Assembly (NCBI GenBank): GCA_965221215.1
Contig: OZ244872.1
Span: forward strand, 1,636,936 to 1,700,935
Length of the DNA: 64,000 nucleotides
Source of the DNA: Candidatus Aldehydirespirator sp.
GTDB lineage: Bacteria > Actinomycetota > Acidimicrobiia > Acidimicrobiales > Aldehydirespiratoraceae
Reading direction: 5' to 3'
The translations under genes were made by a program, and so were the position numbers. Under the pieces are notes generated by a model. The model was not told the DNA's origin. It did not search any database and saw nothing but the letters and a program-made list of their open reading frames with translations. This document shows, piece by piece, positions 1 through 64,000 of this stretch (positions are counted from its first letter, which is position 1; every line of letters starts with the position of its first letter).

Positions 1-251
1 TGGGCGGGGCTGCGGAAGTCCCGCTCGGTGCCGTCGACGATCACCCGGCCGGCGTCGGCTCGGTAGATGCCGGCCAGGATGTTGCACAGCGTGGTCTTGC
101 CCGCCCCGTTCTCGCCCACCAGGGCGTGAACCTCGGACCAGCTCACCTCGAAGTCGACCGCGTCGAGCGCGGCCGCGCCCCCGAAGGCCTTGGATATGCC
201 ACGCGCCTCTACCGAGGGACGCTTGCCGCCGGCGCTCGGACTCTCAGTCAG
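1..251 (-). CDS. Sugar/nucleoside ABC transporter ATP-binding protein (5' part; runs off the left edge)
   Basis: Manual translation gives ...RGISKAFGGAAALDAVDFEVSWSEVHALVGENGAGKTTLCNILAG (Walker A). After the in-frame stop at 267-269 the only plausible start is CTG at 251, which has GGAG upstream. Start is uncertain. Confidence 0.85.
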   Translation of the reverse strand, partial: MTESPSAGGKRPSVEARGISKAFGGAAALDAVDFEVSWSEVHALVGENGAGKTTLCNILAGIYRADAGRVIVDGTERDFRSPA

Positions 252-293
252 ATCCTGGGCTCCAGGTCAGAGTCTGTGCTCGGGCGCTTGGGC

Positions 294-1469
294 TCAGACC
301 GGGGAGATGCCGGTTACGCCGTCGACGGGCCAGTCGATGGCGTAGGCGGCCAGCGAGTCGAGGGTCTCGCCCGCGGCGAGCCTCTCGTTGCCCTCGTTGT
401 CCGACAGCGGACCCTCGTAGACGTGGAGTTGGCCGCTGTCGAGCCCTGCGCCGACGTCGGCCACCGCGTCCTGCACGTCCTGGGGCACGTTCGGGCCGAA
501 GTCGCCGATGGGCGTGTCGAGCAGCCACACCTCGTCCTGCGACACCCAGGTTCCGTCGAGCACCCGCTGGCACTGCTCGGTGTAGAACGGCCCGAACTCC
601 GAAAGGTCGAAGTGCGACACGTACTTGGTGGGAGCGGCCGAGCGGAAGTCGAGGTTCCAGTACCCGGTCCACACCCCGGCCTCCTCCGAGAGCTGCAGGA
701 AGGTGGGCTCGTCCATCACGCCGAACAGGAAGTCGACGCCGCTGTCGAGCAGGGCGTTGGCCGCCTGGGCCGCCTTCTGCGGGTCGAAGAAGGTGCTCAC
801 CAGCACCGTCTCCACCACCGCGTCGGGGTTGACCGACCGGGCGCCGAGCAGCATGCCGTTCACGTCGTTGTAGGCGGTGGCGGTGGGGAACGCCCCGATG
901 TAGCCGATGCGGCCGTTCTCGGCGAGGTGCCCGGCGGCCACGCCCAGTTGGTAGGCGGTCTTCTCGTGGGCCAGGTAGAACGGGAACAGGTTGTCGCTGT
1001 AGTAGTGCCCGTTGATCTCGCAGAACTTGGTGTCGGGGTTGGCGTCGGTCACCTCGGTGAGCAGACCTGCGTACTCGGTGTTGGCGAAGATGATGTCGTT
1101 GCCGTCGTCCACGAGCTGCTGGAACAGCTGGGTGGTGGAGGCGTCGAAGCCGATGTTGGGCGTGTACGCCGACTCGAGCCGATCGCCGAGCGCGGACTGC
1201 GCAGCCAGCCGGCCCCGGTCGTGCTCCTGGGTCCAGCCGTTGTCGTCGGGCGGGCCGATGTACACCCAGTGGGCCTTGATGCGGTCCTTGCCGGCGGGCG
1301 CGGCGGTGGTGGCGGGAGCGGCCTCGTCCTCGTCGTCGCCGCAGGCGGCCAGCAGCGCTCCGCCCACAGCCAGCCCGCCCACTCCGGCCGCGCCCATCTT
1401 GAGGGCCTGCCGACGCGAGATGGTCTCGCTGGCGGGAAGGAACAGACCTCGGTTCTTCTTGCTTCTCAT
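294..1469 (-). CDS. BMP/PnrA-family ABC substrate-binding lipoprotein (purine nucleoside type) with Tat signal
   Basis: SRRQALK twin-arginine motif, LAAC lipobox, YIGPPDDNGWTQEHDRG and GYIGAFP motifs. Lies directly upstream of the ABC ATPase; SD AGAAAGG. Confidence 0.9.
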   Translation of the reverse strand: MRSKKNRGLFLPASETISRRQALKMGAAGVGGLAVGGALLAACGDDEDEAAPATTAAPAGKDRIKAHWVYIGPPDDNGWTQEHDRGRLAAQSALGDRLESAYTPNIGFDASTTQLFQQLVDDGNDIIFANTEYAGLLTEVTDANPDTKFCEINGHYYSDNLFPFYLAHEKTAYQLGVAAGHLAENGRIGYIGAFPTATAYNDVNGMLLGARSVNPDAVVETVLVSTFFDPQKAAQAANALLDSGVDFLFGVMDEPTFLQLSEEAGVWTGYWNLDFRSAAPTKYVSHFDLSEFGPFYTEQCQRVLDGTWVSQDEVWLLDTPIGDFGPNVPQDVQDAVADVGAGLDSGQLHVYEGPLSDNEGNERLAAGETLDSLAAYAIDWPVDGVTGISPV

Positions 1470-1569
1470 GTCGGGATGCCTTTCTGTTGAGGTTGCGTTG
1501 ATTGTGTGGGGGGTTGAGGTGGTTGTGATCGGCTCAGAAACGTACCGCGGGGTGAGACATCGGGGCTGC

Positions 1570-2592
1570 TCAGTCGAGCTGGGCGGCCAGCTCGTCGAAC
1601 TCGATGGCCCACTGGCGGCGCATCGTGCGCTTCTCGGGCTCGCCGAGCCAGGCGCCGTCGATGCCGTTGAGCATGCACTGGCGGAAATCCTCCACCTCGA
1701 AGCCCATGTGGTTGTGGGCCATTATGTAGTCGCGGGTGGGGTCGGTCTTGAACATGGGCGGGTCGTCGCAGTCGAGGCTGATCTTGATGCCGAACTCGCG
1801 CATCTGGCCGATGGGATGGTTGTCGAAGTCGTCGTTGAAATACACCCAGGCGGTCGACACCGGCGTGCAGGTGAACACCACGCCCTCGTCGCGGCAGCGG
1901 CGCATGATGGCCTCGCTCTCCACGACGTGGTAGCCGTGGTCGACCCGCTCGCAGCCGAGCAGGTCGAGGCAGGTCTCGATGTTGCGGGGCGGGGCGTCCT
2001 CGGACTGATGAGCGGTGAGGTGCAGGCCGGCCCGCTCGGCCATCCGGTAGGCCTTCCAGAACCGCTCGGGCGGATACTCGGCCTCGGCGTAGTCCATGCC
2101 TATGCCGATCACCTCGTCGCGGGGGTGCTCGATGAGCGTCTCCACCATCTCGACAGCCAGTTCTGGGGACTCCATGCGGTTGGCGGCCGCGATCAGCTTG
2201 CACTCGATGCCGTGGTCTGTGCGGGCCGCGTCGATCCCGTCGATGAGGCCGTCCACGCAGGTCTCGTAGTCCACCCCGGCCGCCATGTGGGTGGTGGGGT
2301 TGAAGAACATCTCCCGGTAGCGCACGTTGTGGTCGGCGGCCTCGGTGAGCGTCTCGTAGCAGATCCGCTCGAAGTCCTCGCGGTCGATCACGCCCAGCGC
2401 AGTGTTGTCGTACATGTGGAGGAACTTGTAGATGTCGGGGTAGTCGTAGAGGTCCTCGGGCTCCTCGTAGTCCGGCAGCGGCACCGAGTGCTTGTTGCAC
2501 AGCTCCACCGCGGTGCGGGCCTGCACCGAGCCCATCAGGTGCAGGTGCAGGCTCACCTTCGGTATCGCCTTCAGGAACGAGTCCATGTCCAT
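1570..2592 (-). CDS. Adenosine/adenine deaminase family amidohydrolase (divergent motifs)
   Basis: PKVSLHLHLMGS (HxH), AHQSE, ERVDHG and DCDDPPMF match the four metal/catalytic motifs of the ADA family. Confidence 0.85.
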   Translation of the reverse strand: MDMDSFLKAIPKVSLHLHLMGSVQARTAVELCNKHSVPLPDYEEPEDLYDYPDIYKFLHMYDNTALGVIDREDFERICYETLTEAADHNVRYREMFFNPTTHMAAGVDYETCVDGLIDGIDAARTDHGIECKLIAAANRMESPELAVEMVETLIEHPRDEVIGIGMDYAEAEYPPERFWKAYRMAERAGLHLTAHQSEDAPPRNIETCLDLLGCERVDHGYHVVESEAIMRRCRDEGVVFTCTPVSTAWVYFNDDFDNHPIGQMREFGIKISLDCDDPPMFKTDPTRDYIMAHNHMGFEVEDFRQCMLNGIDGAWLGEPEKRTMRRQWAIEFDELAAQLD

Positions 2593-2699
2593 CAGCGCGT
2601 CAACTCCTTCGCCCGGCTCCGCGGCGGGGACAATACCACCCGCCTGTGCGCCGCCACCAGATCAACTCGTCGCATCATCGACCACCAGCGCCAGCGAAG

Positions 2700-2724
2700 G
2701 TACGTTGCGTACGTGATGTACGCT
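2700..2724 (+). promoter_or_regulatory. Putative TA operator: three GTACG units at 9-bp period overlapping a TACGCT -10
   Basis: GTACGttgc-GTACGtgat-GTACGct at 2700, 2709 and 2718, directly upstream of the antitoxin SD (GGGAGG) and ATG 2748. Confidence 0.6.
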
Positions 2725-2747
2725 TAGCTCGGATGGGAGGCTCCACA

Positions 2748-3158
2748 ATGCAATATCTCACATACTCGGACACACGCAGCCGCCTGCGCGAGGTGCTCGA
2801 CACCGCAGAGGCGGGACTGCCCATCGGCATCCGGCGCCACGACAGGCGCGTCGCTCTGATCGATAGCAAGAAGCTGCAACAGATCCTGATGGACTCCCGG
2901 AGGCTGCGCCAACCAGAAACGGTGGCCGAGGCGGGTGGTTGGTCGGTGTTGCTGCCGGGCACGCCGGTCGCGGCCGACGGCGCCGACCTCGACGAGGCGG
3001 TCGACGAGTTCGTCGCCGCCCTGCGCGAGTACGCGGAGGACTGGCAGGCGCGGCTGCGGTTCGCTCCCAACCACCGAAACCATTGGCCGCTGGTGCAGTT
3101 CGTGTCGCTGGCCTCCGATGACGAACTCCGTGAATGGGTCCGCGGCGTCGGGCCGTGA
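2748..3158 (+). CDS. Antitoxin, prevent-host-death-like N-terminus plus HicB-like C-terminus
   Basis: MQYLTYSDTRSRLREVLD (Phd-like) and GADLDEAVDEFVAALREYAEDW (HicB-like). SD GGGAGG; GTGA overlap with the next gene. Confidence 0.8.
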   Translation: MQYLTYSDTRSRLREVLDTAEAGLPIGIRRHDRRVALIDSKKLQQILMDSRRLRQPETVAEAGGWSVLLPGTPVAADGADLDEAVDEFVAALREYAEDWQARLRFAPNHRNHWPLVQFVSLASDDELREWVRGVGP

Positions 3159-3580
3159 GCCACCCGGCGCCCACCCGGCGAGACCATCTGCGCTTCTGCG
3201 AGATCGAGGGCTGGAGCGTGGTGCGGGCCGGCACCGGAAGGCGCTCCACCCACCACGAGACCTACGAGATCGAGCTTCTCGACGGCCGCATCCTGCGAAC
3301 CCGGATATCGCGGCCACCGGACCGCACCGGCTACGGCGCCGCCCTCTGGTCGCACATCCTGCGCGACCAGCTCCAGGTCAGCCCCGAGGAGTTCTGGCAC
3401 TGCCTGCGAACGAACGAGCCGCCCGCTCGAAGCACGGCGCCGACACCGCACGACGCCATCCCGACCGACCTGGCCTATCTGCTCAAGACCCGGCTGGGCC
3501 TGACCGACCAACAACTCGCGGCAATGAGCAGGCAGACAGCCATCGAGCGGGCCCAACAATACTGGACAACCGGCAAATAG
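3155..3580 (+). CDS. Toxin of the actinobacterial cytotoxic translational repressor family (HicA-like)
   Basis: HLRFCEIEGW...HETYEIELLDGRILRTRIS...LWSHILRDQLQVSPEEFW. Coupled to the antitoxin by GTGA at 3155-3158. Confidence 0.75.
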   Translation: MSHPAPTRRDHLRFCEIEGWSVVRAGTGRRSTHHETYEIELLDGRILRTRISRPPDRTGYGAALWSHILRDQLQVSPEEFWHCLRTNEPPARSTAPTPHDAIPTDLAYLLKTRLGLTDQQLAAMSRQTAIERAQQYWTTGK

Positions 3581-3607
3581 CAGCCCCCGTGTCCGAACAC
3601 TGTTGTG

Positions 3608-3653
3608 CTGTAGTGCCAATCACTGCCGCGCTGTAGTGCCAATCACTGCCGCG
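3608..3653. repeat. Perfect 23-bp tandem duplication
   Basis: CTGTAGTGCCAATCACTGCCGCG occurs at 3608-3630 and 3631-3653. Confidence 0.95.
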
Positions 3654-3684
3654 TTGACCTGCCCAGGGCCGCTACCTTGATGCG

Positions 3685-5085
3685 ATGCCTGTGACGGAGC
3701 CATCGCCTGCGGCCGGCGGGGCTGCCGACCTTTGTGTGCGGGGGGCGGAACTGATTGTGACCATGGACTCGCAGCGGCGCGAGATTGCTGGCGGATGGGT
3801 AGCCATCACCGACGGCTTCGTCACTGGCGTCGGCGAGCCGGGCACCGAACCACCGGCGGAGCGCAGCATCGACGCAAGCGGCTGCCTGGTGACGCCGGGC
3901 CTCGTCAACACCCACCACCACATCTACCAGAACCTCACCCGGGCCTTCATGCCCGCGCTGGGCGGGAGCCTGTTCCATTGGCTTCGCACCCTGTACCCGG
4001 TGTGGAGCCGCCTCGACGAGGAGGCCGCCTACGTGTCGGCCTGGATCGGCCTGGCCGAGCTCGCCCTCGGCGGATGCACCACCAGCACCGACCACCTGTA
4101 CGTGCATCCCCGCGGCGGCGGCGACCTGATCACCGCCGAGATCACCGCGGCACGCGAGCTCGGGCTCCGCTTCCACCCCACCCGCGGATCGATGAGCCTC
4201 TCCGAGAAGGACGGGGGCCTGCCGCCGGACTCGGTGGTGCAAGACGACGACGAGATCCTCTCCGACAGCGAGCGCCTCGTCGGCCTGCACCACGACCCGT
4301 CGCCGGGAGCGATGGTGCGGATCGCGCTGGCGCCGTGCTCGCCGTTCTCGGTGACGCCGCAACTGCTGGGCCGCACCGCCGAGCTGGCCGAGCGCCTCGA
4401 TGTGCGGCTGCACACCCATCTGGCCGAGGACCCCGACGAGGACACCTTCTGTGAGGCGACCTTCGGGTGCCGCCCGATCGAGCACTTCGAGAGCGTGGGA
4501 TGGGGAACCGACCGCTCGTGGGTGGCGCACTGCGTGCACCCGAACGCCGACGAGGTCAAGTTGCTGGCCCGGTGGGGCACCGGCGTGGCCCACTGTCCGA
4601 GCTCGAATCAGGTGCTCGGCGCCGGCATGGCCCCGATCCGCGAGATGCGCGACGCCGGCGTGTCGGTCGGTCTGGGCTGCGACGGCTCGGCGTCCGCCGA
4701 CTGCGCCTCGCTGTGGGTTGAGATGCGCGCCGCGCTGCTGCTGGCGAGGCTGCGCGGCGGCCCGCCTGCGATGGCCGCACGCGAGGCGCTGGAGATGGCG
4801 ACCCTCGGCGGCGCGGCCTGCCTCGGCCGCGACGACATCGGCGCGCTGGAGCCCGGACGCGCCGGCGACCTGGTGGTGTGGCCGATGGAGGGAGTGCAGT
4901 TCGCGGGGGCGCTGTCGGATCCGGTGGAGGCGCTGCTGCGCTGCGGCCCGGTGTCGGCCCGCCACACGGTGGTGGCCGGCAAACCGCTGGTGCAGGACGG
5001 CGAGCTGACCGCGAGCGGGGTCACCGAGATGCTCGACCGCCATCGCGCCATCGCCGCCGACTGGCTGCAGGCGGCAACCGGCTGA
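3685..5085 (+). CDS. 8-oxoguanine deaminase / AtzB-like amidohydrolase
   Basis: PGLVNTHHHIYQNLTRA, ALAPCSPFSV, HTHLAE, AHCVH, GLGCDGSAS. TACCTT -10 at 3673-3678, 6 nt before ATG (leaderless). Confidence 0.85.
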   Translation: MPVTEPSPAAGGAADLCVRGAELIVTMDSQRREIAGGWVAITDGFVTGVGEPGTEPPAERSIDASGCLVTPGLVNTHHHIYQNLTRAFMPALGGSLFHWLRTLYPVWSRLDEEAAYVSAWIGLAELALGGCTTSTDHLYVHPRGGGDLITAEITAARELGLRFHPTRGSMSLSEKDGGLPPDSVVQDDDEILSDSERLVGLHHDPSPGAMVRIALAPCSPFSVTPQLLGRTAELAERLDVRLHTHLAEDPDEDTFCEATFGCRPIEHFESVGWGTDRSWVAHCVHPNADEVKLLARWGTGVAHCPSSNQVLGAGMAPIREMRDAGVSVGLGCDGSASADCASLWVEMRAALLLARLRGGPPAMAAREALEMATLGGAACLGRDDIGALEPGRAGDLVVWPMEGVQFAGALSDPVEALLRCGPVSARHTVVAGKPLVQDGELTASGVTEMLDRHRAIAADWLQAATG

Positions 5086-5340
5086 CACGCACCGAGTGCC
5101 CGCCACGAGCGCACCGACCGCGAGGCGGAGCGGCCTGGAGATTCGCCCGCATGAACCGGGCTTGCGCCTACCCGCTCGACCCCTGCGGATCGGCCTCAAC
5201 TCGCGGCGCATCATGCAGGATGAGGTCTGGAGCCTCTATCCTGATCGAATGGCCAACAGTCAGCGTCATTGTTCGCGCCCTCGTTCGCGTGCTGTGCTGA
5301 GGCCCGACCCGACCGCGAATTGCATGAGAGGATTCCGACC

Positions 5341-8300
5341 ATGATGATCCGAACTGCTACTGCGCCCCCCCCCCCCAGAATGAGGGTTCTGCAGCGACGT
5401 CTGCCGCTGCTCGGGCCTGCGGTTGCGCTGGCGGTGCTGGCCGCGCTGCTAGCGGTCCCACCGACGCCTGAGGCAGCCGCCCAGGGCAACATCACCGTCC
5501 AATTCGGCCAGGGCTTCACCGGTGACGGGACGGGAGCCGGCTACAACGCACGCGAGGGCGACGCGGTACAGGCCAAGCTGACCTTCAGCTCGGCGACCAC
5601 GGCCCAGGAGACCTTCACCATCAACACCACTGCGGGCACGGCCACCGCCGGAACGGACTTCACGGCCGGCCCTCACACCTGCGATGTTCCCTCGGGCCGC
5701 ACCTCCCATGTCTGCAACATCCCCGTCCTAGCCGACGATCAGATCGAGGACTACGAGAAGTTCACTGTCACGCTGGCATCGCCACCGCCGGGTTTCGTGC
5801 TGGGCTCTAGGTCCACCGCGACGGTTCAGATCGTGAACGTCAGCGTCGTTCCCGACAATTGGAGCCTCAAGCCCAGCGGTGTCAACGCCGGCGAGCAGTT
5901 CCGGCTGCTGTTCAAGACCCACAACGAGCGCGACGGCAGCGCCAGCACCATTTCCACCTACGACACGTTCGTGCGCAACCGGGTCAGCGGCGCGAGCACC
6001 GGCCACGCCGACATCCGCCAGTATTCGTCGACGTTCCGGGTGGTGGGCTCGACGCCGACGGTTGGCGCGGCGTGGCATACCGCCACGGGCATCATGGTGA
6101 GCAGCGAGCCCAGCCACACGCCGTTCAGCCATCGCATCTACTGGCTGAACGGCCCCAAGATCGCCGATGACTACAACGACTTCTGGGACGGCACCTGGGA
6201 CGACAACAGCCCCGGCGCCCATCGCCGGGCCAACGGCAACGCCTCCACCAACACCCGGGGGCCCAACACCGGCACCCGGACTGGCACCACCCATGCCACC
6301 GCCGGCACCAAGAAGCCCAGCAGGGCGCTGGGCAACAGCAGCAACCAAACAAGATGGGGCGGCGGCGCCCAGAGCCAGAACCCGATCGACCAGGGCGACA
6401 TTCCCACGGGCAACAACAACGTCTACATCGGCCTGTCGGGGATCTTCGAGGTGGAGGTCGAGAGCGACGAGGAGTTCGACGAGCTGTCGGCCAGCGTGAG
6501 GTTGGACAACGGCAGCGCCGGTCCTGCCCAGACCGGTGCCAACGTGGACTTCACCTTCTCGCTCGCCAAGGCGCGCAAGGCGAGTGATCTGAACGGCATC
6601 CGGACGCAGTTGGCGTGGTCGGGCGACGTGCTCAGCCCGCGCTCGGACCACCGCCCGGCGACATGGGACCGCTACAAGGTGAATCCCCTGTGGAAGCCGG
6701 ACGGGAGCGCCAGGGTGCATCACCGCGGCGTCTACGTGCGTCCCTGGCTGGAGAATTCCATCCTGGTCGGCGAGCAGAGCTTCAAGCTTCGCGTCCACGT
6801 CAAGAACCGCGAAGAGGCCGGCGGCAACGTCGGCAACGGCTGGATCGCCATGCGGGTGGCGGGCGGAGCCGGATACGAGGTGAGTCCCGACGACTGGGCC
6901 TGCATGCCGGTGGGCGGCGGAACCTGTCCGTCGGCATGGCCGGGCGTGCCCGCCGCCACCGTCGCCGGATTGCAAGCCTCGGTCGTGTCGGGGCAGGACG
7001 CCCGCTTCAGCGTCACCGTGAACCCTGCGCCCGGCGCCGGGGAGACGCGGCGTGTGTATCTGCGAACCTGGTACCGGTACCACCGCGGTGGCGGGCAGGA
7101 TCAGAACCAGGCGTTTCGCCACGTCGATGTGGGCTCAACCGGCACCGCGACTTTCACGATGCCCACACGCGTCAGCCGCGTGGGGCGCGGCCGCACCGCC
7201 AATGTGCAGGTTCAAGAGGACATCGCCTACACCAGCGACTCAGCGACCGCCTCGGTGGACGCCACCCGGTTCAATCCGTCGTCGCAGCCGTGCTGGTACG
7301 GCCACACCCACTACCCGGCTTCGTCGCCCTATGCGGTGACGAGCGGCACGCTCCGCCTGCCGGCCATGGGCATCACTGACTGTCTTTCGGCCGGTGAGAT
7401 CGACGATCTCGACGCAGGCGCCTACCGCACCGTCTGGACCACATGCAAGGTGGACTACGGGCACACGGACCACAGCCACGGCAGCTACAACGACAATAGG
7501 GGCGGCAGCCACGGCCACCATCGCTCCTATTCCCACACTCACAGGTTCGGCAACGGCAACTGCACCCATCGCGCCTACTCGTCGCAGGATGACGGTCTAA
7601 CCGACGCCCAGGCCGACGCAGTGCCCGAGACCGAGTTCCCCGAGAACAATCCGGTGCCCTGTGACGCAGCAGTTGCCATCGACAAGGCGAGGGCCGCGTT
7701 CAACTGGCACACCAGTTTCGGGGCCGACGCTCCCTTGTTCTGGCGGATCCTGAACACGCTCGGCACCGACGACCTGCCGGCGAAGCCGTCGGGGGTGACC
7801 GAGGAAACGATCTCGGCTCAGGACGTGAAGGACTTCAGCAACGGCAAGGGCTGGGCCGGCTGGGCACCCATCGTTGAGGCGATGGAACGGTGCACTGAGC
7901 CGGCTCCCGACCCCGTGGTGCCCGACCCCGACCCCGTGGTGCCCGACCCTGACCCGGTGGTGCCGGATCCTGAGCCTGATCCCGATCCCGAGATCAGCAT
8001 TGCCGCAGGCACCGCGGTGACCGAGGGCGGTGCCGCCACCTTCACGGTTTCGGCCAGTCCGCCGCCATCGTCGGCGCTGTCGGTGACCGTCACCGTGACC
8101 CAGAGCGGCGACTTCGCCGCGGCGACCGGACCACGGACGGTCACTGTCGGCACGAGCGGCAGCGCCACGGTGAGCGTGGCCACCACCAATGACAGCAGCG
8201 ACGAAGCCGACGGCTCGGTGACCGCCACCGTCAACAGCGGCAGCGGCTACACGGTCTCGGCCACCGCCAACTCGGCATCGGTGACGGTCTCCGACGATGA

Positions 8301-8706
8301 CGACCCATCGCCGCCTCCGCCTCCTCCTCCCCCGGTGGGTGATCCTGGGTTCTCTATCGAGGATGCTTCGGGCACAGAGGGCGAACAGGTAAGTGTCAGG
8401 GTGACCCTGTCGCACGCCTCGAATCAGCGGCTGAGGGTGTATTGGATACCCCAATTCGGCGGATCCGGCACCTGGGATTCCAGGAACCCCACCTGGGCGT
8501 TGCCGGGCAGCGACTTCGGCGCCGCGGGCGGCTGGCTGACGTTCCGACCCGGTGTGGTCGAACAGCATCTGCAGATCAACCTCCTAGAGGACTCCCTCGT
8601 GGAGCCCGCCGAGGAGTTCCAGGTGAACTTGTTGTTCGTGTCGCCCTACAGGGCCGTCCCCATCGCCGACGGCAGAGCCATCATCACCATCAACGACAAC
8701 GACTAG
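5341..8706 (+). CDS. Large secreted modular surface protein with Calx-beta domains (putative adhesin)
   Basis: SD-like AGAGGA before ATG 5341; hydrophobic signal peptide ending AAAQ; Calx-beta-like GTATAGTDF...LADDQIEDYEKFTVTL and a C-terminal LLEDSLVEPAEEFQVNL...ITINDND; Pro-Asp linkers. Confidence 0.85.
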   Translation: MMIRTATAPPPPRMRVLQRRLPLLGPAVALAVLAALLAVPPTPEAAAQGNITVQFGQGFTGDGTGAGYNAREGDAVQAKLTFSSATTAQETFTINTTAGTATAGTDFTAGPHTCDVPSGRTSHVCNIPVLADDQIEDYEKFTVTLASPPPGFVLGSRSTATVQIVNVSVVPDNWSLKPSGVNAGEQFRLLFKTHNERDGSASTISTYDTFVRNRVSGASTGHADIRQYSSTFRVVGSTPTVGAAWHTATGIMVSSEPSHTPFSHRIYWLNGPKIADDYNDFWDGTWDDNSPGAHRRANGNASTNTRGPNTGTRTGTTHATAGTKKPSRALGNSSNQTRWGGGAQSQNPIDQGDIPTGNNNVYIGLSGIFEVEVESDEEFDELSASVRLDNGSAGPAQTGANVDFTFSLAKARKASDLNGIRTQLAWSGDVLSPRSDHRPATWDRYKVNPLWKPDGSARVHHRGVYVRPWLENSILVGEQSFKLRVHVKNREEAGGNVGNGWIAMRVAGGAGYEVSPDDWACMPVGGGTCPSAWPGVPAATVAGLQASVVSGQDARFSVTVNPAPGAGETRRVYLRTWYRYHRGGGQDQNQAFRHVDVGSTGTATFTMPTRVSRVGRGRTANVQVQEDIAYTSDSATASVDATRFNPSSQPCWYGHTHYPASSPYAVTSGTLRLPAMGITDCLSAGEIDDLDAGAYRTVWTTCKVDYGHTDHSHGSYNDNRGGSHGHHRSYSHTHRFGNGNCTHRAYSSQDDGLTDAQADAVPETEFPENNPVPCDAAVAIDKARAAFNWHTSFGADAPLFWRILNTLGTDDLPAKPSGVTEETISAQDVKDFSNGKGWAGWAPIVEAMERCTEPAPDPVVPDPDPVVPDPDPVVPDPEPDPDPEISIAAGTAVTEGGAATFTVSASPPPSSALSVTVTVTQSGDFAAATGPRTVTVGTSGSATVSVATTNDSSDEADGSVTATVNSGSGYTVSATANSASVTVSDDDDPSPPPPPPPPVGDPGFSIEDASGTEGEQVSVRVTLSHASNQRLRVYWIPQFGGSGTWDSRNPTWALPGSDFGAAGGWLTFRPGVVEQHLQINLLEDSLVEPAEEFQVNLLFVSPYRAVPIADGRAIITINDND
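5365..5376 (+). repeat. Poly-C homopolymer (C12) in the 5' coding region
   Basis: GCG-CCCCCCCCCCCC-AGA, encoding APPPPR between the first ATG and the signal peptide. Confidence 0.9.
7906..7968 (+). repeat. 21-bp coding tandem repeat (PDPVVPD) x3
   Basis: CCCGACCCCGTGGTGCCCGAC twice exactly (7906, 7927), then a synonymous variant at 7948. Confidence 0.9.
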
Positions 8707-8812
8707 CCTCGCAAGCAGTCGCAGATTCGAAGCCACGGGCAAGCGTCAGCGGTGCCGACTGGTGCCGCGACGCCGCGCAGCCCTTCACCAGTTGGAGCGC
8801 CCTCAGCGCCCC

Positions 8813-10189
8813 TCACCAGAGGGCTTGTGCGGGCGGACCCGACTTGACGGCCTCGCGGCGCTCGAACAGCTCCTCGGCCGCGGCCTGCGCCTCGGCGGCC
8901 ACCGCGGCCACATCGACCGAGACCACCTCGCCGGCTTGCACCAGGCGGCGCCCCTGGACCCACACGTCGCTCACGTCGTGGGCGTGGGCGGTGAACACCA
9001 GGTGGGCAACGGCGTTGAAGTGCTGGCCGTGCATCACCGGCACGAAGTGCAATCCGCCGATGTCGACCATGGCGATGTCGGCGTCCTTGCCGGCTTCGAG
9101 GGTGCCGGTCACATCGTCGAGGCCGAGAGCGGCCGCGCCCGAGCGGGTGGCCATGTCGAGCATGTCCCAGGGGTCGGCGGCGGCCGGGTCGAGGGTGCTG
9201 ACCTTGGCGAGCAGCGACGCGAACTTCATCTCGCCGAGCATGTCGAGGTTGTTGTTCTCCTTCTCGCCGTCGGTGCCGAGGCCCAGGGTCATGCCCGAGG
9301 CCCGGTAGTGGTCGATGCGGGCCGGGCCGGAGGCGATCTTCATGTTGGAGCACGGGCAGTGGGTGGCCGCAGTGCCGGTGCGGGCCATCAACTCGACCTC
9401 GCGGTCGTCGAGCCACACGCAATGGGCCACCACGGTCTGCTCGCCGAGGATCCCCCGGTTGTAGAACTCCTCGATGGGCCTCCGCCCGAACTGGCGCAGG
9501 CTTTCCTGCACCTCCCACACCGTCTCCGAGGAGTGGGTGTGGAGGCCGGTGTCGAACTCTTCGGCCAGCGCGGCGGCGCCGCGGAACATTTGCGGCGAGC
9601 AGTAGAACATGTGCTCGAGGCCGACCCAGGCCCTCACCCGGCCCCCGGCGGCGCGGCGGTGGGTCTCCAGCAGGCGGCGGTTGGACTCGAGGGTCTCGAA
9701 GTAGTCGTAGCGGTCGGCGGTGTAGGGGGCCAGCGTGGCCCGGATGCCGATGCGCTCGGCGGCCTCGGCGGAGCCTTCCATGAACCGCCACATGTCGAGC
9801 ACCGAGGTGGTGCCGCCGCGCAGGCACTCGGTGTAGGCCATGTATGAGGCCGCTTTGGCGATCTCGGGGGTGAGCGCCCGGTGGGCCGGATCGACATAGT
9901 TCTCCAGCCACTCGAACAGGGCGAGCTGCTCGGCGGTGCCCCGCAGCAGACCCGAGTGCAGGTGGGCGTTGTGCATGCCGGGGATCACCACATGGCCGGC
10001 CGCATCAACCACCGGCACCTCGCTGGCGGCGGGATGGGCCGCCACCTCTTCCACGCTGCCAACGGCGGTGATCGTGCCGTCCACCACCAGCACCGAGCCG
10101 GGATCATGGCTGACCCGACGGCCCTCCAGCGGCAACACAATGCCGCCAGCAATCAAGAATGACGTGCCGCTCTCAGTTCCGCCCAACAT
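8813..10189 (-). CDS. MTA/SAH deaminase-like amidohydrolase
   Basis: PGMHNAHLH, HTHSSE, AHCVWL, HCPCSNMK, GLGTDG motifs. Confidence 0.85.
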   Translation of the reverse strand: MLGGTESGTSFLIAGGIVLPLEGRRVSHDPGSVLVVDGTITAVGSVEEVAAHPAASEVPVVDAAGHVVIPGMHNAHLHSGLLRGTAEQLALFEWLENYVDPAHRALTPEIAKAASYMAYTECLRGGTTSVLDMWRFMEGSAEAAERIGIRATLAPYTADRYDYFETLESNRRLLETHRRAAGGRVRAWVGLEHMFYCSPQMFRGAAALAEEFDTGLHTHSSETVWEVQESLRQFGRRPIEEFYNRGILGEQTVVAHCVWLDDREVELMARTGTAATHCPCSNMKIASGPARIDHYRASGMTLGLGTDGEKENNNLDMLGEMKFASLLAKVSTLDPAAADPWDMLDMATRSGAAALGLDDVTGTLEAGKDADIAMVDIGGLHFVPVMHGQHFNAVAHLVFTAHAHDVSDVWVQGRRLVQAGEVVSVDVAAVAAEAQAAAEELFERREAVKSGPPAQALW

Positions 10190-10409
10190 GCCAACCCTCC
10201 CGGTGACAACGCCAACAAGCCCAGTCTGCTACACCCCACGACACCAACCCCACCCGGCCCGCGCTCACATCTCGGACTGCCGGCCGATAGTCCGTCTGAC
10301 GTTTCACGCGTCGATACACCGCTGGAGCGGCGGCCGCTCGGAACGCGGCGGACGCTTCCGCACCCTCGATGCACTGCTGAACGGGCTGCGACGCCGACAC
10401 GGCGGGCGG

Positions 10410-13400
10410 TCAGATGCCGAGGCGCCCGACCAGCGTCTCGATACGAAGACCGATAGCGGAGGAATCCAGCCAGGCCCGCAACTCAGCACGGGCCGCAGCG
10501 TTGGTGACTGGCCTGCCCTCGGCCCGAAGCCGGCGCTGGAACCGTCCAAACCGAGCGGCCGCCTGGTAGGTGGCCTGATGGCCGGCGACCGCCAACTCCC
10601 GATGCACCGCCAACCCCGGATCGTAGGCAGGCACTGGCAGACGCCAGAGGTGCTTGTGGAGATCCCGGGCGCCGTACTGGCCCTTGGACATGTAGGGCTT
10701 GACTGCGTCGGCCAGAGTCCGCGAGTTGATGACTGCCGAGAGGAAGCATGCCTCGGCCAATCCTGAACAGTCGATCCGATACAGCGAACTGTCCACTATG
10801 GCCGAACTGGCGATGAGTGCCACGGCGGTGGGATGACCCGACTTCGAATAGAGCAGACGAGCCTCGTGTACCGGCATCTGGGACTCGAGCTTTCCGAAGT
10901 AGTCGATCTGGTCAAGGAGGCTGAGCTTGTTGTGGCCAGACTTGTGCTGCTCCCAGAGCTGCTCGATGGTCCGCCAACGCCGGCGCGCCCGCTCGCCGAC
11001 CTTGAGATAGTCGAGGGTTCCGTCCGCCTGCCGGGGCACCGAATCGTCTCCTGCTCTGATCGGGAGAACAGCCTGACAGGGCTCCATCGTCACGAACGGC
11101 GCGATCGTGTCGCCGCGGTGAACCTCAAACACATGCTCGCCCTCGACCGAGCCGACGACCTCCAAGTCGGAGACATCGAGGTCCTTCCACGGCTGCTTCT
11201 CTTGCGTGGACCGCACCGTCGATACCTGGTACACCCCGCGAGCCAGCGAGATCTCCGACGGCCAGGCCTTCACGAAAAAGAAGCGACGCGGCATGAGCGA
11301 CGCCCCCTGCTTGGCCCGTTCGGCATAGGGCGACAAGTCCGGCCCCCTCGCCGCGCCAACGGTCAGTGTTCGCGTGTTCGGCCCTCCCGCCGGACCTTCC
11401 CACAGCACGACCTGATCCGACAGAGGCTCGTCGCCCTGGCTGCGGCGAGCGAACACCACCGAGCCCGGCACGGGGAAGAAGTCGTTCGGCACGATCCTCT
11501 CCAGATCCCACGGCGGCTCGCTCAGATCGGCCAGCACGGAGCCCCATCGCCCGCTGCGCCACTTGCGGTACTGGTCCTGTCCGAGCGCGGAGTGCGGCAT
11601 CACCATGGCCGAACGCCCGCCCTCAGCCAGGTACAGATCGAAGCAGCGAGCGTAGAACAGCGCGGCGAGATCCTGGTGCGGCGCATACTTTCCGCCAGCC
11701 CAGATCTCATAGAGGCCCGCCGATAGCTGCCGAAGCGAGTCGCGGATGCTTGCCTCGGCCTGGCTGTAGGTGAGCCAGGGCGGATTGCCAACGATCCGAT
11801 CGACCCTTCCTTCGACGGTGGTCAACCACCAGGGCCGCACCAGATTGCGGGTGTAATACGCCCAGACGTGGTTGCGGTTGCGGGCGTGGAGTCCTCTGAG
11901 AGTGTTGAGTGTCTGCGACAGCACATCGCGGTCGCGGCCCGCGGTCACATTGAACTCGTCGAGAACGGTCACCGGATCGAGGCCAGCGGCCACTTCCGTT
12001 GCAGCGCGGATCATCAGACGGTCGAAACGCCCGCGCTGCGCCACCAGGCGCTTCGGGAAGGCCAGTTGAAGCGTGCCCTCCCCAGAGTGCTCTGGCAGAA
12101 CCTCAACATGTATGTCGGGCGCGTCGCCCAGCAGGGTTCCCGCGTCGGAGCGCAGCTGCATGCTGTCGCCGAGATACACGGGAACAGCCAGTTCACCAAC
12201 GTTGGCTGCGCTCCCGATCACTTCGCGCGCCGCCAGCACCCAGGTGGCCCTGGCGAGATGTACCGCCACCGGATGTATATCGACGCCGATCACCGACCGC
12301 TGCAAGCCGGCGAGGGCGTCCTCGGGACTCATGCCCGTTCGGTCTGCGGCTGCGGTGTAGCAAACGACCGCCGCCCTCAGGAACGTGCCGGAGCCGCAGG
12401 CCGGATCGAGCACCCGCTGCGATAGCGGCTCATCCACCACATCGCCGACCACCGCCTCGGCGAGCCAGTCGGGTGTGTAGTACTCGCCGAGGCGCTTGCG
12501 CTCCCCCGGCCCGATGACGCTCTGGTAGAGAACCCGGGCGACGTCGTAGTCGGCCGAGGCCCAGTCGAAGCGCGCCACCCAGCGAGCCAGCGAGGCAACC
12601 TCCTCGGAACCCGAGTCGAACTCGACCGGCCAGCCGAAGAAATCCGACTCCACCACGCCCGCCACCCCCACGGAGTCAACGAACGCCGAGCCGTCGAGCA
12701 AGTGGCCGGGATTCCTTTCGGCGCGGTCCTCCAAGCTCACACCGAACGCGGCCTGCACCGCCAACGCCACAACCGTCGACAGGTAAGTGTGGCGCACGAA
12801 CAACTCGTCGAGATCAGCCTCGGCGTTCACAGCCTCCCCGAGAGCAACGGCAAGCAAGGTCTGCCACAGTTCACGCTTGACAGCTACGGTCGGCGAGTTG
12901 CGGTTGACGCCGTAGAGGGCTTGGAGAGCAGCAATGTGGCCTCGTGCCCGCAGACTGGCACCGAATGCCGCCGCGACAAGATCGGGCGCGGGCGCGCGCT
13001 GATGCCCGGGAAGCACCTGGGTGCGCGAGGTGATCCACTCGATCCAGTCGGATGCGCCACTGGCATCACGCAGCATGAACGTGGACTCGGGCACTGCCTC
13101 CTCCGCAGCTTCGCCAGGCAGGCGCACAAACCAGTTTCGGCCGTCAGTGAGGACGCCTAATCGAGCCTCGGCCCCGGGCCGGGTGAGATATTCCTCGAGC
13201 TGGGCGAGATGCGTCGGATCGGGATTGGTGCCCGATCCAGCCGTGCGGCGCTTGACCTCGATGATCAGGTCCTCAGTTCGAATGTCGTTCCGGTCGGCTT
13301 CAAGGCGGACGGCCGCACGGGAAGCAATCCCCGCTGCCACCAACAAGTCGACGATGCCGGCCACGAGGTCAGCTTCGCTGGAACGGACCTCGGCGGGCTG

Positions 13401-13571
13401 GTTGGTGGCCATCGCGTGGAGATGCAGCAGCCGCTCTGCGGCCGACTCCGCCGCCGAAAGGCCGGAGTCGAGCGTGGCGGCATCGGGTGCGCTCATTGGG
13501 AGGTCTCCGCAGATTTCAGCATCGACTCGGGGTTGACCGTCCTTGAGGAGGATCGAGACGACATCGGGCAC
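10410..13571 (-). CDS. Type IIG restriction-modification fusion (nuclease + N6-adenine methyltransferase + TRD)
   Basis: DIRTEDLIIEVK (PD-D/ExK-like), LGVLTDGRNW (HsdR-N-like), GEYYTP, LDPACGSGTFL (motif I), VGNPPW (motif IV). Start could be 13571 or about 13496. Confidence 0.85.
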   Translation of the reverse strand: MPDVVSILLKDGQPRVDAEICGDLPMSAPDAATLDSGLSAAESAAERLLHLHAMATNQPAEVRSSEADLVAGIVDLLVAAGIASRAAVRLEADRNDIRTEDLIIEVKRRTAGSGTNPDPTHLAQLEEYLTRPGAEARLGVLTDGRNWFVRLPGEAAEEAVPESTFMLRDASGASDWIEWITSRTQVLPGHQRAPAPDLVAAAFGASLRARGHIAALQALYGVNRNSPTVAVKRELWQTLLAVALGEAVNAEADLDELFVRHTYLSTVVALAVQAAFGVSLEDRAERNPGHLLDGSAFVDSVGVAGVVESDFFGWPVEFDSGSEEVASLARWVARFDWASADYDVARVLYQSVIGPGERKRLGEYYTPDWLAEAVVGDVVDEPLSQRVLDPACGSGTFLRAAVVCYTAAADRTGMSPEDALAGLQRSVIGVDIHPVAVHLARATWVLAAREVIGSAANVGELAVPVYLGDSMQLRSDAGTLLGDAPDIHVEVLPEHSGEGTLQLAFPKRLVAQRGRFDRLMIRAATEVAAGLDPVTVLDEFNVTAGRDRDVLSQTLNTLRGLHARNRNHVWAYYTRNLVRPWWLTTVEGRVDRIVGNPPWLTYSQAEASIRDSLRQLSAGLYEIWAGGKYAPHQDLAALFYARCFDLYLAEGGRSAMVMPHSALGQDQYRKWRSGRWGSVLADLSEPPWDLERIVPNDFFPVPGSVVFARRSQGDEPLSDQVVLWEGPAGGPNTRTLTVGAARGPDLSPYAERAKQGASLMPRRFFFVKAWPSEISLARGVYQVSTVRSTQEKQPWKDLDVSDLEVVGSVEGEHVFEVHRGDTIAPFVTMEPCQAVLPIRAGDDSVPRQADGTLDYLKVGERARRRWRTIEQLWEQHKSGHNKLSLLDQIDYFGKLESQMPVHEARLLYSKSGHPTAVALIASSAIVDSSLYRIDCSGLAEACFLSAVINSRTLADAVKPYMSKGQYGARDLHKHLWRLPVPAYDPGLAVHRELAVAGHQATYQAAARFGRFQRRLRAEGRPVTNAAARAELRAWLDSSAIGLRIETLVGRLGI

Positions 13572-13733
13572 ACCATAATGACCCGCGCACTTGCAACCGG
13601 GGACCGCAGCGACCCGCCCGCATCCATAGAGGCCGAGCGGATTGACCCGACCCCGCCACCGCCAAGAGCGCGCCGACGGCGCGTCCGCTGTGTCGGTCCC
13701 GGAGCGACGTTCGGCGCGAGCGCGAGCCCACGC

Positions 13734-14159
13734 TCAGTGGGAGGCGACTACCACGTTGTCTAGGACCTCGCTGTCGCCGGTGCGCACGTACCACTCCCAG
13801 CGGGATCCGTCGGGGTCGGTGACCCACGTCTCGGACTTCTCCGCGTAGCAGCACTGCGTGTCGTCCACTCCGGTGGTGTCGAGGCCCTCGGCGCTGAGGC
13901 GTCGCTCGGCCTGCATCACCTGCTCGACCGTCTCTGTCTCCACCCCGAGATGGTTGATGGTGCCGCCCACGCCCCCGGCGCCGCAGCAGTCGTCGGCACC
14001 ATCGGAGGTCTCGAAGAGCACCAGCTTCAACGGCGGCTCGTCGATGGCGAAGTTGGCGTATCCCGGCCTGCGCCGGGCCGGCTCGGTTGCGAACATGCGC
14101 GAGTAGAAGTCCACCGCCTCGTCGATGTCAGCCACGTTCAAAGCCAGCTGCAGTCTCAT
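13734..14159 (-). CDS. arsI: ArsI/CadI-family VOC (glyoxalase) metalloenzyme
   Basis: MRLQLALNV..., PGYANFAIDEPPLKLVL, INHLGVE, CCYA and WVTDPDG motifs. SD AGGAGG. Confidence 0.8.
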   Translation of the reverse strand: MRLQLALNVADIDEAVDFYSRMFATEPARRRPGYANFAIDEPPLKLVLFETSDGADDCCGAGGVGGTINHLGVETETVEQVMQAERRLSAEGLDTTGVDDTQCCYAEKSETWVTDPDGSRWEWYVRTGDSEVLDNVVVASH

Positions 14160-14267
14160 GTCATGCCTCCTGCGTTTAGCGCTTCCCCGGCTAGGTATAC
14201 AGCCCCCGCCCACGGATGCGGCTCAACGCCCCGCACCCTGACCTCAATCGGGTGCGTTCCCCAAGCA

Positions 14268-15617
14268 TCACGGCGCGGTGAGCGACTCGACGACACCCTT
14301 GGCGACACGCCTTGCAACCGCGCTCGGCGTGAGCCGAGCGACCTTGCCGTCGGGCAGCATCGCCACCCAGCGGTCGACTCTCGGCAACTCCAACGTCAAC
14401 TCCACCGCGCCGGGCGAGCGTTCATGGGCCCGCGACCACATACGGTTGGCAGCCGGGTCCGGCATCGACCAGAACACGGACGGCCCCGAATCAAGTCCGG
14501 CCGCGCCGCACAGCTCCGAACTCCTGTAGCCCGTCCAGGCCAGGAACCGATTGCGGCCCAAGCCGGGCACCTCGACATCAATGCGAAACAGCCAGGAGTT
14601 GCCCGATGAGTCACGCTGCGACAAAGCCACGTAGTCGTCGAGTGACAACTCGGCATCATACCAGCGCGTGTCGATATCGCCGGTGCCGCCCAGCGCCGCG
14701 TCCACGGCCTCGCCGACCAGCGAGAACAGCAGGCGCGCCGCGTCGTTCCAGATGTCGGCACGGCGCTGCTGTGCCTTGCGCAGCAGTTGTTGGTCGGCGT
14801 CGTAACCCTGTCGGCGCTTCGCGGCGCGCTCCAAGTCCTGCAGAGAATGCCCCGCCCGGCCGAGGATCAGCTCGGCCAGAGGCTCTAGGTCACCGCCGAG
14901 GTCCGACTCGGCCAGTGCGTCGTAGTAGCGCAGACGGTCCTTGCGCCTGATGATCACGCTCGGAAGGCCCGCGCGGATCATCTCCAAGTTCATGACAGCT
15001 CGGGCGGTGCGCCCGTTGCCGTCGCTGAAGGGATGGATGTGGGTCAGCCAGGCATGCAGCACGATGGCGCGCAGAACAGCCGATGCGTCGGCCTGAGCAC
15101 GCGACCAGCGCTCCCAGTCCTCCATGGCACTCATCACCCGGTCCCACGTCCCGGGCGGCGTGTGCGGCGAGCCCGAGATCCGCACCGGGCTCGACCGGAA
15201 CAGGCCCGCCGACGAGCCACCGCCGAGCACCAGGCTGTGCAACTCCTTCACCTGCCGGCAGTCTGTGGGCGCAGGGTCGCGGGCCAGGTCCACCATGTGC
15301 TTGAGCGCCTTGGACAGGTTGATCGCATCCGCGGTGTAGGCCGGATCGTGGCCAGTGACGGTGATGCCCCTGCTGACGGCCAACTCGGTCTCGCCGACGC
15401 TGAGAGTGCTGCCTTCGATCGCGTTGGACTCGGCGATCTGTTCGAAGCGCTTGTCGCCGAAGTAGTCACGCAGCGTCGCCTCGGTGAGCGTTCCGCTCTC
15501 ACGCAGGAGATCCGCCCGCTCCTGCAGGCGGGCCGCTTTCTCGGTTACATGGTGGCCGGTGGCTTCGATGGTGTAGGGGCTGGCATCGAGGCTGAACGCC
15601 GCCGTCTGCTTGGGCAT
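14268..15617 (-). CDS. Fic-domain AMPylase with an additional C-terminal domain
   Basis: Canonical HPFSDGNGRTAR motif and N-terminal inhibitory SNAIEG motif (class II Fic). Confidence 0.9.
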   Translation of the reverse strand: MPKQTAAFSLDASPYTIEATGHHVTEKAARLQERADLLRESGTLTEATLRDYFGDKRFEQIAESNAIEGSTLSVGETELAVSRGITVTGHDPAYTADAINLSKALKHMVDLARDPAPTDCRQVKELHSLVLGGGSSAGLFRSSPVRISGSPHTPPGTWDRVMSAMEDWERWSRAQADASAVLRAIVLHAWLTHIHPFSDGNGRTARAVMNLEMIRAGLPSVIIRRKDRLRYYDALAESDLGGDLEPLAELILGRAGHSLQDLERAAKRRQGYDADQQLLRKAQQRRADIWNDAARLLFSLVGEAVDAALGGTGDIDTRWYDAELSLDDYVALSQRDSSGNSWLFRIDVEVPGLGRNRFLAWTGYRSSELCGAAGLDSGPSVFWSMPDPAANRMWSRAHERSPGAVELTLELPRVDRWVAMLPDGKVARLTPSAVARRVAKGVVESLTAP

Positions 15618-15682
15618 CGGGTAGAAACTACAGGCCGCGCTTGGCTTGACGAGGGAGCGGACGCTGGGAGGCGAGACAGGTC

Positions 15683-16717
15683 GTGCGGACCCGATACTCC
15701 GATGATCAGCAAGCTGTCGCCGAGGCCTTCGGCGAACTGTTCGCCCGCGAGGCGAGCACTGAGGCGGTGCGGGCGGCCGAGGCGGGGTGCGGGTTCGATG
15801 CGGGGTTGTGGCGCACGCTGGCCGCTGCAGGGGCGCCTGGGATGGCGGTGGCCGCCGATTTTGGGGGCGGCGGGGCCTCGCTCGTGGATCTGGCTGTGGT
15901 GGTGTACGAATGGGGGCGGCGGATCGCGTCGGTGCCGCTGGTGGAGCACGCCGTGTGTGCCCGGCTGCTGACCGCAGTCGGCGGGGACTGGCAGCGGGAT
16001 TTGGTCGCGGCGGTGGCGGCCGGTGACCTGATCGCCACGCTGGCGCCGGGGCCGCTCGACTCCGGCGGCGTTGCCCGGCTCGTTCCCGCCGGCGCGGTGG
16101 CCGATGTGGTGGTCGCTCGGCGCGCCGACGATCTGGTGGTCGCCCGCAGCCAGCCCGCCGGCAGGGCCCGGCCCAACACCGCCGACCTTCCCCTCGCCGA
16201 CCGCGACCTGTCCGAGGCGCAGGCCGTCGCGTCCGGGACCACGGCCGAGGATGCCTGGGAACGGGCCCTGTCGGAGTGGAAGGCGCTGATGGCGGTGGCC
16301 TACGCCGGGCTGGCCGCCGAGGTGCTGGCCATGGGGGTGGCCTACACCAAGCAGCGGCACCAGTTCGGTGTGCAGGTCGGGTCGTTCCAGGCCGTGCAGC
16401 ACGGGCTGGCCGATGCCGCCACCCGCACCGAGGGCGCCCGGCTGCTGGCCTTCCGAGCCGTGTGCGCCCTACAGGCCGGCCGGTCCGACGGGGAGCGGCT
16501 CGCCTCTATGGCGCTGCTGTTCGGGGCTGAGTCGGCCCGGTTCGCGGCCGACCGGGTGCTGCAGTATCACGGCGGATACGGCTACAGCGCCGAACACGAC
16601 GTGCAGCTCTACTACCGGCGAGCGGCGGGCTGGCTGCTGCAGCTCGGCGATCCCTCGGCTGAGATCGCCCGGCTCGCCCACACCGATCTCGGCCCCAAAC
16701 CAACCCAGGCCGCGTGA
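15683..16717 (+). CDS. Acyl-CoA dehydrogenase, short (alpha-type) subunit
   Basis: R..F-GVQVGSFQAVQH and QYHGGYGY motifs; 344 aa; stop overlaps the next ACAD start. Confidence 0.85.
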   Translation: MRTRYSDDQQAVAEAFGELFAREASTEAVRAAEAGCGFDAGLWRTLAAAGAPGMAVAADFGGGGASLVDLAVVVYEWGRRIASVPLVEHAVCARLLTAVGGDWQRDLVAAVAAGDLIATLAPGPLDSGGVARLVPAGAVADVVVARRADDLVVARSQPAGRARPNTADLPLADRDLSEAQAVASGTTAEDAWERALSEWKALMAVAYAGLAAEVLAMGVAYTKQRHQFGVQVGSFQAVQHGLADAATRTEGARLLAFRAVCALQAGRSDGERLASMALLFGAESARFAADRVLQYHGGYGYSAEHDVQLYYRRAAGWLLQLGDPSAEIARLAHTDLGPKPTQAA

Positions 16718-17883
16718 TGGACTTCGCCATGTCGGCGCGGGCCGAAGAGTTCAGGAGCGAAGTCCAGCAGTTCCTGGCCGAACATGTCGACGCCGAGACC
16801 ATCGCGGCCGGCCGCGACGGCACCATCCACTCGGCTGCCCTGCACCGGGCCATCGCCGAGCGGGGCTGGCTGTCGGGCGCGGTGCCGGCCGAGCTGGGCG
16901 GGGGCGGCATGGACCCGGTGGAGCTGTGCGTGCTGGTGGAGGAACTGCAGCTCCATCAGGCACCCGCCGACGCGCTGGGCGTGGCCGTGGTGGCGGTGTC
17001 GATGATCCTCGAGCACGGCGGCGAGCACCTGCGCACCGCGGTGGCGCCCCGGATCATGGCGGGCGAGGCGCTGGCCTGCCTCGGCTACAGCGAGCCCGAG
17101 TCGGGCTCCGACGTGGCCGCGGCCCGCACTCGGGCCGAGCGCCGCGGCGACCGCTGGATCATCAACGGCGCCAAGATGTGGACCACCCTGGCCCATGTGG
17201 CCGACTATGTGGTGCTGCTCACCCGCACCGACCCCGATGCCCCCAAGCATCGGGGCCTCACCTTCTTCGTGGCTCCCCTCGACACCGACGGCATCGAGAT
17301 CCGACCGGTCGAGACCATGGGCAACGAGCGCTCCAACGCCACCTTCTATGGCAATGTGGAACTGGGCGACGAGTGGCGCCTCGGCGAAGTGAACGACGGC
17401 TGGACGGTGATGAAGACCGCCCTCAAGTACGAGCGGGGCATCGCCGGCGGCCAGTTCCCGTCGCCCCCGGTGATCGAGGCCGCCATCGACTGGGCCCGCG
17501 GGGCCCGCCGGGCCGACGGCACCCGCCCCATCGACGACGACGAGGTGCGCCACAAGCTGGTGCGGGCCGCTATCGACGTGGAGGTGTGCCGCAGCTTCGC
17601 CTACCACACCGCCGCACTGGCCTCATCCGGGGCCATGTTCGGGGTGGAGGGGTCGATGACCAAGCTGTTCGCCTCGGAGTCGTACAAGAGGCACTGCGCC
17701 TGGTTCCTCGACATGATGGGCACCCACGGGCTGCTGACCGGCGACGATCCCGACGCCCACCGCGACGGCCTCGTCGAGGAGCACTACCGCCACGCCCCGG
17801 TGACCGCCATCTACGGCGGCACCAGCGAGATCAACCGCAACCTGGTGGCCGAGAGCTGGCTGGGCCTGCCCCGATCGCGCTGA
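16717..17883 (+). CDS. Acyl-CoA dehydrogenase, long (beta-type) subunit
   Basis: LGYSEPESGSD, INGAKMWTT, IYGGTSEINRN motifs. Confidence 0.9.
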   Translation: MDFAMSARAEEFRSEVQQFLAEHVDAETIAAGRDGTIHSAALHRAIAERGWLSGAVPAELGGGGMDPVELCVLVEELQLHQAPADALGVAVVAVSMILEHGGEHLRTAVAPRIMAGEALACLGYSEPESGSDVAAARTRAERRGDRWIINGAKMWTTLAHVADYVVLLTRTDPDAPKHRGLTFFVAPLDTDGIEIRPVETMGNERSNATFYGNVELGDEWRLGEVNDGWTVMKTALKYERGIAGGQFPSPPVIEAAIDWARGARRADGTRPIDDDEVRHKLVRAAIDVEVCRSFAYHTAALASSGAMFGVEGSMTKLFASESYKRHCAWFLDMMGTHGLLTGDDPDAHRDGLVEEHYRHAPVTAIYGGTSEINRNLVAESWLGLPRSR

Positions 17884-17943
17884 ACCAGCGGCCGAACTCG
17901 CGAGGCCGTGGCCGAGCGGACGGTGAGCAAGGCACACAAGAGC
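17884..17943 (+). repeat. Copy of a dispersed intergenic repeat family
   Basis: Blocks CCAGCGGCCG, GCGAGGCCGTGG and GTGAGC-N3-GC-R-CACAAGAG are collinear with 35563-35682; 26/34 identity to the reverse complement of 41617-41650. Confidence 0.65.
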
Positions 17944-18004
17944 GAGAATGACCTCGCACCCCGATTCGCGGTTGTCGCTGCCAGCGGTAGCCTGACCCGT
18001 CGCA

Positions 18005-18078
18005 CGGGACGTGGCGCAGCCAGGTAGCGCACCTGCTTTGGGAGCAGGGGGTCGCCGGTTCAAATCCGGCCGTCCCGA
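18005..18078 (+). tRNA. tRNA-Pro (anticodon TGG), CCA not encoded
   Basis: CGGGACG acceptor pairs with CGTCCCG; anticodon arm CCTGC-TTTGGGA-GCAGG; T-loop GGTTCAAATCC. Confidence 0.97.
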
Positions 18079-18084
18079 CTCTCC

Positions 18085-19533
18085 ATGAGCCAACTGCACG
18101 AGGCCCAGCAACGGGCCGATCCGATCAAGAGATACGTGGCGCCCGAGTCGTTGGAGGACGCTCTGGCCGTGCTCGCCGCGCACGGACCGTCGGCCCGGGC
18201 CGTGGCCGGCGGCACCGACCTGCTGCTGGAGCTCAGCCGCGGGGCCCGCACCGGGATCGACACCCTCGTCGATCTGAGCGTGCTCGACGGTCTCGACGCC
18301 ATTGTCGAGCGCGACGGGCGAATCGAGCTGGGGCCGCTGGTCACCCACGCCGATGTGGTCGCCTCCGAGCGGCTGCTGTCGGCGGGACTGCCGCTGGCGC
18401 AGGCCTGCCTGGAGGTCGGCGGTCCGCAGCTTCGCAACCGGGCCACGGTGGTGGGCAACATCGTCACCGCCAGCCCCGCCAACGACACCATCTCGGCGCT
18501 GTACGCGCTGGGCGCGGACGTGACGGTGGCGTCGGCCTCCGGCGGCGAGCGGACCATGGCGATCACCGAGTTCATCGACGGCTTCCGCACCACCGCGCTG
18601 GCGCCGGGCGAACTGGTGGCCAAAGTCGCCTTCGATGCGCTAGGCGGGGCTCGCCGCGGCATCTTCGTCAAGCTCGGGCTGCGCAGGGCCCAGGCCATCT
18701 CGGTGGTGCACGCCGCCGCGGTGGTGACCGACGCCGACGACGGCACCGCGGCCGACCTGGTGGTGGCCCTGGGCAGCGTCGGCCCCACCATCGAGTTGGT
18801 CCCCGACGCCGGCACCATCGCCGCGGGCCGGCCGCTGGCCGAGGTCGCGGCCGATGTGGCCGCGGCGGCCCGGGCCGCAGTAAGTCCCATAGACGACCTG
18901 CGCTCCACCGCCGAGTACCGCAGCCACACCACCGAAGTGGTGGTCAGGCGGGCCCTGCTGTCGCTGGCCGCCGGGACCGAGGCCGACACCTGGCCCGAGC
19001 GCCCGCCCCGGCTAGCGGAGCGCAACGGCGCGGCTGCGAGCACCGTCCGTCGGGACATCACCGACGACAGCACCGTGCGCGCCACCGTCAACGGGCAGCC
19101 TCGCTCGGCCTCCAACGCCGCCCGGCGCACCCTGCTCGACTGGCTGCGCCTCGATCTCGGCCTGCTCGGCACCAAGGAGGGCTGCGCCGAGGGCGAGTGC
19201 GGGGCGTGCACCGTCCACCTCGACGGCCGGGCCGTGCTGTCGTGCCTGGTGCCCGCAGCCCGCGCCGACGGCGCGGCCATCACCACCGTGGAGGGCGTGG
19301 CCCCGCCCGAGGGGGGCCTGCACCCGGTGCAGCAGGCCCTGGCCGACTGCGAGGGCGTCCAGTGCGGGTTCTGCACGCCGGGGTTCGTGATGAGCTCGGT
19401 GATGCTCGCGGCCGAGGAGCCCAACCCGAGCCGGGCCCAGGTGGAGCACGGCCTGGCCGGCAACCTGTGCCGCTGCACCGGCTACTACACGATCATCGAG
19501 GCACTTGCCGGCGCCGGCATGGCGGCCCCATGA
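18085..19533 (+). CDS. Xanthine dehydrogenase-family FAD-binding subunit fused to a C-terminal 2x[2Fe-2S] subunit
   Basis: AGGTDL, QLRNRATVVGN, then GTKEGCAEGECGACTV, QCGFCTPG and GNLCRCTGY. Confidence 0.9.
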   Translation: MSQLHEAQQRADPIKRYVAPESLEDALAVLAAHGPSARAVAGGTDLLLELSRGARTGIDTLVDLSVLDGLDAIVERDGRIELGPLVTHADVVASERLLSAGLPLAQACLEVGGPQLRNRATVVGNIVTASPANDTISALYALGADVTVASASGGERTMAITEFIDGFRTTALAPGELVAKVAFDALGGARRGIFVKLGLRRAQAISVVHAAAVVTDADDGTAADLVVALGSVGPTIELVPDAGTIAAGRPLAEVAADVAAAARAAVSPIDDLRSTAEYRSHTTEVVVRRALLSLAAGTEADTWPERPPRLAERNGAAASTVRRDITDDSTVRATVNGQPRSASNAARRTLLDWLRLDLGLLGTKEGCAEGECGACTVHLDGRAVLSCLVPAARADGAAITTVEGVAPPEGGLHPVQQALADCEGVQCGFCTPGFVMSSVMLAAEEPNPSRAQVEHGLAGNLCRCTGYYTIIEALAGAGMAAP

Positions 19534-21767
19534 GCGTCGGACAGTCGCCGGCCCGCATCGACGGACCGGCCAAGCTCACCGGGCAGGCCTCCTACGGAAG
19601 CGACCGCATCGGCGCCGACGCGCTGTGGGCCACTGCGGTGTTCACCGACCAGCCCCACGCCCGGCTCCTCGAAGTCGACTTCACTGCGGCGCGGGCCACC
19701 GACGGCGTGGTGGAGGTGTTCGGCTCGGCCGACGTGCCGGTCAACGAGTTCGGCCTCACCATGGCCGACCATCCCGTGTTCGTGGGCCTCGAACACACCG
19801 GGCGCAGCGCGGTCGCCTGCGACGTGTCGCGCTGGGAGGCCGACCGGCTGGCGCTGGTGGTGGCCGAGTCGCCCGAAGCGGCCCGGGCCGGCGCAGCCGC
19901 GATCACGTCGCGCTGGGCGCCGCTGCCGGTGCTGGCCGACATCGACGAGTCGCTGGGCTCCGACACCCTGCTGCATCCCGAGAACGGCAAGCCCAGCAAC
20001 GTCTACCACTCGCTGCGGCTCCGCAAGGGCGACATGGAGCAGGGCTGGGCCGACGCCGACGTGGTGGTGGAGTCCACCTACGAGTTCCCCTACCAGGAGC
20101 ACGCCTTCCTGCAGCCCGAGGCCGGGCTGGCCTACATCGACGACGAGGGCCGGGTGACGGTCGAGGTGGCCGGCCAGTGGACCCACGAGGACCAGGAGCA
20201 GATCGCCCACGCCCTCGACCTGCCCGTCGAGCGGGTGCGGGTGATCTACCCGGCCATCGGCGGGGCCTTCGGCGGCCGGGAGGACATCTCCATCCAGATC
20301 GTGCTGGCCCTGGCCGCAATGAGGCTCCACGAGCGGGGCATCGACCGGCCGGTGGGCACAGTGTGGTCGCGCGAGGAGTCGATCGTCGGGCACGGCAAAC
20401 GCCACCGAGGCCGCATTACCACCCGCTGGGGTGCTCGGCGCGACGGCCGCATCACCGCGGTCAAGAGCACGGCCTGGCTCGACGCGGGCGCCTACAACTT
20501 CACTTCCAACAAGGTGCTGGGCAACTGCCACCTGCACCAGTGCGGCCCCTACGAGATCCCCAACGCCGAGGTGGACAGCCTGGCGGTGTACACCAGCGCC
20601 ACCCCGGCGGGCGCCTTCCGGGGTTTCGGCGGCCCCCAGGGCGCGTTCGCGGCCGAGTGCCAGATGAACAAGCTGGCCGAGGCGCTGGGGATCGACCCGG
20701 TGGAGCTGCGCCGCATCAACACGCTGCGCGAGGGCAGCGTCGGCATCACCCAGACGCCGATGCCCCAGGGCGTGACCATGCCCGAGGTGATCGACAGCTG
20801 CGCGGCCGAGGCCGACTCCGCGCCAGCCGAGCCGGTGGCGGACTTCAGCCCGTTCCCGTCGCTGCCCGCCGAGCCCTCGGCGCTGCGCCGGGGCCGGGGC
20901 TTCGCCTGCTCATACAAGAATGTGGGGTTCTCGTTCGGCTTCCCCGAGCGCTGCGAGGCCGAGATTGTGCTGCGCGGCGGCGCCGACTCCGACGAGCCCG
21001 AATCCGCGGAGTTGGCCCACGCCGGCGCCGACGTGGGCCAGGGCGCCCACACCGTGCTGGTGCAGATGGCCGCCGAGGCCACCGGCGTGCCCGCCGACCG
21101 CATCGAGCGCCGCTTCAGCGACACCGCCACCTCCGGCGACTCCGGCTCGGCGTCGGCCTCGCGGCTCACCTGGATGTCGGGCAACGCCATCCTGGGCGCG
21201 GCCGAGGAGGCCGAGAAGGCCTGGCGCGACGGCCAGCGCCCGGCGGTGGGCCGGTTCCGCTACGTGCCGCCGCCCACCGAGGTGCTCGATGCCGCCGACG
21301 GCCGGGGCGTGCCCAACTTCAGCTACGGCTACGTGGCCCAGCACGTCGATCTCAGCGTCGACGCCGACACCGGCCACATTCGGGTCAACCGGGTGGTCAG
21401 CGCCCACGATGTGGGCCGGGCCATCAACCCCCGGCTGGTGGTGGGCCAGATCGAGGGCGCGGTGATCCAGGCTCACGGCTACGCCATCAGCGAGAACCTC
21501 CGCTCCGAGGGCGGGCGCCTGCAGAACATGCGCCTCAGCACCTATCTGATGCCCGGCATCGGCGACATCCCGACGACCGTCGACAGCGTGGTGCTGGAGT
21601 TGGCCGACCCCCACGGCCCCTGGGGCGCCCGCGGCATGGCCGAGATGGGCATGATCCCGTATGCCCCCGCGGTGGTGGCCGCCCTCCACGACGCCACCGG
21701 CGTGTGGTTCGACAGCTTCCCGTTGACCCCCGACCGAGTCCTGGCCGGCCTGCAAGCCGCCCGCTGA
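19530..21767 (+). CDS. Xanthine dehydrogenase-family molybdopterin-binding subunit
   Basis: IGGAFGG, AFRGFGGPQ, DVGQG, GQIEGAVIQ and GARGMAE motifs; ATGA overlap with the upstream gene. Confidence 0.92.
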   Translation: MSVGQSPARIDGPAKLTGQASYGSDRIGADALWATAVFTDQPHARLLEVDFTAARATDGVVEVFGSADVPVNEFGLTMADHPVFVGLEHTGRSAVACDVSRWEADRLALVVAESPEAARAGAAAITSRWAPLPVLADIDESLGSDTLLHPENGKPSNVYHSLRLRKGDMEQGWADADVVVESTYEFPYQEHAFLQPEAGLAYIDDEGRVTVEVAGQWTHEDQEQIAHALDLPVERVRVIYPAIGGAFGGREDISIQIVLALAAMRLHERGIDRPVGTVWSREESIVGHGKRHRGRITTRWGARRDGRITAVKSTAWLDAGAYNFTSNKVLGNCHLHQCGPYEIPNAEVDSLAVYTSATPAGAFRGFGGPQGAFAAECQMNKLAEALGIDPVELRRINTLREGSVGITQTPMPQGVTMPEVIDSCAAEADSAPAEPVADFSPFPSLPAEPSALRRGRGFACSYKNVGFSFGFPERCEAEIVLRGGADSDEPESAELAHAGADVGQGAHTVLVQMAAEATGVPADRIERRFSDTATSGDSGSASASRLTWMSGNAILGAAEEAEKAWRDGQRPAVGRFRYVPPPTEVLDAADGRGVPNFSYGYVAQHVDLSVDADTGHIRVNRVVSAHDVGRAINPRLVVGQIEGAVIQAHGYAISENLRSEGGRLQNMRLSTYLMPGIGDIPTTVDSVVLELADPHGPWGARGMAEMGMIPYAPAVVAALHDATGVWFDSFPLTPDRVLAGLQAAR

Positions 21768-21786
21768 CCCGAACCGGTGCTGCCGG

Positions 21787-22335
21787 CTAGGAGGGCCAGG
21801 CCGCGGTTAGGCGCTCCCAGCAGTCTTGGAGGCTCTGGGGCAGGACCCGCACGTCGGCTATGGCAGTCATGAAGTTGGTGTCGGAGCGCCAGCGGGGCAG
21901 CACATGGATGTGGACGTGGTCGAACACGCTGGGACCGGCGCCTTCGCCCAGGTTGGCTCCGACGTTCACCCCGTCGGGCGAGAACGCGGCCTTGACCGCG
22001 GCCACGGCGCGGTGGACGGTGTCCCACAGCTCACGGCGCTCGTCGAGGTCGAGGCCCTCAAGGTCGGCGACCGCCCGGTAGGGCAGGACCAGAAGGTGGC
22101 CCGTCGAGTACGGGTAGCGGTTCAAGATGGCGAACACCCGCTCGCCCCGGTGCACGATGTGGGTCTGCTCGTCGGGCAGCCCCGCCGCCAGAATGGCCTC
22201 GAACAGGCTCAGGCCGGTTTCGCCACCCGAGCTGCCGGCCGCGGTTCCCGACGAATCGGCGATCCCGGCCGCAGCCGCCCGCTGGTCCTCGACCATGCTG
22301 GGGATCCGCCATCCCGCCCAGAGGCGCTCGACCAC
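21787..22335 (-). CDS. HIT-family Ap4A phosphorylase-like protein
   Basis: LNRYPYSTGHLLV and HVHIHVLPRW; lies downstream of thrS as in other actinobacteria. Confidence 0.88.
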   Translation of the reverse strand: MVERLWAGWRIPSMVEDQRAAAAGIADSSGTAAGSSGGETGLSLFEAILAAGLPDEQTHIVHRGERVFAILNRYPYSTGHLLVLPYRAVADLEGLDLDERRELWDTVHRAVAAVKAAFSPDGVNVGANLGEGAGPSVFDHVHIHVLPRWRSDTNFMTAIADVRVLPQSLQDCWERLTAAWPS

Positions 22336-22338
22336 CGG

Positions 22339-24315
22339 TCAGCTCCGGGCCTCGACCTCGGCGGCCAGGCGAGCCGCGAACTCCTCCAGGGGCACGTCGC
22401 GCTCGGGCTTCTTGGCACCGCGGGCGTTGACCCCGACGGTGCCGGCCGCGGCGTCGTCGTCGCCCACCACCAGCACATAGGGGATCTTGGCCACCTTGGC
22501 GTTGCGGACCCGCTTGCCCAGAGGCTCCTCCGCCGGGCTGGTCTCCACCCGCAGGCCGAGCCGGCGCAGGGTGCGGGCCACCTCGGCCCCGTAGTCGGCG
22601 TGGGCGGCGGCCACCGGCAGCACCGCCGCCTGAACCGGGGCCAGCCAGGCCGGGAACGCGCCGGCGAAGTGCTCGACCAGCACGCCGAAGAAGCGCTCCA
22701 CCGAGCCGAACAGGGCCCGATGGATCATCACCGGACGGGGCCTCGATCCGTCGGAGGCCACATACTCGAGGCCGAAGCGCTCGGGCAGGTTGAAGTCCAC
22801 CTGGATGGTGGAGAGCTGCCACGACCGGCCGATGGCGTCGCGCACGTCCACATCGATCTTGGGGCCGTAGAACGCCCCGCCGCCCTCGTCGGTGGCGTAG
22901 TCGAGCCCGGCCGTCTCCAGCGCGGCTCGCAGGCCGGCGGTGGCGTCGTCCCACAGCGCCTCGTCGCCCACGTACTTCTCGGCGGGCCGGGTGGAGAGCT
23001 TGGCCTGGAACTCGCTGAACCCGAAGGCGGCCAGCACGCTCAGCACGAACTCCAGCAGCGACGCCAGCTCGGCTGCGATCTGGTCGCGGGCGCAGAAGAT
23101 GTGGGAGTCGTCCTGGGTGAAGCCCCGGCTGCGCAGCAGGCCGTGCACCGCGCCCGACAGCTCGTAGCGGTACACCGCGCCCAGCTCGAACAGCCGCATG
23201 GGCAGGTCCCGGTAGCTGCGCTGCGACGACCGGTAGACCATCACATGGAACGGGCAGTTCATCGGCTTGGGGTAGTAGTCGGTGCCGTCCATCTCCATGG
23301 GCGGGTACATGCTCTCGGCGTAGAAGTCGAGATGGCCCGACGTCTCCCACAGCACCGACTTGGCGATGTGGGGCGAGTACACGAACTGGTAGCCGCCGTC
23401 GGCGTGGCGCCGGCGGGAGTAGTCCTCCATCAGGGTGCGCACCAGGGCGCCGTTGGGATGCCACACCGCCAGGCCCGGCCCCAGCTCGGCGGGCCACGAC
23501 ACCAGATCGAGCTCGGCGGCGAGGCGCCGGTGGTCGCGCCGCTCGGCCTCGGCCAGGCGGTGCAGGTGGGCGGCCAAGTCCTTGCGGGTGGCCCAGGCCG
23601 TGCCGTAGATGCGCTGCAGCATGGGGTTGCGCTCGCTGCCCCGCCAGTAGGCCCCGCTCACCCGCTGCAGGGCGAAGTGCCCCAGCCGGCCGGTGGATGC
23701 CACATGGGGGCCGAGGCACAGGTCCACAAACCCGTCGGATCCGTCGTTGTGGTAGCAGCTGACGCGGCCGTCCCCCGATGCCTCCGAGGCCAGGTCGCTG
23801 CCGGAGGCCGGACCCAGGGCCACCGCCTCGATGATGGCCCGCTTGTAGGGATGGGCCTCGAAGAGATCCAGGGCTTCCTCGGCGGCCATCTCGACGCGCC
23901 GGAAGGGCTGGTCGGCCTCGATGATCTCGCGCATCCGGGCCTCGATGCGCTCCAGGTCGGCATCGGCGAAGGTGGCGCCGTCGGGCAGCTCGAAGTCGTA
24001 GTAGAAGCCGTGCTCGATGGGCGGCCCGATGGCGAAGGTGGCGCCGGGGTACAGGTCCAGCACCGCCTGGGCCAGCACATGGGCGGTGGAGTGGCGCAGG
24101 GTGTGCAGCCCCCGGTCTGTGGCGGCAGTCACGATCTCGACCGCGGCTCCGTCGCCCAGCGGTGCGGCCAGGTCGCGCTCGGCGCCGTCCACCACCGCCA
24201 CCACGGCGTCGGCGGCCAGCCGCGGGCCGATGGCGGCAGCCAGATCAGCCGCGCTGGACCCCTCGGCCAGCTCCCGCACCGACCCGTCCGGCAGCGAAAC
24301 CCTGATAGCAGACAC
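22339..24315 (-). CDS. thrS: Threonine--tRNA ligase
   Basis: TGS domain, RHSTAH, DLCLGPH, KPMNCP, RYELSG, RGFTQDD, GAFYGPKID, MIHRALFGS. TAGCCT -10 at 24324-24329. Confidence 0.98.
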   Translation of the reverse strand: MSAIRVSLPDGSVRELAEGSSAADLAAAIGPRLAADAVVAVVDGAERDLAAPLGDGAAVEIVTAATDRGLHTLRHSTAHVLAQAVLDLYPGATFAIGPPIEHGFYYDFELPDGATFADADLERIEARMREIIEADQPFRRVEMAAEEALDLFEAHPYKRAIIEAVALGPASGSDLASEASGDGRVSCYHNDGSDGFVDLCLGPHVASTGRLGHFALQRVSGAYWRGSERNPMLQRIYGTAWATRKDLAAHLHRLAEAERRDHRRLAAELDLVSWPAELGPGLAVWHPNGALVRTLMEDYSRRRHADGGYQFVYSPHIAKSVLWETSGHLDFYAESMYPPMEMDGTDYYPKPMNCPFHVMVYRSSQRSYRDLPMRLFELGAVYRYELSGAVHGLLRSRGFTQDDSHIFCARDQIAAELASLLEFVLSVLAAFGFSEFQAKLSTRPAEKYVGDEALWDDATAGLRAALETAGLDYATDEGGGAFYGPKIDVDVRDAIGRSWQLSTIQVDFNLPERFGLEYVASDGSRPRPVMIHRALFGSVERFFGVLVEHFAGAFPAWLAPVQAAVLPVAAAHADYGAEVARTLRRLGLRVETSPAEEPLGKRVRNAKVAKIPYVLVVGDDDAAAGTVGVNARGAKKPERDVPLEEFAARLAAEVEARS

Positions 24316-24341
24316 CGCCCCCGAGGCTACCGCTGCCCCCG

Positions 24342-24647
24342 TCAGTGGCCGTGAGCAGCCGGAGCAGCTCTCAGACGCATCCCGAGAGCTCGCACGACCT
24401 TGAGGAGTGACTCCAACTCCACGAATCCGTTGGGTGAACCCGCTCCAGCATCGGTGACGGCCAGGCCTGCATCAGCCACAACGCTTTCCATGCCCTTGGA
24501 CCGCGCGATGTCATCCAGCACGGCTGCAACCAGAAGCGGATCATCCTCTCCGAGAGCCGCATCCAGATACGCGATTCGCTCCTCGTCGGTATCCAGCCCT
24601 TCCGCTGGATCCCATGGGAGGGTCTGGCTTCCCTTCTTGAGTCTCAT
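24342..24647 (-). CDS. Addiction-module antidote protein (HTH antitoxin)
   Basis: WDPAEGLDTDEERIAYLDAAL...DIARSKGM...GNP-like...LKVVRALGMRL. Directly downstream of the RelE-like toxin (ATGA overlap). Confidence 0.85.
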   Translation of the reverse strand: MRLKKGSQTLPWDPAEGLDTDEERIAYLDAALGEDDPLLVAAVLDDIARSKGMESVVADAGLAVTDAGAGSPNGFVELESLLKVVRALGMRLRAAPAAHGH

Positions 24648-24949
24648 CGGTCTCCTTGCCGAGTGACGCGAGCCAGCCTGATCGCCTTCTTGATATCGCG
24701 AGCCTGACTTCCCTTGTCACCGCCAGCCAGCAGAACCACCACGGACTGCGCTCGTCGGCAATAGTACACCCGGTATCCGGGCCCGTAGTCGACTCGCATT
24801 TCCATGACCCCGCCGCCCACCGGTCTCGCATCGCCCGGATGGCCGGCCTTCAAGCGGCGCACGCGGGTCCGAATGCGGCCTCTCGCCTCTGAGTCTCTGA
24901 GACGCTCGAACCACCGCCTGTACGTGACGGTCTGCTCCATAACAAACAC
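24644..24949 (-). CDS. Addiction-module killer protein (RelE/ParE-like toxin)
   Basis: WFERLRD...GDARPVGGGVMEMRVDYGPGYRVYY...LLAGGDKGSQARDI. Probable GTG start 24949 with TATGCT -10 upstream. Confidence 0.88.
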   Translation of the reverse strand: MFVMEQTVTYRRWFERLRDSEARGRIRTRVRRLKAGHPGDARPVGGGVMEMRVDYGPGYRVYYCRRAQSVVVLLAGGDKGSQARDIKKAIRLARVTRQGDR

Positions 24950-25051
24950 AGGCGCAGAAGCATACGTAACATCAACAAAAGGTGTTTCATGGACCGACTT
25001 GTGGAGTCCAGTCCAAGTCTGTGTACGGCTGCTGCCGAGTATTCCTGTCAC

Positions 25052-26176
25052 CTACAGGGTCACGCCGAGGAGGTCGGCGGCCCTGCCGACCGAGTGGCCG
25101 CGTCGAGCTGCGCCGTCGACCGCGACCAGGGCTGCTGGCACGTCGAGATCGTCGTCTAGGTGTTGGCGCACTTTGTCGAGCAGGCGGGCATCGCTGCGGG
25201 TTGCGTCCGAGGCGTGGCGCCACAGGGCCAGGCGCTGCTCGGCCTCCTCCAACAGTCCGTCGTGCCAGGGCCAGGGGGTGCGGTAGTGCTGCGACATCAG
25301 GGCCAGGCGGATGGCCATCGGCTCGTGGCGCTCCCGCAGCTCATGGACGAACACCAGATTGCCGAGCGACTTCGACATCTTGGCGCCCTGGTAGTGGACC
25401 AGCGCCTGATGCAGCCAGTGCCGGGCGAACGGCTTGCCCGTGACCGCCTCGGACTGGGCCCGCTCGCACTCGTGGTGCGGGTAGAGCAGATCCACTCCCC
25501 CGCCGTGCAAGTCGATGGTCTCGCCCAGCTCGCGCAGCGCCAGCGTCGAGCACTCGACGTGCCAGCCCGGTCGCCCCGGCCCCCAGCGCGACTCCCAGGC
25601 GGGCTCGCCGCTGCGGGCCGCCTGCCAGAGCACGAAGTCGAGCGGGTCCCGCTTGGCCGGATCGTCGGGGTTGTCGCGCCACTGCCGGGCCAGGCTGACC
25701 ATACGGTCTCGCCCGAACCTCGACAGCGAGCCGAACGCGTCGAAGGCCCCGGTGTCGAAGTAGACGCTGCCGCCGGCCCGGTAGGCGAAGCCCCGCTCCA
25801 GCGCGGCGTGGATGAAGCCGCGGATGTCGGCAATGGCCGAGGTCGCCCTGGGCTCCGAGGCAGGGGGCAGCGTGTTGAGGGCGGCCATGTCGTCGTCGAA
25901 GCGGGCCGTCTCGGCATAGGCCAAATCCAGGTAGTGGACCCCGCGCCGTTCGGCCGCGGCCAGGATGTCGTCGTCGACGTCGGTGATGTTGCGCACGCAG
26001 CGGGTCACGCGCCCGGAGTCCCGCAGCCGCCGCTGCAGCACGTCGTAGGTGATGTAGGTGGCGGCGTGGCCCAGGTGGGTGGCGTCGTAGGGAGTGATGC
26101 CGCACACGTACATGCGCACCACCTCCGGCGGGTCGAAGTCCACCACCGCGCCGCGGGCTGTGTCATAGAGCCGCAC
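25052..26176 (-). CDS. mshC: Cysteine:GlcN-Ins ligase (mycothiol biosynthesis)
   Basis: CGITPYDATHLGH, GRPGWHVEC, KMSKSLGN; lacks the anticodon-binding domain of CysRS. Confidence 0.88.
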   Translation of the reverse strand: MRLYDTARGAVVDFDPPEVVRMYVCGITPYDATHLGHAATYITYDVLQRRLRDSGRVTRCVRNITDVDDDILAAAERRGVHYLDLAYAETARFDDDMAALNTLPPASEPRATSAIADIRGFIHAALERGFAYRAGGSVYFDTGAFDAFGSLSRFGRDRMVSLARQWRDNPDDPAKRDPLDFVLWQAARSGEPAWESRWGPGRPGWHVECSTLALRELGETIDLHGGGVDLLYPHHECERAQSEAVTGKPFARHWLHQALVHYQGAKMSKSLGNLVFVHELRERHEPMAIRLALMSQHYRTPWPWHDGLLEEAEQRLALWRHASDATRSDARLLDKVRQHLDDDLDVPAALVAVDGAARRGHSVGRAADLLGVTL

Positions 26177-26182
26177 GTCCTC

Positions 26183-26192
26183 AAGGTAGCGT
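26183..26192. promoter_or_regulatory. Overlapping divergent -10 hexamers for leaderless mshC and fabI
   Basis: TAGCGT (+, 26187-26192) is 8 nt before fabI GTG 26201. TACCTT (-, 26188-26183) is 6 nt before mshC GTG 26176. Confidence 0.6.
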
Positions 26193-26200
26193 TGCGGGCT

Positions 26201-26968
26201 GTGGGCCTACTCGACGGTAAGCGCATCGTCATCACCGGCGTGCTCACCGACGCCTCGCTCGCCTTCGGCGCGGCCGAACTGGCGGCGGCCGAGGGGGGCC
26301 AGATCATTCTGACCGGGGCGGGCCGGGGAATGCGCCTCACCCAGCGCACCGCCCGCAAGCTCGGTGACGGCATAGATGTGGTGGAGTTCGACGTGACCGA
26401 GCCGTCCCACGCCGACGCTCTGCGCGACCACCTGGCCGACCGCTGGGGGCGGGTGGACGGAGCGCTGCACGCCATCGGGTTCGCGCCCGAGGTCTGTCTG
26501 GGCGGCACCTTCATGGATGCGACTTGGGACGACGTAAAGGTGGCGCTGGAGATCTCCACCTACTCGCTCAAGATGCTCGCCGACGCGGTGGCTCCCCTGA
26601 TGGATGCCGGAGGCTCGATCGTGGGACTGGACTTCGACGCATCCCGGGCCTGGCCCGCCTACGACTGGATGGGGGTGGCCAAAGCCGGACTCGAGTCGAC
26701 CTGCCGATACCTGGCCCGCTATCTGGGTCCGCAAGGCATCCGCGTGAACCTGGTCTCGGCCGGCCCGATGCGGACCATGGCCGCCCGCTCGATCCCCGGA
26801 TTCTCCGAGTTCGAGGACGCCTGGGCGCAGAGGGCGCCGCTTGGGTGGGCGGTGAGTGATCCGTCCGGGGTGTCGCGCACGGTGGTGGCCCTGCTGAGCG
26901 ATTGGCTTCCGGTCACCACCGGGTCGATCATCCAAGCCGACGGCGGCTACCACGCCATGGGCGCCTAG
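26201..26968 (+). CDS. fabI: Enoyl-ACP reductase (InhA-type)
   Basis: ITGVLTDASLAF, LHAIGFAP, AYDWMGVAK (catalytic Y/K), VNLVSAGPMRT. Confidence 0.93.
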   Translation: MGLLDGKRIVITGVLTDASLAFGAAELAAAEGGQIILTGAGRGMRLTQRTARKLGDGIDVVEFDVTEPSHADALRDHLADRWGRVDGALHAIGFAPEVCLGGTFMDATWDDVKVALEISTYSLKMLADAVAPLMDAGGSIVGLDFDASRAWPAYDWMGVAKAGLESTCRYLARYLGPQGIRVNLVSAGPMRTMAARSIPGFSEFEDAWAQRAPLGWAVSDPSGVSRTVVALLSDWLPVTTGSIIQADGGYHAMGA

Positions 26969-27011
26969 AGAACGCGCGGATAGACCCCGCCTGGTCGGGT
27001 CGACGCGGCGC

Positions 27012-28070
27012 TCAGGGGCGGTTGTCGTCGGTCTCGTCGAAGATGTCGCCTACCAGCGACTCCAGCACGTCCTCCAGGGTGACCACGCCCAGCATCGCTC
27101 CGGCCTCGCTGCGCACCAGGGCCATGTGCACCCGGGACCGGCGCATGTAGAGCAGCAGGTCGCGGCCGGCCATGTCGGGGCTCACCACCCGCATGCGCCG
27201 CACCAGCTCCAGCGGCACCGGGTCGTCGCGGGCCTCCGCGGGCATGCGGAGCAGGTCCTTGGCGTGCACGAACCCCAGCACGTCGCCCCGATCCGATCCC
27301 CACACCGGCACCCGGGTGTGTCCGCTCGACGCCACCACCTCCTCCAGGCGGGCCACCGATGTGCGCCGGGGCACCGCCACCAGCCGGTCGGCGGGCACCA
27401 TCATCGAGCCGGCCGAGCGAACCCGGAACTCCAGCGCCCCCGACAACAGCTCGTGCTCGGTGGGCTCGATCACGCCCTCGGAGCGGGCACCGGCCAGCAG
27501 GGTGTGGAACTCGTTGATGGTGAGGGCGGTGTTGATCTCGTCGGCCGGCTTCATGCCCATCAGCCGCACGATCCAGTTGGACACGGCGTTGAGCGACCAG
27601 ATGACTGGCCGGAAGGCGACCCCGTAGATCCGCATGGCCGGGGCCAGCAGCCTGGCGGTCGGCTCGGGGGCGGTGATGGCCAGGTTCTTGGGGACCATCT
27701 CCGCCAACACGACGTGCAGCGTGGTCACTGCAAACAGCGCCACCGCGAAAGAGATGGTGTGCAGCACACCCGAGGGGACCTCGACCACCCGCTCGATGAC
27801 CGGCTCGATGAGGTGGGCGATGGCCGGCTCGGCCACGTAGCCGAGCACCAGCGAGGTCATGGTGATCCCGAGCTGGGCCCCCGCCAGCTGGGTCTGGAGG
27901 TCGCGCACCGCCACCAGCGCGATGCCGCTGCGCCGGTCGCCGGTGGCCGCGGCCGACTCCAGGCGGACGGCCCGAGCCGCCACCAGCGCGAACTCGGCCG
28001 CCACGAAGAAGGCGTTGGCCCCGAGCATCACCACGGCCACCGCCAGAGCCACGACCGTGCCCGTGCTCAC
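27012..28070 (-). CDS. Hemolysin/CNNM family (DUF21 + CBS) membrane protein
   Basis: NAFFVAAEFALV, AQLGIT, EMVPKN, GHTRVPV, VTLEDVLESLVGDI. Confidence 0.9.
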   Translation of the reverse strand: MSTGTVVALAVAVVMLGANAFFVAAEFALVAARAVRLESAAATGDRRSGIALVAVRDLQTQLAGAQLGITMTSLVLGYVAEPAIAHLIEPVIERVVEVPSGVLHTISFAVALFAVTTLHVVLAEMVPKNLAITAPEPTARLLAPAMRIYGVAFRPVIWSLNAVSNWIVRLMGMKPADEINTALTINEFHTLLAGARSEGVIEPTEHELLSGALEFRVRSAGSMMVPADRLVAVPRRTSVARLEEVVASSGHTRVPVWGSDRGDVLGFVHAKDLLRMPAEARDDPVPLELVRRMRVVSPDMAGRDLLLYMRRSRVHMALVRSEAGAMLGVVTLEDVLESLVGDIFDETDDNRP

Positions 28071-29356
28071 GGCGACACCACCCGCACCGCGGCTATCCGC
28101 AGCCCGTCCACCGCCACCACCTCGAGGCGCCAGCCGCCCACGGTGACGATCTCGCCGGGCACCGGGATGTGGCCCAAGCGGTCGAGCACCAGGCCGGCCA
28201 GCGTCTCGTAGTCGCCCTCAGGCATCTCGAACCCCGTCGATTCCCGCACCTCGTCGATGTGCAGCGAAGCGGGCAGCACCGTCGAGCCCCGCGACTCCGA
28301 CCGGGTGCGCTCGGGAGTGGAGCTGTCGTGCTCGTCGTCGATCTCGCCGACGATCTCCTCCAACACGTCCTCCAGGGTGATGATCCCGGCCGTGCCGCCG
28401 TGCTCGTCCACCACCACCGCCAGCAGCCCCGCTCCGGCGCGCAGGTCGTCGAGCATGTCGTCGAGGTCGCGGGACTCCGGCACGGCCAGCACCGGCTTCA
28501 TCAGCTCCGACACCGGGGTGGACGCCCGCTGCTCGACCGGCACCGCGAACAGCGACTTGACGTGCACCACACCGGCGACGTCGTCGAGGTGGTCGGCCAC
28601 CACCGGGAACCGCGAGTGGCCGGTGCGGGCCGCCACCTCGGCCAGCTCGGCCACCGAGGCGTCGGCGGGCACGGCCACCACCTCCACCCTCGGCACCATG
28701 GCGTCGTCGGCCTGCTTGTCGGCCAGCCGTATCGACCGGGTGAGCAGCCGCACCTCGCCCTCGTCGAGCATCCCCTCCTCGCCCGAGGCCACGAAGAGGT
28801 GCTCGAGCTCGTCGCGGTCGGGCACGGTCTCGAGCTCCTCGCGGGGCTCGATGCCGAGGCGGCGCACCAGCCAGTTGGCCGACTCGTTGAGGAACACCAC
28901 CACCGGGCGGGCCAGCACCCCGTACACGGTGGTGGGCACGGCCACCGCCACCGCGGTTCCGTACGGCTTGGTGGTGGCCACCGCCTTGGGGACGAGCTCG
29001 CCCAGCACCATGTGCACGACGGTGGCCAAAATCAGCGCGACCGCCACCGAGACGCCCCAGGGCGTGTCCGCCCCGAACAGCGCCTCGACGCCGGGCTCGA
29101 TCATGGGCGCCAGCGCCGGCTCGACCATGAAGCCGAGCAGCAGCGACGACACCGTTATCCCGATCTGGGCGCCGGAGAGGTGGACCGACAGCCGGGCCGC
29201 CAGGCGCTGGATCATCCGGGCGCGCCGGTCGCCGGCGCCGGCCCGTTCGTCCACTCGGGTCCGATCCACCGCCACCAGAGCGAACTCCATGGCGACGAAG
29301 AAGGCAGTGGCGGCTATCAGCGCCAGAGCGGCCAACAGCCACAGCGCGATCTCTAT
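28067..29356 (-). CDS. Hemolysin/CNNM family (DUF21 + CBS + CorC) membrane protein
   Basis: FFVAMEFALV, AQIGIT, GELVPK, GHSRFPV, VDEHGGTAGIITLED and a CorC-like end. Start is ATA 29356 (GGAGG 5 nt upstream) or TTG 29335. Confidence 0.9.
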   Translation of the reverse strand: MEIALWLLAALALIAATAFFVAMEFALVAVDRTRVDERAGAGDRRARMIQRLAARLSVHLSGAQIGITVSSLLLGFMVEPALAPMIEPGVEALFGADTPWGVSVAVALILATVVHMVLGELVPKAVATTKPYGTAVAVAVPTTVYGVLARPVVVFLNESANWLVRRLGIEPREELETVPDRDELEHLFVASGEEGMLDEGEVRLLTRSIRLADKQADDAMVPRVEVVAVPADASVAELAEVAARTGHSRFPVVADHLDDVAGVVHVKSLFAVPVEQRASTPVSELMKPVLAVPESRDLDDMLDDLRAGAGLLAVVVDEHGGTAGIITLEDVLEEIVGEIDDEHDSSTPERTRSESRGSTVLPASLHIDEVRESTGFEMPEGDYETLAGLVLDRLGHIPVPGEIVTVGGWRLEVVAVDGLRIAAVRVVSP

Positions 29357-29493
29357 CGCTTCCTCCCAGGATCGTCGGGGCCTTAAGGCCGCGAATCTAC
29401 CCGACGGCCAGCACGTCCGACTCCGAACCGCCGGCAGGGATCGTCGGGGCCAGTCCGCCGCGAAGCTGCTCTCGCTCGCTCTAGCTTGGCCTG

Positions 29494-31296
29494 ATGCCTT
29501 CGCCTGGCCTGCACCCCGACCGCAGCCGGTTGTGGCTGCGGCGGATCCTGCCGGTGGTGGTGCCCTACCGGGCCAGGTTCGCGGCCTCCGCCGCGGCCGG
29601 CCTGGTGTCGGTGGCGGCCACCGCGGCGGTGCCGGTGGCCATCGGGCGGGGGGTGGACGCAGCCGCGGCCGGTGAGGCGCTGCGGCCCTGGGTGCTGGCG
29701 GTGGCCGCTTTGGCCGCGGCCCGATTCGGGCTGGGCTTCGCCTACCGCTACGGGCTGTTCCGCACCGCCCACTGCATCGAGGCCGACCTGCGCAACCTCG
29801 TGTACGAGCGCCTCACCGAACTGTCGTTCTCGTATTGGGACCGCACCCAGACGGGGCAGGTCATCTCGCGGGCCAACAGCGACATTCGCTCCATCCAGCT
29901 GCTCTTCGCCTTCGGCCCGCTGGTGGCCATGCAGATGGCGCTGCTGGTGATGGGCACCGCCGCCATGGTGGCGCTGTCGCTGCCGCTGACCGCAGTGGCG
30001 ATGGCGCCTCTGCCGCTGGTGCTGTACGTGGGGGTCCGGCTGCGCAACCGGGTCTTCCCGCTCACCTGGGTGACGCAGGCCCGGATGGCCGACGTGGCCA
30101 TGATCGTGGACGAGAACATCCAGGGCGCCCAGGTGGTGCGCACCTTCGCCCAGGAGCAGGCCCAGGTGGAGCTGCTGGCCCGGTCGGCCCGGCGGCTGCG
30201 CTGGGCGGGCACGGCCACCGCCAGCGCCCGGGCCCGCCACGCCCCCCTGATGGAGGCGCTGCCCCGGTTCGGGCTGGCGCTGGTGCTGCTGGTGGGCGGG
30301 CTGCTGGCCATCGACGGCGCCGTAGCGGTGGGCGACATCGTGGCCTTCAACGCCTACGTGCTGCTGATGGCGGCCCCGTTCCGGATGATCGGCTTCGTGC
30401 TGATCCAATGGCAGCGGGCCTCGGCCGCGGCCCAGCGTGTGTTCGAGATACTCGACGAGTCGCCCGAGATCACCGAGCGCCCCGATGCCGTGGGCCTGGT
30501 GGCGCCGGCGGGCCGGGTGGAGTTCGACGACGTGGGCTTCGCCTACGGCACCGGCGACGGCGCCGCCATCCTCGACGGCTTCGCGCTCACCGTGGAACCC
30601 GGCGAGACGGTGGCGGTGGTGGGCCGCACCGGCAGCGGCAAGAGCACACTGGGCCGGCTGCTGCCCCGCTTCTACGACGTCGACCGGGGCGCGGTGCGCG
30701 TCGACGGCGTCGACGTGCGGGATCTGCGCCTGTCGGATCTGCGCCGGGCGGTGACGGTGGCCACCGACGACCCGTTCCTGTTCGCGGCCAGCGTCCGCGA
30801 CAACGTGGCCTTCGCCCGCCCCGACGCCGACGAGGCCTCGGTGGCGGTGGCGCTGGTGGACGCAGCCGCGGGGGGCTTCGTGGCGGCCATGCCCGGCGGC
30901 GCCGACGCCAGACTCGGCGAGCGGGGCTCGACCATCTCCGGCGGCCAGCGCCAGCGGGTCGCCATCGCCCGGGCCCTGGTAGCCGATCCGGCGGTGCTGG
31001 TGCTCGACGACGCCACCAGCGCCATCGACACCGAGGTGGAGGAGCGCATCCACTCGGCCCTGCGCCGACGGCGCTCGCAGCGCACCACCATCGTGATCGC
31101 CCACCGCCTGTCCACCATCGCGCTGGCCGACCGGGTGGTGTTCATCGCCGACGGTCAGGCCGCGGCCAGCGGCAGCCACCGCCATCTGCTGGCGACGGTT
31201 CCCGCCTACGCCGAGGTGCTCACCGATATGGGCGCCGCCAACGATGCGGCCCGCTCCCCCGACCGGCTCCGCGACCCTCAGTCTTCCGATGGCTGA
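29494..31296 (+). CDS. ABC exporter half (TMD + NBD), MsbA/Atm1-like
   Basis: GRTGSGKST, ISGGQRQR, VLDDATS. TAGCTT -10 at 29482-29487. Confidence 0.92.
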   Translation: MPSPGLHPDRSRLWLRRILPVVVPYRARFAASAAAGLVSVAATAAVPVAIGRGVDAAAAGEALRPWVLAVAALAAARFGLGFAYRYGLFRTAHCIEADLRNLVYERLTELSFSYWDRTQTGQVISRANSDIRSIQLLFAFGPLVAMQMALLVMGTAAMVALSLPLTAVAMAPLPLVLYVGVRLRNRVFPLTWVTQARMADVAMIVDENIQGAQVVRTFAQEQAQVELLARSARRLRWAGTATASARARHAPLMEALPRFGLALVLLVGGLLAIDGAVAVGDIVAFNAYVLLMAAPFRMIGFVLIQWQRASAAAQRVFEILDESPEITERPDAVGLVAPAGRVEFDDVGFAYGTGDGAAILDGFALTVEPGETVAVVGRTGSGKSTLGRLLPRFYDVDRGAVRVDGVDVRDLRLSDLRRAVTVATDDPFLFAASVRDNVAFARPDADEASVAVALVDAAAGGFVAAMPGGADARLGERGSTISGGQRQRVAIARALVADPAVLVLDDATSAIDTEVEERIHSALRRRRSQRTTIVIAHRLSTIALADRVVFIADGQAAASGSHRHLLATVPAYAEVLTDMGAANDAARSPDRLRDPQSSDG

Positions 31297-31411
31297 ACGA
31301 CTGTCCATCGGAACCGGCGCCAGGCGCAGGTGCGACACCCGGATCGACTCGCTGGCCCGCTCGATGAACGAACCGGCCATCGGAGCCGGCACCGACAGCA
31401 GGCGCGGCTGA
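31289..31411 (+). CDS. Putative 40-aa relay mini-ORF between the two ABC exporter genes
   Basis: ATG overlaps the upstream stop (ATGGCTGA); its TGA overlaps the downstream ATG (TGATG); no internal stop. Expression is unproven. Confidence 0.4.
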   Translation: MAERLSIGTGARRRCDTRIDSLARSMNEPAIGAGTDSRRG

Positions 31412-33333
31412 TGTTCTCGTCTCCAGTGGGGATGCGCAGCGGCCCGAGCTCGGTGCAGGCCGCGGCCCAGGCCGGTCTGCCCCACGCCGAGGTGCCCGGC
31501 GACCTGAGGGCCCGGGTCGAGCGGGTGCTGGCCGACGAGCCGGACCATCGGGACCCGGCAGTGCAGTGGTCCCGCACCGCCGACGAGTCCGAGGGCCGGT
31601 TCGGGCTGGGACGGTTCCTGTGGCCCCACCGCTACCGGCTGGCGATGGCCCTGCTGCTGGTGACGGCCGAGACGGTGGCGCTGCAACTCGGTCCCGTGCT
31701 CACCCAGATCGGGGTGGACCACGGCATCGTGGCCGGCGACCGCCGCGTGCTGGTGACCGCCGCGCTGGCCTATGCAGGCCTGCTGGCGGTGGCCGCCGCG
31801 GCCGCCGCGGCCCGCACCGCGTTCACGGGCCGGCTCGGCGAGCGGCTGCTGGAGCGCCTGCGAGTGCGAACGTTCGAGCACATGCAGCGCCAGCAGATGG
31901 ACTTCTATACCACCGAGCGGGCCGGCGTGCTGCTGACCCGCATGACCTCTGACATCGAGGCGCTGTCGGTGCTGTTCAACGAGGGCGTCGTCAACTTCGC
32001 GCTCCAGGGGCTCACCCTGGCGGTGATCACCGTTCTGCTGTTCAACTACGACCCGCTGCTGGCCCTGGTCACCCTGGCCGCGGCGGTGCCGGCGACGGTG
32101 GCGTCGTCGATGTGGTTCCGGCGGCGGGCCGCGGCCGACTACCGCAACGTGCGCGACCGCATCGGCGACCTGCTCGGCAACCTCCAGGAGTCGCTGGCCG
32201 GGATCCGGGTGATCGCGGCCCACGACCGGCGCGACGTCAGCGTGGCCGAGCACCGCCGGGTCGTGAACCGCCACCGCGACGCCAACCTGCGAGCCTCGCG
32301 GGCCAACTCGCTGTACGGTCCCGGCAGCGAGGCCATCGGCATCGCCACCCAGGCCGTGCTGCTGGGCGTGGGCGGGGCCATGACCGCCAGCGGCCGGATC
32401 ACGGTGGGAGAGCTGGCCGCCTACCTGCTGTTCCTGACCGCCTTCTTCGCGCCGGTGCAGGCCCTGGTGCAGCTCTACAACTCGTACCAGCAGGGCGGCG
32501 CGGCCATCGCCAAGCTGCGCGAGCTGTTCAACACCCGGCCCTCGGTGACCGACCGTCCCGGCGCGGCGGCTCTGGCGCCGGTGCGCGGCGAGATCGACCT
32601 CGACGGCGTCTGCTTCTCGTACCGAGACGGCCACCCGGTGCTACACGACGTGAGCCTGCACGTCTCGCCGGGGGAGACGGTGGCGCTGGTGGGCGAGACC
32701 GGGGCCGGCAAGTCGACCATCGCCCGGCTCATCGCCCGGCTGTACGACCCCACGCAGGGGGCGGTGCGCATCGACGGCCGCGACCTGCGCGACGTCACCG
32801 TCACCAGCCTGCGTTCCCAGATCGGCGTGGTGTCGCAGGAGCCGTTCCTGTTTGCGGGCACGGTGCGCGACAACGTGGGCTTCGCTCGACCCGGCGCCAG
32901 CGACGCCGAACTGCTGGCCGCCCTGGACGCGGTGGGCATGGGCGAGGTGGCTGAGCGCCTCGGCGGGCTCGACGGCGTGGTCCACGAGCGGGGGGCCACC
33001 CTGTCGGCGGGCGAGCGCCAACTCCTGGCCTTGGCCCGGACGTTCGTGTCGGAGCCGCGGGTGCTGGTGCTCGACGAGGCCACCAGCAACCTCGACCTGC
33101 GCTCGGAGGCCCAGATCGAGCAGGCCCTCGACGTGATGTTGAGGGGGCGGACCGCGGTGATCATCGCCCACCGCCTGGCCACGGCCCGGCGGGCCGACCG
33201 GATCGCGGTGATGGACGCGGGACGCATCGTCGAGATCGGCAGCCACCGCGAGCTGGTGGAAGCGGGCGGGCGCTATGCCACCATGTTCGCCATGTGGGAG
33301 AGCCACGCCGCCACCGACGCTGCGACCCGATGA
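31411..33333 (+). CDS. ABC exporter half (TMD + NBD), heterodimer partner
   Basis: GETGAGKST, degenerate signature LSAGERQ, VLDEATS, IIAHRL. Confidence 0.92.
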   Translation: MFSSPVGMRSGPSSVQAAAQAGLPHAEVPGDLRARVERVLADEPDHRDPAVQWSRTADESEGRFGLGRFLWPHRYRLAMALLLVTAETVALQLGPVLTQIGVDHGIVAGDRRVLVTAALAYAGLLAVAAAAAAARTAFTGRLGERLLERLRVRTFEHMQRQQMDFYTTERAGVLLTRMTSDIEALSVLFNEGVVNFALQGLTLAVITVLLFNYDPLLALVTLAAAVPATVASSMWFRRRAAADYRNVRDRIGDLLGNLQESLAGIRVIAAHDRRDVSVAEHRRVVNRHRDANLRASRANSLYGPGSEAIGIATQAVLLGVGGAMTASGRITVGELAAYLLFLTAFFAPVQALVQLYNSYQQGGAAIAKLRELFNTRPSVTDRPGAAALAPVRGEIDLDGVCFSYRDGHPVLHDVSLHVSPGETVALVGETGAGKSTIARLIARLYDPTQGAVRIDGRDLRDVTVTSLRSQIGVVSQEPFLFAGTVRDNVGFARPGASDAELLAALDAVGMGEVAERLGGLDGVVHERGATLSAGERQLLALARTFVSEPRVLVLDEATSNLDLRSEAQIEQALDVMLRGRTAVIIAHRLATARRADRIAVMDAGRIVEIGSHRELVEAGGRYATMFAMWESHAATDAATR

Positions 33334-33443
33334 CACCGACGACAACCATGACGCCGAGACGGACAGTGACGCCGACGCAGACAGTGACGCGGGTGCCGTC
33401 AACGAGGTCGAGCCACGCCGCCACCGACGGCGCGATCCGATGA
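33330..33443 (+). CDS. Putative 37-aa relay mini-ORF
   Basis: Begins at ATGA 33330-33333 (upstream stop) and ends at ATGA 33440-33443 (downstream start); flanked by a 42-bp duplicated junction. Confidence 0.45.
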   Translation: MTPTTTMTPRRTVTPTQTVTRVPSTRSSHAATDGAIR

Positions 33444-34261
33444 CGCCGACGCCCACATCGAGCCGCGACGACGCGGTGCTTTCACTGCGGGGGGTTCAGC
33501 GCACTATCGACGGCGCCCGCCTGCTGGGTGACATCGACTGGGAGGTGCATCCGGGCCAGCGGTGGGTGGTGCTCGGCCCCAACGGCTCGGGCAAGACAAC
33601 CCTGGTGCGGATCGCCACGATGTGGGACCACCCCTCCGCCGGAGTGGTCGAGTTGCTGGGCGAGCGGCTGGGACAGACCGATGTGCGGCGGCTGCGGGCC
33701 GGCGTCGGGTTCACCAGCGCGGCGATGGCCGCCATGTTGCAGCCGTCGCTGACCGCGGCGGAGGTGGTGATGACGGCCAAGCACGCCGCGCTGGCCCCGT
33801 GGTGGCATGCCTACGACGCCGACGACGCCGATCGGGCTCGGGCCGCCCTGGAGCGGGTCGGCTGCGGGGACCGCCTCGATCAGCGTTTCGGGACGCTGTC
33901 GTCGGGCGAGCGCCAGCGGGTGCTGCTGGCCCGAACCCTGTCGACGGCGCCGGGAGTGATCGTCCTCGACGAGCCCAACGCCGGACTCGACCTCGCCGGC
34001 CGCGAGCAGCTACTGGCCACGCTGAGCCGTCTGGCCGCCGACCCGCAGACCCCGCCGCTGGTGCTGGTGACCCACCACACCGACGAGATCCCCGACGGTT
34101 TCACCCACGCCCTGCTGATGCGAGACGGCGCGGTGCTGGCCGCCGGTCCGCTGGACGAGACCCTGACCAGCGAGAGCCTGTCGGAATGCTTCGGCCTCGA
34201 TCTAACCCTCGAGCGCCGCCACGGCCGCTGGCACGCCCAAGCCCATCAGCCGAGCGAATAG
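33440..34261 (+). CDS. ABC ATP-binding protein, YlmA/ModF-like
   Basis: GPNGSGKTT, LSSGERQRV, LDEPNAGLD, LVTHH. Confidence 0.88.
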   Translation: MTPTPTSSRDDAVLSLRGVQRTIDGARLLGDIDWEVHPGQRWVVLGPNGSGKTTLVRIATMWDHPSAGVVELLGERLGQTDVRRLRAGVGFTSAAMAAMLQPSLTAAEVVMTAKHAALAPWWHAYDADDADRARAALERVGCGDRLDQRFGTLSSGERQRVLLARTLSTAPGVIVLDEPNAGLDLAGREQLLATLSRLAADPQTPPLVLVTHHTDEIPDGFTHALLMRDGAVLAAGPLDETLTSESLSECFGLDLTLERRHGRWHAQAHQPSE

Positions 34262-34362
34262 ACCCGAGACCGTCGGCAGAGTCGGCGCGGACGCGCCTGG
34301 GTACACATCGTCGCACGCCGGTAGCTTCCCATGATGGTGTTCGGTGGGTGGCCGGTGTCGGT

Positions 34363-35562
34363 ATGACCGCCGGCTTCGACATGACGGCACTGCTGCGGCC
34401 AGGGCTCCCCGCAGAGGCGGCCGAATGGACCGGGGATCCGCCGTTCAACTTCGTCGGTGGCCACAACGACCCGGCCAGCGTGCCCTTCGGCGGCCTGGCT
34501 GAGGCCGCGGCGACAGCGCTGGCTCGCCACGGCCCGGCCCTAGCCGCATACAACCTCGCGGGCAGTCCCCAGGGCCACCTGCCGCTGCGGGAGTTCGTGG
34601 CGGAGGCACTGGCCCGCCGGGCGCAGATGCCCACCGACCCGTCGGAGGTCCTGGTCACGTCGGGGTCGCTGCAGGCTCTCGACCTGGTGAACGCCGCCCT
34701 GCTCGCTCCCGGCGACGCCGTGGTCGTCGAGAAGTCCACCTACGCGGGCACCCTGAGCCGCCTGGCCGACCTGGGCGCCGAGGTGCACGGCGTCGAACTC
34801 GATTCCGACGGGATGCGTATCGACCACCTCGACGAGGTGCTGGAGTCGCTGAGCCGCCGAGGCCGGCGACCGAAGTTCGTCTACACGATCCCGACCGTGC
34901 AGAACCCCACTGGCACGGTGATGCCACCGACGCGCCGGCTCGAGCTGCTGGAGACGGCCCGACGCCACGGGATCGCCGTGTTCGAGGACGACTGCTACGC
35001 CGACCTGACCTTCGACGGCGAGCGTCCGCCCACGATCCGCTCGCTCGACGCCGGTGGCGGCCAGGTCGTGTATTGCGGCTCGTTCTCCAAGACGCTCGCC
35101 CCGTCCCTGCGGCTGGGCTACGTGGTGGCCGACTGGCCGGTGATGAGCCGGCTGCTGGCGCTCAAGACCGACGCCGGATCGGGTGCGCTGGAGCAGATCA
35201 CCGTGGCCGAGTACGCCGCCGCCCACTTCGACGACCACGTCAAGGCGCTCACCGCGGCGCTGCACAACAAGTGTGACGCCCTCTGCGGCGCTCTGCGGGG
35301 CAGCTTCGGTGACCTGGCCCGCTTCGAGGCGCCGAAAGGCGGGATCTTCGTGTGGGTGGCGCTGCCCGACGGCATCGACACCGACCGGCTGGTGGCACCC
35401 GCCGCGGCGCGCGGTGTGGAGTTCAATCCGGGATCGGCCTGGTGCACCGATCCCGACTACGGAGCGAGCCGCATGCGCCTGTGCTTCGGCCATCTTCGCC
35501 CCGACGCGATCACAACCGGCATCGCCGCCCTGGCTGAAGTAGTGCGAGAAAGCCTGCACTGA
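34363..35562 (+). CDS. PLP-dependent class I aminotransferase (MocR/LysN-like)
   Basis: TIPTVQNPTG, EDDCY, GSFSKTLAPSLRLG. Confidence 0.9.
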   Translation: MTAGFDMTALLRPGLPAEAAEWTGDPPFNFVGGHNDPASVPFGGLAEAAATALARHGPALAAYNLAGSPQGHLPLREFVAEALARRAQMPTDPSEVLVTSGSLQALDLVNAALLAPGDAVVVEKSTYAGTLSRLADLGAEVHGVELDSDGMRIDHLDEVLESLSRRGRRPKFVYTIPTVQNPTGTVMPPTRRLELLETARRHGIAVFEDDCYADLTFDGERPPTIRSLDAGGGQVVYCGSFSKTLAPSLRLGYVVADWPVMSRLLALKTDAGSGALEQITVAEYAAAHFDDHVKALTAALHNKCDALCGALRGSFGDLARFEAPKGGIFVWVALPDGIDTDRLVAPAAARGVEFNPGSAWCTDPDYGASRMRLCFGHLRPDAITTGIAALAEVVRESLH

Positions 35563-35581
35563 CCAGCGGGCCGCGCACCCC

Positions 35582-35738
35582 CTAGAGGCCGAGCGAATAG
35601 GTGAGAGATTCCGGCCCATACGGGCGAGGCCGTGGGCTGTGTCACTGGGGTTTGGGCGGCCCGTGAGCGCAGCGCACAAGAGTGGGAGACGCCCCGCGGC
35701 GACGCGACCGTCTCTCACCTATTTGCGCGCGCTTCTAG
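35582..35738. mobile_element. MITE-like non-coding element bounded by CTAG with imperfect terminal inverted repeats
   Basis: CTAG at 35582 and 35735; perfect 13-bp IR AATAGGTGAGAGA (35596-35608) / TCTCTCACCTATT (35711-35723); outer arms partly complementary; no coding capacity. Confidence 0.55.
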
Positions 35739-36397
35739 GTTGCGGCCAGGCCCAGACCAGCCACAGCGCCGGCCGGTCGGATGGCCAGGAGCACGCCCTC
35801 GACCACGTCCACGGTGGGCGGCGCGGCCACGATCACGTTGGACGTGCCGCGTCCGGAGGTGGGGTTCAGCGCCTCCTGGGCCAGCGGGAACAGCAGCCCG
35901 GTGGTGGACGCCACCAGCGCGGGCCCGCCCACCGCCAGCAGCGACACGACCTCGCCCACCTCGCCCCGCAGCCGGCGCAGGCCCCGCACCACGGTCACAT
36001 GGGCCTCCCCCACCGTGGCCGAGATCTCCAGCGCAGCCCAGCGGGGCGAGGCCAGCACAACCAGGCTGGCCATGGCCTGATCGAGCCGCCCGCCGGCGGG
36101 CAGCAGCACATGCACCGCCTCAACCTGGGCCAGCGCCGCGGCCATGGCCAGTTCGAGATCGGTAGCGTCCTTGTCGATGGGATGGGAGTCGATGACTGCG
36201 CCGTCCCGCTTGGCCCAGTCCAGCGCGGCCTCGCTGGCGGAGTCCAGGTCGCCCACCACCGCGTCGACCCGCAGTCGCCAGCGCCGGGCCGCATCGAGTC
36301 CGCCGTCGGCCGCGATCACCAGATCGGGCGATCCGGTGGCCGGCGCCTCGCCGTGCTGGTCGCCCGCTACCAGCAGGGCCCACGACCTGCGCTTCAC
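35735..36397 (-). CDS. thiN: Thiamine diphosphokinase
   Basis: IAADGGL, VVGDLDS, DKDATDLELA, GGRLDQ, GTSNVI. Confidence 0.9.
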   Translation of the reverse strand: MKRRSWALLVAGDQHGEAPATGSPDLVIAADGGLDAARRWRLRVDAVVGDLDSASEAALDWAKRDGAVIDSHPIDKDATDLELAMAAALAQVEAVHVLLPAGGRLDQAMASLVVLASPRWAALEISATVGEAHVTVVRGLRRLRGEVGEVVSLLAVGGPALVASTTGLLFPLAQEALNPTSGRGTSNVIVAAPPTVDVVEGVLLAIRPAGAVAGLGLAAT

Positions 36398-36441
36398 AGG
36401 ATCGTGCCCCGGCGCGCTCGAGCCGTGCCGGGGCCGGTCAC
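36394..36441 (-). CDS. Putative 15-aa relay mini-ORF between the M23 peptidase and thiN
   Basis: GTGA overlap with the M23 stop (36441-36438) and GTGA overlap with the thiN start (36397-36394); open frame (M)TGPGTARARRGTIL. Confidence 0.4.
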   Translation of the reverse strand: MTGPGTARARRGTIL

Positions 36442-37655
36442 GGCAGGTAGGGCGTGGGATCCACGGCCCGGCCGTCGATGCGCAGCTCGAAGTGCAGGTG
36501 GGGGCCGGTAGACCAGCCGGTGGAGCCGATGGCGCCGATCTGGTCACCGCTTTGCACCTGCTGGCCGACCGCCACGTCGATGCGGCTCAGATGGCCGTAG
36601 AGGGTGCTGTATCCGAGTCCGTGGGAGATCACGATGGCGTTGCCGAAACCGCCCCGCACACCGGCCAGGATCACTTCGCCCGAGCGGGCCGCCCGAACCC
36701 GGTCGCCGGTGTCGCCGCCGAGGTCGATCCCGTTGTGCTGGCGCACGGTGCCGAAGATGGGGTGGACCCGAGGCCCGAATCCCGAGGTCTTCTCACCGTC
36801 GGCGGGCCAGGCCACCAATTCGAAGGGCCCGTGCTCGGCCTCGTGGCGGCGGCGCTCCTCCTCGATGCGGCGACGGCGCTCCTCCTCCTCTTGGCGGCGG
36901 CGCTCCTCCTCCCGGCGCCGGATCTCATCCTCGATGCGGTTGATCTCCTGCTCCATCTCCCGGTCGGTCTGCTCGATCTCGGCCGACACGAGATTCCATT
37001 CGTCGATGCGGGCCTGGATCTCAGCGCGCAGCTCCATGGCCGCGGCACGGGCTTCCTCTAGGTCGGCCAGGCGCTGCTGCTGGGCCTGCCGCTCCCGGTC
37101 GGCGTCGGCGGCCCGGTCGAGGGCCCGCTGGCGCACCACCTCGAGCTGGGCCTCGGCCACGCGCAGCTCGTCGGTGATCTCCAACTCGCTGCCGATGGCC
37201 AGCTCGAGCAGGAACAGCCGCACCGCGCTCTCGTTGAGGCTGGTCGAGAACTGCTCGACCACGTCGACGGACGGCTGGACGTAGGCCTCGATGGCCCGCC
37301 GGCGCAGCCGCTCCCGGATGGATTCGATCTCCTCGACGAACTGCTCGGCCTCGGCCCGGGCCTCGTCCGCCTCGGCCTCCGCCGCGGCGATGGCCGCCTC
37401 GGCCGCCTCGATCCGGGTCTGCTGGAGCTCGATGTAGCTGTCGAGCTCGCTGAGCGCTTCGATCAGAGCCTCGTCGTCGGCGATGAGCGCATCGACCTGT
37501 CCGGCCACCTCGGCCGCGTCTCGTGCCAGCAGCTCTCGCTGCCGACGAAGGTCCTCAATCTCTCCCTCGCTTTGGCCCACTGCCGCCGTCGCCATCAACG
37601 CAGCCGCCGTCACCGTCAGCAAGAGCGCGCCAGAGAGGATGCGCAACTTACGCAC
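36438..37655 (-). CDS. Secreted coiled-coil + M23 peptidase (EnvC/murein hydrolase activator-like)
   Basis: Signal peptide, long heptad-rich region, HNGID, GFGNAIVISH, YGHL, STGPHLHFE. Start at GTG 37655 is inferred. Confidence 0.9.
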   Translation of the reverse strand: MRKLRILSGALLLTVTAAALMATAAVGQSEGEIEDLRRQRELLARDAAEVAGQVDALIADDEALIEALSELDSYIELQQTRIEAAEAAIAAAEAEADEARAEAEQFVEEIESIRERLRRRAIEAYVQPSVDVVEQFSTSLNESAVRLFLLELAIGSELEITDELRVAEAQLEVVRQRALDRAADADRERQAQQQRLADLEEARAAAMELRAEIQARIDEWNLVSAEIEQTDREMEQEINRIEDEIRRREEERRRQEEEERRRRIEEERRRHEAEHGPFELVAWPADGEKTSGFGPRVHPIFGTVRQHNGIDLGGDTGDRVRAARSGEVILAGVRGGFGNAIVISHGLGYSTLYGHLSRIDVAVGQQVQSGDQIGAIGSTGWSTGPHLHFELRIDGRAVDPTPYLP

Positions 37656-37924
37656 AGCAGCGACCGTAACGAAACAGCAATACTTCCGCAATCTGTCGGC
37701 GACGCTTCGGGCGACCACCCCGTGCAGCATCGACATGTCGGCCCTGTCGAGACGGATCGCGGTTCAGGTGAAAGGGCGGTCGAAGGGTGGCTGGGGGCGG
37801 GGCTCGCTGGACCTCGGACAACACCGCCCTCGATGTTAGGTCCGCCCCACCGCCCCGCCGTGCATCCCGAAGCGCCGTGTCACCAGCCCCTCCATCCACA
37901 GCCAACGTCCCTTGCAGAGCACAT

Positions 37925-39295
37925 CTAGGCACCGAGCAGCAGGAGCAGGCCGATGACGGTGTAGGCCACCATCACGGCCAGCATCGGATACTGCGAGCGC
38001 ATAGCCAGCGGGCCGGGCCAGCGCTCCACCGCCCGGTCGTGGGCCACCGCCACCGCCAGCACATGGCCGGCGGCGATGGCCGCGGTCTGCGTCCAGGCGA
38101 TGGCGTCGGTGGAGATGGCGGTGTAGTCCACCAGGCGGGTGGCGGTGCCGAAGAGGTCCCAGCCCCGGCCGAACGGGTCGGACAGGTGGGTGATGATCAG
38201 CTGGCCCTCCAACAGCAGATAGCTGAAGTAGTGGGCGATCGTGTACGCCGCGGCAATGGGGATCAGCGAGGGTGCGAACGCCTCGGCCAGTTCCCGCTCG
38301 CTGTCGCCGGTGATGGCGGCCATGCCCGCGATGGCGACCCGGTAGAGCACGAACACCGCGAAGATCATGAACACCAGCCCCACGGTGTTGACCGCGGTCA
38401 GCTCCCAGCCGGTGCGTGCGGCGGCCACGTCGAGCCATACCGAGCTGCGGGTGAAGCCGTCGAAGGTGGTGGAGCCCAACACCACCAGGATGAACGCCAC
38501 CGAGCCCCGCTTGATGGGCAGGGTGGACAGGCCGGCCAGCGGCACCCGCAGCCTCAGGTTGCCGCCGTGGCGGTGCAGCGGCGCCATGGCCGACAGCATG
38601 GTGAACAGCACGCCGAACCCTTCAGCATCGCGCTGCCAGCCCCGGCCGAAGACGGCCACGCCGGCCAGTTGCGCCACGGTGTAGGCGGCCAGGCACACGC
38701 CCAGCACCCGGATGTTGGTGCTGTCGTGGAAGGCGAGCTCGAGCCACAGGAAGCCGAAGATGGCCGCCACCGCCCACCACTGGTTGCCGCCGCCCCGATC
38801 AGCGTTGTGGGCTGCGTCCCGGCCACGGAGGCGGGCCGAGCCGTCGGCAAGGGTCCGGAAGGGGCTCAGGTGGGCCCACACGTCGCCCACCAGCGCCGAC
38901 ACGGCCTGGAACCCGACCCAGAAGACGATGTAGACCGCGACCGGCAGGATGTTGACCGAGGGGTTGGTGTTGCCGGCCAGCCCGGCATAGAGCAGCACTC
39001 CCAGTGCGAGCAGGCCGGCCGCGCCCATCACTCGCGACAGCACCCGGCAGGCCAGCTGGAACGGCCCGCCGAGAACCCGCCCGGCCGCCGCGGCCCGGAA
39101 CTTCGGCGTGTCCCAGAACATGCCGAGTGCCACAAACGAGGCGGCCACCGCCAACGAGGCGGCCCAGGCAAGCTGCCACAGCGGCACGGGCAGGTCGAGC
39201 CGTCCGCCCACGCCGTGGGCTCCGGCGGGGTCGGCCATGGTCCACAGCGCCGCCGCAGCCAGTGCGCCCGTCGCCAGGATCGGCCTCGGCCTCAT
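37925..39295 (-). CDS. Conserved multi-pass membrane protein of unknown function
   Basis: Signal-like N-terminus followed by HGVGGRLDLPVPLW; about 10 hydrophobic segments; SLIPIAAAYTIAHYF. Confidence 0.75.
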   Translation of the reverse strand: MRPRPILATGALAAAALWTMADPAGAHGVGGRLDLPVPLWQLAWAASLAVAASFVALGMFWDTPKFRAAAAGRVLGGPFQLACRVLSRVMGAAGLLALGVLLYAGLAGNTNPSVNILPVAVYIVFWVGFQAVSALVGDVWAHLSPFRTLADGSARLRGRDAAHNADRGGGNQWWAVAAIFGFLWLELAFHDSTNIRVLGVCLAAYTVAQLAGVAVFGRGWQRDAEGFGVLFTMLSAMAPLHRHGGNLRLRVPLAGLSTLPIKRGSVAFILVVLGSTTFDGFTRSSVWLDVAAARTGWELTAVNTVGLVFMIFAVFVLYRVAIAGMAAITGDSERELAEAFAPSLIPIAAAYTIAHYFSYLLLEGQLIITHLSDPFGRGWDLFGTATRLVDYTAISTDAIAWTQTAAIAAGHVLAVAVAHDRAVERWPGPLAMRSQYPMLAVMVAYTVIGLLLLLGA

Positions 39296-39378
39296 GGGAT
39301 CACCGGGGCTCTGGCCGTTGCGTCTAGCCGGGCCTCGAACGGCGGCTGTCCGGCATCGCGGCTCTGTGATTGCACCGG

Positions 39379-39452
39379 TGGGCGATACTGGACTCGAACC
39401 AGTGACCTCTGCCGTGTGAAGGCAGCGCTCTAGCCATCTGAGCTAATCGCCC
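39379..39452 (-). tRNA. tRNA-Val (anticodon CAC)
   Basis: Reverse complement GGGCGAT...ATCGCCCA; anticodon arm CTGCC-TTCACAC-GGCAG; T-loop GGTTCGAGTCC. Confidence 0.97.
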
Positions 39453-39617
39453 GAGACGAGCGAGGCTACCACCGACCCCCCGACCGGACTACGAGGCCAG
39501 ACCGGATCCTCCCCCTGCGCGGCAGCCGCCAAGCTGCACGGGATGCATCAGTCTTTGCGGGCAACCGCTGCCTCCAATACGTTGCATGAGGTTGTTGATC
39601 AAGGTTTGGAGGGCCGT

Positions 39618-39992
39618 ATGGGAACGTTCACAGTCACGCTGGGAGTCGGCGATCCGCAGGGGCGCCGGTACGAGAACGTGGAGGTCATGGTCGATTCTGG
39701 TGCCGCCTACACCGTGCTGCCGACATCGATGCTCGAGCGGCTCGGCGTGACGCCCTACGACATGCGGGGATTCGTCCTAGCAGACGGACACCGAGTGGAG
39801 CGGGGCTTCGGCAGGACTTGGATGCGCCTCGACGGCAAGCAGGACATGTCGCCGGTCGTGTTCTGGGACGAGGACTCGCTGCCGCTTCTCGGCGCCGTGA
39901 CCCTCGAAATCTTCGGCCTCGGCATCGACCCGGTGAACGCCCGCCTCATCGACATCGACGCCTACGTGCTGTCCGCACAAACCGCAGCCTGA
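39618..39992 (+). CDS. Small single-domain retropepsin-like (clan AA) aspartic protease
   Basis: VDSGAAYTVLP (D-S-G), LLGAVTLE; SD GGAGG. Confidence 0.85.
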   Translation: MGTFTVTLGVGDPQGRRYENVEVMVDSGAAYTVLPTSMLERLGVTPYDMRGFVLADGHRVERGFGRTWMRLDGKQDMSPVVFWDEDSLPLLGAVTLEIFGLGIDPVNARLIDIDAYVLSAQTAA

Positions 39993-40099
39993 CCCACCCC
40001 ACCGCGACCCTGAGCCGGAACAGCAGAACGGCCACCAACGGTCTGTGGCGGGATCAGGCTGCCTCCGGGGCGAGTGTAGGCGGCATCGGCGCCGGACGG

Positions 40100-41518
40100 T
40101 CAGGCCGTGTTCGGGGCTACTGGGTCTAGGGCTAAGAGATCTTCCAGCACGGCGATGGCCTCTAGGACGGTCAGGTCGTCTAGCTGGTGGCCTACTGCCT
40201 GAAGGCCGATGGGCACGCCCTCGCTGGTGAACCCGCAGCACACTGTGGCGGCCGGGCGCCGGGTGAGGTTGGCCAGTGGCGTGAAGCGGAACCAGTTGGG
40301 GGTCTCGACCCCGTTGATGGTGCCGTGCCCGCCCGGGGCGGGGGCCTGGCCCGCCAGCGTGGGCAGCAACAGCGCGTCATAGCCGTCCATCAGTTCGGCC
40401 AGCGCGATAGACAGTTCACCGGCCTGGCGGCGGGCCTCGTAGATCGACTCGGGCGTGGTCCGGCCCGACTCGTATACGTCCTCCAGCATCGTTGCCAGGA
40501 CGTCGGTGACGTTGTTCCACTCGTCGGTTCCGTACAGCGGGCGGAACGCCGGGCCGATGAGCCCTCCGAAGAACAGCTGCAGGAACGACCCCGGCACCAC
40601 GGTGATCTCCGTGTGGGCCTCGTCTACCTCGACACCCTCGCCCGCCAGGCGCTGCACCGCGGCCTCGCACGCCGCCGCTATCTCGGAGTCGACCGGCCCG
40701 CCGTCGATCGACGGCGCCCACAGCACCCGCTCCGGCAGCCGGGGACTGTCGAGCGCGGCCCGCCACGACGCCTCCGGCTTGGGCAGGCTGCGCAGGTCGG
40801 CCGGATCGGGCCCGACCAGCGAGTCGAGGCACAGCGCCACATCGCGGATCAGGCGGGCCATCGGACCCACGCAAGACAGGTCGATCAGACCCGACGGAGG
40901 CGGGCCGCTCGGCACCCGTCCGTGGCTGGTCTTGATGCCCGACAGACCGCACAGCGCCGACGGGATGCGGATCGAGCCGCCCCCGTCGGAGCCGGTGCCC
41001 ACCGGGACCATGCCCGAAGCCACCGCCGCGCCGGTGCCGCCCGAGGAACCGCCCGGCGAGCGCTCCGGGTTCCACGGGTTGAGCGTGGCCCCGAACCTGG
41101 GGTTGTAGGTGTCGCCCATGCAGCCGTGCTCGGGAGTGTTGGTCTTGCCCACGACCACGCAGCCCGCGGCCCGCATCCGGGCCACCTCGATGCAGTCGGA
41201 GGCAGCCGGCGGGTCGTTGCGGGTGTACATGGCGCCCTTGGAGGTACAAAACCCGGCCGCGTCGGCCAGATCCTTCACCCCGATCGGGATCCCGGCCAGC
41301 GGGCCTGCCTCGTCGCCGGCATCGAGGCCCTCGTCGATGGCCGCAGCCTGGGCTCGGGCCCCGTCGGCGTCCACGGCCACGAAGGCGTTCAACGCCGGGT
41401 TCAGGGCCCCGATGCGCTCCAGCGCGTGCTCGGTGACCGCGGCGGCGGTGAGGCTGCGGTCGCGCACTCTGGCCGCCAAAGCCTCCACGGTCACGGTCCG
41501 GAAGTCGGGCACATCCAT
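40100..41518 (-). CDS. Amidase-signature family enzyme
   Basis: GIPIGVKD, GKTNTPE, PGGSSGG, GSDGGGSIRIP. Confidence 0.92.
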   Translation of the reverse strand: MDVPDFRTVTVEALAARVRDRSLTAAAVTEHALERIGALNPALNAFVAVDADGARAQAAAIDEGLDAGDEAGPLAGIPIGVKDLADAAGFCTSKGAMYTRNDPPAASDCIEVARMRAAGCVVVGKTNTPEHGCMGDTYNPRFGATLNPWNPERSPGGSSGGTGAAVASGMVPVGTGSDGGGSIRIPSALCGLSGIKTSHGRVPSGPPPSGLIDLSCVGPMARLIRDVALCLDSLVGPDPADLRSLPKPEASWRAALDSPRLPERVLWAPSIDGGPVDSEIAAACEAAVQRLAGEGVEVDEAHTEITVVPGSFLQLFFGGLIGPAFRPLYGTDEWNNVTDVLATMLEDVYESGRTTPESIYEARRQAGELSIALAELMDGYDALLLPTLAGQAPAPGGHGTINGVETPNWFRFTPLANLTRRPAATVCCGFTSEGVPIGLQAVGHQLDDLTVLEAIAVLEDLLALDPVAPNTA

Positions 41519-41611
41519 CAAACGGCGCCTTTCGCAGCGGGCTGGCAGTCTGCCGATGCAATCCGAGAATGTGCGGTTTGCGCCCGAGCGTCTCGCGGCG
41601 CGGCATTGTCG

Positions 41612-41653
41612 CTCCTGCTGTTGTTCGCGACGCTCACGGGCCGCTCGGCCTCT
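41612..41653 (-). repeat. Copy of the dispersed intergenic repeat family, abutting the murF stop
   Basis: Reverse complement of 41612-41644 matches 35656-35688 at 27/33; AGAGGCCGAGCG matches 35584-35595. Confidence 0.7.
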
Positions 41654-43008
41654 CAGGCATCAGCGTCCGCGGCGAGTCGCTCCACCAGGCGCTCTAGCCC
41701 CGCGACCCGCGATCCCTTCACCAACACGGCACAGCCGGCGTCCAAGCCTCCGAGATCGGCGAGCGCGGCGAGGGCGCCGTCGATGCCGTCGGTTTCGGTG
41801 ACGGCGCCGCCGCCCGATGCGTAGCCGGACGCGTCGACCGCGATCACCTCCACGTCGAGTTGAGCGGCCAGCGATGCGACGGCGGCATGCTCAGCGGCCT
41901 CGTAGTGGCCCAGTTCGGCCATGGCGCCCAGCACTGCGATTCTGCGCCGCGCCCCGAGGGCGGCCAGGGCCCGCAGGGCGGCCCGCATCGACAGCGGGTT
42001 GGCGTTGTAGGTGTCGTTGAGCAGCCGGACGCCTCCGGCGAGCCGCACCATCTCCATGCGCAGCGGCGACAGCGCCGGCGCCTCCAGGCCCGCGGCCACA
42101 TCCGCCAGCGGCACGCCCAGCTCGATGCCCACTGCGGCTGCGGCCAGGGCATTGTCGACCGAGTGCGCTCCCCGAGCCCCCAACCGGACAGGAGCCTCTC
42201 CGACGGGGCCGCGCAGTACGAACCGGGGCATCAGATCGTCGTCCATAGCGATATCGAGGGCCTGCACCTCGCCGCCGTCGCCGAAGGTGACCACCCGGGC
42301 ATCGCAACCCTCCGCCATCGACAGCACCTCGGGCACCCCCGCGTTGAGGAAGGCCACTCCCCCGTCGGCCGCCGCCGGCAGGGCCTCGACCAACTCCCGC
42401 TTGGCCGACACCACCGAGGCCAGCGATCCCAGTTCGCTGGTGTGGGCCAGGCCCACCGTGGTGACCACGCCCATGGTGGGACGGGCCACACGACACAGGT
42501 CGGCGATGTGCCCCGCCCCTCTCGACCCCATCTCCACCACCAGCGCCGCGGTGTCGGCGGGGGCAGACAGCAGTGTGATCGGCACTCCGATCTCGTTGTT
42601 GAACGACCGGGTGCTGGCCCACACCCGCCGGTCGGTGCCGAGCACTGCGGCCAGCAGGTCCTTGGTGGTGGTCTTGCCCACCGAGCCGGTAATGCCCACC
42701 ACCGGCGCCGCCCCGAGCCGGTGCCGGGCCGCGGCGGCCAGGGCGGTGAGCGCCGCCGCGGTGTCGTCCACCTCCACCGCGGCAGCGCCGGAAGCGGCCG
42801 GACTGCGGGCGGTGAGATAGGCCGAAGCCCCGGCCGCGACCGCGTCGGCGATGAAGTCGTGGCCGTCGCGGTCGGCTGCCAGCGGCACGAACAGCATGCC
42901 GGGGCGCACATCCCGACTGTCCTGGGTGGCGCCATCAACGACGGTGGCGCCGTCGCCGTGCAGTCGGCCCCCGGTGGCCGCCGCGATCTCCGCCAACGTC
43001 CAGCGCAC
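41653..43008 (-). CDS. murF: UDP-MurNAc-tripeptide--D-Ala-D-Ala ligase
   Basis: DSRDV, GITGSVGKTTTK, SFNNEIG, VVEMG, LNDTYNANP, LGAMAELG, VKGSR. Confidence 0.96.
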   Translation of the reverse strand: MRWTLAEIAAATGGRLHGDGATVVDGATQDSRDVRPGMLFVPLAADRDGHDFIADAVAAGASAYLTARSPAASGAAAVEVDDTAAALTALAAAARHRLGAAPVVGITGSVGKTTTKDLLAAVLGTDRRVWASTRSFNNEIGVPITLLSAPADTAALVVEMGSRGAGHIADLCRVARPTMGVVTTVGLAHTSELGSLASVVSAKRELVEALPAAADGGVAFLNAGVPEVLSMAEGCDARVVTFGDGGEVQALDIAMDDDLMPRFVLRGPVGEAPVRLGARGAHSVDNALAAAAVGIELGVPLADVAAGLEAPALSPLRMEMVRLAGGVRLLNDTYNANPLSMRAALRALAALGARRRIAVLGAMAELGHYEAAEHAAVASLAAQLDVEVIAVDASGYASGGGAVTETDGIDGALAALADLGGLDAGCAVLVKGSRVAGLERLVERLAADADA

Positions 43009-43077
43009 ACCGCGAGTGTGGCACGCCCAGCCGAGGGCGCGGTTCACCGGCCACCGCCCGGCGCTAGCGTCGCCGGG

Positions 43078-44238
43078 GTGGAGGACCGAAGGGCCACAGC
43101 CGGAGTTGAAGTCGCGGACGGGCACAGGATCAGGCTGGTGGTGCTGTTCGGGGGGCGCTCGGCCGAGCACGACGTGTCGTGCGTGTCGGCCCGCCATGTG
43201 GTGGCCGCCGCCGACCCCACGAAATACGTCGTCGAACCGGTCGGCATCACCCGACAGGGGCGCTGGGTGCGTGCCGCAGCGGCAATCCAAGCCCTGAAGG
43301 CGGGGCCGGACGCGCTGCCCGAGCAGCTCAGCACCGCCGGTCCCGAGGTCGAGCCCCTGCCGACGCTGGTCTCACACCCCAACACCGCGGCCACAGTGGT
43401 GCTGCCCGTCCTGCACGGCCCCAACGGGGAGGACGGCACCGTGCAGGGTCTGCTGGAACTGGCCGGGGTGCCCTACGCCGGCGCCGGCGTGCTGGCCTCG
43501 GCGCTGTGCATGGACAAGACCGCGGCCAACACCATGCTGGACGCGGCCGGCATCGCCCATGCGCGGTGGCGGAGCTTCACGCTCGACGATCCGGCCGCGA
43601 CCGACGCCGAACTCGCCCGCAGCGTTGAGTCCCTCGTGGACGAACTGGGCCTGCCCGTGTTCGTCAAGCCGGCCAGCATGGGATCCTCGGTCGGCATCAC
43701 GAGGGCGGTCAACCGCCAGCAGGTGGCGGACGGCCTCCGTCTGGCGTCTCGCTATGACCGCCGCGTCATCGTGGAGGAGGCAGTCACAGCCCGAGAGGTC
43801 GAGGTGGCCGTGCTGGGGAACGACGATCCCGAGGCCAGCCTGCCCGGAGAGATTGTCCCCGGCGCCGAGTTCTACGACTATGCCGACAAGTACGAGGACG
43901 GCGCCGAACTGCTGATTCCGGCCCCCCTCGACGACGACGAGTCAGCAGCGTGCCGGAGTCTGGCCATCGACGCCTACCGGGCTCTGCGGGTGGAGGGCCT
44001 GGCCCGGGTGGACTTCCTGTACGAGGACGGCCGCGACGGCCGCGGCGACCGGGGCTGGCTGGTCAGCGAACTCAACACCATGCCCGGCTTCACCCCCATA
44101 TCGATGTACCCCAAGCTGTGGGCGGCCAGCGGACTCCCCTACCCCCAGCTCATCGACCGACTCGTGGCCCTGGCCCTGGAGCGGCACGCCCGGTGCGAGC
44201 AGCACGCCTTCACCGAGCCCACCCTTCACATCGACTGA
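43078..44238 (+). CDS. ddl: D-alanine--D-alanine ligase
   Basis: FGGRSAEHDVS, LHGPNGEDG, KPASMGSSVG, YDYADKY, ELNTMPGFT. TAGCGT -10 at 43065-43070, 7 nt before GTG. Confidence 0.96.
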   Translation: MEDRRATAGVEVADGHRIRLVVLFGGRSAEHDVSCVSARHVVAAADPTKYVVEPVGITRQGRWVRAAAAIQALKAGPDALPEQLSTAGPEVEPLPTLVSHPNTAATVVLPVLHGPNGEDGTVQGLLELAGVPYAGAGVLASALCMDKTAANTMLDAAGIAHARWRSFTLDDPAATDAELARSVESLVDELGLPVFVKPASMGSSVGITRAVNRQQVADGLRLASRYDRRVIVEEAVTAREVEVAVLGNDDPEASLPGEIVPGAEFYDYADKYEDGAELLIPAPLDDDESAACRSLAIDAYRALRVEGLARVDFLYEDGRDGRGDRGWLVSELNTMPGFTPISMYPKLWAASGLPYPQLIDRLVALALERHARCEQHAFTEPTLHID

Positions 44239-44648
44239 TCGACAGAAGGGGCGCGCCCACTCAGGCTCTCAGGGGTCGTTTGGCGGAACAATGACCTCGC
44301 ATCGAGGGCCGCTGGCTCGGGCGATGCGACGATCGAGGGTGATCAGCGGCCATCCCACCGTCTCGGCTAGGGCGACGTACCACGCGTCGTAGGCGGTGAC
44401 GTTGGCTCGCAATTCCCACACGCGCTCCGCAAAGGGAGCAAACGGGTAGCGCTCCATGTTGAGCCGAAGCAGGTCCCGGCACGCGGCTGTCGCCTCGAGG
44501 CGCGTGACCCATCCGGTCAGCTCCAGCCGCCGCAGCAGGTTCGTGGCTTCCGCTAGGGCCAGTTCGGGCACAGCCAAGGAAGCCGTAGAGATCGCAGCGC
44601 GAGCCCAAGGGCCGTCAGTCTGCGAATCGACTAGAGCCGCTACCAGCA

Positions 44649-46093
44649 GGTGGCGTCTCATCGCCGGTGTAATAGCAGCAGGGGCGTAGGTTCCTTCAGA
44701 GAGATGTCGACTCAAGAAGGAGACCTACGCCCGTGCCTGCACGAGTATCGCCCACAGAAGCTGTCCGCGCCGAGATCGACGAGTTGTTCGGCTCGGGACG
44801 CGACATCGCCGAGGTCCTCGAGGAGGTGATGCGCCTGTCGGCGCGGCTTGTGTTGCAGCAGGTCCTCGAGGATGAGGTCACGGCCTGGCTGGGCCGGGGC
44901 TGGAACTCGCGTGCCGAGGGCGGGCGCGCCGGTCAGCGCAACGGCTACGGCGACTTGACGGTCAAGACCACCGCGGGGCCCGTGGCGCTGCGCCGCCCGA
45001 AGCTGCGCAACACCGCCGAGGCGTTCGCGTCGCAGCTTCTGGGCAAAGGCGTGGTGCGCTCTGAGCCGCTGGAGGCGCTGGTGATCTCAGCGTGGGTGCG
45101 GGGCCTGTCTGACCGCGACATCGAGGCCTTGTTGGCGGAGGCGCTGGGACCGGAGGCCGCTTTGTCGAGGTCCACCGCGTCGCGGATCTGCGCGCGGCTG
45201 CGTGAGGAGTTCGACACGTTCCGCAGCTCAGACCTCTCCGATATCGAGCTGGACTACCTGTTCGTTGACGGCAGCCACTTCAAGATGCACGACGGGTCAC
45301 GCGCTGAACCGGTGCTGGTCGCCTACGGCATCACTACCCTCGGCCGGCCGGTGCTGCTGGCCGTGGAGCCCGGCGGCGACGAGTCCTACGACGCCTGGGC
45401 AGACTTCCTCGAAGACCTCACCGGCCGGGGGCTGCGGCCGCCGCTGCTGGTCGTCTCAGACGGCGCCGCGGGCCTCATCGGCGCCGTCGAGACCAAAATG
45501 GCCTCCTCGCTGCGCCAGCGGTGCCTCATCCACCGCTGCCGCAACGTGTTGGCCAAGGTCCCCGCCGGTCGCCGAGACGAGCTCAAGGCCGCGTTCTGGG
45601 CGATCTTCGACCTGCCCGACGGCATCGAGCCCGGCCAGGGGGCCGTGAGCGCGGCACAAGCCGGCATCGACGGCTTCGCCCGCCGCTACCAAAGCGAGTT
45701 CCCCGCCGCCGTGAAGTGCCTGCTCACCGACCGCGCCGCGCTCACCGCGCACCTGCGGTTCCCCGCAGAGCACCACCGCAGGATCCGCCACACCAACCTG
45801 ATCGAGCGCACCTTCGGCGAGACCCGCCGAAGAGTCAAAGTCATCGGCCGGCTCCCCGGCGAAGCCAGCTGCCTCACACTGGTATGGGCCGTGCTCGACC
45901 GGGCCTCAAACGGCTGGCGAGGCCTCACCTACACACCCGCCATCGCCCGAGCCCTCACCGAGCTCCGACACCAACTCCACCAACCCGCCCGCACCAACAC
46001 CGACCAGCCCGACCGCACCGTCACACGCGCCGCCTAACATGACCACCGGAACCTGCGCCCCAACCGCTATTACACCCAATCTGGGACGCCACC
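44649..46093 (+). mobile_element. IS256-family insertion sequence, 1445 bp, 9-bp TSD CTACCAGCA
   Basis: TIRs GGTGGCGTCTCATCGCCGGTGTAATAGC and (reverse complement) GGTGGCGTCCCAGATTGGGTGTAATAGC; TSD at 44640-44648 and 46094-46102. Confidence 0.95.
44733..46037 (+). CDS. IS256/Mutator-family DDE transposase
   Basis: GQRNGY, GLSDRDI, LFVDG, VVSDG, QRCLIH, TNLIERTFGE; SD AAGGAG. Confidence 0.95.
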   Translation: MPARVSPTEAVRAEIDELFGSGRDIAEVLEEVMRLSARLVLQQVLEDEVTAWLGRGWNSRAEGGRAGQRNGYGDLTVKTTAGPVALRRPKLRNTAEAFASQLLGKGVVRSEPLEALVISAWVRGLSDRDIEALLAEALGPEAALSRSTASRICARLREEFDTFRSSDLSDIELDYLFVDGSHFKMHDGSRAEPVLVAYGITTLGRPVLLAVEPGGDESYDAWADFLEDLTGRGLRPPLLVVSDGAAGLIGAVETKMASSLRQRCLIHRCRNVLAKVPAGRRDELKAAFWAIFDLPDGIEPGQGAVSAAQAGIDGFARRYQSEFPAAVKCLLTDRAALTAHLRFPAEHHRRIRHTNLIERTFGETRRRVKVIGRLPGEASCLTLVWAVLDRASNGWRGLTYTPAIARALTELRHQLHQPARTNTDQPDRTVTRAA

Positions 46094-46123
46094 CTACCAG
46101 CACCGACGAATCGACAACAGCAC

Positions 46124-46360
46124 TCACTTGCGGTCAGCGTCACGGGCTTCAAGGATGACAGAGGCCGGAATCACGGTGCCCGAGGCATCGACGCGGCGGC
46201 GAACCTCGTTCATCACGGTCTCGATTGAAGGCAACCCAGAGAGCCGTTCCAGTTCGCCGAGCAGGTACTCCTGCATGGACTGACGCTTGAGAGCGGCTCG
46301 GGCCGCCAGCTCGTCGCGAACCTCCTCGGGCACATTCCTGATGGTGATCTGAACTGGCAT
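46124..46360 (-). CDS. vapB: FitA/VapB-like ribbon-helix-helix antitoxin
   Basis: QITIRNVPEEVRDELAARAA...SMQEYL; stop overlaps the vapC GTG (GTGA 46127-46124). Confidence 0.88.
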   Translation of the reverse strand: MPVQITIRNVPEEVRDELAARAALKRQSMQEYLLGELERLSGLPSIETVMNEVRRRVDASGTVIPASVILEARDADRK

Positions 46361-46522
46361 GCAAGCATTTTGCCTTCAGTGCCAGCAGTTTGCAATTGCC
46401 CGGTTGGTTGTAGCGGATGGCGGCGGTCAACTATCAAGACTCGGGAACCGGTCTGCGGCCATGCTGCAATTCTCAACGGCGGTTGTGAGCCTCTGGCGCC
46501 CGCAGGCACTAGAACTAGCGGC

Positions 46523-48919
46523 GTGATCGCCGAGTCTCTCGCCGGCAAGCGCATCGCCATCACCGGGGCCACCGGGTTCTTGGGGACCGCGCTCACCGAG
46601 CGCCTGCTGCGCTGCGTGCCCGACTGTGAGCTGGTGCTGGTGGTGCGACCGGGCCGCCGGGGAGCGGCCCAGCGGGTGGAGCGAGACGTGCTGCGCAACG
46701 ACGCCTTCGAACGGCTCCGCCAGCAGATGGACGGCGACGACACGGCGGCCACCGACGCCGAACCCGCCAGAGCAGGCGCCGCCGGAGCGGAGACCTACGA
46801 CGAGATGGCGGCCCGGCGGGTCACCGCCCTCGCCGGCGACGTCGGCATCGACGGGCTTGGACTCGACGACGAGGGCCGGGCCCTGCTGGCCGGCTGCGAC
46901 GTCGTGATCCACTCGGCGGCCACCGTGAACTTCGACTCCGCCCTCGACGACGCGGTGGAGGTCAACCTCCTGGGACCGGCCCGGGTGGCGACAGTGCTGG
47001 CCGAGGCAGGATCGCAGGCCCACCTGATCTCGGTGTCTACCTGCTACGTGGCCGGCAGCCGCCGCGGCGCCGCCGGTGAACAGCTGGTGGACGACTCGCC
47101 GTTCTTCATCGGCGTCCCCTGGCAGGACGAGGTCGACAGCGCCCGCCAGGCCCGCCGCGACGCCGAGCAGGCCAGCCGCAGCCCCGAGCAGCTCGCCGAC
47201 CTGTCGGCCCAGGCCCGCCGGGAGCTCGGCGCGGCCGGCATCCCCGCTCTCGCCGACAAGGTGGAGAGCCTGCGGCGGCGCTGGGTGGGCGACCAGATGA
47301 CCAGAGCGGGCCGGGCCAGGGCGGCGAGCCTCGGCTTCCCCGACGCCTACGCCTTCACCAAGGCCCTGGGCGAGCGGGCGCTGGCCGAGACCCGCGGCGA
47401 CATCGCCGTCACCATCGTGCGGCCCTCGATCATCGAGTCGGCCCTGGCCGAGCCCCGCCCCGGATGGATCAGGGGCTTCCGCATGGCCGAGCCGGTCATC
47501 GCGGCCTATGCTCGGGGCCTGCTCAAGGACTTTCCCGGTGTGCCCGAGGGCGTCATCGACGTGATCCCGGTGGACCTGGTGGTGGCCACCATCCTGGCGG
47601 TGGCGGCCCGAGGCCCGGTCGAGCCCACCCCCGACGTCATCCAGGTGGCCAGCGGGTCGATCAACCCGCTGAAGTACGGCAAGCTCTTCGACCTGGTGAG
47701 CGGCTGGTTCACCGAGCATCCCGTCTACGACGAGTACAACCAGCCGATCCCGGTGCCGCGCTGGTCGTTCCCGGGCCGGGGCCGGGTGGCCCGCCAGCTG
47801 CAGCGGGCCCAGCGCTCGCTGGAGGCCGCCGACCGGGTGCTGTCGGCTCTGCCGCTGCGGGGCCGCCACGCCCTGATGAGCGCCGGCGTGGAGGAGCGGC
47901 GCCAGCAGCTCGGACGGGCCAACGAATACGTCGAGCTGTACGGCGCCTACGCCGAGTGCGAGGCCATCTACCAGCTCGACCGGCTCATGGAGCTGTGGAA
48001 CTCGCTCGACGACGCTGACCGGGCCGAGTTCTGCTTCGACCCGGCCGTGATCGACTGGACCCGCTACGTGCACGAGGTGCATCTGCCGTCCATGGTGGAG
48101 CAGGCCCGACTGAAGATGGCGCCGGGGGCCGGCACGGGCCGCAGCCAGTCGCGTTCGGTGCGCCTGCGCCGCCAGGTGCTCGACCCGCAGCGCCATTTGG
48201 CCGTGTTCGACCTGGAGAACACCCTCATCGCCTCCAACGTGGTGGCCAGCTACGCCTGGCTGGCCACCCGCGAGCTCGACGACCTCGACCGGCTGCGCTT
48301 CGTGGCCCGCACCCTGGGCGAGGCGCCCCGGCTGCTGGCGCTGGACCGGCGCGATCGCAGCGACTTCCTGCGCTACTTCTACCGGCGCTTCGAGGGCGCT
48401 CCAGTGGACCGCATCGGCGCCGACTGCTCCGAGATGCTCAGCGACCTGCTCATCACCAAGTCGTTCCCCCAGGGGCTGCGCCGGGTCCGCGAGCACCGGC
48501 GGGCGGGACACCGGACGCTGCTCATCACCGGAGCGCTCGACTTCGTGGTGGCTCCGCTGCGGCCCCTGTTCGATCACATCATCGCAGCCGAGATGAGCGC
48601 CAGCGACGGCGTGTACGACGGGCGGCTCACCGCGGTGCCCCCCACCGGCGAGGCCCGCTACCAGACGCTGGTCGACTTCACCGAACTGCACGGCCTCGAC
48701 CTGCGGGAGTCGGTGGCCTACGCCGACAGCACCTCGGACCTGCCGATGCTGGAAGCGGTGGGGTTCCCGGTGGCGGTCAACCCCGAGACCAAGCTGGCCG
48801 CGCTGGCCCGGCGCCGGGGCTGGCTGATCGAGCACTGGTCGAAGAGCGCGGGGGCGCCGGCCAAGCCTCTGCCGCTGGCGCCGCGGACCCGCCGCGCCGA
48901 CCTCGTAGGGTCCCGCTGA
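46523..48919 (+). CDS. Fatty acyl-CoA reductase (male-sterility type SDR) fused to a HAD-IB phosphatase
   Basis: ITGATGFLG, HSAATV, YAFTK, RPSII, DVIPVD; then FDLENTL, ITGAL and AYADSTSD HAD motifs. Confidence 0.85.
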   Translation: MIAESLAGKRIAITGATGFLGTALTERLLRCVPDCELVLVVRPGRRGAAQRVERDVLRNDAFERLRQQMDGDDTAATDAEPARAGAAGAETYDEMAARRVTALAGDVGIDGLGLDDEGRALLAGCDVVIHSAATVNFDSALDDAVEVNLLGPARVATVLAEAGSQAHLISVSTCYVAGSRRGAAGEQLVDDSPFFIGVPWQDEVDSARQARRDAEQASRSPEQLADLSAQARRELGAAGIPALADKVESLRRRWVGDQMTRAGRARAASLGFPDAYAFTKALGERALAETRGDIAVTIVRPSIIESALAEPRPGWIRGFRMAEPVIAAYARGLLKDFPGVPEGVIDVIPVDLVVATILAVAARGPVEPTPDVIQVASGSINPLKYGKLFDLVSGWFTEHPVYDEYNQPIPVPRWSFPGRGRVARQLQRAQRSLEAADRVLSALPLRGRHALMSAGVEERRQQLGRANEYVELYGAYAECEAIYQLDRLMELWNSLDDADRAEFCFDPAVIDWTRYVHEVHLPSMVEQARLKMAPGAGTGRSQSRSVRLRRQVLDPQRHLAVFDLENTLIASNVVASYAWLATRELDDLDRLRFVARTLGEAPRLLALDRRDRSDFLRYFYRRFEGAPVDRIGADCSEMLSDLLITKSFPQGLRRVREHRRAGHRTLLITGALDFVVAPLRPLFDHIIAAEMSASDGVYDGRLTAVPPTGEARYQTLVDFTELHGLDLRESVAYADSTSDLPMLEAVGFPVAVNPETKLAALARRRGWLIEHWSKSAGAPAKPLPLAPRTRRADLVGSR

Positions 48920-49008
48920 TGGCTGCCCTCCCGCGCGCAGACTTCACCGGGAGACCGGCCTGGATGGCAGCCGTGCGCCCGCACCCCTCACCGGCAGGGC
49001 TCGCCTGA
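48919..49008 (+). CDS. Putative 29-aa relay mini-ORF
   Basis: TGATG overlaps at both ends (48917-48921 and 49006-49010); open frame MAALPRADFTGRPAWMAAVRPHPSPAGLA. Confidence 0.45.
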   Translation: MAALPRADFTGRPAWMAAVRPHPSPAGLA

Positions 49009-50621
49009 TGGCAGCCGAACGAAGAAGTGCCCCGCGGCCGGGGCTGGTGCTCGAGGTCGACCGCTCCACGCCGCCGATCCTGTTCCACCACGGCGAGGGC
49101 TTCCGGTTGGAGAGGCTGCCGCCGGGCCGCAGCCGGATCATCTACCCGGCCGAGCCCCTCGCCGGCCTCCCCGACCCCGAGGCCGCCATCCGCCACGCCC
49201 TGCTCAACCCGCTCGACTCCGATCCGCTGCCGTCGCTGCTGCGGCCCGGCATGAAGCTCACCATCGCCTTCGACGACATCTCGCTGCCGCTGCCGCCTAT
49301 GCGGCGTCCCGACATCCGCCAGCGGATAATCGAGCAGGTTCTCGACATGGCGGCCGCCGCCGGAGTGGACGACGTCCACCTCATCGCCGCGCTGGCCCTG
49401 CACCGCCGCATGACCGACGACGAGCTGCGCCACGCGCTGGGCGAGCGGGTGTTCGACGCCTTCGCCCCGCAGGGCGCGCTCTACAACCACGACGCCGAGG
49501 ATCCCGACGGCATGGTGGAGCTGGGCCGCACCAACCACGACGAGCTGGTCACCATGAACCGCCGGGCCGCGGAGAGCGACCTGCTGGTGTACGTCAACAT
49601 CAACCTCGTGTCGATGGACGGGGGCTGGAAGTCCACCGCCACCGGCCTGGCCGACTACCGGGCGCTGCGCCACCACCACAACGTGGGCACCATGCAGCGC
49701 TCCCGCTCGTTCATGGACCGCCACCGCTCCGAGTTGCACCACTCCAACTGGCGCCAGGGCGAGGTGATCAAGGCCAACGGGCCGCCCATCTTCCAGATCG
49801 AGACCACCGTCAACAACAACACCTTCGGCCTCGACGGCCCCCTGGCCGTGCTGCAGAAGCGAGAGTGGGAGTGGAGCGCCCGAGACCGGGCCTCGTTCAT
49901 GGCCATGCACGCCGGGCTGCGGGCCATGCCGGCCTCCGCCTGCCGGGGCGTGTTCAACCGCTGGCTGGCGCCCTATGAGATGACCTCGGTGCAGGCCGGC
50001 GCGGTGGAGCCGGTCCACGAGAGCACCACCGCCAACGTGCTGGCCCAGCATCTGGTGCCGGTGCAGGGCCAGACCGACGTTCTCACCATGGGGCTGCCCT
50101 ACATCTGCCCCTACAACGTCAACTCGGTGATGAACCCGATCCTGGTGATGTGCCTGGGCTTGGGCTACTTCTTCAATCTCTACCGGGGCCGGCCGCTGGT
50201 GCGCGAGGGCGGCGTGGTCATCATGAGCCACCCCACCCGCCGGGAGTTCCACCCGGTGCACCACCCCAGCTACATCGACTTCTTCGAGCAGGTGCTGGCC
50301 GAGACCACCGACCCGGCCGAGGTGGAGGCCAAGTACGAGGCCCAGTTCGCCACCGACGAGTGGTATGTGCACCTCTACCGCACCAGCTACGCCTACCACG
50401 GGGTGCATCCCTTCTACATGTGGTACTGGGGGGCGCACGCCCTGCAATGGCTGGGACGGGTGATCGTGGTGGGCGGCGACGAGCGGGCAGTGCGGCGGAT
50501 GGGCTTCCAGCCCGCATCCACCCTGTCGGACGCTCTGGAGATGGCCAGCGACGTGGTGGGCCCGGCACCCACCATCACCCACCTGCACAACCCGCCCATC
50601 CTCATGGCCGACGTGGAGTAG
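49008..50621 (+). CDS. Lactate racemase (LarA/DUF2088)-like protein
   Basis: TIAFDDISLP, ALALHRRM, NHDAED, NRRAAESDL, GGWKS motifs. Family assigned from memory of the N-terminal domain. Confidence 0.7.
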   Translation: MAAERRSAPRPGLVLEVDRSTPPILFHHGEGFRLERLPPGRSRIIYPAEPLAGLPDPEAAIRHALLNPLDSDPLPSLLRPGMKLTIAFDDISLPLPPMRRPDIRQRIIEQVLDMAAAAGVDDVHLIAALALHRRMTDDELRHALGERVFDAFAPQGALYNHDAEDPDGMVELGRTNHDELVTMNRRAAESDLLVYVNINLVSMDGGWKSTATGLADYRALRHHHNVGTMQRSRSFMDRHRSELHHSNWRQGEVIKANGPPIFQIETTVNNNTFGLDGPLAVLQKREWEWSARDRASFMAMHAGLRAMPASACRGVFNRWLAPYEMTSVQAGAVEPVHESTTANVLAQHLVPVQGQTDVLTMGLPYICPYNVNSVMNPILVMCLGLGYFFNLYRGRPLVREGGVVIMSHPTRREFHPVHHPSYIDFFEQVLAETTDPAEVEAKYEAQFATDEWYVHLYRTSYAYHGVHPFYMWYWGAHALQWLGRVIVVGGDERAVRRMGFQPASTLSDALEMASDVVGPAPTITHLHNPPILMADVE

Positions 50622-50625
50622 CCCG

Positions 50626-50730
50626 ATGGCATTGCGTCGATCACCGTGCCGGACGCAGCATGACGGCTCTACCGGGTACTCGGCACCAAGCCGCGATGAG
50701 GCCGGACGCGGCATGGCCGACGTGGAATAG
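50626..50730 (+). CDS. Putative 34-aa relay mini-ORF
   Basis: ATG 4 nt after the upstream TAG; ends MADVE-TAG (a copy of the upstream gene's last codons) 3 nt before the plsC GTG. Confidence 0.4.
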   Translation: MALRRSPCRTQHDGSTGYSAPSRDEAGRGMADVE

Positions 50731-50733
50731 CCA

Positions 50734-51687
50734 GTGGGCATCGCGCACGACCTCGGCCTGGTGCGGATGCGGCGCCGCCTGCCGTCGCCGGCCAGGGCGT
50801 TCAGGGCCCGGTCTTTCCCGCTGAGGGCGCCCAACGTGCCCGGCGGTGTGGCGCCGGTCGAGGCTCCGGGTCGCACCGGCGCCGACTTTGACACCGCCTG
50901 GGCCCGCCGCTGGCCGGCCCGCATGGGCCGAGCCGCCGTCGTCGAGGGACCGATGCGGGCCATGGTGCAGGTGCTGGCCTCGCCCCGCCGCCGCGGTGCC
51001 GACCGGTTGGCCGACCTCGACGGCGCGCTGATCTTCGCCGCCAACCACCACAGCCACCTCGACACTCCGCTGCTGCTCACCTCGATCCCCGAGCCGTGGC
51101 GCCACAAGATCGTGGTGGGAGCGGCGGCCGACTATTTCTTCAGCACCCGGCTGGCGGGCGCCACCGCCGCGCTGGTGATGGGCGCCGTCCCCATCGAGCG
51201 GGCCCGGGTGGGCCGCCGGTCAGCCGACCTCGCCGCCGCGTTGATCGACGACGGCTGGAGCCTGCTCATCTACCCCGAGGGAGGTCGCAGCCCCGACGGC
51301 TGGGGCCAGCCGTTCAGGGGCGGGGCGGCCTACCTGGCCGTGCGCTGCGGCGTGCCGGTGGTGCCGGTGCATGTGGGCGGCACCGGCAGCATCCTGCGCA
51401 AGGGCCGCACCATGCCCCGGCCCGCGGCGGCCACGGTGACCTTCGGCACCCCGCTGCGGCCCGCGGCGGGCGAGCGCGCCCCCCGGTTCGCGGCCCGAAT
51501 AGAGGCGGCGGTAACCGCCTTGGCCGACGAGGCCGCCACCGACTGGTACTCGGCCCGCAAACGGGCCCACGCCAACGCCAGCGGCACCCTGACCGGCCCC
51601 GATGCCGGTGTCTGGCGCCGCCAATGGGCCCTAGACGGCCGCCGCCGCACCCCCGCAACCCGCCCCCGCCGCTGGCCCAGCCTGTAA
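50734..51687 (+). CDS. Lysophospholipid acyltransferase (PlsC family)
   Basis: ANHHSHLD (HX4D), IYPEGGRS, VPVVPV. Confidence 0.9.
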   Translation: MGIAHDLGLVRMRRRLPSPARAFRARSFPLRAPNVPGGVAPVEAPGRTGADFDTAWARRWPARMGRAAVVEGPMRAMVQVLASPRRRGADRLADLDGALIFAANHHSHLDTPLLLTSIPEPWRHKIVVGAAADYFFSTRLAGATAALVMGAVPIERARVGRRSADLAAALIDDGWSLLIYPEGGRSPDGWGQPFRGGAAYLAVRCGVPVVPVHVGGTGSILRKGRTMPRPAAATVTFGTPLRPAAGERAPRFAARIEAAVTALADEAATDWYSARKRAHANASGTLTGPDAGVWRRQWALDGRRRTPATRPRRWPSL

Positions 51688-51815
51688 CAACGCGCCCACC
51701 TGCGCCGCAACCGCAGTCAGCGAAATGGATGTGGCGCATCTTGCGCTGCACAGGGTTGTGATGTTCTTTGGTGCCATTGAGCATCCTCCAGGGCATACCT
51801 AGTAGATTGACCCGC

Positions 51816-52808
51816 ATGGTGACCGCAACCCGGACCGGGGCGCCGACGATTGAAGACGCCAGGCGGGCCGCGGCGGCGCTGCTGGATGCAGGCGTGAGCG
51901 AGGTCTGGCTCTACGGCTCGGTGGCACGCGGCGAGTCTGACATTCGCAGCGACATCGACCTTGTGGCCGTGTTCGACGACCTGGACTACCGCCGCCGGCT
52001 CTGGGTGAGGATGGAACTCAACCGCACAGCGAGCGCCGCATGCGACCAGAACGTCGAGGTGCTCGTGACCGACCGTCCCGAATGGCGCATCCAGACAAGC
52101 CAGGTGCCCACATCCTTCGCTAATGCTATTTCAGATAATCTTGTGTTATTAGCTGTTGTACCCTGTATAACCACGGATGTGGACTGGGACAAGCCACAGG
52201 TGATGGCCACCTCCGATGAGGAACTGGCCGACGAGCGCCTAGACGCCATCCGTCTCAACGTGGACATGATCGCCTCAAACCTCGAACCCAGCTGGGCCGA
52301 GCGGGAGCTGGTCGACACCGACGACCGCACAGAGTTCGAGGCGGTGCGGGGTGCCCGGCTGATCGCGGTGTGCGCGGCCTCGCACCTGGCGATCGAGAAC
52401 TCGGCCAAGGCTCTGGCGGTGACCTCCGGTGTCGAGGCTCAAACCCTGTGGACCCACGACGTCAAGGAACTCGTCGCCTCGCTCGACAAGGAGGACAATG
52501 ACGCCGTTGAGCAGATGCTGGCCGCCGCGCCCGACCTGGTGCAGTCGCCCGGCTACATAACCATGTGGCGCGAGCGGGGCGCGTACGGCGGCCCCACCGA
52601 AGGAATGACGGCCCAAGAGGTAGCCACCCCGGCCTTCACCACCGCGCTGGCAACCATCGCCTGCGATGTGGCCCTGTACGCCGCCGAAACCCTAGACCGC
52701 CCCACCCGACGGCGACCCGCCGCTGAGCGAGTACGCCGCCGTGCAACCACCACCCGCCAGCGCCTAACCAACTTCGACATAGCCACCGGAAACCCAACCA
52801 CCCCATAG
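51816..52808 (+). CDS. Fused minimal nucleotidyltransferase (MNT) + HEPN-like domain protein
   Basis: LYGSVARG...SDIDL (GSX10DXD); C-half AIENSAKAL...THDVKEL...WRERGAY. TAGATT -10 at 51803-51808. Confidence 0.75.
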   Translation: MVTATRTGAPTIEDARRAAAALLDAGVSEVWLYGSVARGESDIRSDIDLVAVFDDLDYRRRLWVRMELNRTASAACDQNVEVLVTDRPEWRIQTSQVPTSFANAISDNLVLLAVVPCITTDVDWDKPQVMATSDEELADERLDAIRLNVDMIASNLEPSWAERELVDTDDRTEFEAVRGARLIAVCAASHLAIENSAKALAVTSGVEAQTLWTHDVKELVASLDKEDNDAVEQMLAAAPDLVQSPGYITMWRERGAYGGPTEGMTAQEVATPAFTTALATIACDVALYAAETLDRPTRRRPAAERVRRRATTTRQRLTNFDIATGNPTTP

Positions 52809-52828
52809 GGCGTTGCCACCCCGCTCCG

Positions 52829-53788
52829 CTACAGGCGGCTGCCGGTGAGGAGGTCGTGGTTCTCGAGAGTCTCGGCCGCCCGCTCGATGATCGGGCGGAT
52901 GCGGGCTATGACGGGACTGTCGGACCGCTCTCTTGAAGCCTCGCTGGCGGCGATGGCTGCAACGTTGATCGCCGCCCCAGCAATCCGGGGAGCCAGCTCC
53001 GATGTCACCCGCAGGTCTATGTCGGGGCGGTCCGCGATGTAGGTGCCGGCCTGCCGCCAGATCGATATATCGCCATAGGGGGCGCGGTCATCCGACACAG
53101 AGTTGTGCTCGAAGTCAGCAAGAGTGTCCCTCACAGCGTCGGCGTGCTCGCCGGCGAGAGGAACGAGCAGATCGATCTTGTGCTTGAACGGTGCCGGTGT
53201 GCCCGCCAACGCGGCCAGCGCCTTGATAGAGGTCTCGATGGCCATGGCCGCAGCCGAGCAGATGTCGATCATTCTCCAGTGGGGCAGGCTCTCGTCCCGC
53301 GTCTCGACGATCTCCCATTCGTCAGGCAGCATTCTGGCTCGCATCAGATTGAGCGCCTTGGCCACCTCGTCGATGCGGCCCAGCGCCTCGTCAATATTGT
53401 TGTCGGGCAATCCGATCTCCTTGTCCCAATTCACCGCCCCAGCCGGGCGGTCAATGAGCATCACCGCTGTTGGCGCGATGCCCGCCTCAAAAGAAGACGA
53501 CACGGTACAGGTGCGCCGCTGCCACTCCGGCCGGTCGGTGACATGCACCTCCACAGGCCGCCCGACGGCCTCCTCGGCGGCATTGGAGAGGCCGACACGA
53601 AGTTGGAGGCGCTGCGAATAGTCGATGTCGTCGAAGACCGCCACCAAGTCGATGTCGCTGTGAGCGCTGGCATCGCCGCGAGCCACCGAACCGTACAGCA
53701 GCACCCGCGACGCCCCGGCCGCCGCAAGCTTCTCGGCAGCACGGCAAGCATCGTCCCTGGTGGGAGCAGTCAGCGGCACCGCAATCAC
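52829..53788 (-). CDS. Second fused MNT + HEPN-like protein (paralog, convergent)
   Basis: LYGSVARG...SDIDLVAVFDDIDY; AIETSIKAL...KHKIDLL...WRQAGTY. TAGCGT -10 7 nt before GTG 53788. Confidence 0.75.
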   Translation of the reverse strand: MIAVPLTAPTRDDACRAAEKLAAAGASRVLLYGSVARGDASAHSDIDLVAVFDDIDYSQRLQLRVGLSNAAEEAVGRPVEVHVTDRPEWQRRTCTVSSSFEAGIAPTAVMLIDRPAGAVNWDKEIGLPDNNIDEALGRIDEVAKALNLMRARMLPDEWEIVETRDESLPHWRMIDICSAAAMAIETSIKALAALAGTPAPFKHKIDLLVPLAGEHADAVRDTLADFEHNSVSDDRAPYGDISIWRQAGTYIADRPDIDLRVTSELAPRIAGAAINVAAIAASEASRERSDSPVIARIRPIIERAAETLENHDLLTGSRL

Positions 53789-53895
53789 GCCCCCAACGCT
53801 ATAGCCCGTCCCATCCACGGGCCGTAGACCGCCGTGGGGTATCCGAAGCCTCGAGCACGCCGTGCGGTGAATGCGGCCGGTCCGACCTACACGAA

Positions 53896-53931
53896 TGGAT
53901 ATTGGACTATCCACAAATTGGATACTGGACT
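53896..53931. promoter_or_regulatory. Putative operator in the divergent MNT-HEPN/aconitase spacer
   Basis: TGGATA-N6-TATCCA palindrome (53896-53913) plus direct repeat TGGATA[T/C]TGGACT at 53896 and 53919. Confidence 0.45.
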
Positions 53932-53995
53932 GGCCATGAGTGTTGGGGGAGTGTGATTGGGGATGTCTGACTGCGGCGGGGCGTAGGCTGGCTTG

Positions 53996-56338
53996 ATGGC
54001 TGTGTTTGCTAGTACCCCGGTGGAGTTGGTCGAAGGCGTCTACGCCACTTTGGACGAGCGGGTGGGGCGGGCCCGGCGACGTTTCGGGCGGCCGCTGACG
54101 CTGGCCGAGAAGATCCTGGTCAACCATCTCGACCCCTCCGTGACCGGGGTGCCCGAGCGGGGCGTGTCGTATGTGGACCTGCGGCCCGACCGGGTGGCCA
54201 TGCAGGACGCCACCGCCCAGATGGCCTGGCTGCAGTTCATGACCGCCGGGCTCGACGAGGTGCAGGTGCCCACCACCACCCACTGCGACCACCTCATCAC
54301 CGCCCGCCGTGACGCCCGGCGCGACCTGCTGGCCGCGCTGGAGGGCAACGACGAGGTGTACGAGTTCCTGCGCAGCGTGTCGGCCCGCTACGGCGCAGGG
54401 TTCTGGAAGCCCGGATCGGGCATCATCCACCAGGTCGTGCTGGAGAACTACGCCTTCTGCGGCGGAATGATGATCGGCACCGACAGCCACACCCCCAACG
54501 CGGGCGGGCTGGCCATGGTGGCGGTGGGCGTGGGCGGCGCCGACGCGGTCGACGTGATGACCGGATTCCCGTGGAACGTGCGCTGGCCCGAGCTGATCGG
54601 CGTGCGCCTCACCGGCGCCCTCAGCGGCTGGTCGTCGCCCAAGGACGTGATCCTCAAGGTGGCCGACATCCTCACCGCGGCCGGCGGCACCGGCGCCATC
54701 GTGGAGTACTTCGGGCCGGGGGCCCGCTCGCTCAGCGCCACCGGCAAGGCCACCATCTGCAACATGGGCGCCGAGATCGGGGCCACAACCTCGATCTTCG
54801 ACTACGACGAGTCGATGGGCCGCTACCTGCGGGCCACCGGCCGCGCCGACGCCGCCAATGCGGCCGACAGCGTCGCCCACCACCTGCGCGGCGACCCCGA
54901 CACCGAGGCCGACCCCGAGCGCTTCTACGACCGAGTGGTGGAGATCGACCTCGACACCCTCGGACCCCACATCAACGGCCCCCACACCCCGGATCTGGCC
55001 CGGGAGGTGGCCGACCTCGGCGAGGAGGCCCGGCAGAACCAGTGGCCGCTGGAGATCAGCGCCGCCCTCATCGGCAGCTGCACCAACTCGTCGTACGAGG
55101 ACATCACCCGGGCCGCCTCCATCGCCCGCGACGCGGCCGGCAAGGGCCTGCGGGCCCGCACCCGGCTGCTGGTGACCCCCGGCTCCGAGCAGATCCGCTC
55201 CACCATCGTGCGCGACGGCCTGATGGACGACTTCGAGGCCCTCGGGGCGACGGTGCTGGCCAACGCCTGCGGACCCTGCATCGGCCAGTGGGACCGCTCC
55301 GACGAGGAGGGCCACACGCCGGGGCAGCCCAACGTGATCGTCACCTCCTACAATCGCAACTTCCCCAAGCGCAACGACGGCGACCCGGCCACCCTGGCCT
55401 TCGTGACCTCCCCAGAGACCGTGATTGCGCTGGCGTTGGCCGGCACCGTCGACTTCGACCCGATCGCCGGCACCCTCACCAACGACGACGGCGAGCCGGT
55501 GGCGCTGGCCGAGCCATCGGGGGTGGAGCTTCCCCCCGACGGGTTCGATCCCGGTGCCGACACCTTCGAGCCCCCGCCCGCCGACGGCACGGCCACAGAG
55601 GTCCGGGTGTCGCCGCACTCCGAGCGGCTGCAGGTGCTGGCGCCCTTCGCGGCCTGGGACGGCCGCGACTACGAGGATCTTCCCATCATCGCCAAGGCCA
55701 AGGGCAAGTGCACCACCGACCACATCTCCGCGGCCGGTCCCTGGCTGCGCTACCGGGGCCACCTGGAGAACATCTCAGGCAACCTGTACCTGGGGGTGGT
55801 CAACGGGTTCGGCGGCAACGCGTTCGGCGACAACGGAGCGACCGGCGCCCCCGGCAGCGACGGCTACGAGACCGGCCACGGCAAGAACCAGATCACCGGC
55901 GAGATCCAGCCCCTGCCCGACATCGCCCGCGAATACCACCAAGCCGGCCTGCGCTGGGTGTTCATCGGCGACTCCAACACCGGCGAGGGATCGAGCCGGG
56001 AGCACGCCGCCATGGAGCCCCGGTTCCGGGGCTGCGCCGTGGTCCTGTCCCGCAGCTTCGCCCGCATCCACGAGACCAACCTCAAGAAGCAGGGCGTGCT
56101 GGCGCTGACCTTCGCCGATCCGGCCGACTACGAGCGCATCGGCGAGGACGACCGGATCGCGGTGCGGGGCCTGGCCGGCCTGGCACCGGGCCAGCCGGTG
56201 AAGGTGGAAGTCACCGCGCCCGGCGGCGCCACCTGGGCCTTCGAGGCTCGCCACACCCTCAGCGACGAGCAGATCGAGTGGTTCCGAGCCGGCAGCGCGC
56301 TGAACATCATCCGCAGCCGCGCCAGCCAACCGTCCTGA
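53996..56338 (+). CDS. acnA: Aconitate hydratase (mitochondrial-like, about 780 aa)
   Basis: MQDATAQMA, HCDH, GTDSHTPN, IGSCTNSS, NACGPCIGQW, TTDHISAAG. TAGGCT -10 at 53984-53989. Confidence 0.93.
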   Translation: MAVFASTPVELVEGVYATLDERVGRARRRFGRPLTLAEKILVNHLDPSVTGVPERGVSYVDLRPDRVAMQDATAQMAWLQFMTAGLDEVQVPTTTHCDHLITARRDARRDLLAALEGNDEVYEFLRSVSARYGAGFWKPGSGIIHQVVLENYAFCGGMMIGTDSHTPNAGGLAMVAVGVGGADAVDVMTGFPWNVRWPELIGVRLTGALSGWSSPKDVILKVADILTAAGGTGAIVEYFGPGARSLSATGKATICNMGAEIGATTSIFDYDESMGRYLRATGRADAANAADSVAHHLRGDPDTEADPERFYDRVVEIDLDTLGPHINGPHTPDLAREVADLGEEARQNQWPLEISAALIGSCTNSSYEDITRAASIARDAAGKGLRARTRLLVTPGSEQIRSTIVRDGLMDDFEALGATVLANACGPCIGQWDRSDEEGHTPGQPNVIVTSYNRNFPKRNDGDPATLAFVTSPETVIALALAGTVDFDPIAGTLTNDDGEPVALAEPSGVELPPDGFDPGADTFEPPPADGTATEVRVSPHSERLQVLAPFAAWDGRDYEDLPIIAKAKGKCTTDHISAAGPWLRYRGHLENISGNLYLGVVNGFGGNAFGDNGATGAPGSDGYETGHGKNQITGEIQPLPDIAREYHQAGLRWVFIGDSNTGEGSSREHAAMEPRFRGCAVVLSRSFARIHETNLKKQGVLALTFADPADYERIGEDDRIAVRGLAGLAPGQPVKVEVTAPGGATWAFEARHTLSDEQIEWFRAGSALNIIRSRASQPS

Positions 56339-56397
56339 ATCCGGCCACCGGCACCAGCCGCCGCCTCTGACCGGCGTTCGGGGCGCGACTGCCTACT

Positions 56398-57774
56398 ATG
56401 AGCGGCGTGTCAGCGGCCTCCCCGACAGCCCAGGTCAGCCTGAGGGCCGGATCGTCGGGGTTCGTGCGCAGCCGGGTGACAACCCTCGGCCGCCGCCGCG
56501 TGGTCGAGATCGACGCCCGGGGCGCCACCGACGACCGCAGCGGCGCGCTGACGCCCGCCGACGGGCAGAGCATGGCCGCAGCCGCCCGCCTGGCCCGCAC
56601 CCAGCGCCTGCCGGTGCTGCTAAGGCTGGCCTCCTCGGGCGCCGACCTCAACGAGGGAGTGGACGCCCTCCACGGCTGGGCCACCGCAGCCACCGAGCTG
56701 GCCCGCTGCTCGGGGGTGGTGCCGGTGGTGGTGATCGCGGCCGGTCCCAACGTCTCGGGCCCGGCCCTGCTGCTGGGTCTGGCCGACTTCGTGGTGATGA
56801 CCGCCGACGCCTACGCCTTCGTGGTCGGGCCGCGGATGGTGGAGCACTTCACCGGACTGCCCGTCGACCGTGCCGACCTGGGCGGCGCCGAGACCCACGC
56901 CGTGCGGTCCGGGGTGGCGAGCTTCGTGGTGGCCACCGAAGCCGACGCCGACGACACCGCGGCCGAGCTGCTCAGCTACCTCCCCGACAGCAACGACTCC
57001 GACCCGCCCGGCCGGGCCTGCACCGACCCCGCTGACCGGGCCGTGCCCGAGGCCTTCGACGTGCTGCCGGCCGAGTCGGGCGGAAGCTACGACGTGCGCG
57101 ACGTGCTCACCGCCGTCGCCGACCACGGCGAGCTGCTGGAGCCGCACCCGTTCTGGGGCGCCAACCTGGTCACCGCCTTCGCCTGTTTCGCTGGACGGCC
57201 GGCGGGGATCGTCGCCAACCAGCCCCAGTCGCTGGCCGGCACGCTCGACATCACCGCGTCGCGCAAGGGCGCCCGCTTCGTGGCGTTCTGTGACGCCTTC
57301 AACCTTCCGCTGGTCACCTTCGTCGACACGTCCGGCTTCTATCCGGGCAAGGACCTGGAGTGGCGGGGCATGATCCGCTACGGCGCCCAGATGGCCTTCG
57401 CCTACGCCCGGGCCACCGTGCCACGGGTCAACGTCACCCTGCGCAAGTCCTACGGCGGCGCCTACATCGTGATGGACTCCAAGACGATGGGCAACGACAT
57501 CGCCCTGGCCTGGCCCACCGCGGAGATCGCGGTGATGGGGGCCAAGGGTGCGGTGGAGATCCTGCACCGCTCGGCGGCAGACGACGAGCGGGCGGAGCTG
57601 GAAACGGCCTATGAGCAGCGTCTGCTCAACCCGTACATCGCGGCCGAGCGCGGCGCCATCGACTCGGTGATCGAGCCCGCCGACACCCGCCAGGAGATCT
57701 GTGCCGCCCTCGAGATGCTCACGGCCAAGCGGGAGCGCCTGCCCGAGCGCCGCCACGACAACGCTCCCCTGTAA
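56398..57774 (+). CDS. accD: Acyl-CoA carboxylase carboxyltransferase (beta) subunit
   Basis: GIVANQP, KGARFVAFCDAFNLP, FVDTSGF, RKSYGGAY, IAVMG. Confidence 0.85.
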   Translation: MSGVSAASPTAQVSLRAGSSGFVRSRVTTLGRRRVVEIDARGATDDRSGALTPADGQSMAAAARLARTQRLPVLLRLASSGADLNEGVDALHGWATAATELARCSGVVPVVVIAAGPNVSGPALLLGLADFVVMTADAYAFVVGPRMVEHFTGLPVDRADLGGAETHAVRSGVASFVVATEADADDTAAELLSYLPDSNDSDPPGRACTDPADRAVPEAFDVLPAESGGSYDVRDVLTAVADHGELLEPHPFWGANLVTAFACFAGRPAGIVANQPQSLAGTLDITASRKGARFVAFCDAFNLPLVTFVDTSGFYPGKDLEWRGMIRYGAQMAFAYARATVPRVNVTLRKSYGGAYIVMDSKTMGNDIALAWPTAEIAVMGAKGAVEILHRSAADDERAELETAYEQRLLNPYIAAERGAIDSVIEPADTRQEICAALEMLTAKRERLPERRHDNAPL

Positions 57775-57785
57775 TCTGTTCTGCG

Positions 57786-59051
57786 ATGGAGGAGAGCGTC
57801 ACCCTCACCGACAACCGCACGGGTCGCTCCATCGAGATTCCCATTGTCAACGGCGGCGTCGATGCGGGGGCCTGGCGCAAGCTCCTCGGCGGGATCTGGT
57901 TCCACGATCCCGGCATGGCCACCACCGCGGTCACCTCCAGCGCGGTGGCCGAGATCGACGGCGAGGCCGGCATTCTGCGCTACCGGGGCTACCCCATCGA
58001 GCAACTGGCCGAGCGCAGCACCTTCCCGGAGGTCGCCTACCTGCTGGTGTACGGGGAACTGCCGACCCAAGCCCAGCTCGACGAGTGGACCTTCGAGATA
58101 ACCCGCCACACGTTCATCCACGAGAATTTCCGCAAGCGCATCTTCGACGCCTTCCACTACGACGCCCACCCGATGGGGCTGCTGGTGTCGGGGGTGGCCG
58201 GTCTGTCGACCTTCTATCCCGAGGCCAAGGACATCTTCGATCCCGACAACCGCCGGGCCCAGATCGTGCGGCTGATCGCCAAGATGCCCACCCTGGCCGC
58301 GGCGGCCTACCGGTTCTCGCGGGGCCTGCCGTTCCAATTCCCCGAGAACGCCGACGACTACCCCACCCGCTTCTTGAAGATGATGTTCGACGTCGGCGGC
58401 GACTACGAGCCCGATCCGCCGCTGGTGCAGGCCATGCGGGTGCTGTTCATCCTGCACGCCGACCATGGCCAGAACTGCTCCACCACCGCTGCCCGGGTGG
58501 TGGGGTCGAGCCACGCCGACCCCTACACCGCCATCGCGGCCGGCTGCGCCGCCCTCTACGGGCCGCTGCACGGCGGGGCGAACGAGTCCGTGATCGACAT
58601 GTTGACCCAGATCGGCTCCTACGACGAGGTGGACGCCTTCATCGCCGAAGTCAAGCGGGGCGGGCGCCGCCTGATGGGCTTCGGTCACCGGGTGTACAAG
58701 AACTACGACCCGAGGGCGATGATCATCAAGGCGGCCGCCCACGACGTGTTCCAGGTGATCGGCAAGAACCCGCTGCTCGACATCGCCCTGAAGCTCGAGG
58801 AGGTCGCACTGGCCGACGACTACTTCGTGAGCCGGCGCCTGTACCCGAATGTGGACTTCTACTCGGGCCTGATCTACCAGGCGCTGGGCTTTCCCACGAA
58901 CATGTTCACCGTGCTGTTCGCCATCGGCCGCACACCGGGCTGGCTGGCCCACTGGAACGAGATGACCGAGCAGAAGTCCCGCATCTACCGGCCCCGCCAG
59001 ATCTATACCGGCGCCCCCAAGCGCGACTACGTCGCAATGAAGGACCGCTAG
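57786..59051 (+). CDS. gltA: Citrate synthase
   Basis: GILRYRGY, LHADHGQN, GPLHGGANE, MGFGHRVYK, PNVDFYSG. Confidence 0.96.
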   Translation: MEESVTLTDNRTGRSIEIPIVNGGVDAGAWRKLLGGIWFHDPGMATTAVTSSAVAEIDGEAGILRYRGYPIEQLAERSTFPEVAYLLVYGELPTQAQLDEWTFEITRHTFIHENFRKRIFDAFHYDAHPMGLLVSGVAGLSTFYPEAKDIFDPDNRRAQIVRLIAKMPTLAAAAYRFSRGLPFQFPENADDYPTRFLKMMFDVGGDYEPDPPLVQAMRVLFILHADHGQNCSTTAARVVGSSHADPYTAIAAGCAALYGPLHGGANESVIDMLTQIGSYDEVDAFIAEVKRGGRRLMGFGHRVYKNYDPRAMIIKAAAHDVFQVIGKNPLLDIALKLEEVALADDYFVSRRLYPNVDFYSGLIYQALGFPTNMFTVLFAIGRTPGWLAHWNEMTEQKSRIYRPRQIYTGAPKRDYVAMKDR

Positions 59052-59104
59052 CCGAACCTCCAGCCGGGATGCGTCCCGCGAGCACGATCCAGCCGGTCGT
59101 CCAG

Positions 59105-60088
59105 CTAGGCGGGATTCACGTCGAGGACGATCTTTCCGGCGTTCAGGTTGGCCTCCATGCGCTCGTGAGCGGCGGGCGCGTCTTCGAGCTGGAAGCGGCT
59201 GTCGATCACCGGCGCCATCGTCCCGGCCGCCACATGAGGCAGCATCTCGGCCGCGAACTGGCGGGTGACGGCGATCTTCTCCTCGATGGGCCGGGCCCGC
59301 AGGGTGGTGCCGATCAGGGCGGCCCGCTTGGCCATCAGCGCAGCCGGGTTGAACGGCACCGGGGCGCCGGCCATGGTGGCGACCTGGAGGATGCGCCCGT
59401 TGGTGCGCAGGCACGACACGTTGCGGGGCAGGTAGTCGCCGCCGATCACGTCGAGGACCACGTCCACGCCGGTGCCGCCGGTGGCCGAGGCGACGGCGTC
59501 GGTGAAGTCCTCGGAGGCGTAGTCGATCACTGCGTCCGCGCCGAGCGCCTCGCAGACATGATGCTTGCCCGCCGAGGCGGTGACGGCGATGCGGGCCCCC
59601 ATGGCCTTGGCGATCTGGATGGCGGCGGTGCCCACGCCGGAGGCGCCGGCATGTACCAGCGCCCACCGCCCGGTGGTGAGCCCGCCCTGGCGCACCAGCG
59701 CGTCCCAGGCGGTGATGTACACCTCGCAGAAGGCGCCGGCCGCGTCCAACCCGAGAGCGTCGGGCACGGACATGGCCTGGCGCTCGTGCACTGCGACTCG
59801 CTCGGCGTAGCCGCCGCCGCCCACGATCCCCATGACCGGGTCGCCGACGGCGTGCTCGACCACCCGCTCGCCGACGGCCGCCACCCGCCCCGCAAACTCG
59901 AGGCCCGGGATCTCGTGGTCGGCCGGCGGGCCGGGGTACAGTCCCCGCCGCTGCAGCGTGTCGGCCCGATTGAGAGCCGAGGTCACCACGTCGACGAGCA
60001 CCTCCTCGGGGCCAACCGCGGGCTCGGGCACGTCCTGAACCTGCAATACCTCGGGCCCGCCGTGGGCAGTGATGACTACGGCTCGCAT
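59105..60088 (-). CDS. NAD(P)H-quinone oxidoreductase (PIG3/zeta-crystallin family)
   Basis: LNRAD, PGLEFAG, HAGASGVG, GKIVL. Confidence 0.92.
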   Translation of the reverse strand: MRAVVITAHGGPEVLQVQDVPEPAVGPEEVLVDVVTSALNRADTLQRRGLYPGPPADHEIPGLEFAGRVAAVGERVVEHAVGDPVMGIVGGGGYAERVAVHERQAMSVPDALGLDAAGAFCEVYITAWDALVRQGGLTTGRWALVHAGASGVGTAAIQIAKAMGARIAVTASAGKHHVCEALGADAVIDYASEDFTDAVASATGGTGVDVVLDVIGGDYLPRNVSCLRTNGRILQVATMAGAPVPFNPAALMAKRAALIGTTLRARPIEEKIAVTRQFAAEMLPHVAAGTMAPVIDSRFQLEDAPAAHERMEANLNAGKIVLDVNPA

Positions 60089-60308
60089 GGTGGTCTCCGA
60101 TCAGGCTGTGTACTGGTGGTCTGCGTACTGGTGGTGCAGGCGCACCGAGGCCAGGTAGGGAAACAGGGCGGGGACGTCACCGGCGCGGTTTCGCGGCTTC
60201 ATCGACTCCCAGAAGTCGAGGGTGGCGATCTCGGGATGGTGCTCGGCGATCCGGCCCAGTGCCTCGGACTTGCCCCGGCGGGCTGGTCCCGACCACAGCC
60301 GGCGCGCC

Positions 60309-60614
60309 TCAGCTATCCGCGGCGTCGCTGCGAGCCATCTCGTGCTCGCGTCTCACCTCGGCGAACACGATCCGCAGGAACCTCTCGCTGAAGGAGGGGG
60401 CCAGGTCGACAGAGACGGCCACCTCCCGCAGTCGGACGATCTGCTCCGCCTCGCGCTCGGGGTCCGCAGCCGGCAGCCCGACTCGGGCCTTGTAGATCCC
60501 GACCTGCCTGGTGATCTTGAACCTCTCGCCGAGCAGCATCACCAGCGAGGCGTCGATGTTGTCGATGCTCGCCCGGTAGCCGGCCAGCGTCTCGTCTCCC
60601 GCACCCGCACTCAC
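60309..60614 (-). CDS. Chorismate mutase (AroQ type, stand-alone)
   Basis: YRASIDNID...LLGERF...GIYK...DPERE. TAACTT -10 upstream of GTG 60614. Confidence 0.88.
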   Translation of the reverse strand: MSAGAGDETLAGYRASIDNIDASLVMLLGERFKITRQVGIYKARVGLPAADPEREAEQIVRLREVAVSVDLAPSFSERFLRIVFAEVRREHEMARSDAADS

Positions 60615-60654
60615 AGCCGGCCAAGTTATCGCGAGCGAGCCGACGACGGCCCCT

Positions 60655-62193
60655 CTAGGCGACGGTGAACAGCGGCTCAGGCTCTGCTGGACGCCGGTTG
60701 CCCTCACTATCCGGCGCCCCGACCTGAGCATTGTCCTGGGCCGTCGCTGTGTTGGGCAGTCGAGCGGCCCGGCGCGGGCGCTGATGCGGGGATCCGCGGA
60801 CGGGTGGTGGGTCGGGTGCATGGGCGGGGCCGTGGCGGATGCGCTCCGGTGGTGCGATGGTGTACAGGCCTCGCCCGTCGGGCACTTCCCGCCAGCCATG
60901 GTGATGCACCTTCTGGTGGCACACCCAACACAGCAGCATCATGTTGTCGATATCGGTCCGCCCTCCTCGTGACACCGGCTCTCTGTGATGGCCATCGCAG
61001 ATCCACATGTCAGCGCCACAGCCCCCGCAAGCTCCATAGAGTGCCCTCAACGCATTCATCTGGGCCTTGGTGGCCAACCGCTTGGCGTGTCCGTGCCACA
61101 GCGGCACGCCCCTGTGGCTGAACACCACCCCCGTGATGCGCGCGTTGCAGAAATGCTCCTCGAGCACGCTCGGGGGGATGACCCCGCCCCCAGCGACCTC
61201 AGCGAAGGCGTCGGTGCCGTCGGCACTGAGATGTTGCACGATGGTGATGTCAGCCGACACCCGGCCACACCCGCACCCGCCACCGGCCCCGTTGCCAGCC
61301 TTGCCCGAGTTGCCGACTCGGTTGGCACCACCCACGGCGCCCGCGTTGCCGTACCCGTCGCCGACGCTGTTGGCGCCATCAGCGTTGCCGGCGTCGCTGA
61401 TCTCGTTGGCACCACCCACGGCGCAGCCATTGTCGGCGTCGGCGATGTTGTTGCCAGCGCTGGCCGCTCTGGTGTAGATGCTGCCGTGTGAGGTGAGAGT
61501 GTCGAGCGCGTCGGCCATGCGCTGGTCGAGGCTGCGCTTTTCACCCCCGGAACTTTGGAGGTCCAAGCGGCGTAGTCGCTCAGCCTCCTGCACGAACCGC
61601 TTGTGCACCTTGGCACCGTTCACCGGGTCCAACTCGCCCCGCAGGTGCACCATTCCGTCGTCTCCGTCCCAGAAGCTCAACCGCCGGCGAGCCCGCTGAC
61701 GCCGATACTCGCCCTCGCCGCCGTCGTCCTGACGCTTCACCGTCCAGCGGCTGGCCTCCCTCACGAACTGATCAGGAGACAACTGAGCAGCCTTCTCCAA
61801 CAACTCGGCGTCGCCGTCGACCTGGGCCGCACTCGTCCTGCCAGACGCCCTCGCCAGCGTCTTGGCGTTGGCAACGGAGATGCGGCCGGTCTCCACCGCG
61901 TCGCGGGCCGCAGGCATGTCCTGGAGCTTCTCCACAGTCTTGACCTGGCTGGCCGCATCTCGCTTCGACAACCCCGCAGACTGCGCCAACACCCCCACAC
62001 CGCCGTCGCCGTGGCGCTCCCGCCGAGCCAACCCCGCAGCCGCATCGGTCTGCAACACGGCCAACTGCCCTCCGAAGGTCTTGCACTCCCCCAGCAGTGC
62101 CCGCAGATCCGAAGTCGGCGTGTCCGCATCGTTGACCAACCGGACCAGCTCCGCCAGTCCCGCCCGCACTCGCCGTGCCGTGTCCATAACCAT
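60655..62193 (-). CDS. DUF222 (13E12 repeat family) protein with C-terminal HNH endonuclease
   Basis: RRRLSFWDGDDGMVHLRGELD, ATKAQ...AL..CGGCG, DGHHREPVSRGGRTDIDNMMLLCWVCHQKVH. Confidence 0.88.
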   Translation of the reverse strand: MVMDTARRVRAGLAELVRLVNDADTPTSDLRALLGECKTFGGQLAVLQTDAAAGLARRERHGDGGVGVLAQSAGLSKRDAASQVKTVEKLQDMPAARDAVETGRISVANAKTLARASGRTSAAQVDGDAELLEKAAQLSPDQFVREASRWTVKRQDDGGEGEYRRQRARRRLSFWDGDDGMVHLRGELDPVNGAKVHKRFVQEAERLRRLDLQSSGGEKRSLDQRMADALDTLTSHGSIYTRAASAGNNIADADNGCAVGGANEISDAGNADGANSVGDGYGNAGAVGGANRVGNSGKAGNGAGGGCGCGRVSADITIVQHLSADGTDAFAEVAGGGVIPPSVLEEHFCNARITGVVFSHRGVPLWHGHAKRLATKAQMNALRALYGACGGCGADMWICDGHHREPVSRGGRTDIDNMMLLCWVCHQKVHHHGWREVPDGRGLYTIAPPERIRHGPAHAPDPPPVRGSPHQRPRRAARLPNTATAQDNAQVGAPDSEGNRRPAEPEPLFTVA

Positions 62194-62199
62194 GCGAAC

Positions 62200-62221
62200 A
62201 TCTTGCCAGAGGGGTGTGACA
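62200..62221 (-). promoter_or_regulatory. PafBC / RecA-NDp-like DNA-damage promoter candidate
   Basis: Minus strand TGTCAC-N10-CAAGAT, then 6 nt, then ATG 62193; matches the TGTCRg-N10-TANNNT geometry with mismatches. Confidence 0.5.
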
Positions 62222-62349
62222 TCTATCAGCTATATCCAAGATTATCTGAGTTAAATCAATATGTTTCAGAGCTGGCGCCCTCCGCAAGCGCAACATAGAG
62301 ACGACGAACGTACCAGCCGCCCAGCGACGGCTGGAACCCCCGAGTCTGC

Positions 62350-63579
62350 TCAAGCAGCTTGCGCCGTACCGAGAGCTTCAGCGCGCAACAAGTAGACACG
62401 TTGCGCCAAATGGTCGATAGTCGTATGAAGGTTCTCGATCGAGCCGGCGAGGTCAAGGGCGAAGATCTCCAACCGTTTGCCCGTGTGGCGCACCTCATGC
62501 TCGACCGCGTCAGCCTCGCCCTTGGCGTAGACCAGCAGCCCGCCGGGGAGATCGAGAGCGGTGGCGTAGGCGAGGATCTGGTAGAGATCCGCGTTGGGGA
62601 CACGCTCGTACCAAACACGCTTGTACTTGGCGTCACCGACGAAGACGCATTGGCGACCCTCCCACCAAGTGAAGTCGGGCTTGAGATCGATGCGGTCTCG
62701 CTCATCGAGAGTGATGGCCCGTCGGGCAAGGCTGGCATCGGAGCAGAACGTGCGCTCGGAAGCGCCCAGCGACTCCCGCAGCGCCCGTGTGACGAACCCC
62801 TGGAACACATCGTTCATGTTGATCAGGAAGCCAGAGGCCCGGGTCTCGCCACGCTCCAGTTCCAGGGCCTGATATCGCAGGATCAACCGTGAGAGCGACA
62901 CCACCTCCCGGTAGTGCTCGTTGAGCCGGTCGAACATCACCTCCGGCACGTCCTGCGGGGGGAACCGAACAGACGTGACGTTGGCGAGCGTTGCACTCAT
63001 CCACCGGAGCCCGTCCCGCGAGCGCGAGTCTTCAAGGCGCCCTCGACCAAGAAGCTCAGCCGCGGCCTTCACCAGACGATTCGCCAGAATGTCGTCAGTG
63101 AACTCGTCGTAGGTGACCTCAACTGGCACTAGCAGGTCGAACCTTCGCCTGAGCTGTTCTGCCATATCGATCCGGCCACGGACGGTCCGCAGCGCGTCCT
63201 GCTCGGTGCGATACCCGTGCAGCAATCCGCGCGCAAATGCTCTGCGAGCGGCGGCGGTCAGAGCGAGCGCCAATGCCTCCACCAGTGTCGGCTCTGACGT
63301 GAAGTCGAAGCGCTGTTCGTTGGGCTTGTAGGCCCCCATCGCGTAGGAGGCCAGGTAGATCACACGTGAGATGTCGAGCTTCGGACGCACGGCAACGGAA
63401 AGATCGGTGAACTCCAAGGCGCCGATCACTGCTTCGGGCCGCAGGGTGTAGAGGTCGCTCTCGCCTTCCACCGCCTGGATCGTGAGGGACGGCAGTGCTC
63501 GCTTGAGCGTGTCGCGCTCGGTGACGCTCACCCGTAGTGGCTCGCTCATGCGATACTCCTGCAGCTCAATCCGGCGCAT
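62350..63579 (-). CDS. mcrC: McrC-family PD-(D/E)xK nuclease subunit
   Basis: RGLLHGY, VRGRID, YDEFTDD, MNDVFQ, LKPDF..GDAKYK, DLYQILAYA. Confidence 0.92.
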   Translation of the reverse strand: MRRIELQEYRMSEPLRVSVTERDTLKRALPSLTIQAVEGESDLYTLRPEAVIGALEFTDLSVAVRPKLDISRVIYLASYAMGAYKPNEQRFDFTSEPTLVEALALALTAAARRAFARGLLHGYRTEQDALRTVRGRIDMAEQLRRRFDLLVPVEVTYDEFTDDILANRLVKAAAELLGRGRLEDSRSRDGLRWMSATLANVTSVRFPPQDVPEVMFDRLNEHYREVVSLSRLILRYQALELERGETRASGFLINMNDVFQGFVTRALRESLGASERTFCSDASLARRAITLDERDRIDLKPDFTWWEGRQCVFVGDAKYKRVWYERVPNADLYQILAYATALDLPGGLLVYAKGEADAVEHEVRHTGKRLEIFALDLAGSIENLHTTIDHLAQRVYLLRAEALGTAQAA

Positions 63580-64000
63580 TGCCGCCGTCCGCGGACTCGT
63601 CGCCTCCATCGGCAGCCGGAGCGTCGGGCTCCGTCTCGTCTGCGATCTCTCGCCTCAGGAGGTCGAGCTTGAACCCGTCAAGCTGATCGCGCTCTCCGAA
63701 GAGTTGCTCCTCGACGTACGGCATCACATTGTGCTCCCAGATCATCTCGACCATCTCCTCGTCGAGATCCTCTCTCATGAAGTAGCTGGGCCCGATGGCT
63801 GCATGGCGATCAGACAGCTTCTCATTGGCTCGTTCGACGACATCCGCAACCCACTCCATCCCCTCGACGTTGGTGTCCAACCATCTCCGGAGCAGACCCC
63901 GCACAGGCGGCTTGTCAGGATGGAACTCAAAAAAGTGGAACCGCCGCCGCAGGGCCAGATCCACCAGGGCGATGGAGCGGTCGGCCGTATTCATGGTGCC
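63566..64000 (-). CDS. mcrB: McrB-family AAA+ GTPase (3' end only; runs off the right edge)
   Basis: GTMNTADRSIALVDLALRRRF (NxxD signature), IGPSYFM; overlaps the mcrC start. Confidence 0.92.
   Translation of the reverse strand, partial: GTMNTADRSIALVDLALRRRFHFFEFHPDKPPVRGLLRRWLDTNVEGMEWVADVVERANEKLSDRHAAIGPSYFMREDLDEEMVEMIWEHNVMPYVEEQLFGERDQLDGFKLDLLRREIADETEPDAPAADGGDESADGGNAPD

Follow-up and report, generated by a model that had tools for sequence, protein, structure and literature searches.

The closest described counterparts of the locus considered here are found in Neisseria, where poly-G in pilC and CTCTT units in opa lie in the region coding for the signal peptide, and where the meningococcal NalP and MspA are associated with poly-C/G tracts. 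In these systems, as at the present locus, the repeat follows the start codon and precedes the mature part of a protein that is secreted or located at the surface, slippage shifts the frame to turn translation ON or OFF (here a proposal), and the repeat belongs to a genome-wide contingency set that includes restriction-modification (R-M) genes. Within the Actinomycetota, frame-switched expression is known from the intragenic G tracts of pilus genes in Bifidobacterium breve UCC2003 and from the poly-C tract of Gardnerella nanH3, G/C tracts that likewise lie towards the 5' end of the coding sequence of a surface or secreted protein; those are single loci of gut and vaginal commensals, whereas the set described below is lineage-wide, with up to 84 tracts of at least 11 nt per genome. 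The high-GC genome of Bordetella pertussis also carries length-variable poly-C/G tracts affecting surface proteins, but its fim C-stretch is a promoter spacer (PMC1891110), a role that geometry bars for our tract.

Two further actinobacteria resemble the present organism more broadly. Cutibacterium (Propionibacterium) acnes has dozens of tracts, almost exclusively of G/C, that are intergenic or alter a reading frame (PMC4746626). Its variable tracts track clades, suggesting slow change rather than rapid switching (PMC4746626), whereas near-identical strains in the lineage studied here differ by 4 nt; the host association differs too, and here the gene families concerned are 'eukaryote-like', with Calx-beta and fn3 domains. 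Frameshift phase variation at homopolymers has been described in Mycobacterium tuberculosis (Vargas et al. 2023, cited in PMC11551767). According to that citing account, indels of 1-2 nt in homopolymers escape repair in this organism, which like ours is MutS-less and NucS-bearing, and reversibly silence genes; tracts in mycobacteria are only about 7-9 nt long and for the most part lie within metabolic or regulatory genes, while those considered here are 9-25 nt long and cluster where surface and R-M genes begin.

The tract under study lies in a window of 64,000 nt (the whole stretch of DNA analysed; contig OZ244872.1, positions 1,636,936 to 1,700,935) from Candidatus Aldehydirespirator sp., a high-GC actinobacterial sponge symbiont which, unlike Neisseria, lacks MutS and MutL. 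Along the DNA, a Shine-Dalgarno (SD)-like motif, an ATG, 24 nt, an uninterrupted C12 run, AGA (5377-5379) and a second ATG opening a signal peptide follow one another (Table 1), an anatomy that had been recognised in an earlier, sequence-only reading and is confirmed here as to the SD-like motif, the in-frame position of the tract ahead of the signal peptide and the absence of an SD before the second ATG, which is preceded only by ...CCCCAGA. We consider, with a probability of about 60%, that C12 is a hypermutable simple-sequence switch for translational phase variation, in the ON state as assembled. It would differ from the neisserial arrangement in having an in-frame ATG and a complete signal peptide 3 nt after the tract and one OFF frame that ends in ATGA, and switching is here proposed from sequence.

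Table 1. Features of the C12 locus (positions in the window)
Feature	Position	Strand	Remarks
Secreted Calx-beta protein gene	5341..8706	+	1121 aa from ATG 5341 / 1108 aa from ATG 5380
Conserved 64-nt block: SD, start codon and 8-codon leader	5301..5364	+	Abuts tract on its 5' side
SD-like GAGAGGA	5326..5332	+	8 nt 5' of ATG 5341
Tandem in-frame ATGATG, putative leader start	5341..5346	+	Sequence, translation
C12 homopolymer, read PPPP, proposed slippage site	5365..5376	+	Uninterrupted; 24 nt after A of ATG 5341
In-frame ATG in ATGA context	5380..5383	+	Signal-peptide start; alternative start / possible re-initiation site
Signal-peptide-like segment MRVLQRRLPLLGPAVALAVLAALLAVPPTPEAAA	5380..5481	+	Presumed cut before QG; n/h/c judged by eye
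TGA closing out-of-frame leader ORF (42-44 aa) at C10, C13, C16	5469..5471	+	Frame computation

The three ATG codons at 5341, 5344 and 5380 all share the frame of the ORF ending at 8706, whose 5' end translates as MMIRTATAPPPPR joined to MRVLQRRLPLLGPAVALAVLAALLAVPPTPEAAA and followed by QG; the gene call of the public collection (P0002, 1121 aa) also begins at 5341. The signal peptide, judged by eye, is predicted to be of the Sec type, with MRVLQRR, LPLLGPAVALAVLAALLAV and PPTPEAAA, the last followed by QG, as its n, h and c regions. A Tat signal, suggested by the RR of QRRLPLL, was rejected, as the RR is lost in homologues (P0050 and P0059 read WRLP). The sole Pfam family in the protein is Calx-beta (PF03160; two stretches scoring 68.4 bits, the gathering cut-off being 27), and matches to PDB sequences are confined to the Calx-beta domains of Na/Ca exchangers. 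The term 'adhesin' that had been applied to the product is not established by these results, which describe a secreted Calx-beta protein in which no recognisable anchor was found.

Shuffling the window gave four overlapping matches to C9 against 3.7 expected, a test that is uninformative because base composition alone permits long C runs. The run-length spectrum of the 3.37-Mb genome is decisive. G and C runs fall from 6141 at length 5 to 1102, 79 and 3 at lengths 6, 7 and 8, and then number 4, 7, 7, 6, 4 and 4 at lengths 9 to 14, with single runs of 17, 24 and 25, so that the spectrum is bimodal, the 35 runs of at least 9 forming an upper mode to which C12 belongs; no A/T run in the genome is longer than 7. 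C12 is therefore no chance run, and as an uninterrupted tract of more than about 8 G/C it has a slippage-prone length. Nor is it an assembly artefact, since four independent assemblies contain the tract, including two MAGs built with megahit from short reads. Its exact length in the long-read, single-contig assembly may, however, be off by one, which makes the ON call insecure.

The reading frames that follow from each tract length can be computed directly. Leader and signal peptide are fused at n = 9, 12 and 15 and unfused at other lengths; at n = 11 or 14 the leader ORF reads MMIRTATAPPPPE (13-14 codons) and is closed by a TGA whose first base lies 1 nt beyond the A of ATG 5380. In the proposed mechanism, ribosomes would load at GAGAGGA, initiate at ATG 5341, read the 8-codon leader and then the tract as PPPP, and, the tract being a multiple of three (12), pass in frame into the signal peptide, so that the protein would be made and exported. 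Replication slippage would alter the tract by at least one base, and NucS-type repair in a genome without MutS would leave the resulting loops uncorrected. At C10, C13 and C16 an out-of-frame ORF of 42-44 codons would overlap and occlude the signal-peptide start, giving an OFF state, while at C11 or C14 the leader would end at the TGA overlapping ATG 5380, with expression at zero or at the level that re-initiation provides. OFF is thus probably not a simple null, the overlap at C11 and C14 having a geometry that permits re-initiation, and the C11 state may be leaky on account of this ATGA overlap. The SD and its conservation point to ATG 5341 as the presumed start, and both the switching of C12 and its effect on expression are likewise putative.

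The start signals of the genome are consistent with such a reading. Its 16S rRNA carries the anti-SD CCTCC at the 3' end, and SD tetramers are enriched genome-wide at -15 to -8, occurring at 31% of crude starts against 10% of random sites; at ATG 5341, GAGG lies at -13 and AGGA at -12. The SD, ATG, leader and tract are retained in all four orthologues (the present assembly, G000, and G006, G036 and L025). G006 and G036 match the 64 nt on the 5' side of the tract at 100% identity, with a 138-nt indel immediately 5' of this block and a protein that is 73% identical over its first 407 aa, and the SD and ATG persist in the more diverged L025. The orthologous proteins have diverged to about 70-73% identity while the tract stays at 11-13 uninterrupted C's. 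Jointly, the four cover all three frame relations to the signal-peptide ATG: G000 (C12+AGA, 39 nt) and G006 (C11+GAGA, 39 nt) are fused, G036 (C11+GA, 37 nt) runs through in the frame of the C10/C13/C16 ORF that ends at TGA 5469, and in L025 (C13 plus a 20-nt spacer, 56 nt) the leader stop overlaps the ATG. The difference between G006 and G036 is a GA dinucleotide beside the tract and not tract length. No further copies, and no assembly of the same species, were recovered with the leader pattern in JGI metagenomes (0 matches), with a protein-guided scan (0 matches) or by exact-protein look-ups from either start, and a leader-pattern scan of the genome contigs returned only the three known orthologues.

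This conservation has to be weighed against the possibility that translation starts at ATG 5380, in which case the tract and upstream ATG would be a 5' untranslated leader or a non-productive uORF, frame-switched ON/OFF control would not exist, and tract length would modulate expression weakly or not at all, for instance by altering spacing or as part of a C-rich leader. M5380 already opens a complete signal peptide, whose segment is kept in the orthologues and in the homologues P0006, P0007, P0010, P0050 and P0059, which gene callers begin at the equivalent Met. Conservation of the leader at the amino-acid level is poor: of the four nucleotides that differ between G000 and L025, three alter the residue encoded. 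In L025, moreover, a G-rich stretch precedes the ATG at a distance of 7-11 nt. Among the six assemblies with both signal peptide and leader start, the upstream ATG is out of frame in three (G036, L025 and L057), which would be unremarkable if that ATG were irrelevant. In G000, G006 and G036, however, the gap between tract and ATG is 2-4 nt and holds no SD, and a leaderless start at 5380 was rejected, its -10 position landing inside the C run; the SD and ATG conserved upstream in all four orthologues also speak against a start at 5380. Even with this start, ribosomes arriving from 5341 would cross the tract and the 5380 region, and tract length would still matter. We regard a sole start at 5380 as unlikely.

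Homologous genes with similar modules bear on both readings. The expectation that tract length should vary between related genomes was borne out, with C11-C13 among the orthologues and C11 against C15 in a homologous gene of two near-identical strains (L026 and L059, 97% identical over 240 nt). Both of these and L057 are homologues with the same signal peptide, and L057 has an SD-led leader followed by C20. In L058 an SD, GGGGAGG, sits between the tract and the signal-peptide Met, and the tract therefore lies upstream of the main ribosome-binding site, as a start at 5380 would have it. A second family carries G12-G16 after an SD-led leader of 22 codons. Its member L027 is fused, and as no in-frame start separates tract from signal peptide in that gene, translation there has to pass through the tract, which counts against a start downstream of it; L031, L032 and L033 are stopped directly after the tract. 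Homologues have predicted N-termini that either extend through GGGG/PPPP or are truncated within the hydrophobic core, the product expected of frame-shifted states. The suggestion that paralogues might share the TAPPPP leader fared less well, since none was found within G000, where the leader DNA is unique, although analogous leader-plus-tract modules are present. A parallel in the same genome, C1:1775299, encodes a 1995-aa Calx-beta protein and has AGAGGA-N6-GTG, the leader VNRPVGRRYWPIALL and then, within the signal peptide, a G11 run; its assembled state is out of frame, and its G006 orthologue has no tract and reads straight through.

Genome-wide, 18 of the 35 runs of at least 9 are found in start zones, where 21% would be expected (p=9e-5), and 23 are found outside called CDS, where the expectation is 12% (p=1e-13), the distribution of runs of 6-7 being background-like. 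Their partner genes include surface proteins (Calx-beta, subtilase and giant surface proteins) and R-M enzymes (Type ISP, MmeI/Eco57I and ResIII), and the number of tracts of at least 11 per genome ranges from 0 to 84 in the genus and is mostly 0-3 in the other families of the order. A C14 run lies between a cytochrome b gene and the gene upstream of it, and others precede amidohydrolase and MpaB-like genes; a C13 run lies 175 nt before a gene for 22,085 aa and a G25 run before an ATPase/giant-gene pair, the DNA being AT-rich in both cases.

The genome encodes NucS but lacks MutS_V. NucS leaves indels of 1-2 nt unrepaired and has been linked to homopolymer phase variation in mycobacteria (PMC11551767). 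With NucS present and MutS absent, slippage loops should therefore escape repair. The same deficiency might make the tract a tolerated mutational by-product without a selected function: without indel repair, G/C runs past about 8 nt would expand and persist where frameshifts are harmless, both between genes and within surface and R-M genes that the cell can dispense with, and would drift slowly in length between lineages and not act as switches. The tracts at housekeeping or odd places, such as the cytochrome b, amidohydrolase and MpaB-like genes, fit this account, as do the clade-following tracts of C. acnes (PMC4746626) and the C1:1775299 tract, whose loss or gain relative to G006 indicates that tracts come and go. 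It is harder to reconcile with 11-13 uninterrupted C's kept in four orthologues at about 70-73% protein identity, with the recurrence of one module in several gene families, with the strong enrichment at the starts of surface and R-M genes, or with near-identical strains (L026 and L059) that differ by 4 nt at the tract only, and we hold it to be rather improbable. The earlier proposal of a phase-variation switch is thus partly supported, by the conserved SD-led start, the in-frame tract of the assembly, the C11-C13 orthologues, the C11/C15 strain difference, the tract set and the absence of MutS, and needs amending in that the OFF state is probably not a simple null.

Two other ways in which a homopolymer can influence expression appear still less probable. 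If RNA polymerase or the ribosome slipped on C12, some in-frame product would arise from every DNA state, and the tract would adjust dosage instead of switching the gene. Long homopolymers are known sites of RNA polymerase slippage, mainly as A/T runs; productive slippage is known mostly for these, G/C hybrids being more stable. C12 is a G/C run, and the surroundings of the tract hold neither a stimulatory RNA structure (the minimum free energy is no better than that of shuffles, z=+0.6) nor a match to an Rfam family, which makes slippage of this kind very unlikely. Were the tract a promoter-spacer switch like those of Bordetella fim and Neisseria opc/porA, its length would set the spacing of -35 and -10 elements, and other tracts of the genome, those before the 22,085-aa gene and the ATPase/giant-gene pair, look as if they might act so. 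C12, by contrast, ends 3 nt before ATG 5380 and follows an SD-led ATG, leaving no room downstream for a -10 box and a leader; it does not lie between -35 and -10 elements, and the model is rejected on this geometry with next to no remaining probability. A scan for sigma-70-type promoters, whose hexamers would also be expected by that model, and for terminators found none, such scans being of little value in this phylum.

Returning to frame switching at the level of translation, a more elaborate form would be a three-position gate set by tract length modulo 3, in which fusion would give full expression, a stop/start overlap low expression through termination-reinitiation, and out-of-frame occlusion none, and which would recur in this sponge-symbiont lineage. 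L025, L031, L032, L059, C1:657874 and C1:1775299 are all assembled with such a stop/start overlap, ATGA, GTGA and TAGTG being the types seen at the signal-peptide start, and overlaps of stop and start occur in 24% of close same-strand gene pairs of the genome. However, A stands at +4 in 46% of SD-supported starts, and an NTGA overlap in one frame is therefore expected by chance about half the time. Weighed against this background the recurrence is only suggestive of design, and the gate is a doubtful proposition.

The mechanism favoured here is a known one in an unstudied lineage, and the single locus is an ordinary example of it; no literature tying phase variation to sponge symbionts was found. 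Its value lies in being a well-resolved member of the set, ON as assembled and with orthologues in the other two frames. Gene callers mis-start or truncate such genes and MAGs break at the tracts, which systematically distorts how this class of proteins is annotated in sponge metagenomes. The sponge-symbiont Acidimicrobiia (Poriferisodalaceae and relatives) are uncultured and rich in defence systems and in 'eukaryote-like' Calx-beta, fn3, cadherin and LRR proteins, features presumed to serve host recognition and the evasion of digestion (PMC11706023). If hypermutable G/C tracts gate such genes, differing surface and restriction phenotypes would coexist as a mosaic in each symbiont population, and this mosaic would be the bet-hedging strategy known from mucosal pathogens.

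The tract lies at the start of the gene for a secreted Calx-beta protein (5341..8706, forward strand), where the window reads ...GCATGAGAGGATTCCGACC ATG ATG ATC CGA ACT GCT ACT GCG CCC CCC CCC CCC AGA ATG AGG GTT CTG CAG CGA CGT CTG CCG ... The C run is uninterrupted, 12 nt long, and ATG 5341, ATG 5344, ATG 5380 and the ORF ending at 8706 share one frame; the sequence-only reading had correctly placed the tract downstream of ATG 5341, in frame and ahead of a signal peptide. Started at ATG 5341, the product has 1121 aa, with Calx-beta as its sole Pfam family, and in the PDB only Na/Ca-exchanger Calx-beta domains are related to it in sequence. Judged by eye, the stretch from M5380 (MRVLQRRLPLLGPAVALAVLAALLAVPPTPEAAA/QG) is laid out like a Sec signal peptide, with n, h and c regions. 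As for the earlier description of the product as a surface adhesin, 'adhesin' is unproven, since no anchor motif was seen in the protein and only Calx-beta domains were recognised.

In the source genome the 3' end of 16S rRNA is CCTCC, and in the interval 8-15 nt upstream of gene starts SD tetramers show strong enrichment. The SD-like element claimed for ATG 5341 offers GAGG at -13 and AGGA at -12, both within this peak, and ATG 5380, preceded by C12 and AGA, has no SD, as had been stated. The public gene call (1121 aa) also starts at 5341. Neither a sigma-70-type promoter nor an RNA structure around the tract that would offer another reading of the locus was found, and the locus matched no Rfam family; a leaderless start at 5380 was rejected, as it would place the required -10 box inside the C run. 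On these grounds we infer that 5341 is the better-supported initiation site, and a start of the protein at ATG 5380 is possible.

With initiation at 5341, the outcome depends on tract length n (see table). Stop/start overlaps are common in the source genome (366 of 1511 close same-strand gene pairs, 24%), so that ribosomes could plausibly re-initiate when n=11, and the OFF state may be leaky. The assembled state is the same kind of overlap at the orthologue L025, at the homologous loci L031, L032 and L059, and at C1:1775299 and C1:657874 on the source genome's single contig, C1; because A stands at +4 in 46% of SD-supported starts in this genome, the recurrence at tract loci is treated as meaningful only hypothetically.

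Tract states of the Calx-beta gene, its orthologues (G, L025), the second family of homologous genes, and restriction-modification or defence genes of the source genome
Feature	Coordinates	Tract (gene strand)	ATG-to-ATG	Frame or product
Source genome (G000)	5365-5376	leader 24 nt + C12 + AGA	39 nt	fused
G006 (megahit MAG)		C11 + GAGA	39 nt	fused
G036 (megahit MAG)		C11 + GA	37 nt	leader out of frame, ~43 codons
L025 (more diverged; leader ATGATCATCCGACCTGCTACTGT)		C13 + 20-nt spacer	56 nt	leader MIIRPATVPPPPEELGVLP, stopped by TGA overlapping main ATG
Gene at n=9, 12, 15				leader fused to signal peptide; 1120-1122 aa
Gene at n=10, 13, 16	TGA 5469-5471	 		out-of-frame ORF, 42-44 aa, spanning signal-peptide start
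Gene at n=11, 14				leader 13-14 aa; TGA begins 1 nt after A of ATG 5380 (ATGA)
L027 (second family)		G14		fused; no in-frame start between tract and signal peptide
L031 (second family)		G12		stop at TGA overlapping GTG
L032 (second family)		G16		stop at TGA overlapping GTG
L033 (second family)		G12		stop at TAG
DPFAGGG methyltransferase	C1:2782048-2782061	G14		coding frame changes at tract
MmeI/Eco57I-type enzyme	C1:429631-429640	G10		coding frame changes at tract
Type ISP enzyme	C1:1999980-1999990	G11		coding frame changes at tract
P-loop ATPase-like gene	C1:388579-388590	C12		coding frame changes at tract

The leader was found in just three further genomes, G006, G036 and L025, whose MAGs are labelled Acidimicrobiia. 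A long tract (11-13) is preserved in all four orthologues, the source genome included, and the set covers all three frame relations of the leader to the signal-peptide ATG; in G006 the final C of the tract is replaced by G, a synonymous change. The 64 nt 5' of the tract are 100% identical among G000, G006 and G036, compared with 73% identity for the protein, and the core TGCATGAGAGGATTCCGA and the leader ATG are retained in L025 too, while the leader peptide is not conserved at protein level. Directly 5' of this perfectly conserved SD/leader block, an extra 138 nt is present in G006 and G036 but not in G000 (window 5300/5301, alignment columns 431-568), so the gene's promoter may differ between these species.

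The same module recurs in homologous genes, which bear the NCBI names Candidatus Poriferisodalis or Poriferisocius. L026 and L059, from two samples of one sponge-metagenome study, hold the same Calx-beta/fn3 gene with signal peptide MMGLIRRVPLLG, 97% identical over 240 nt. Tract length does vary between genomes, as the proposed check had asked: C11-C13 across the orthologues, and C11 (L026:569-579) against C15 here, where the upstream ATG is in frame in one and the other's ORF stops at a TGA inside an ATGATG start; an upstream T run differs as well (T5 versus T6). At L057, GAAGG-N5-ATG opens a 12-codon leader followed by C20, 25 nt and ATG MRLPQWRLPLLG, out of frame. A second family has an SD-led leader of ~22 codons (K..GNR.SS...RR..S) and then G12-G16; the lack of a later in-frame start at L027 means that the tract must be translated there. 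Among 90 homologues, predicted N-termini are either lengthened through GGGG/PPPP or cut within the hydrophobic core. L058 is a counter-example: its C10 tract is followed by a real GGGGAGG SD ahead of the start and therefore lies 5' of the main RBS.

A parallel exists within the source genome at C1:1775299-1775309 (L054), where AGAGGA-N6-GTG opens VNRPVGRRYWPIALL, followed by G11 and VIALLAAIVLFPQTAMA/SD, in a 1995-aa product with Calx-beta and PPDK_N-like domains. Fusion would occur at G9 or G12; the assembled G11 is out of frame and ends at a TGA overlapping GTG. The G006 orthologue (L055) is wholly without the tract and reads LLG-IASLAAAV straight through, placing G11 inside signal-peptide codons and identifying the tract, by this comparison, as a lineage-specific insertion or expansion.

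A dinucleotide shuffle of the window did not reject chance for the C run, because 69% G+C allows long C runs. Chance is rejected by the behaviour of the genome itself, a 3,368,850-bp contig of which the window is part, since its spectrum of G/C runs is bimodal: 6141, 1102, 79 and 3 runs of 5, 6, 7 and 8 nt, then 4, 7, 7, 6, 4 and 4 of 9-14 nt and one each of 17, 24 and 25, with A/T runs reaching at most 7. These 35 tracts (9-25 nt) are a second mode, not made by ordinary sequence evolution in this genome. Against a crude codon-usage call (2737 genes, 88% coding), 18 of the 35 lie in start zones (-200 to +90 of the gene start; 21% expected, p=9e-5) and 23 outside called CDS (12% expected, p=1e-13); runs of 6-7 nt are placed like background. 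The genes at tracts encode surface proteins (Calx-beta, a subtilase/Calx-beta, giants of 4678, 4957 and 22,085 codons) or restriction-modification functions (two Type ISP, MmeI/Eco57I-type, ResIII helicases, the DPFAGGG methyltransferase), in several of which the reading frame breaks precisely at the tract, a make-up that is classic for contingency loci. The trait is genus-wide and almost absent from sister families: genomes of the genus have 0-84 tracts of at least 11 nt, those of other families of the order mostly 0-3. In short-read MAGs of the genus many such tracts lie within ~100 nt of contig ends (e.g. G025:C9:4-15, G026:C22:5-16), which suggests that assemblies break at them.

MutS domain V (PF00488) had no match in the whole source genome, and NucS (PF01939) is present (C1:1809507-1809869); mycobacterial NucS leaves 1-2-nt indels unrepaired, a gap that has been linked to homopolymer phase variation (PMC11551767). 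By this analogy, the C12 tract should be unstable. Anatomy, conservation, length and frame differences between genomes, genome-wide context and repair background all fit the proposed phase-variation switch, with the use of 5341 over 5380 as its inferred element, and the tract is a partly supported candidate for a slipped-strand translational switch, ON as assembled. The mechanism is not new, being well known in Neisseria and M. tuberculosis. It is equally well known from Bordetella (PMC1891110) and C. acnes (PMC4746626); our search turned up no publication dealing with phase variation in sponge symbionts.

Other tracts of the genome have settings of their own. Paralogous giant genes of 4678 and 4957 codons (C1:510212-510224, C13; C1:657874-657890, C17) both have an SD-led 25-codon leader ORF (M..LRR.LVQA..ASRVGA) crossing the tract; with C17 the 46-codon leader ends in TAG overlapping the GTG start (TAGTG), and with C13 it continues 119 nt into the gene. 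A subtilase/P-domain/Calx-beta/LapA surface protein is split by C12 at C1:806433-806444, leaving 132 aa upstream and a further piece of 1509 aa in a different frame. C14 at C1:3198762-3198775 comes after the stop of one gene and before AGGAGA, the SD of the cytochrome b gene (PF00033) that follows; for a hypermutable tract, the neighbourhood of a housekeeping respiratory gene is an odd one. An element of ~100 nt occurs in two copies of opposite orientation (C1:1029782-1029829, C1:1218738-1218780), with two tracts per copy (G11+G13 versus C9+C10, + strand) and spacer tcaggcccctagggccgcgcctcc; neither copy has a called gene around it, and the element may thus be a mobile one or a repeat whose internal tracts differ in length. 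The four restriction-modification or defence genes in the table are phase-variable candidates, apparently OFF as assembled. Finally, two paralogous 3' ends have a tract in common, C13 at C1:1534348-1534360 and C12 at C1:2185942-2185953, whose flanks (gcaacngccagcaC(n)g(g)cgacacggatc) resemble each other; a 1426-aa Mrr/ResIII helicase-nuclease is encoded by one of the two genes, and here a tract near the C-terminus would alter the protein tail.

Follow-up and report, generated by a model that had tools for sequence, protein, structure and literature searches.

Short open reading frames that bridge the stop codon of one gene and the start codon of the next (relay mini-ORFs) in Candidatus Aldehydirespirator sp., a sponge-symbiont actinobacterium, are probably by-products of short insertions or duplications at sites where stop and start codons formerly overlapped (ATGA, GTGA or TGATG). 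We analyzed a stretch of 64,000 nt from this genome (GCA_965221215.1 OZ244872.1:1636936-1700935, hereafter the window), for which an earlier note had described five same-strand spacers, each a single open frame running from the upstream stop to the downstream start. A frame check bore this out: all five intervals (J1 to J5; 123, 114, 48, 90 and 105 nt, J3 being on the minus strand) were stop-free and ended as claimed, and the stop/start offsets at the mini-ORF ends, in the window as among the relays genome-wide, were -4, -1 or -8. The further claim that every spacer contains a degenerate duplication held for four of them, with clear junction copies at J2 and J5, degenerate tandem copies at J1 and J4, and none at J3 (local alignment scores of the internal copies: J2 70, J5 43, J1 36, J4 23, J3 15). 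The count of five out of five was overstated: same-strand spacers of 20-150 nt number 12 in the window by our gene calls, and 3 of these were relays with our start calls and 5 with those of the note. Its null expectation of (1/3)^5 is likewise invalid, because codon-phased microhomology by itself favours same-phase matches and thus makes frame-compatible duplications commoner. Gene starts were taken from our own crude caller, which failed at J1 and J4 to pick the true ones and so adds noise.

At J1, the upstream gene encodes an ABC transporter with fused membrane and ATPase domains (29530-31296, plus strand, start as called by us; Pfam ABC_membrane and ABC_tran). In 13 relatives this gene extends as far as the TGATG junction; here it ends 115 nt short of that, in a different frame. 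The relay mini-ORF of 40 codons (31289-31411, plus) begins with an ATG that precedes the end of the upstream stop by 8 nt (ATGGCTGA). The TGA of the mini-ORF overlaps by one base the ATG (TGATG) of a second ABC transporter gene (31411-33333, plus; Pfam), which starts at this conserved motif. Since TGATGTTC was invariant across 14 aligned sequences, the 13 relatives among them, the start assigned in the note (ATG 31411 in TGATG) is, judged by this conservation, the correct one. Arithmetic on the sequence against the relatives' alignment placed the J1 frame in the ancestral tail frame of the upstream gene. Two degenerate units of ~50 nt lie at about 31286-31335 and 31357-31407, and the nearest relative carries ~2.5 copies of a 72-nt unit at this junction.

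J2 contains a clear duplication. Junction copy 1 (33300-33341, plus) comprises the last 30 nt of the second ABC transporter gene, then the ATGA overlap and a duplicate of the next gene's opening codons, and junction copy 2 (33410-33451, plus) carries the working start (ATG 33440) of an ABC ATPase gene (33440-34261, plus; Pfam ABC_tran). The copies are 42 nt long, 110 nt apart and identical at ~38 of 42 positions, and between them runs an open frame of 37 codons from ATGA to ATGA (33330-33443, plus; period 110, 2 mod 3). Tandem repeat analysis (TRF) resolved the middle into 2.3-2.6 copies of an 18-nt unit from the start of the downstream gene. J2 is not a clean duplicate-insert-duplicate event, although relatives show a plain overlap there: of 13 genus members that were aligned, 9 carry just one ATGA or GTGA. 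Two mini-ORFs of 78 nt were found at J2 in genome G006 and two of 42 nt in G011, and the number of units at both J1 and J2 differs between the close relatives G000 and G006. Across species, separate J2 expansions with units of 17, 38, 53, 74 and 107 nt were all chained by 4-nt overlaps; in no case was the downstream start overrun, a result partly guaranteed by the definition of a chain in the chain-walking script.

J3 (36394-36441, minus; 15 codons, open from GTGA to GTGA, period 44) lies between an M23 peptidase gene (36438-37580, minus) and a thiamin pyrophosphokinase gene (35735-36397, minus). It is the weakest of the five relays, with no detectable duplication and just a GC-rich hairpin (fold z = -1.5). 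J4 (48919-49008, plus; 29 codons, open from TGATG to TGATG, period 89, 2 mod 3) follows a reductase/HAD gene (46523-48919, plus) and contains ATGGC(T/A)GCC three times, at 48919, 48964 and 49008; the gene pair is directly coupled in 12 of the 17 metagenome relatives that share the gene order. Between J4 and J5 lies a LarA-like gene (49008-50621, plus), whose end (MADVE, TAG) together with a copy of the next gene's start forms junction copy 1 of J5 (50603-50636, plus). Copy 2 (50712-50745, plus) carries the start of an acyltransferase gene (50734-51687, plus), and the copies (34 nt, 109 nt apart) match at 30 of 34 positions. The J5 mini-ORF (50626-50730, plus; 34 codons, open) has its ATG 4 nt past the upstream TAG and its own TAG 3 nt ahead of the acyltransferase GTG at 50734. 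Of 77 metagenome relatives, 41 have a direct J5 junction (19 of these with a 4-nt overlap), 17 have a single bridging mini-ORF and 19 have a spacer that is not bridged.

Relays were in excess of controls genome-wide. Among the 882 same-strand spacers that our gene calls gave at 20-150 nt, 152 held an ORF from a start on the upstream stop to a stop on the downstream start, against 22 in antisense; the relay ORFs span 5-40 codons, and 94 of the 152 run from NTGA to NTGA. In-frame start/stop pairs numbered 176 against 102 expected (z = 9.6), compared with 34 against 37 in the antisense control, and NTGA...NTGA pairs were in frame in 104 of 162 cases (p = 1e-15), 94 of them open. Recurrent duplication of junctions was also upheld, across the genome and, as separate events, at the same junction in other species: the junction window was repeated within 300 nt downstream at 126 gene ends, against 2.7 for permuted pairs and 23 in the upstream control. 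For 25 of the junction duplicates in the genome the gap equalled the period minus 4, which implies that a 4-nt overlap existed there formerly; plain 4-nt overlaps number 219 in this genome. Relatives were expected to show a single plain overlap, and mostly did so at J1, J2 and J5 (ATGA, GTGA or TGATG), but several species carry independent expansions, which again form chains with 4-nt overlaps.

These observations are best explained if each event produces two junction copies, of which the first would retain the upstream stop together with a spare start and the second a spare stop together with the working downstream start; anything between them would therefore be bracketed by a start and a stop. 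At a former 4-nt overlap, spare start and spare stop would be in frame only with a period of 2 mod 3, and events of this kind predominate. A period of 0 mod 3 would let the spare start add an N-terminal extension to the downstream protein, with 1 mod 3 ribosomes would cross the real start out of frame, and with 2 mod 3 they would terminate at the real start and could re-initiate. Ribosomes presumably use the spare start, and termination-reinitiation would act as the filter. Within the genome, 12 of the 13 events at junctions that once were 4-nt overlaps had a length L of 2 mod 3, whereas non-coding events in that size class did so in 8 of 26 cases (Fisher p = 4e-4), a control that presumes one common mechanism for junction and non-coding events and that favours a frame filter. 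Periods also differed by location, being 66, 69, 72 or 75 within genes, 72 in non-coding DNA, and 68, 71 or 74 where an event spans a junction, and the ratio of 71- to 72-nt periods was 24:5 at junctions against 4:11 in non-coding DNA (p = 6e-4). As to the proposal that selection retains only frame-compatible products, the survivors are mostly compatible, but the frame bias by itself does not prove selection, because codon-phased microhomology alone predicts 61-83% compatible duplications.

That figure bears on the view that mutation alone made the relays, by slippage between short matches of gene ends and gene starts, with no translational filter and with mini-ORFs that never matter for expression. 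Codon periodicity would then make same-phase matches far commoner, and most duplications would be frame-compatible at birth. When the end of each upstream gene was compared with the beginning of its neighbour at the 219 unexpanded overlaps, 61% (k = 6), 75% (k = 8) and 83% (k = 10) of the exact k-mer matches were 2 mod 3, as high as the observed 61-77%. Duplicated coding pieces are, moreover, open in their own frames by construction, and the relay frame was open just slightly more often than the other two. An SD-like motif occurred at 59% of relay spacers, and downstream starts keep such a motif as often as starts elsewhere, so initiation without the relay is possible; duplication copies the downstream gene's own upstream context too, and the relay may be unneeded. 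Slippage, however, cannot make the unique inserts of duplicate-insert-duplicate events, whose modal period likewise moves from 72 nt in non-coding DNA to 71 nt at junctions. Where no duplication could be detected, spacers were still in frame in 61% of cases (54/89), where neutral indels should have eroded the frame, though many of them are short and maybe not old. On balance, we regard mutation alone as unlikely. Chance has next to no likelihood: stops are few in GC-rich DNA, most frames of the spacers are open, NTGA is common (three of the four bases before TGA give a start codon) and the pattern was deliberately sought, yet the antisense, permuted-pair and frame tests given above contradict it.

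We also considered a mobile origin, by which the spacers would be copies of a MIRU-like or hairpin-type repeat with stop/start overlaps as its target. MIRUs resemble the relays in location, orientation and overlapping small ORFs: they are short, sense-read inserts between same-strand operon genes, and their small ORF has 4-nt overlaps at its flanks. MIRUs are also thought to pass ribosomes on, keeping the cost of insertion low, and they form tandem arrays that differ in unit number; this genome has arrays of 3-5 units. For MIRUs, Supply et al. (1997) proposed that a small ORF which overlaps the stop and start on either side acts as a relay, according to the summary in a 2025 review of translational coupling (PMC12548453), and on that account the description of the relays as a candidate new gene-architecture system was too strong. 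All 152 relay spacers contain such an overlapping small ORF between same-strand genes. MIRUs, however, are a dispersed family with a common consensus and are regarded as mobile, whereas the relays are locus-specific, made of their own junction copies around a unique or locally derived middle, with neither a consensus nor a common fold. An alignment of ten 67-nt spacers, anchored at the NTGA of each end, gave 0.0-0.9 bit per position of the spacer interior, with no consensus; folding z-scores of -1.5 to +1.6 showed no excess, and no Rfam family was matched by the spacers. Contradicted by the lack of a consensus across loci, by the absence of excess folding and by inserts that are unique in the genome, a mobile repeat is very improbable, and the spacers are neither mobile-element copies nor carriers of conserved peptides. 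The codon geometry at both mini-ORF ends, with stop and start overlapping or abutting on one strand, is that of termination-reinitiation coupling as the same review describes it (ATGA, TGATG and ribosome-delivering short upstream ORFs). Unlike simple coupling, a relay places two overlaps in series around a junk ORF, whose first start is presumably used.

On the preferred reading, in which relays look like a passive by-product of insertion and no dedicated device, the events have more than one source. Ordinary tandem duplication (units of 8-110 nt in relatives) is one, the frameshifted gene tail at J1 another, and a lineage-limited burst of ~72-nt events, the commonest kind here and with CRISPR-like dimensions, a third. 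Periods of 64-76 nt made up 38% of short direct repeats here (88/233) against 6% in relatives (3/48; 1.07 Mb sampled from ~160 relatives, one of the 3 events being in the nearest relative). The genome has a type I-G CRISPR array of 44 repeats (36-nt repeat, 35-40 nt spacers) and adaptation genes, namely a Cas4g/Cas1g fusion above the curated cut-off (765 bits against 560) and a second Cas4 and Cas1 pair; Cas7g is present too. It is a serious possibility, if short of an even chance, that the type I-G adaptation enzyme, the Cas4/Cas1 fusion, gave rise to the ~72-nt class by integrating spacers ectopically. The integrase would attack two positions separated by 36 nt in DNA outside CRISPR arrays, a foreign fragment of ~36 nt would be inserted, gap repair would duplicate the 36-nt target, and unequal crossing-over between the copies could then yield whole-unit tandem arrays. 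This concerns the origin of the insertions and is compatible with the by-product explanation of the relay frames.

Several features of the events agree with such an origin. The six youngest non-coding events are perfect duplicates of 36-38 nt around unique inserts of 32-39 nt. Inserts were unrelated to the duplicate, to 300-nt flanks and to reverse complements (mean z 0.2, 33 events), and found no second match in the genome with one exception, which matched a chromosomal gene at 30 of 33 positions. At genome position 850283, three duplicates enclose two mutually unrelated inserts (z = -0.1). Against it, the median period is 72 and that of the array 74 (Mann-Whitney p = 4e-7). The 31 events with duplicates of 28-45 nt spread over 28-43 nt and others reach 59 nt; the duplicates of non-perfect events are broad (20-59 nt) while the period stays at ~71. 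No insert could be traced to a source: two insert cores in IMG/VR and the insert set among INPHARED phages found no match, and one true CRISPR spacer taken as a control likewise matched nothing. Event borders checked by eye shared no motif with leader or repeat, a second (I-E-like) array left almost no 61-nt signal, and the J2 spacer is built of local sequence rather than foreign DNA. The VNTR minisatellites of GC-rich actinobacteria are likewise locus-specific, with units of tens of bases repeated in tandem at the ends of genes and varying in copy number, but many events here are 1.5-copy structures with an unrelated middle and not whole-unit repeats.

Off-target integration by Cas1-Cas2 has a precedent in E. 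coli over-producing the enzymes, where 'neo-CRISPR' events spawned new arrays (Nivala, Shipman and Church 2018, as related in 10.1101/148544 and PMC7054753); the other known cases are circumstantial and come from two species. The likeness to the neo-CRISPR events as reported there lies in a unique insert of about spacer size, a direct duplication that is near repeat length in the six perfect events, a non-CRISPR site and an integrase-encoding genome, and the difference in dozens of putative fixed scars, a wild genome and a period ~2 nt below that of the true array. The fuller reading of the ~72-nt class, for which our support is tentative, is that a wild bacterium carries dozens of fixed off-target scars of CRISPR adaptation, in which Cas4/Cas1 would have inserted spacer-sized foreign DNA and duplicated 36 nt, the survivors being sorted by frame. 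Sorting would leave 72 nt in non-coding DNA, multiples of three in genes and 71 or 74 at overlapping junctions, where an insert would become a relay mini-ORF. If this is true, CRISPR adaptation would be mutagenic to a measurable degree, remodelling operon junctions and giving rise to minisatellites, and the frame sorting would be a natural experiment showing selection on stop/start coupling.

All five spacers of the window singled out by the earlier note were stop-free open frames running, as it had claimed, from the upstream stop codon to the downstream start codon: J1 (31289-31411), J2 (33330-33443), J3 (36394-36441, minus strand), J4 (48919-49008) and J5 (50626-50730). J1 and J2 adjoin the genes for two fused ABC transporters and an ABC ATPase, J3 those for an M23 peptidase and a thiamin pyrophosphokinase, and J4 and J5 those for a reductase/HAD protein, a LarA-like protein and an acyltransferase. 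The duplication attributed to every spacer was clear in two of them, where the ATGA junction of J2 (42 nt) reappeared 110 nt downstream and the junction of J5 (34 nt) reappeared 109 nt downstream. It was degenerate in J1, with two imperfect units some 50 nt long, and in J4, with three copies of ATGGC(T/A)GCC; in J3 no duplicate was found, only a GC hairpin. The middle of J2 was an 18-nt tandem repeat derived from the first codons of the downstream gene (TRF), and J2 is therefore made wholly of local sequence. No Rfam family was found within the five spacers. The estimate that five relays out of five would arise by chance in 0.4% of cases did not survive, because the window contains 12 same-strand spacers of 20-150 nt by our own gene calls, so that the five are a selection, and because codon periodicity, rather than a random one-third, puts most k-mer matches in the compatible phase. 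Directly 3' of the acyltransferase gene lies a gene with nucleotidyltransferase and HEPN domains (51807-52808, plus strand), and the 119-nt spacer between the two contains no relay. A tRNA gene occupies 39379-39452 on the minus strand (Rfam, 68.7 bits).

The analysis was extended to the whole genome, a single contig of 3.37 Mb with 69% G+C in which the window covers bases 1636936-1700935. Genes were predicted with a purpose-written hexamer-based caller (2726 genes, 84% of the genome), whose stop codons are reliable and whose start codons are not; the statistics rest on this one genome and on samples of about 8 kb from relatives. The 60 nt around every gene stop were aligned with the next 300 nt, and scores of at least 30 were counted. 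Junction copies were present at 126 gene ends, compared with 2.7 in permuted pairs and 23 on the upstream side. The copies lay most often 71 nt apart (24 cases, a sharp peak), with lesser peaks at 65, 68 and 74 nt, and the gap-length histogram had a matching excess at 64, 67 and 70 nt; one of the 71-nt junctions lies at genome position 186234. In 25 cases the present gap was 4 nt shorter than the copy distance, the relation that an ancestral 4-nt overlap would leave. Relay spacers, in which one ORF fills the gap, beginning no more than a few bases from the stop of the upstream gene and terminating equally close to the start of the downstream gene, made up 152 of the 882 same-strand spacers of 20-150 nt, compared with 22 on the antisense strand of the same spacers. 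A left start and a right stop shared a frame in 176 spacers where 102 were expected (z = 9.6; antisense, 34 against 37), so relays exceeded their controls genome-wide, as the earlier note had anticipated. Ninety-four of the 152 ran from one NTGA stop/start overlap (ATGA, GTGA and the like) to another, and among the 162 spacers with NTGA at both ends 104 were in frame (p = 1e-15).

The same junctions in relatives were mostly compact. J2 was a single ATGA or GTGA without a spacer in 9 of the 13 aligned genus members, the J4 genes, whose order is retained in 17 relatives, were directly coupled in 12 of them, and J5, among 77 metagenome relatives, was direct in 41 (in 19 as a 4-nt overlap), bridged in 17 by a single mini-ORF (15-102 nt) and separated by an unbridged spacer in 19. 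A single overlap without a spacer, the state that the earlier note expected in relatives, is thus the usual one and, judging from these alignments, probably ancestral. Bridged spacers nevertheless recur widely in this bacterial class. At J2 about ten species among 57 genomes carried expansions of 11-107 nt per unit, every one of them chained by 4-nt overlaps up to the true start. The nearest relative had two 74-nt units and another genus member (G011) two extra 38-nt units of separate origin; at the J2 orthologue between two ABC genes in a further relative (L039:4890-5210), a 17-nt unit had grown into at least 12 chained 21-nt mini-ORFs with 4-nt overlaps. Within the genus no J2 chain overran the true start, although the definition used by the chain-walking script itself imposes periods (distances between two copies of a duplicated segment) of 2 mod 3. 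J1 has a different history. The motif TGATGTTC was unchanged in 14 of 14 sequences, which assigns position 31411 to the second ABC gene as its true start. The first ABC gene extends to this point in other species, but in this genome and its nearest relative it ends early, in another frame, so that the J1 mini-ORF is the cut-off tail of the old gene plus tandem units. Exact-protein look-ups at J2 and J5 found no near-identical strains. In the relative G007 (L018), near the junction orthologous to J2, the ABC ATPase gene is interrupted in its start region by a dispersed repeat that includes CCCGAGCGGCCCGTGAGCGAAGCGAACA; the repeat also stands in tandem in the genome under study, at C1:1574597 and C1:2573168.

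Periods of 64-76 nt accounted for 88 of the 233 short-range direct repeats in this genome (two CRISPR arrays left out) but for only 3 of 48 in 1.07 Mb from about 160 relatives (chi-square p ~2e-5), where 28 were expected at the density of the genome under study and one of the three came from the nearest relative. The youngest events consisted of perfect duplicates of 36, 36, 36, 37, 37 and 38 nt with unique inserts of 32-39 nt between them. These six are located at genome positions 490029, 646925, 1061999, 1280359, 1486021 and 1619083. In 33 events the insert was unrelated to the duplicate, to the flanks and to their reverse complements, and copying from elsewhere in the genome was ruled out save for one match. 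That match concerned a 72-nt event at C1:2449230-2449340, whose insert agreed at 30 of 33 positions with the interior of a gene 259 kb away (2707923-2707955) and could be a self-derived protospacer or a paralogue remnant. At C1:850283-850470 a segment of about 39 nt containing a gene's stop codon occurred three times, with two unrelated inserts (about 33 and 41 nt) between; no other locus was found in which differing 'spacers' were arranged as in a CRISPR array, and other multi-copy loci repeated the whole unit.

The earlier note suggested that selection may keep only frame-compatible products. Frame bias alone does not establish this. At the 219 plain 4-nt overlaps of this genome, the final 90 nt of the upstream gene were compared with the opening 90 nt of the downstream gene, and exact k-mer matches fell at 2 mod 3 in 61% (k = 6), 75% (k = 8) and 83% (k = 10), owing to strong codon periodicity, and slippage between such in-phase matches would yield mostly compatible duplications without any filter. 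Many events of the 60-80 nt class, however, have a unique middle, which is beyond slippage, and microhomology does not explain those. Events of this class were moreover sorted by site, with periods of 66, 69, 72 and 75 nt inside genes, 68, 71 and 74 nt across junctions and 72 nt in DNA without a long ORF. At former 4-nt overlaps 12 of 13 events were at 2 mod 3, compared with 8 of 26 in non-coding DNA (Fisher p = 4e-4), and the ratio of period 71 to period 72 was 24:5 at junctions and 4:11 in non-coding DNA (p = 6e-4). The location sorting and the contrast between junctions and non-coding DNA point to a frame filter, and we infer that it may act through use of the spare start. If that start kept its native context and were used, a period of 0 mod 3 would extend the downstream protein, 1 mod 3 would carry ribosomes across the true start out of frame, and 2 mod 3 would let them terminate on it. 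An SD-like motif was kept at the true start in 59% of relay spacers, and the true start may thus not depend on the relay. The 'non-coding' 72-nt events were mostly not hidden in unannotated genes: just 6 of 21 multiple-of-three events lay in a long high-GC3 ORF, and 11 72-nt events lay outside such ORFs. Some in-gene 72-nt periods were 24-residue leucine-rich repeats and were excluded from the argument; a large gene at C1:1780399-1782844, with many such leucine-rich-type repeats and no relation to the junction events, explains several of them.

The ~72-nt class might have arisen by off-target integration of CRISPR spacers, a possible reading that we hold to be somewhat doubtful. In E. coli that over-produces Cas1-Cas2, such integration by these enzymes has been documented (Nivala 2018, cited in 10.1101/148544 and PMC7054753), and a unique spacer-size insert flanked by a repeat-length duplicate, as seen here, is its expected product. 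The genome also has a type I-G CRISPR locus (623-636 kb) with a Cas4g/Cas1g fusion (765 bits, cut-off 560), Cas7g, a 996-residue ORF that we read as a putative Cas3, and an array of 44 repeats of 36 nt with spacers of 35-40 nt. Other features weigh against the CRISPR origin: the ectopic events have a shorter period than the array (median 72 versus 74 nt, p = 4e-7), older events keep the period yet have duplicates of 20-59 nt, and a comparable signal at 61 nt is missing for the I-E-like array. Searches for a source of the inserts in IMG/VR (two insert cores) and among INPHARED phages (BLAST, 29 inserts) gave no match, nor did a true spacer scanned in IMG/VR as a control, and these searches are uninformative. 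A second CRISPR array (C1:1497080-1501899) comprises about 79 repeats that contain GACTCACCCCCGCGTGGGCGGGGA and recur every 61 nt. Among its units listed, the first four share one spacer, and duplication of whole repeat-spacer units has therefore taken place within a true array. The 36-nt repeat also forms a mini-array of two repeats at 637255. At C1:639717-644115 two near-identical 434-residue ORFs, possibly transposases, enclose a separate Cas4 gene together with a Cas1 gene that is closest to type I-C Cas1, and the region looks like a mobile adaptation module.

A mobile repeat family does not fit the spacers. The interiors of ten 67-nt spacers aligned at both ends contained no positional information, 15 spacers folded no better than shuffles, and no second genomic copy of spacer interiors was found. 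The lack of a consensus, a fold and an Rfam match rules out a dispersed element or a MIRU-like or hairpin-type family. The relay architecture does resemble that of mycobacterial interspersed repetitive units (MIRUs), and the candidate 'new gene-architecture system' of the earlier note is a variant form of a known kind; membership among MIRUs fails on the shared consensus that defines them. The description that fits the events best is one of junctions duplicating themselves or receiving insertions, the survivors of which form relay ORFs.

Overlapping stop/start junctions are the commonest bacterial means of tying the expression of neighbouring genes. This genome shows the outcome of repeated insertion into such junctions, with about one-sixth of medium-length same-strand spacers turned into a start-to-stop bridge. 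Within one insertion class, periods vary by location exactly as reading-frame constraints predict, which offers a sequence-only approach to asking whether coupling is selected, and the periods of 71, 72 and 73 nt are ready natural constructs for reporter tests. Should the ~72-nt class prove to stem from CRISPR adaptation at off-target sites, that process and its fitness filter would have their first large record in nature. No mobile element is needed for a relay architecture like that of MIRUs to arise, as this genome shows.

Follow-up and report, generated by a model that had tools for sequence, protein, structure and literature searches.

A three-gene operon in the genome of Candidatus Aldehydirespirator sp. 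probably represents the Acidimicrobiales version of the elb module known from Myxococcus xanthus, with its parts split and fused differently, and homology and gene order suggest that it most likely builds a 1-O-alkyl glycerolipid or the phosphate precursor of such a lipid. The operon lies within a 64,000 nt stretch of contig OZ244872.1 (hereafter 'the window') and comprises genes for a fusion of a fatty acyl reductase with a HAD phosphatase-type domain (FAR-HAD), a LarA homologue (LarAH) and a PlsC-type acyltransferase (Table 1). This set of genes had been recognised in an earlier note based on the letters and open reading frames of the window alone, and was borne out by matches of the three translations to Pfam and NCBIfam profiles.

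Table 1. Features of the operon and its upstream region (positions are those of the window)
Feature	Start	End	Strand	Size	Basis and counterpart
Upstream intergenic region, presumed operon promoter/leader	46431	46522	+		Sequence read
FAR-HAD fusion	46523	48919	+	798 aa	Pfam and NCBIfam; counterpart of ElbD N-terminal reductase domain plus ElbB
Fatty acyl-CoA/ACP reductase domain (NAD_binding_4 and Sterile C-terminal region)	46559	48079	+		PF07993, PF03015
HAD-IB phosphatase-type domain	48200	48754	+		PF12710, residues 560-744, E 8e-27
LarA homologue, LarAH14/15/16 (ElbC) family	49008	50621	+	537 aa	Lar_N and NF052592
PlsC/LPLAT-type acyltransferase	50734	51687	+	317 aa	PF01553, E 6e-17; counterpart of ElbD C-terminal acyltransferase domain

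Because all three genes lie on a single strand, with gaps of 88 nt (FAR-HAD to LarAH) and 112 nt (LarAH to PlsC) in which inspection of the sequence found no convincing terminator, their co-transcription is plausible. The GTG start of FAR-HAD at 46523 agrees with the alignment of the orthologues, which begins at residue 1; a longer open reading frame beginning with TTG at 46370 fits them less well. No match to the sigma-70 consensus was found in the upstream intergenic region. Beyond this region the window carries a vapB-like gene, an IS256-type transposase and a split vapC, where relatives have a divergent TetR gene, and a Mur ligase and Ddl are upstream neighbours in the window and in genome G105 alike.

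The reductase part of the fusion is delimited by a match to NAD_binding_4 (PF07993; residues 13-357, E 2e-52) and a weak match, below its cut-off, to Sterile (PF03015; residues 465-519). It contains the Rossmann GxxGxxG motif as GATGFLG and the catalytic YxxxK motif as YAFTK, both of which ElbD and the orthologues share in an alignment. The HAD part also matches the HAD-IB model TIGR01490 (99.7 bits; the cut-off is 98.3). Its motif I is DLENT, of the form DxExT and not the canonical DxDxT, at a position where ElbB and the proteins of Rubrobacter and of G052, a genome from another family, align with DxDGT; motif IV is DSTSD. The acyltransferase has an HX4D motif, within NHHSHLD, and an EGTR-like motif, within YPEGGRS.

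In M. xanthus, the elb locus consists of elbA (SDR), elbB (HAD, PF12710), elbC (Lar_N), elbD and elbE (SDR), with ElbD combining NAD_binding_4, Sterile, AMP-binding, PP-binding and Acyltransferase domains. The likeness to this locus, proposed in the earlier note, held on direct comparison with ElbC, ElbB and both end domains of ElbD. The LarA homologue shares 51% identity with ElbC (MXAN_1529) over 525 aa (E 7e-172) and is the sole such match in the genome. Likewise, in BLAST searches ElbB matches nothing in the genome but the HAD domain, encoded directly upstream of LarAH (35% identity over 217 aa), and ElbD residues 9-565 match only the reductase domain (28% identity over about 590 aa). The PlsC-type protein is the best of three genome matches to ElbD residues 1265-1404 (34% identity over 148 aa). 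The central adenylation and thiolation domains are missing, as had been claimed: none of the three proteins has an AMP-binding or PP-binding domain, and the matches to ElbD 590-1100 are all elsewhere in the genome, outside the cluster. Counterparts of ElbA and ElbE are absent from the cluster, with only weak SDR matches elsewhere in the genome. The two loci have four Pfam building blocks in common, and in each the HAD-encoding gene is next to the LarA-type gene, but in the window the reductase is fused to the HAD domain, whereas in M. xanthus it is fused to the acyltransferase. Compared with M. xanthus, most actinobacterial versions also add a Zn-dehydrogenase and a TetR gene, both of which the window lacks.

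M. xanthus needs elbD (MXAN_1528) for its alkyl ether lipids (Lorenzen et al. 2014, as reviewed in PMC9131029), and according to the same review this requirement has been demonstrated for elbD only. Pontiella also encodes ElbD homologues, yet ether lipids went undetected there (PMC11868695). MXAN_1529 appears in a supplementary listing as a Group 15 LarAH; the link between ElbC and the LarA homologues is implicit in that table, and was found stated nowhere in the literature searched.

A related arrangement is found in Rubrobacter radiotolerans (CP007514.1), in which PlsY, FAR-HAD, Zn-ADH and LarAH genes stand in a row. This cluster resembles that of the window in having the FAR-HAD fusion and a LarAH14-type protein in the same order, but differs in having PlsY upstream instead of PlsC downstream, in including the Zn-dehydrogenase and in encoding a canonical DxDxT motif in the HAD domain. 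A lipid paper on Rubrobacterales reportedly proposes an elb-like operon. Ether-linked core lipids make up around 46% of the total in Rubrobacterales (Sinninghe Damsté 2023, as cited in PMC10821996), and 1-O-alkyl/acyl glycerolipids are reported, through the same source, to be dominant. The FAR1/GNPAT/AGPS route of eukaryotes and myxobacteria similarly combines a fatty-acyl reductase with a glycerol-phosphate-type acyltransferase, but no AGPS flavoenzyme is encoded within the operon of the window.

The order FAR-HAD, LarAH, PlsC, with or without a Zn-dehydrogenase gene (Zn-ADH) between the first two, recurs in all 80 of 80 related Acidimicrobiia loci, and the same array is present in other actinobacterial families of the phylum, which argues that it has not arisen by chance. 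PlsC is directly 3' of LarAH in 79 of the 80 loci, the lone exception being at a contig edge. The extra dehydrogenase gene, missing from the window, is found in approximately 60% of these loci, and a TetR gene lies upstream in 49 of them, although in none of those from the genus. The 88 nt spacer between FAR-HAD and LarAH was considered as a scar of the dehydrogenase gene and rejected, as its 29-aa open reading frame is unlike the N- and C-termini of the dehydrogenases of relatives. A dehydrogenase copy, 53-56% identical, lies at G000:C1:312870-314048, adjoining the gene for a DAO-family flavoprotein, and may plausibly be an orthologue of the in-operon gene that has been relocated. There are also second LarA-like paralogues, which are more distant (30-38% identity) and adjoin neither FAR-HAD nor PlsC. 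Some of the close relatives are represented by sponge-associated MAGs.

The LarA homologue matches Lar_N (PF09861) with E 7e-38, and its score against the NCBIfam model for LarAH14/15/16 (NF052592), for which the cut-off is 740, is 887 bits. A check of the cofactor-binding residues found the equivalents of LarA Lys184 and His200 to be present, as Lys208, the covalent tether, and His224, a nickel ligand, and that of His174 to be absent. The catalytic His108 is also kept, as His132, and at the position of His174 an alignment to PDB 9q2u places the local sequence N197-I198-N199. The mapped residues are invariant in 50 orthologues, of which 18 come from LarC-less and 32 from other genomes. This pattern, with the Asp, His108, Lys184 and His200 kept and His174 absent, is shared with LarAH Group 14 of Desguin et al. 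2020 (Frankia sp. Franean1_4168 and Rubrobacter Rxyl_2107). The gene context of that group in their Table S1 (COG0204, COG0560, COG1063 and COG3320) is likewise as here, except that the COG1063 dehydrogenase is here outside the operon and the genome is without larB and larC. The solved structures closest by sequence are LarA-Sp and LarA-Bw (PDB 9q2u and 9q3j; PMC12611868), with E 8e-36 and 1e-29, respectively, against 7e-10 for Mar2. As in the window's protein, these have one catalytic histidine and an asparagine near the position of the second. However, identity to them is low, the asparagine of the window's protein is shifted by one residue with respect to the lysine, and LarA-Sp and LarA-Bw bind the nickel-pincer nucleotide (NPN) and sit among glycolytic and sugar genes, whereas the gene studied here is found among lipid genes.

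With the second catalytic histidine absent, this LarA homologue is unlikely to be a classical racemase. Long-chain 1,2-diol lipids are reported in Rubrobacter, and membership of the LarA superfamily, with His108, Lys184 and His200 all kept, could be read as indicating a true 2-hydroxy-acid racemase or epimerase, which would have a 2-hydroxy fatty acid or hydroxy-acid head group as its substrate and make the operon a source of 1,2-diol-based or hydroxy-acyl lipids. Such an activity is very unlikely, given that His174 is likewise lacking from Groups 14 and 15 (PMC12611868), that Arg75 of LarA, which binds carboxylate and phosphate, is not conserved in the Group 14 residue row of the Desguin 2020 supplement, and that the genome has no NPN biosynthesis genes. 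Furthermore, the Frankia LarAH14, when loaded with NPN, was inactive on all seven hydroxy-acid reactions assayed.

The absence of larBCE from the window, pointed out in the earlier note, is true of the genome as a whole on the basis of profile searches and tblastn. Neither LarB nor LarC has a match in the genome, a relative's LarB and LarC likewise found nothing when used as tblastn queries, and the LarE model detected only sub-threshold PP-loop matches. Among the 19 genomes of the genus, LarC and LarB are each found in none, as against LarAH in 18, and LarC is also found in none of ten further close-relative genomes; hence at least 29 genomes, of which many are single-contig, lack larC, and the 19 of the genus also lack larB. 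Losses of the dehydrogenase and of LarC are not strictly tied, as several dehydrogenase-less loci are in LarC-positive genomes and one genome (G183) is dehydrogenase-positive and LarC-less.

The LarAH reading frame is nevertheless intact in 18 of the 19 genus genomes, with scores above 870 bits, and is under the strongest constraint among the three, with a median dN/dS of 0.13 (at a median dS of approximately 0.8) against 0.19 for FAR-HAD and 0.25 for PlsC. This value is no higher than in LarC-positive lineages, although the pairs in those lineages are more diverged and saturated in dS, such that the comparison says only that constraint is not relaxed. The joint loss in this clade of larB, larC, the in-operon Zn-dehydrogenase and TetR might suggest that the LarA-like gene is a relic decaying after the cofactor genes disappeared; this is contradicted by the selection data and by the intact reading frames, and is extremely improbable. 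Rather, the strong purifying selection, along with the lack of LarB and LarC from genome and genus, supports at the genomic level the earlier suggestion that the LarA-like protein works without the Ni-pincer cofactor; the role proposed for it in the note, as a glycerol-backbone isomerase or ether-forming enzyme, is a conjecture.

Another reading is that the clade's LarA homologue continues to rely on a cofactor of the nickel-pincer type, obtained from the environment, from a host or through unrecognised enzymes, and performs the same chemistry as in relatives with larBCE. The tethering lysine, nickel-binding histidine and catalytic histidine are invariant in 18 LarC-less genomes, which is consistent with retention, although 63% of LarAH alignment columns are invariant in the clade, so that invariance of six residues, with a probability by chance of approximately 0.06, is weak when taken alone. 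In G052, larB and a larC1-like gene are directly downstream of the same operon, and LarC is present in 45 of the 50 LarAH14-positive genomes of the phylum sample; this co-occurrence is not proof of NPN dependence, as LarC is also found in 58 genomes without any Lar_N protein, a high background. The sponge association of some close relatives would accord with supply by a host, but to our knowledge there is no uptake route for NPN, nor an alternative synthesis. Given also the absence of LarC and LarB across so many genomes, continued use of such a cofactor appears unlikely.

With the cofactor genes absent, the LarA homologue could have only a structural role here. An accessory or scaffold function of this sort forms part of an alternative in which the operon yields fatty alcohols together with neutral lipids of the storage or surface kind, such as wax-type esters or alkyl-diacylglycerol-like compounds, and not membrane ether lipids, with the reductase supplying the alcohol and the acyltransferase esterifying it. 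The usual products of the FAR family (PF07993/PF03015) are fatty alcohols that go into wax esters, and the Zn-dehydrogenase of relatives has weak similarity to the aldehyde reductase Ahr. Part of the wider LarAH family has lost all cofactor residues, and Group 16 proteins, which are without the lysine, retain PlsC and HAD in their gene context (Desguin 2020), suggesting that the LarA fold can serve without catalysis. Yet wax synthesis relies on WS/DGAT-type enzymes and not on the PlsC type, the HAD phosphatase and the PlsY neighbour in Rubrobacter point to a glycerol-phosphate backbone, and LarAH is under tighter constraint than the other two genes, all of which makes a neutral lipid product distinctly unlikely.

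If the operon instead builds a 1-O-alkyl glycerolipid, the reductase domain would convert an acyl-CoA or acyl-ACP thioester to a fatty aldehyde or alcohol, the PlsC-type enzyme would add an acyl chain and the HAD-IB domain would remove phosphate. The ElbC-type LarA homologue may act on the glycerol-phosphate backbone or on an aldehyde-backbone adduct, probably without inverting a stereocentre, since it has only one acid/base histidine, and is the best candidate for the ether-forming or ether-enabling step. Weighing against this scheme are the DxExT form of HAD motif I, the cluster's want of the ElbD adenylation and carrier domains and of ElbA and ElbE, the inactivity of the Frankia LarAH14 and the Pontiella case. 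The clade has lost the in-operon Zn-dehydrogenase, the TetR regulator, larB and larC, so that its LarA homologue has to work without the LarBCE-made NPN, or gain its cofactor by another route. A bolder proposal, advanced tentatively and considered doubtful in its full form, is that ElbC/LarAH14 is the missing ether-forming or ether-enabling step of an AGPS-independent bacterial pathway, and that in this clade it acts without NPN made by LarB and LarC, using no cofactor or a different one at the same Lys/His site.

The operon joins two problems, namely the formation of the alkyl ether bond by the elb route in aerobic bacteria and the reaction of LarAH Groups 14 to 16. The clade to which it belongs represents a natural experiment, in which a protein is under strong constraint without larC in at least 29 genomes, with larB also absent in the 19 of the genus, and the presence of larB and a larC1-like gene beside the same operon in another family makes cofactor dependence directly testable. 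The larB- and larC-less clade also calls into question the NCBIfam name 'NPN-dependent hydroxyacid isomerase' (NF052592). An ether step without NPN, if true, would break the assumption that LarA homologues with intact anchoring residues all depend on this nucleotide, and would provide a cofactor-simple enzyme for making ether lipids. Should the product be an ether lipid, abundant marine, soil and sponge-associated Acidimicrobiia would become candidate sources of those alkyl glycerol ethers, non-isoprenoid in type, that serve as environmental biomarkers.

The FAR-HAD fusion, the LarA homologue (LarAH) and the PlsC-type acyltransferase form a genuine three-gene array, as the earlier note had read it: each is supported by domain and family matches, and the order of the three was universal in 80 related loci. 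The fusion, which joins a fatty-acyl reductase (FAR) domain to a HAD-IB phosphatase-type domain, scored 99.7 bits against TIGR01490 (HAD-IB; cut-off 98.3), and the LarAH 887 bits against NCBIfam NF052592, the "LarAH14/15/16 family" (cut-off 740). The reductase domain carries the motifs GATGFLG and YAFTK, and motif I of the HAD domain (window 48200-48230) reads DLENT rather than the canonical DxDxT, with Glu in place of the general acid/base Asp. By alignment, this order has DLENT where other actinobacterial families have DMEGT; the canonical DxDGT occurs in ElbB of the Myxococcus xanthus ether-lipid locus (elb), Rubrobacter and G052, a genome from another actinobacterial family. The genes are separated by 88 nt (FAR-HAD to LarAH) and 112 nt (LarAH to PlsC) in a window of 70% G+C; a sequence scan of these spacers found no convincing terminator, and the three genes are likely to be co-transcribed. 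Both spacers (48916-49017 and 50603-50745) carry short repeated junction sequences, CTGATGGC[T/A]GCC and a duplicated MADVE-stop. A 29 aa ORF in the 88 nt spacer was considered as a remnant of a missing dehydrogenase and rejected, having no resemblance to one.

Features of the operon, its surroundings and related loci (window positions unless a genome is named; G000 is the window's own genome, G052 is from another actinobacterial family, G070 is a further genome, and L036 and L049 are loci)
Feature	Position	Strand	Remarks
IS256/Mutator-family transposase	44733-46037		within 44269-46430
FAR-HAD fusion, 798 aa	46523-48919	+	NAD_binding_4 E 2e-52; Sterile weak; PF12710 E 8e-27
LarA homologue, 537 aa	49008-50621	+	Lar_N E 7e-38
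PlsC-type acyltransferase, 317 aa	50734-51687	+	PF01553; motifs HX4D, PEGGRS
Nucleotidyltransferase-HEPN gene, single-chain	51768-52808	+	directly after operon
Nucleotidyltransferase-HEPN gene, single-chain	52829-53830	-	tail to tail with 51768-52808
Zn-dehydrogenase outside operon	G000:C1:312870-314048 (L049 7865-9106)	-	~1.4 Mb from operon
larB and larC1-like genes	L036 (G052:C1) about 11650-13050	same as FAR-HAD/ADH/LarAH/PlsC operon	larB 223 bits
Shorter LarA-like paralogue, example	G070:C14:108139-109536		

A Zn-dependent MDR dehydrogenase gene lies between FAR-HAD and LarAH in about 48 of the 80 related loci, and a divergent TetR gene lies 5' of the operon in 49. The four- or five-gene array is also present in other families of the phylum; of 201 genomes sampled, 50 have a LarAH14-type gene scoring above the cut-off. 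The short form, with neither dehydrogenase nor TetR, characterises the window and the whole genus; the nearest genomes belong to Acidimicrobiales close to Candidatus Aldehydirespirator and show LarAH identities of 93-95%. Elsewhere, the same chromosome encodes a Zn-dehydrogenase that shares 53-56% identity with the in-operon enzyme of relatives, its gene overlapping an adjoining DAO-family FAD oxidoreductase gene by its stop codon.

The operon is preceded by Mur ligase and Ddl genes, then a vapB-like gene, an IS256/Mutator transposase and a PIN gene, and followed by a pair of nucleotidyltransferase-HEPN genes and aconitase, all of which are outside the operon unit. Because the Mur ligase and Ddl genes match the upstream neighbours in a same-order relative, the locus is inherited rather than imported. 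The transposase is situated between the PIN-domain (vapC-like) ORF and the small vapB-like ORF, a region occupying the exact place of the operon's divergent TetR regulator in relatives. The two nucleotidyltransferase-HEPN paralogues share 39% identity, and the genome has a third copy at another site.

The elb locus itself has the order SDR, HAD (PF12710), Lar_N protein, 1470 aa protein and SDR. The 1470 aa protein is ElbD (MXAN_1528; PMC11980068), comprising NAD_binding_4, Sterile, AMP-binding, PP-binding and Acyltransferase domains. As the locus carries a Lar_N protein and MXAN_1529 is classed as a Group 15 LarA homologue (Dataset S1, Desguin et al. 2020), ElbC is a LarA homologue; the term "lactate racemase" was found in none of the papers listed by a literature search on the ether-lipid/elb subject. 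According to the supplement of Desguin et al. 2020, Group 14 genes are found with PlsC, HAD, COG1063 and a thioester-reductase COG, and Group 15 genes with two SDRs, HAD and an acyl-CoA synthetase, the latter context being the elb operon. This kind of gene cluster is already known, and biochemically unsolved. When the elb proteins were compared with the window's genome, ElbC matched only the operon LarAH (51% over 525 aa), ElbB only the operon HAD domain (35%) and ElbD residues 9-565 only the operon reductase domain (28% over 590 aa); the ElbD acyltransferase domain found its best match in the operon PlsC (34%, E 5e-11), two other matches having E-values of 5e-7 and 8e-5. In terms of homology and genomics, these matches uphold the elb resemblance proposed in the earlier note. 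Its remark that adenylation and thiolation domains are missing is borne out as well: nothing in the cluster corresponds to the adenylation and carrier-protein region of ElbD. Judged by homology, the cluster is an elb-type module.

In Rubrobacter radiotolerans, the genes for PlsY, FAR-HAD, Zn-dehydrogenase and LarAH are consecutive. A 2023 study of Rubrobacterales lipids reportedly proposes an elb-like operon. Rubrobacter also ties this operon type to actual ether lipids, since ether-linked core lipids make up about 46% in Rubrobacterales (Sinninghe Damste 2023, as cited in PMC10821996). A wax or neutral-lipid pathway for the window's operon appears quite unlikely; the product is, on balance, probably an ether-linked glycerolipid. 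In such a pathway an aldehyde or alcohol would come from the reductase domain, with the LarA homologue working on the backbone; acylation would fall to PlsC and dephosphorylation to the HAD domain.

The closest solved structures to the operon LarAH are 9q2u (E 8e-36) and 9q3j (E 1e-29), both single-histidine LarA homologues, and classical racemases match it far more weakly. The active-site residues, including the cofactor-binding ones that the earlier note had marked for checking, are conserved in part: alignment to solved relatives, using residue numbers from PMC12611868, equates His132 with the catalytic His108, Lys208 with the tethering Lys184 and His224 with the Ni-binding His200, whereas the position of His174, ten residues N-terminal of Lys208 and between Asn197 and Asn199, is occupied by Ile. 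Across 43 diverse family members the H/N/K/HH residue set is either wholly kept or wholly lost, and the window's protein is among those that keep it. Proteins of Group 16 have no such lysine and retain the PlsC and HAD context (supplement, Desguin et al. 2020). With one acid/base histidine only, a two-base racemase mechanism is not possible, and a Frankia Group 14 enzyme was inactive in seven hydroxy-acid assays; that the LarAH racemises a hydroxy acid destined for a diol or hydroxy-acyl lipid is accordingly rated as highly improbable. A natural alternative, previously suggested in the LarA literature, would be transient oxidation, with the hydride returned without inversion or moved to a neighbouring atom.

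The window's genome is a single contig of 3.37 Mb, 96.6% complete, in which profile searches, as envisaged in the earlier note, found no LarC, no LarB and only sub-threshold PP-loop matches to LarE. The LarB model gave zero matches at E 0.001 in this genome and matches in 14 of 14 control genomes (above cut-off in six), and a tblastn search using the LarB and LarC that a same-order relative encodes side by side likewise returned no match. Across the genus, LarC and LarB were each found in 0/19 genomes and an intact LarAH (>870 bits) in 18/19; LarC is also missing from another ten closely related genomes, of which several are chromosome-level. In the 18 LarC-less genomes, median dN/dS was 0.13 for LarAH, 0.19 for FAR-HAD and 0.25 for PlsC (median dS ~0.8), and LarAH constraint shows no sign of relaxation relative to LarC-positive lineages. 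Decay of the LarAH gene is contradicted by these selection data and is extremely improbable. His132, Asn197, Asn199, Lys208, His223 and His224 are invariant in the 18 genomes, which alone is weak evidence, since 63% of all alignment columns show no variation within this clade. The suggestion that the protein works without the nickel-pincer nucleotide (NPN) therefore gains support at the genomics level from the missing LarB and LarC and the low dN/dS: the LarAH of this clade is predicted to function without LarBCE-made NPN, and may be cofactor-free, bind another ligand, use scavenged NPN or act as a scaffold. Scavenging of the cofactor, or its synthesis by an unknown route, is unlikely, and concerns the mechanism rather than the pathway.

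Outside the LarC-less clade, the link between LarAH and NPN looks real. LarC is present in 45 of the 50 LarAH14-positive genomes, and in G052 larB and a larC1-like gene, whose LarC match spans the N-terminal half only, lie directly 3' of PlsC. Such co-occurrence is not decisive, as genomes lacking Lar_N proteins altogether commonly have LarC too (58/107). In the phylum sample (n=201), LarC was detected in 145 genomes and a Lar_N protein in 94; with ~58 genomes having the nickel-inserting enzyme and no recognisable LarA homologue, the cofactor must commonly serve other client proteins. Many genomes also encode a further LarA-like paralogue, shorter at 460-500 aa and 30-38% identical; those in the five loci L141-L145 do not adjoin FAR-HAD or PlsC, and an acyl-CoA synthetase gene lies no more than 3 kb from one of them. 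The window shows a reduced variant of the operon, without the dehydrogenase, the TetR regulator and the nickel-cofactor genes, and it is this reduction that makes the question of the cofactor sharp.
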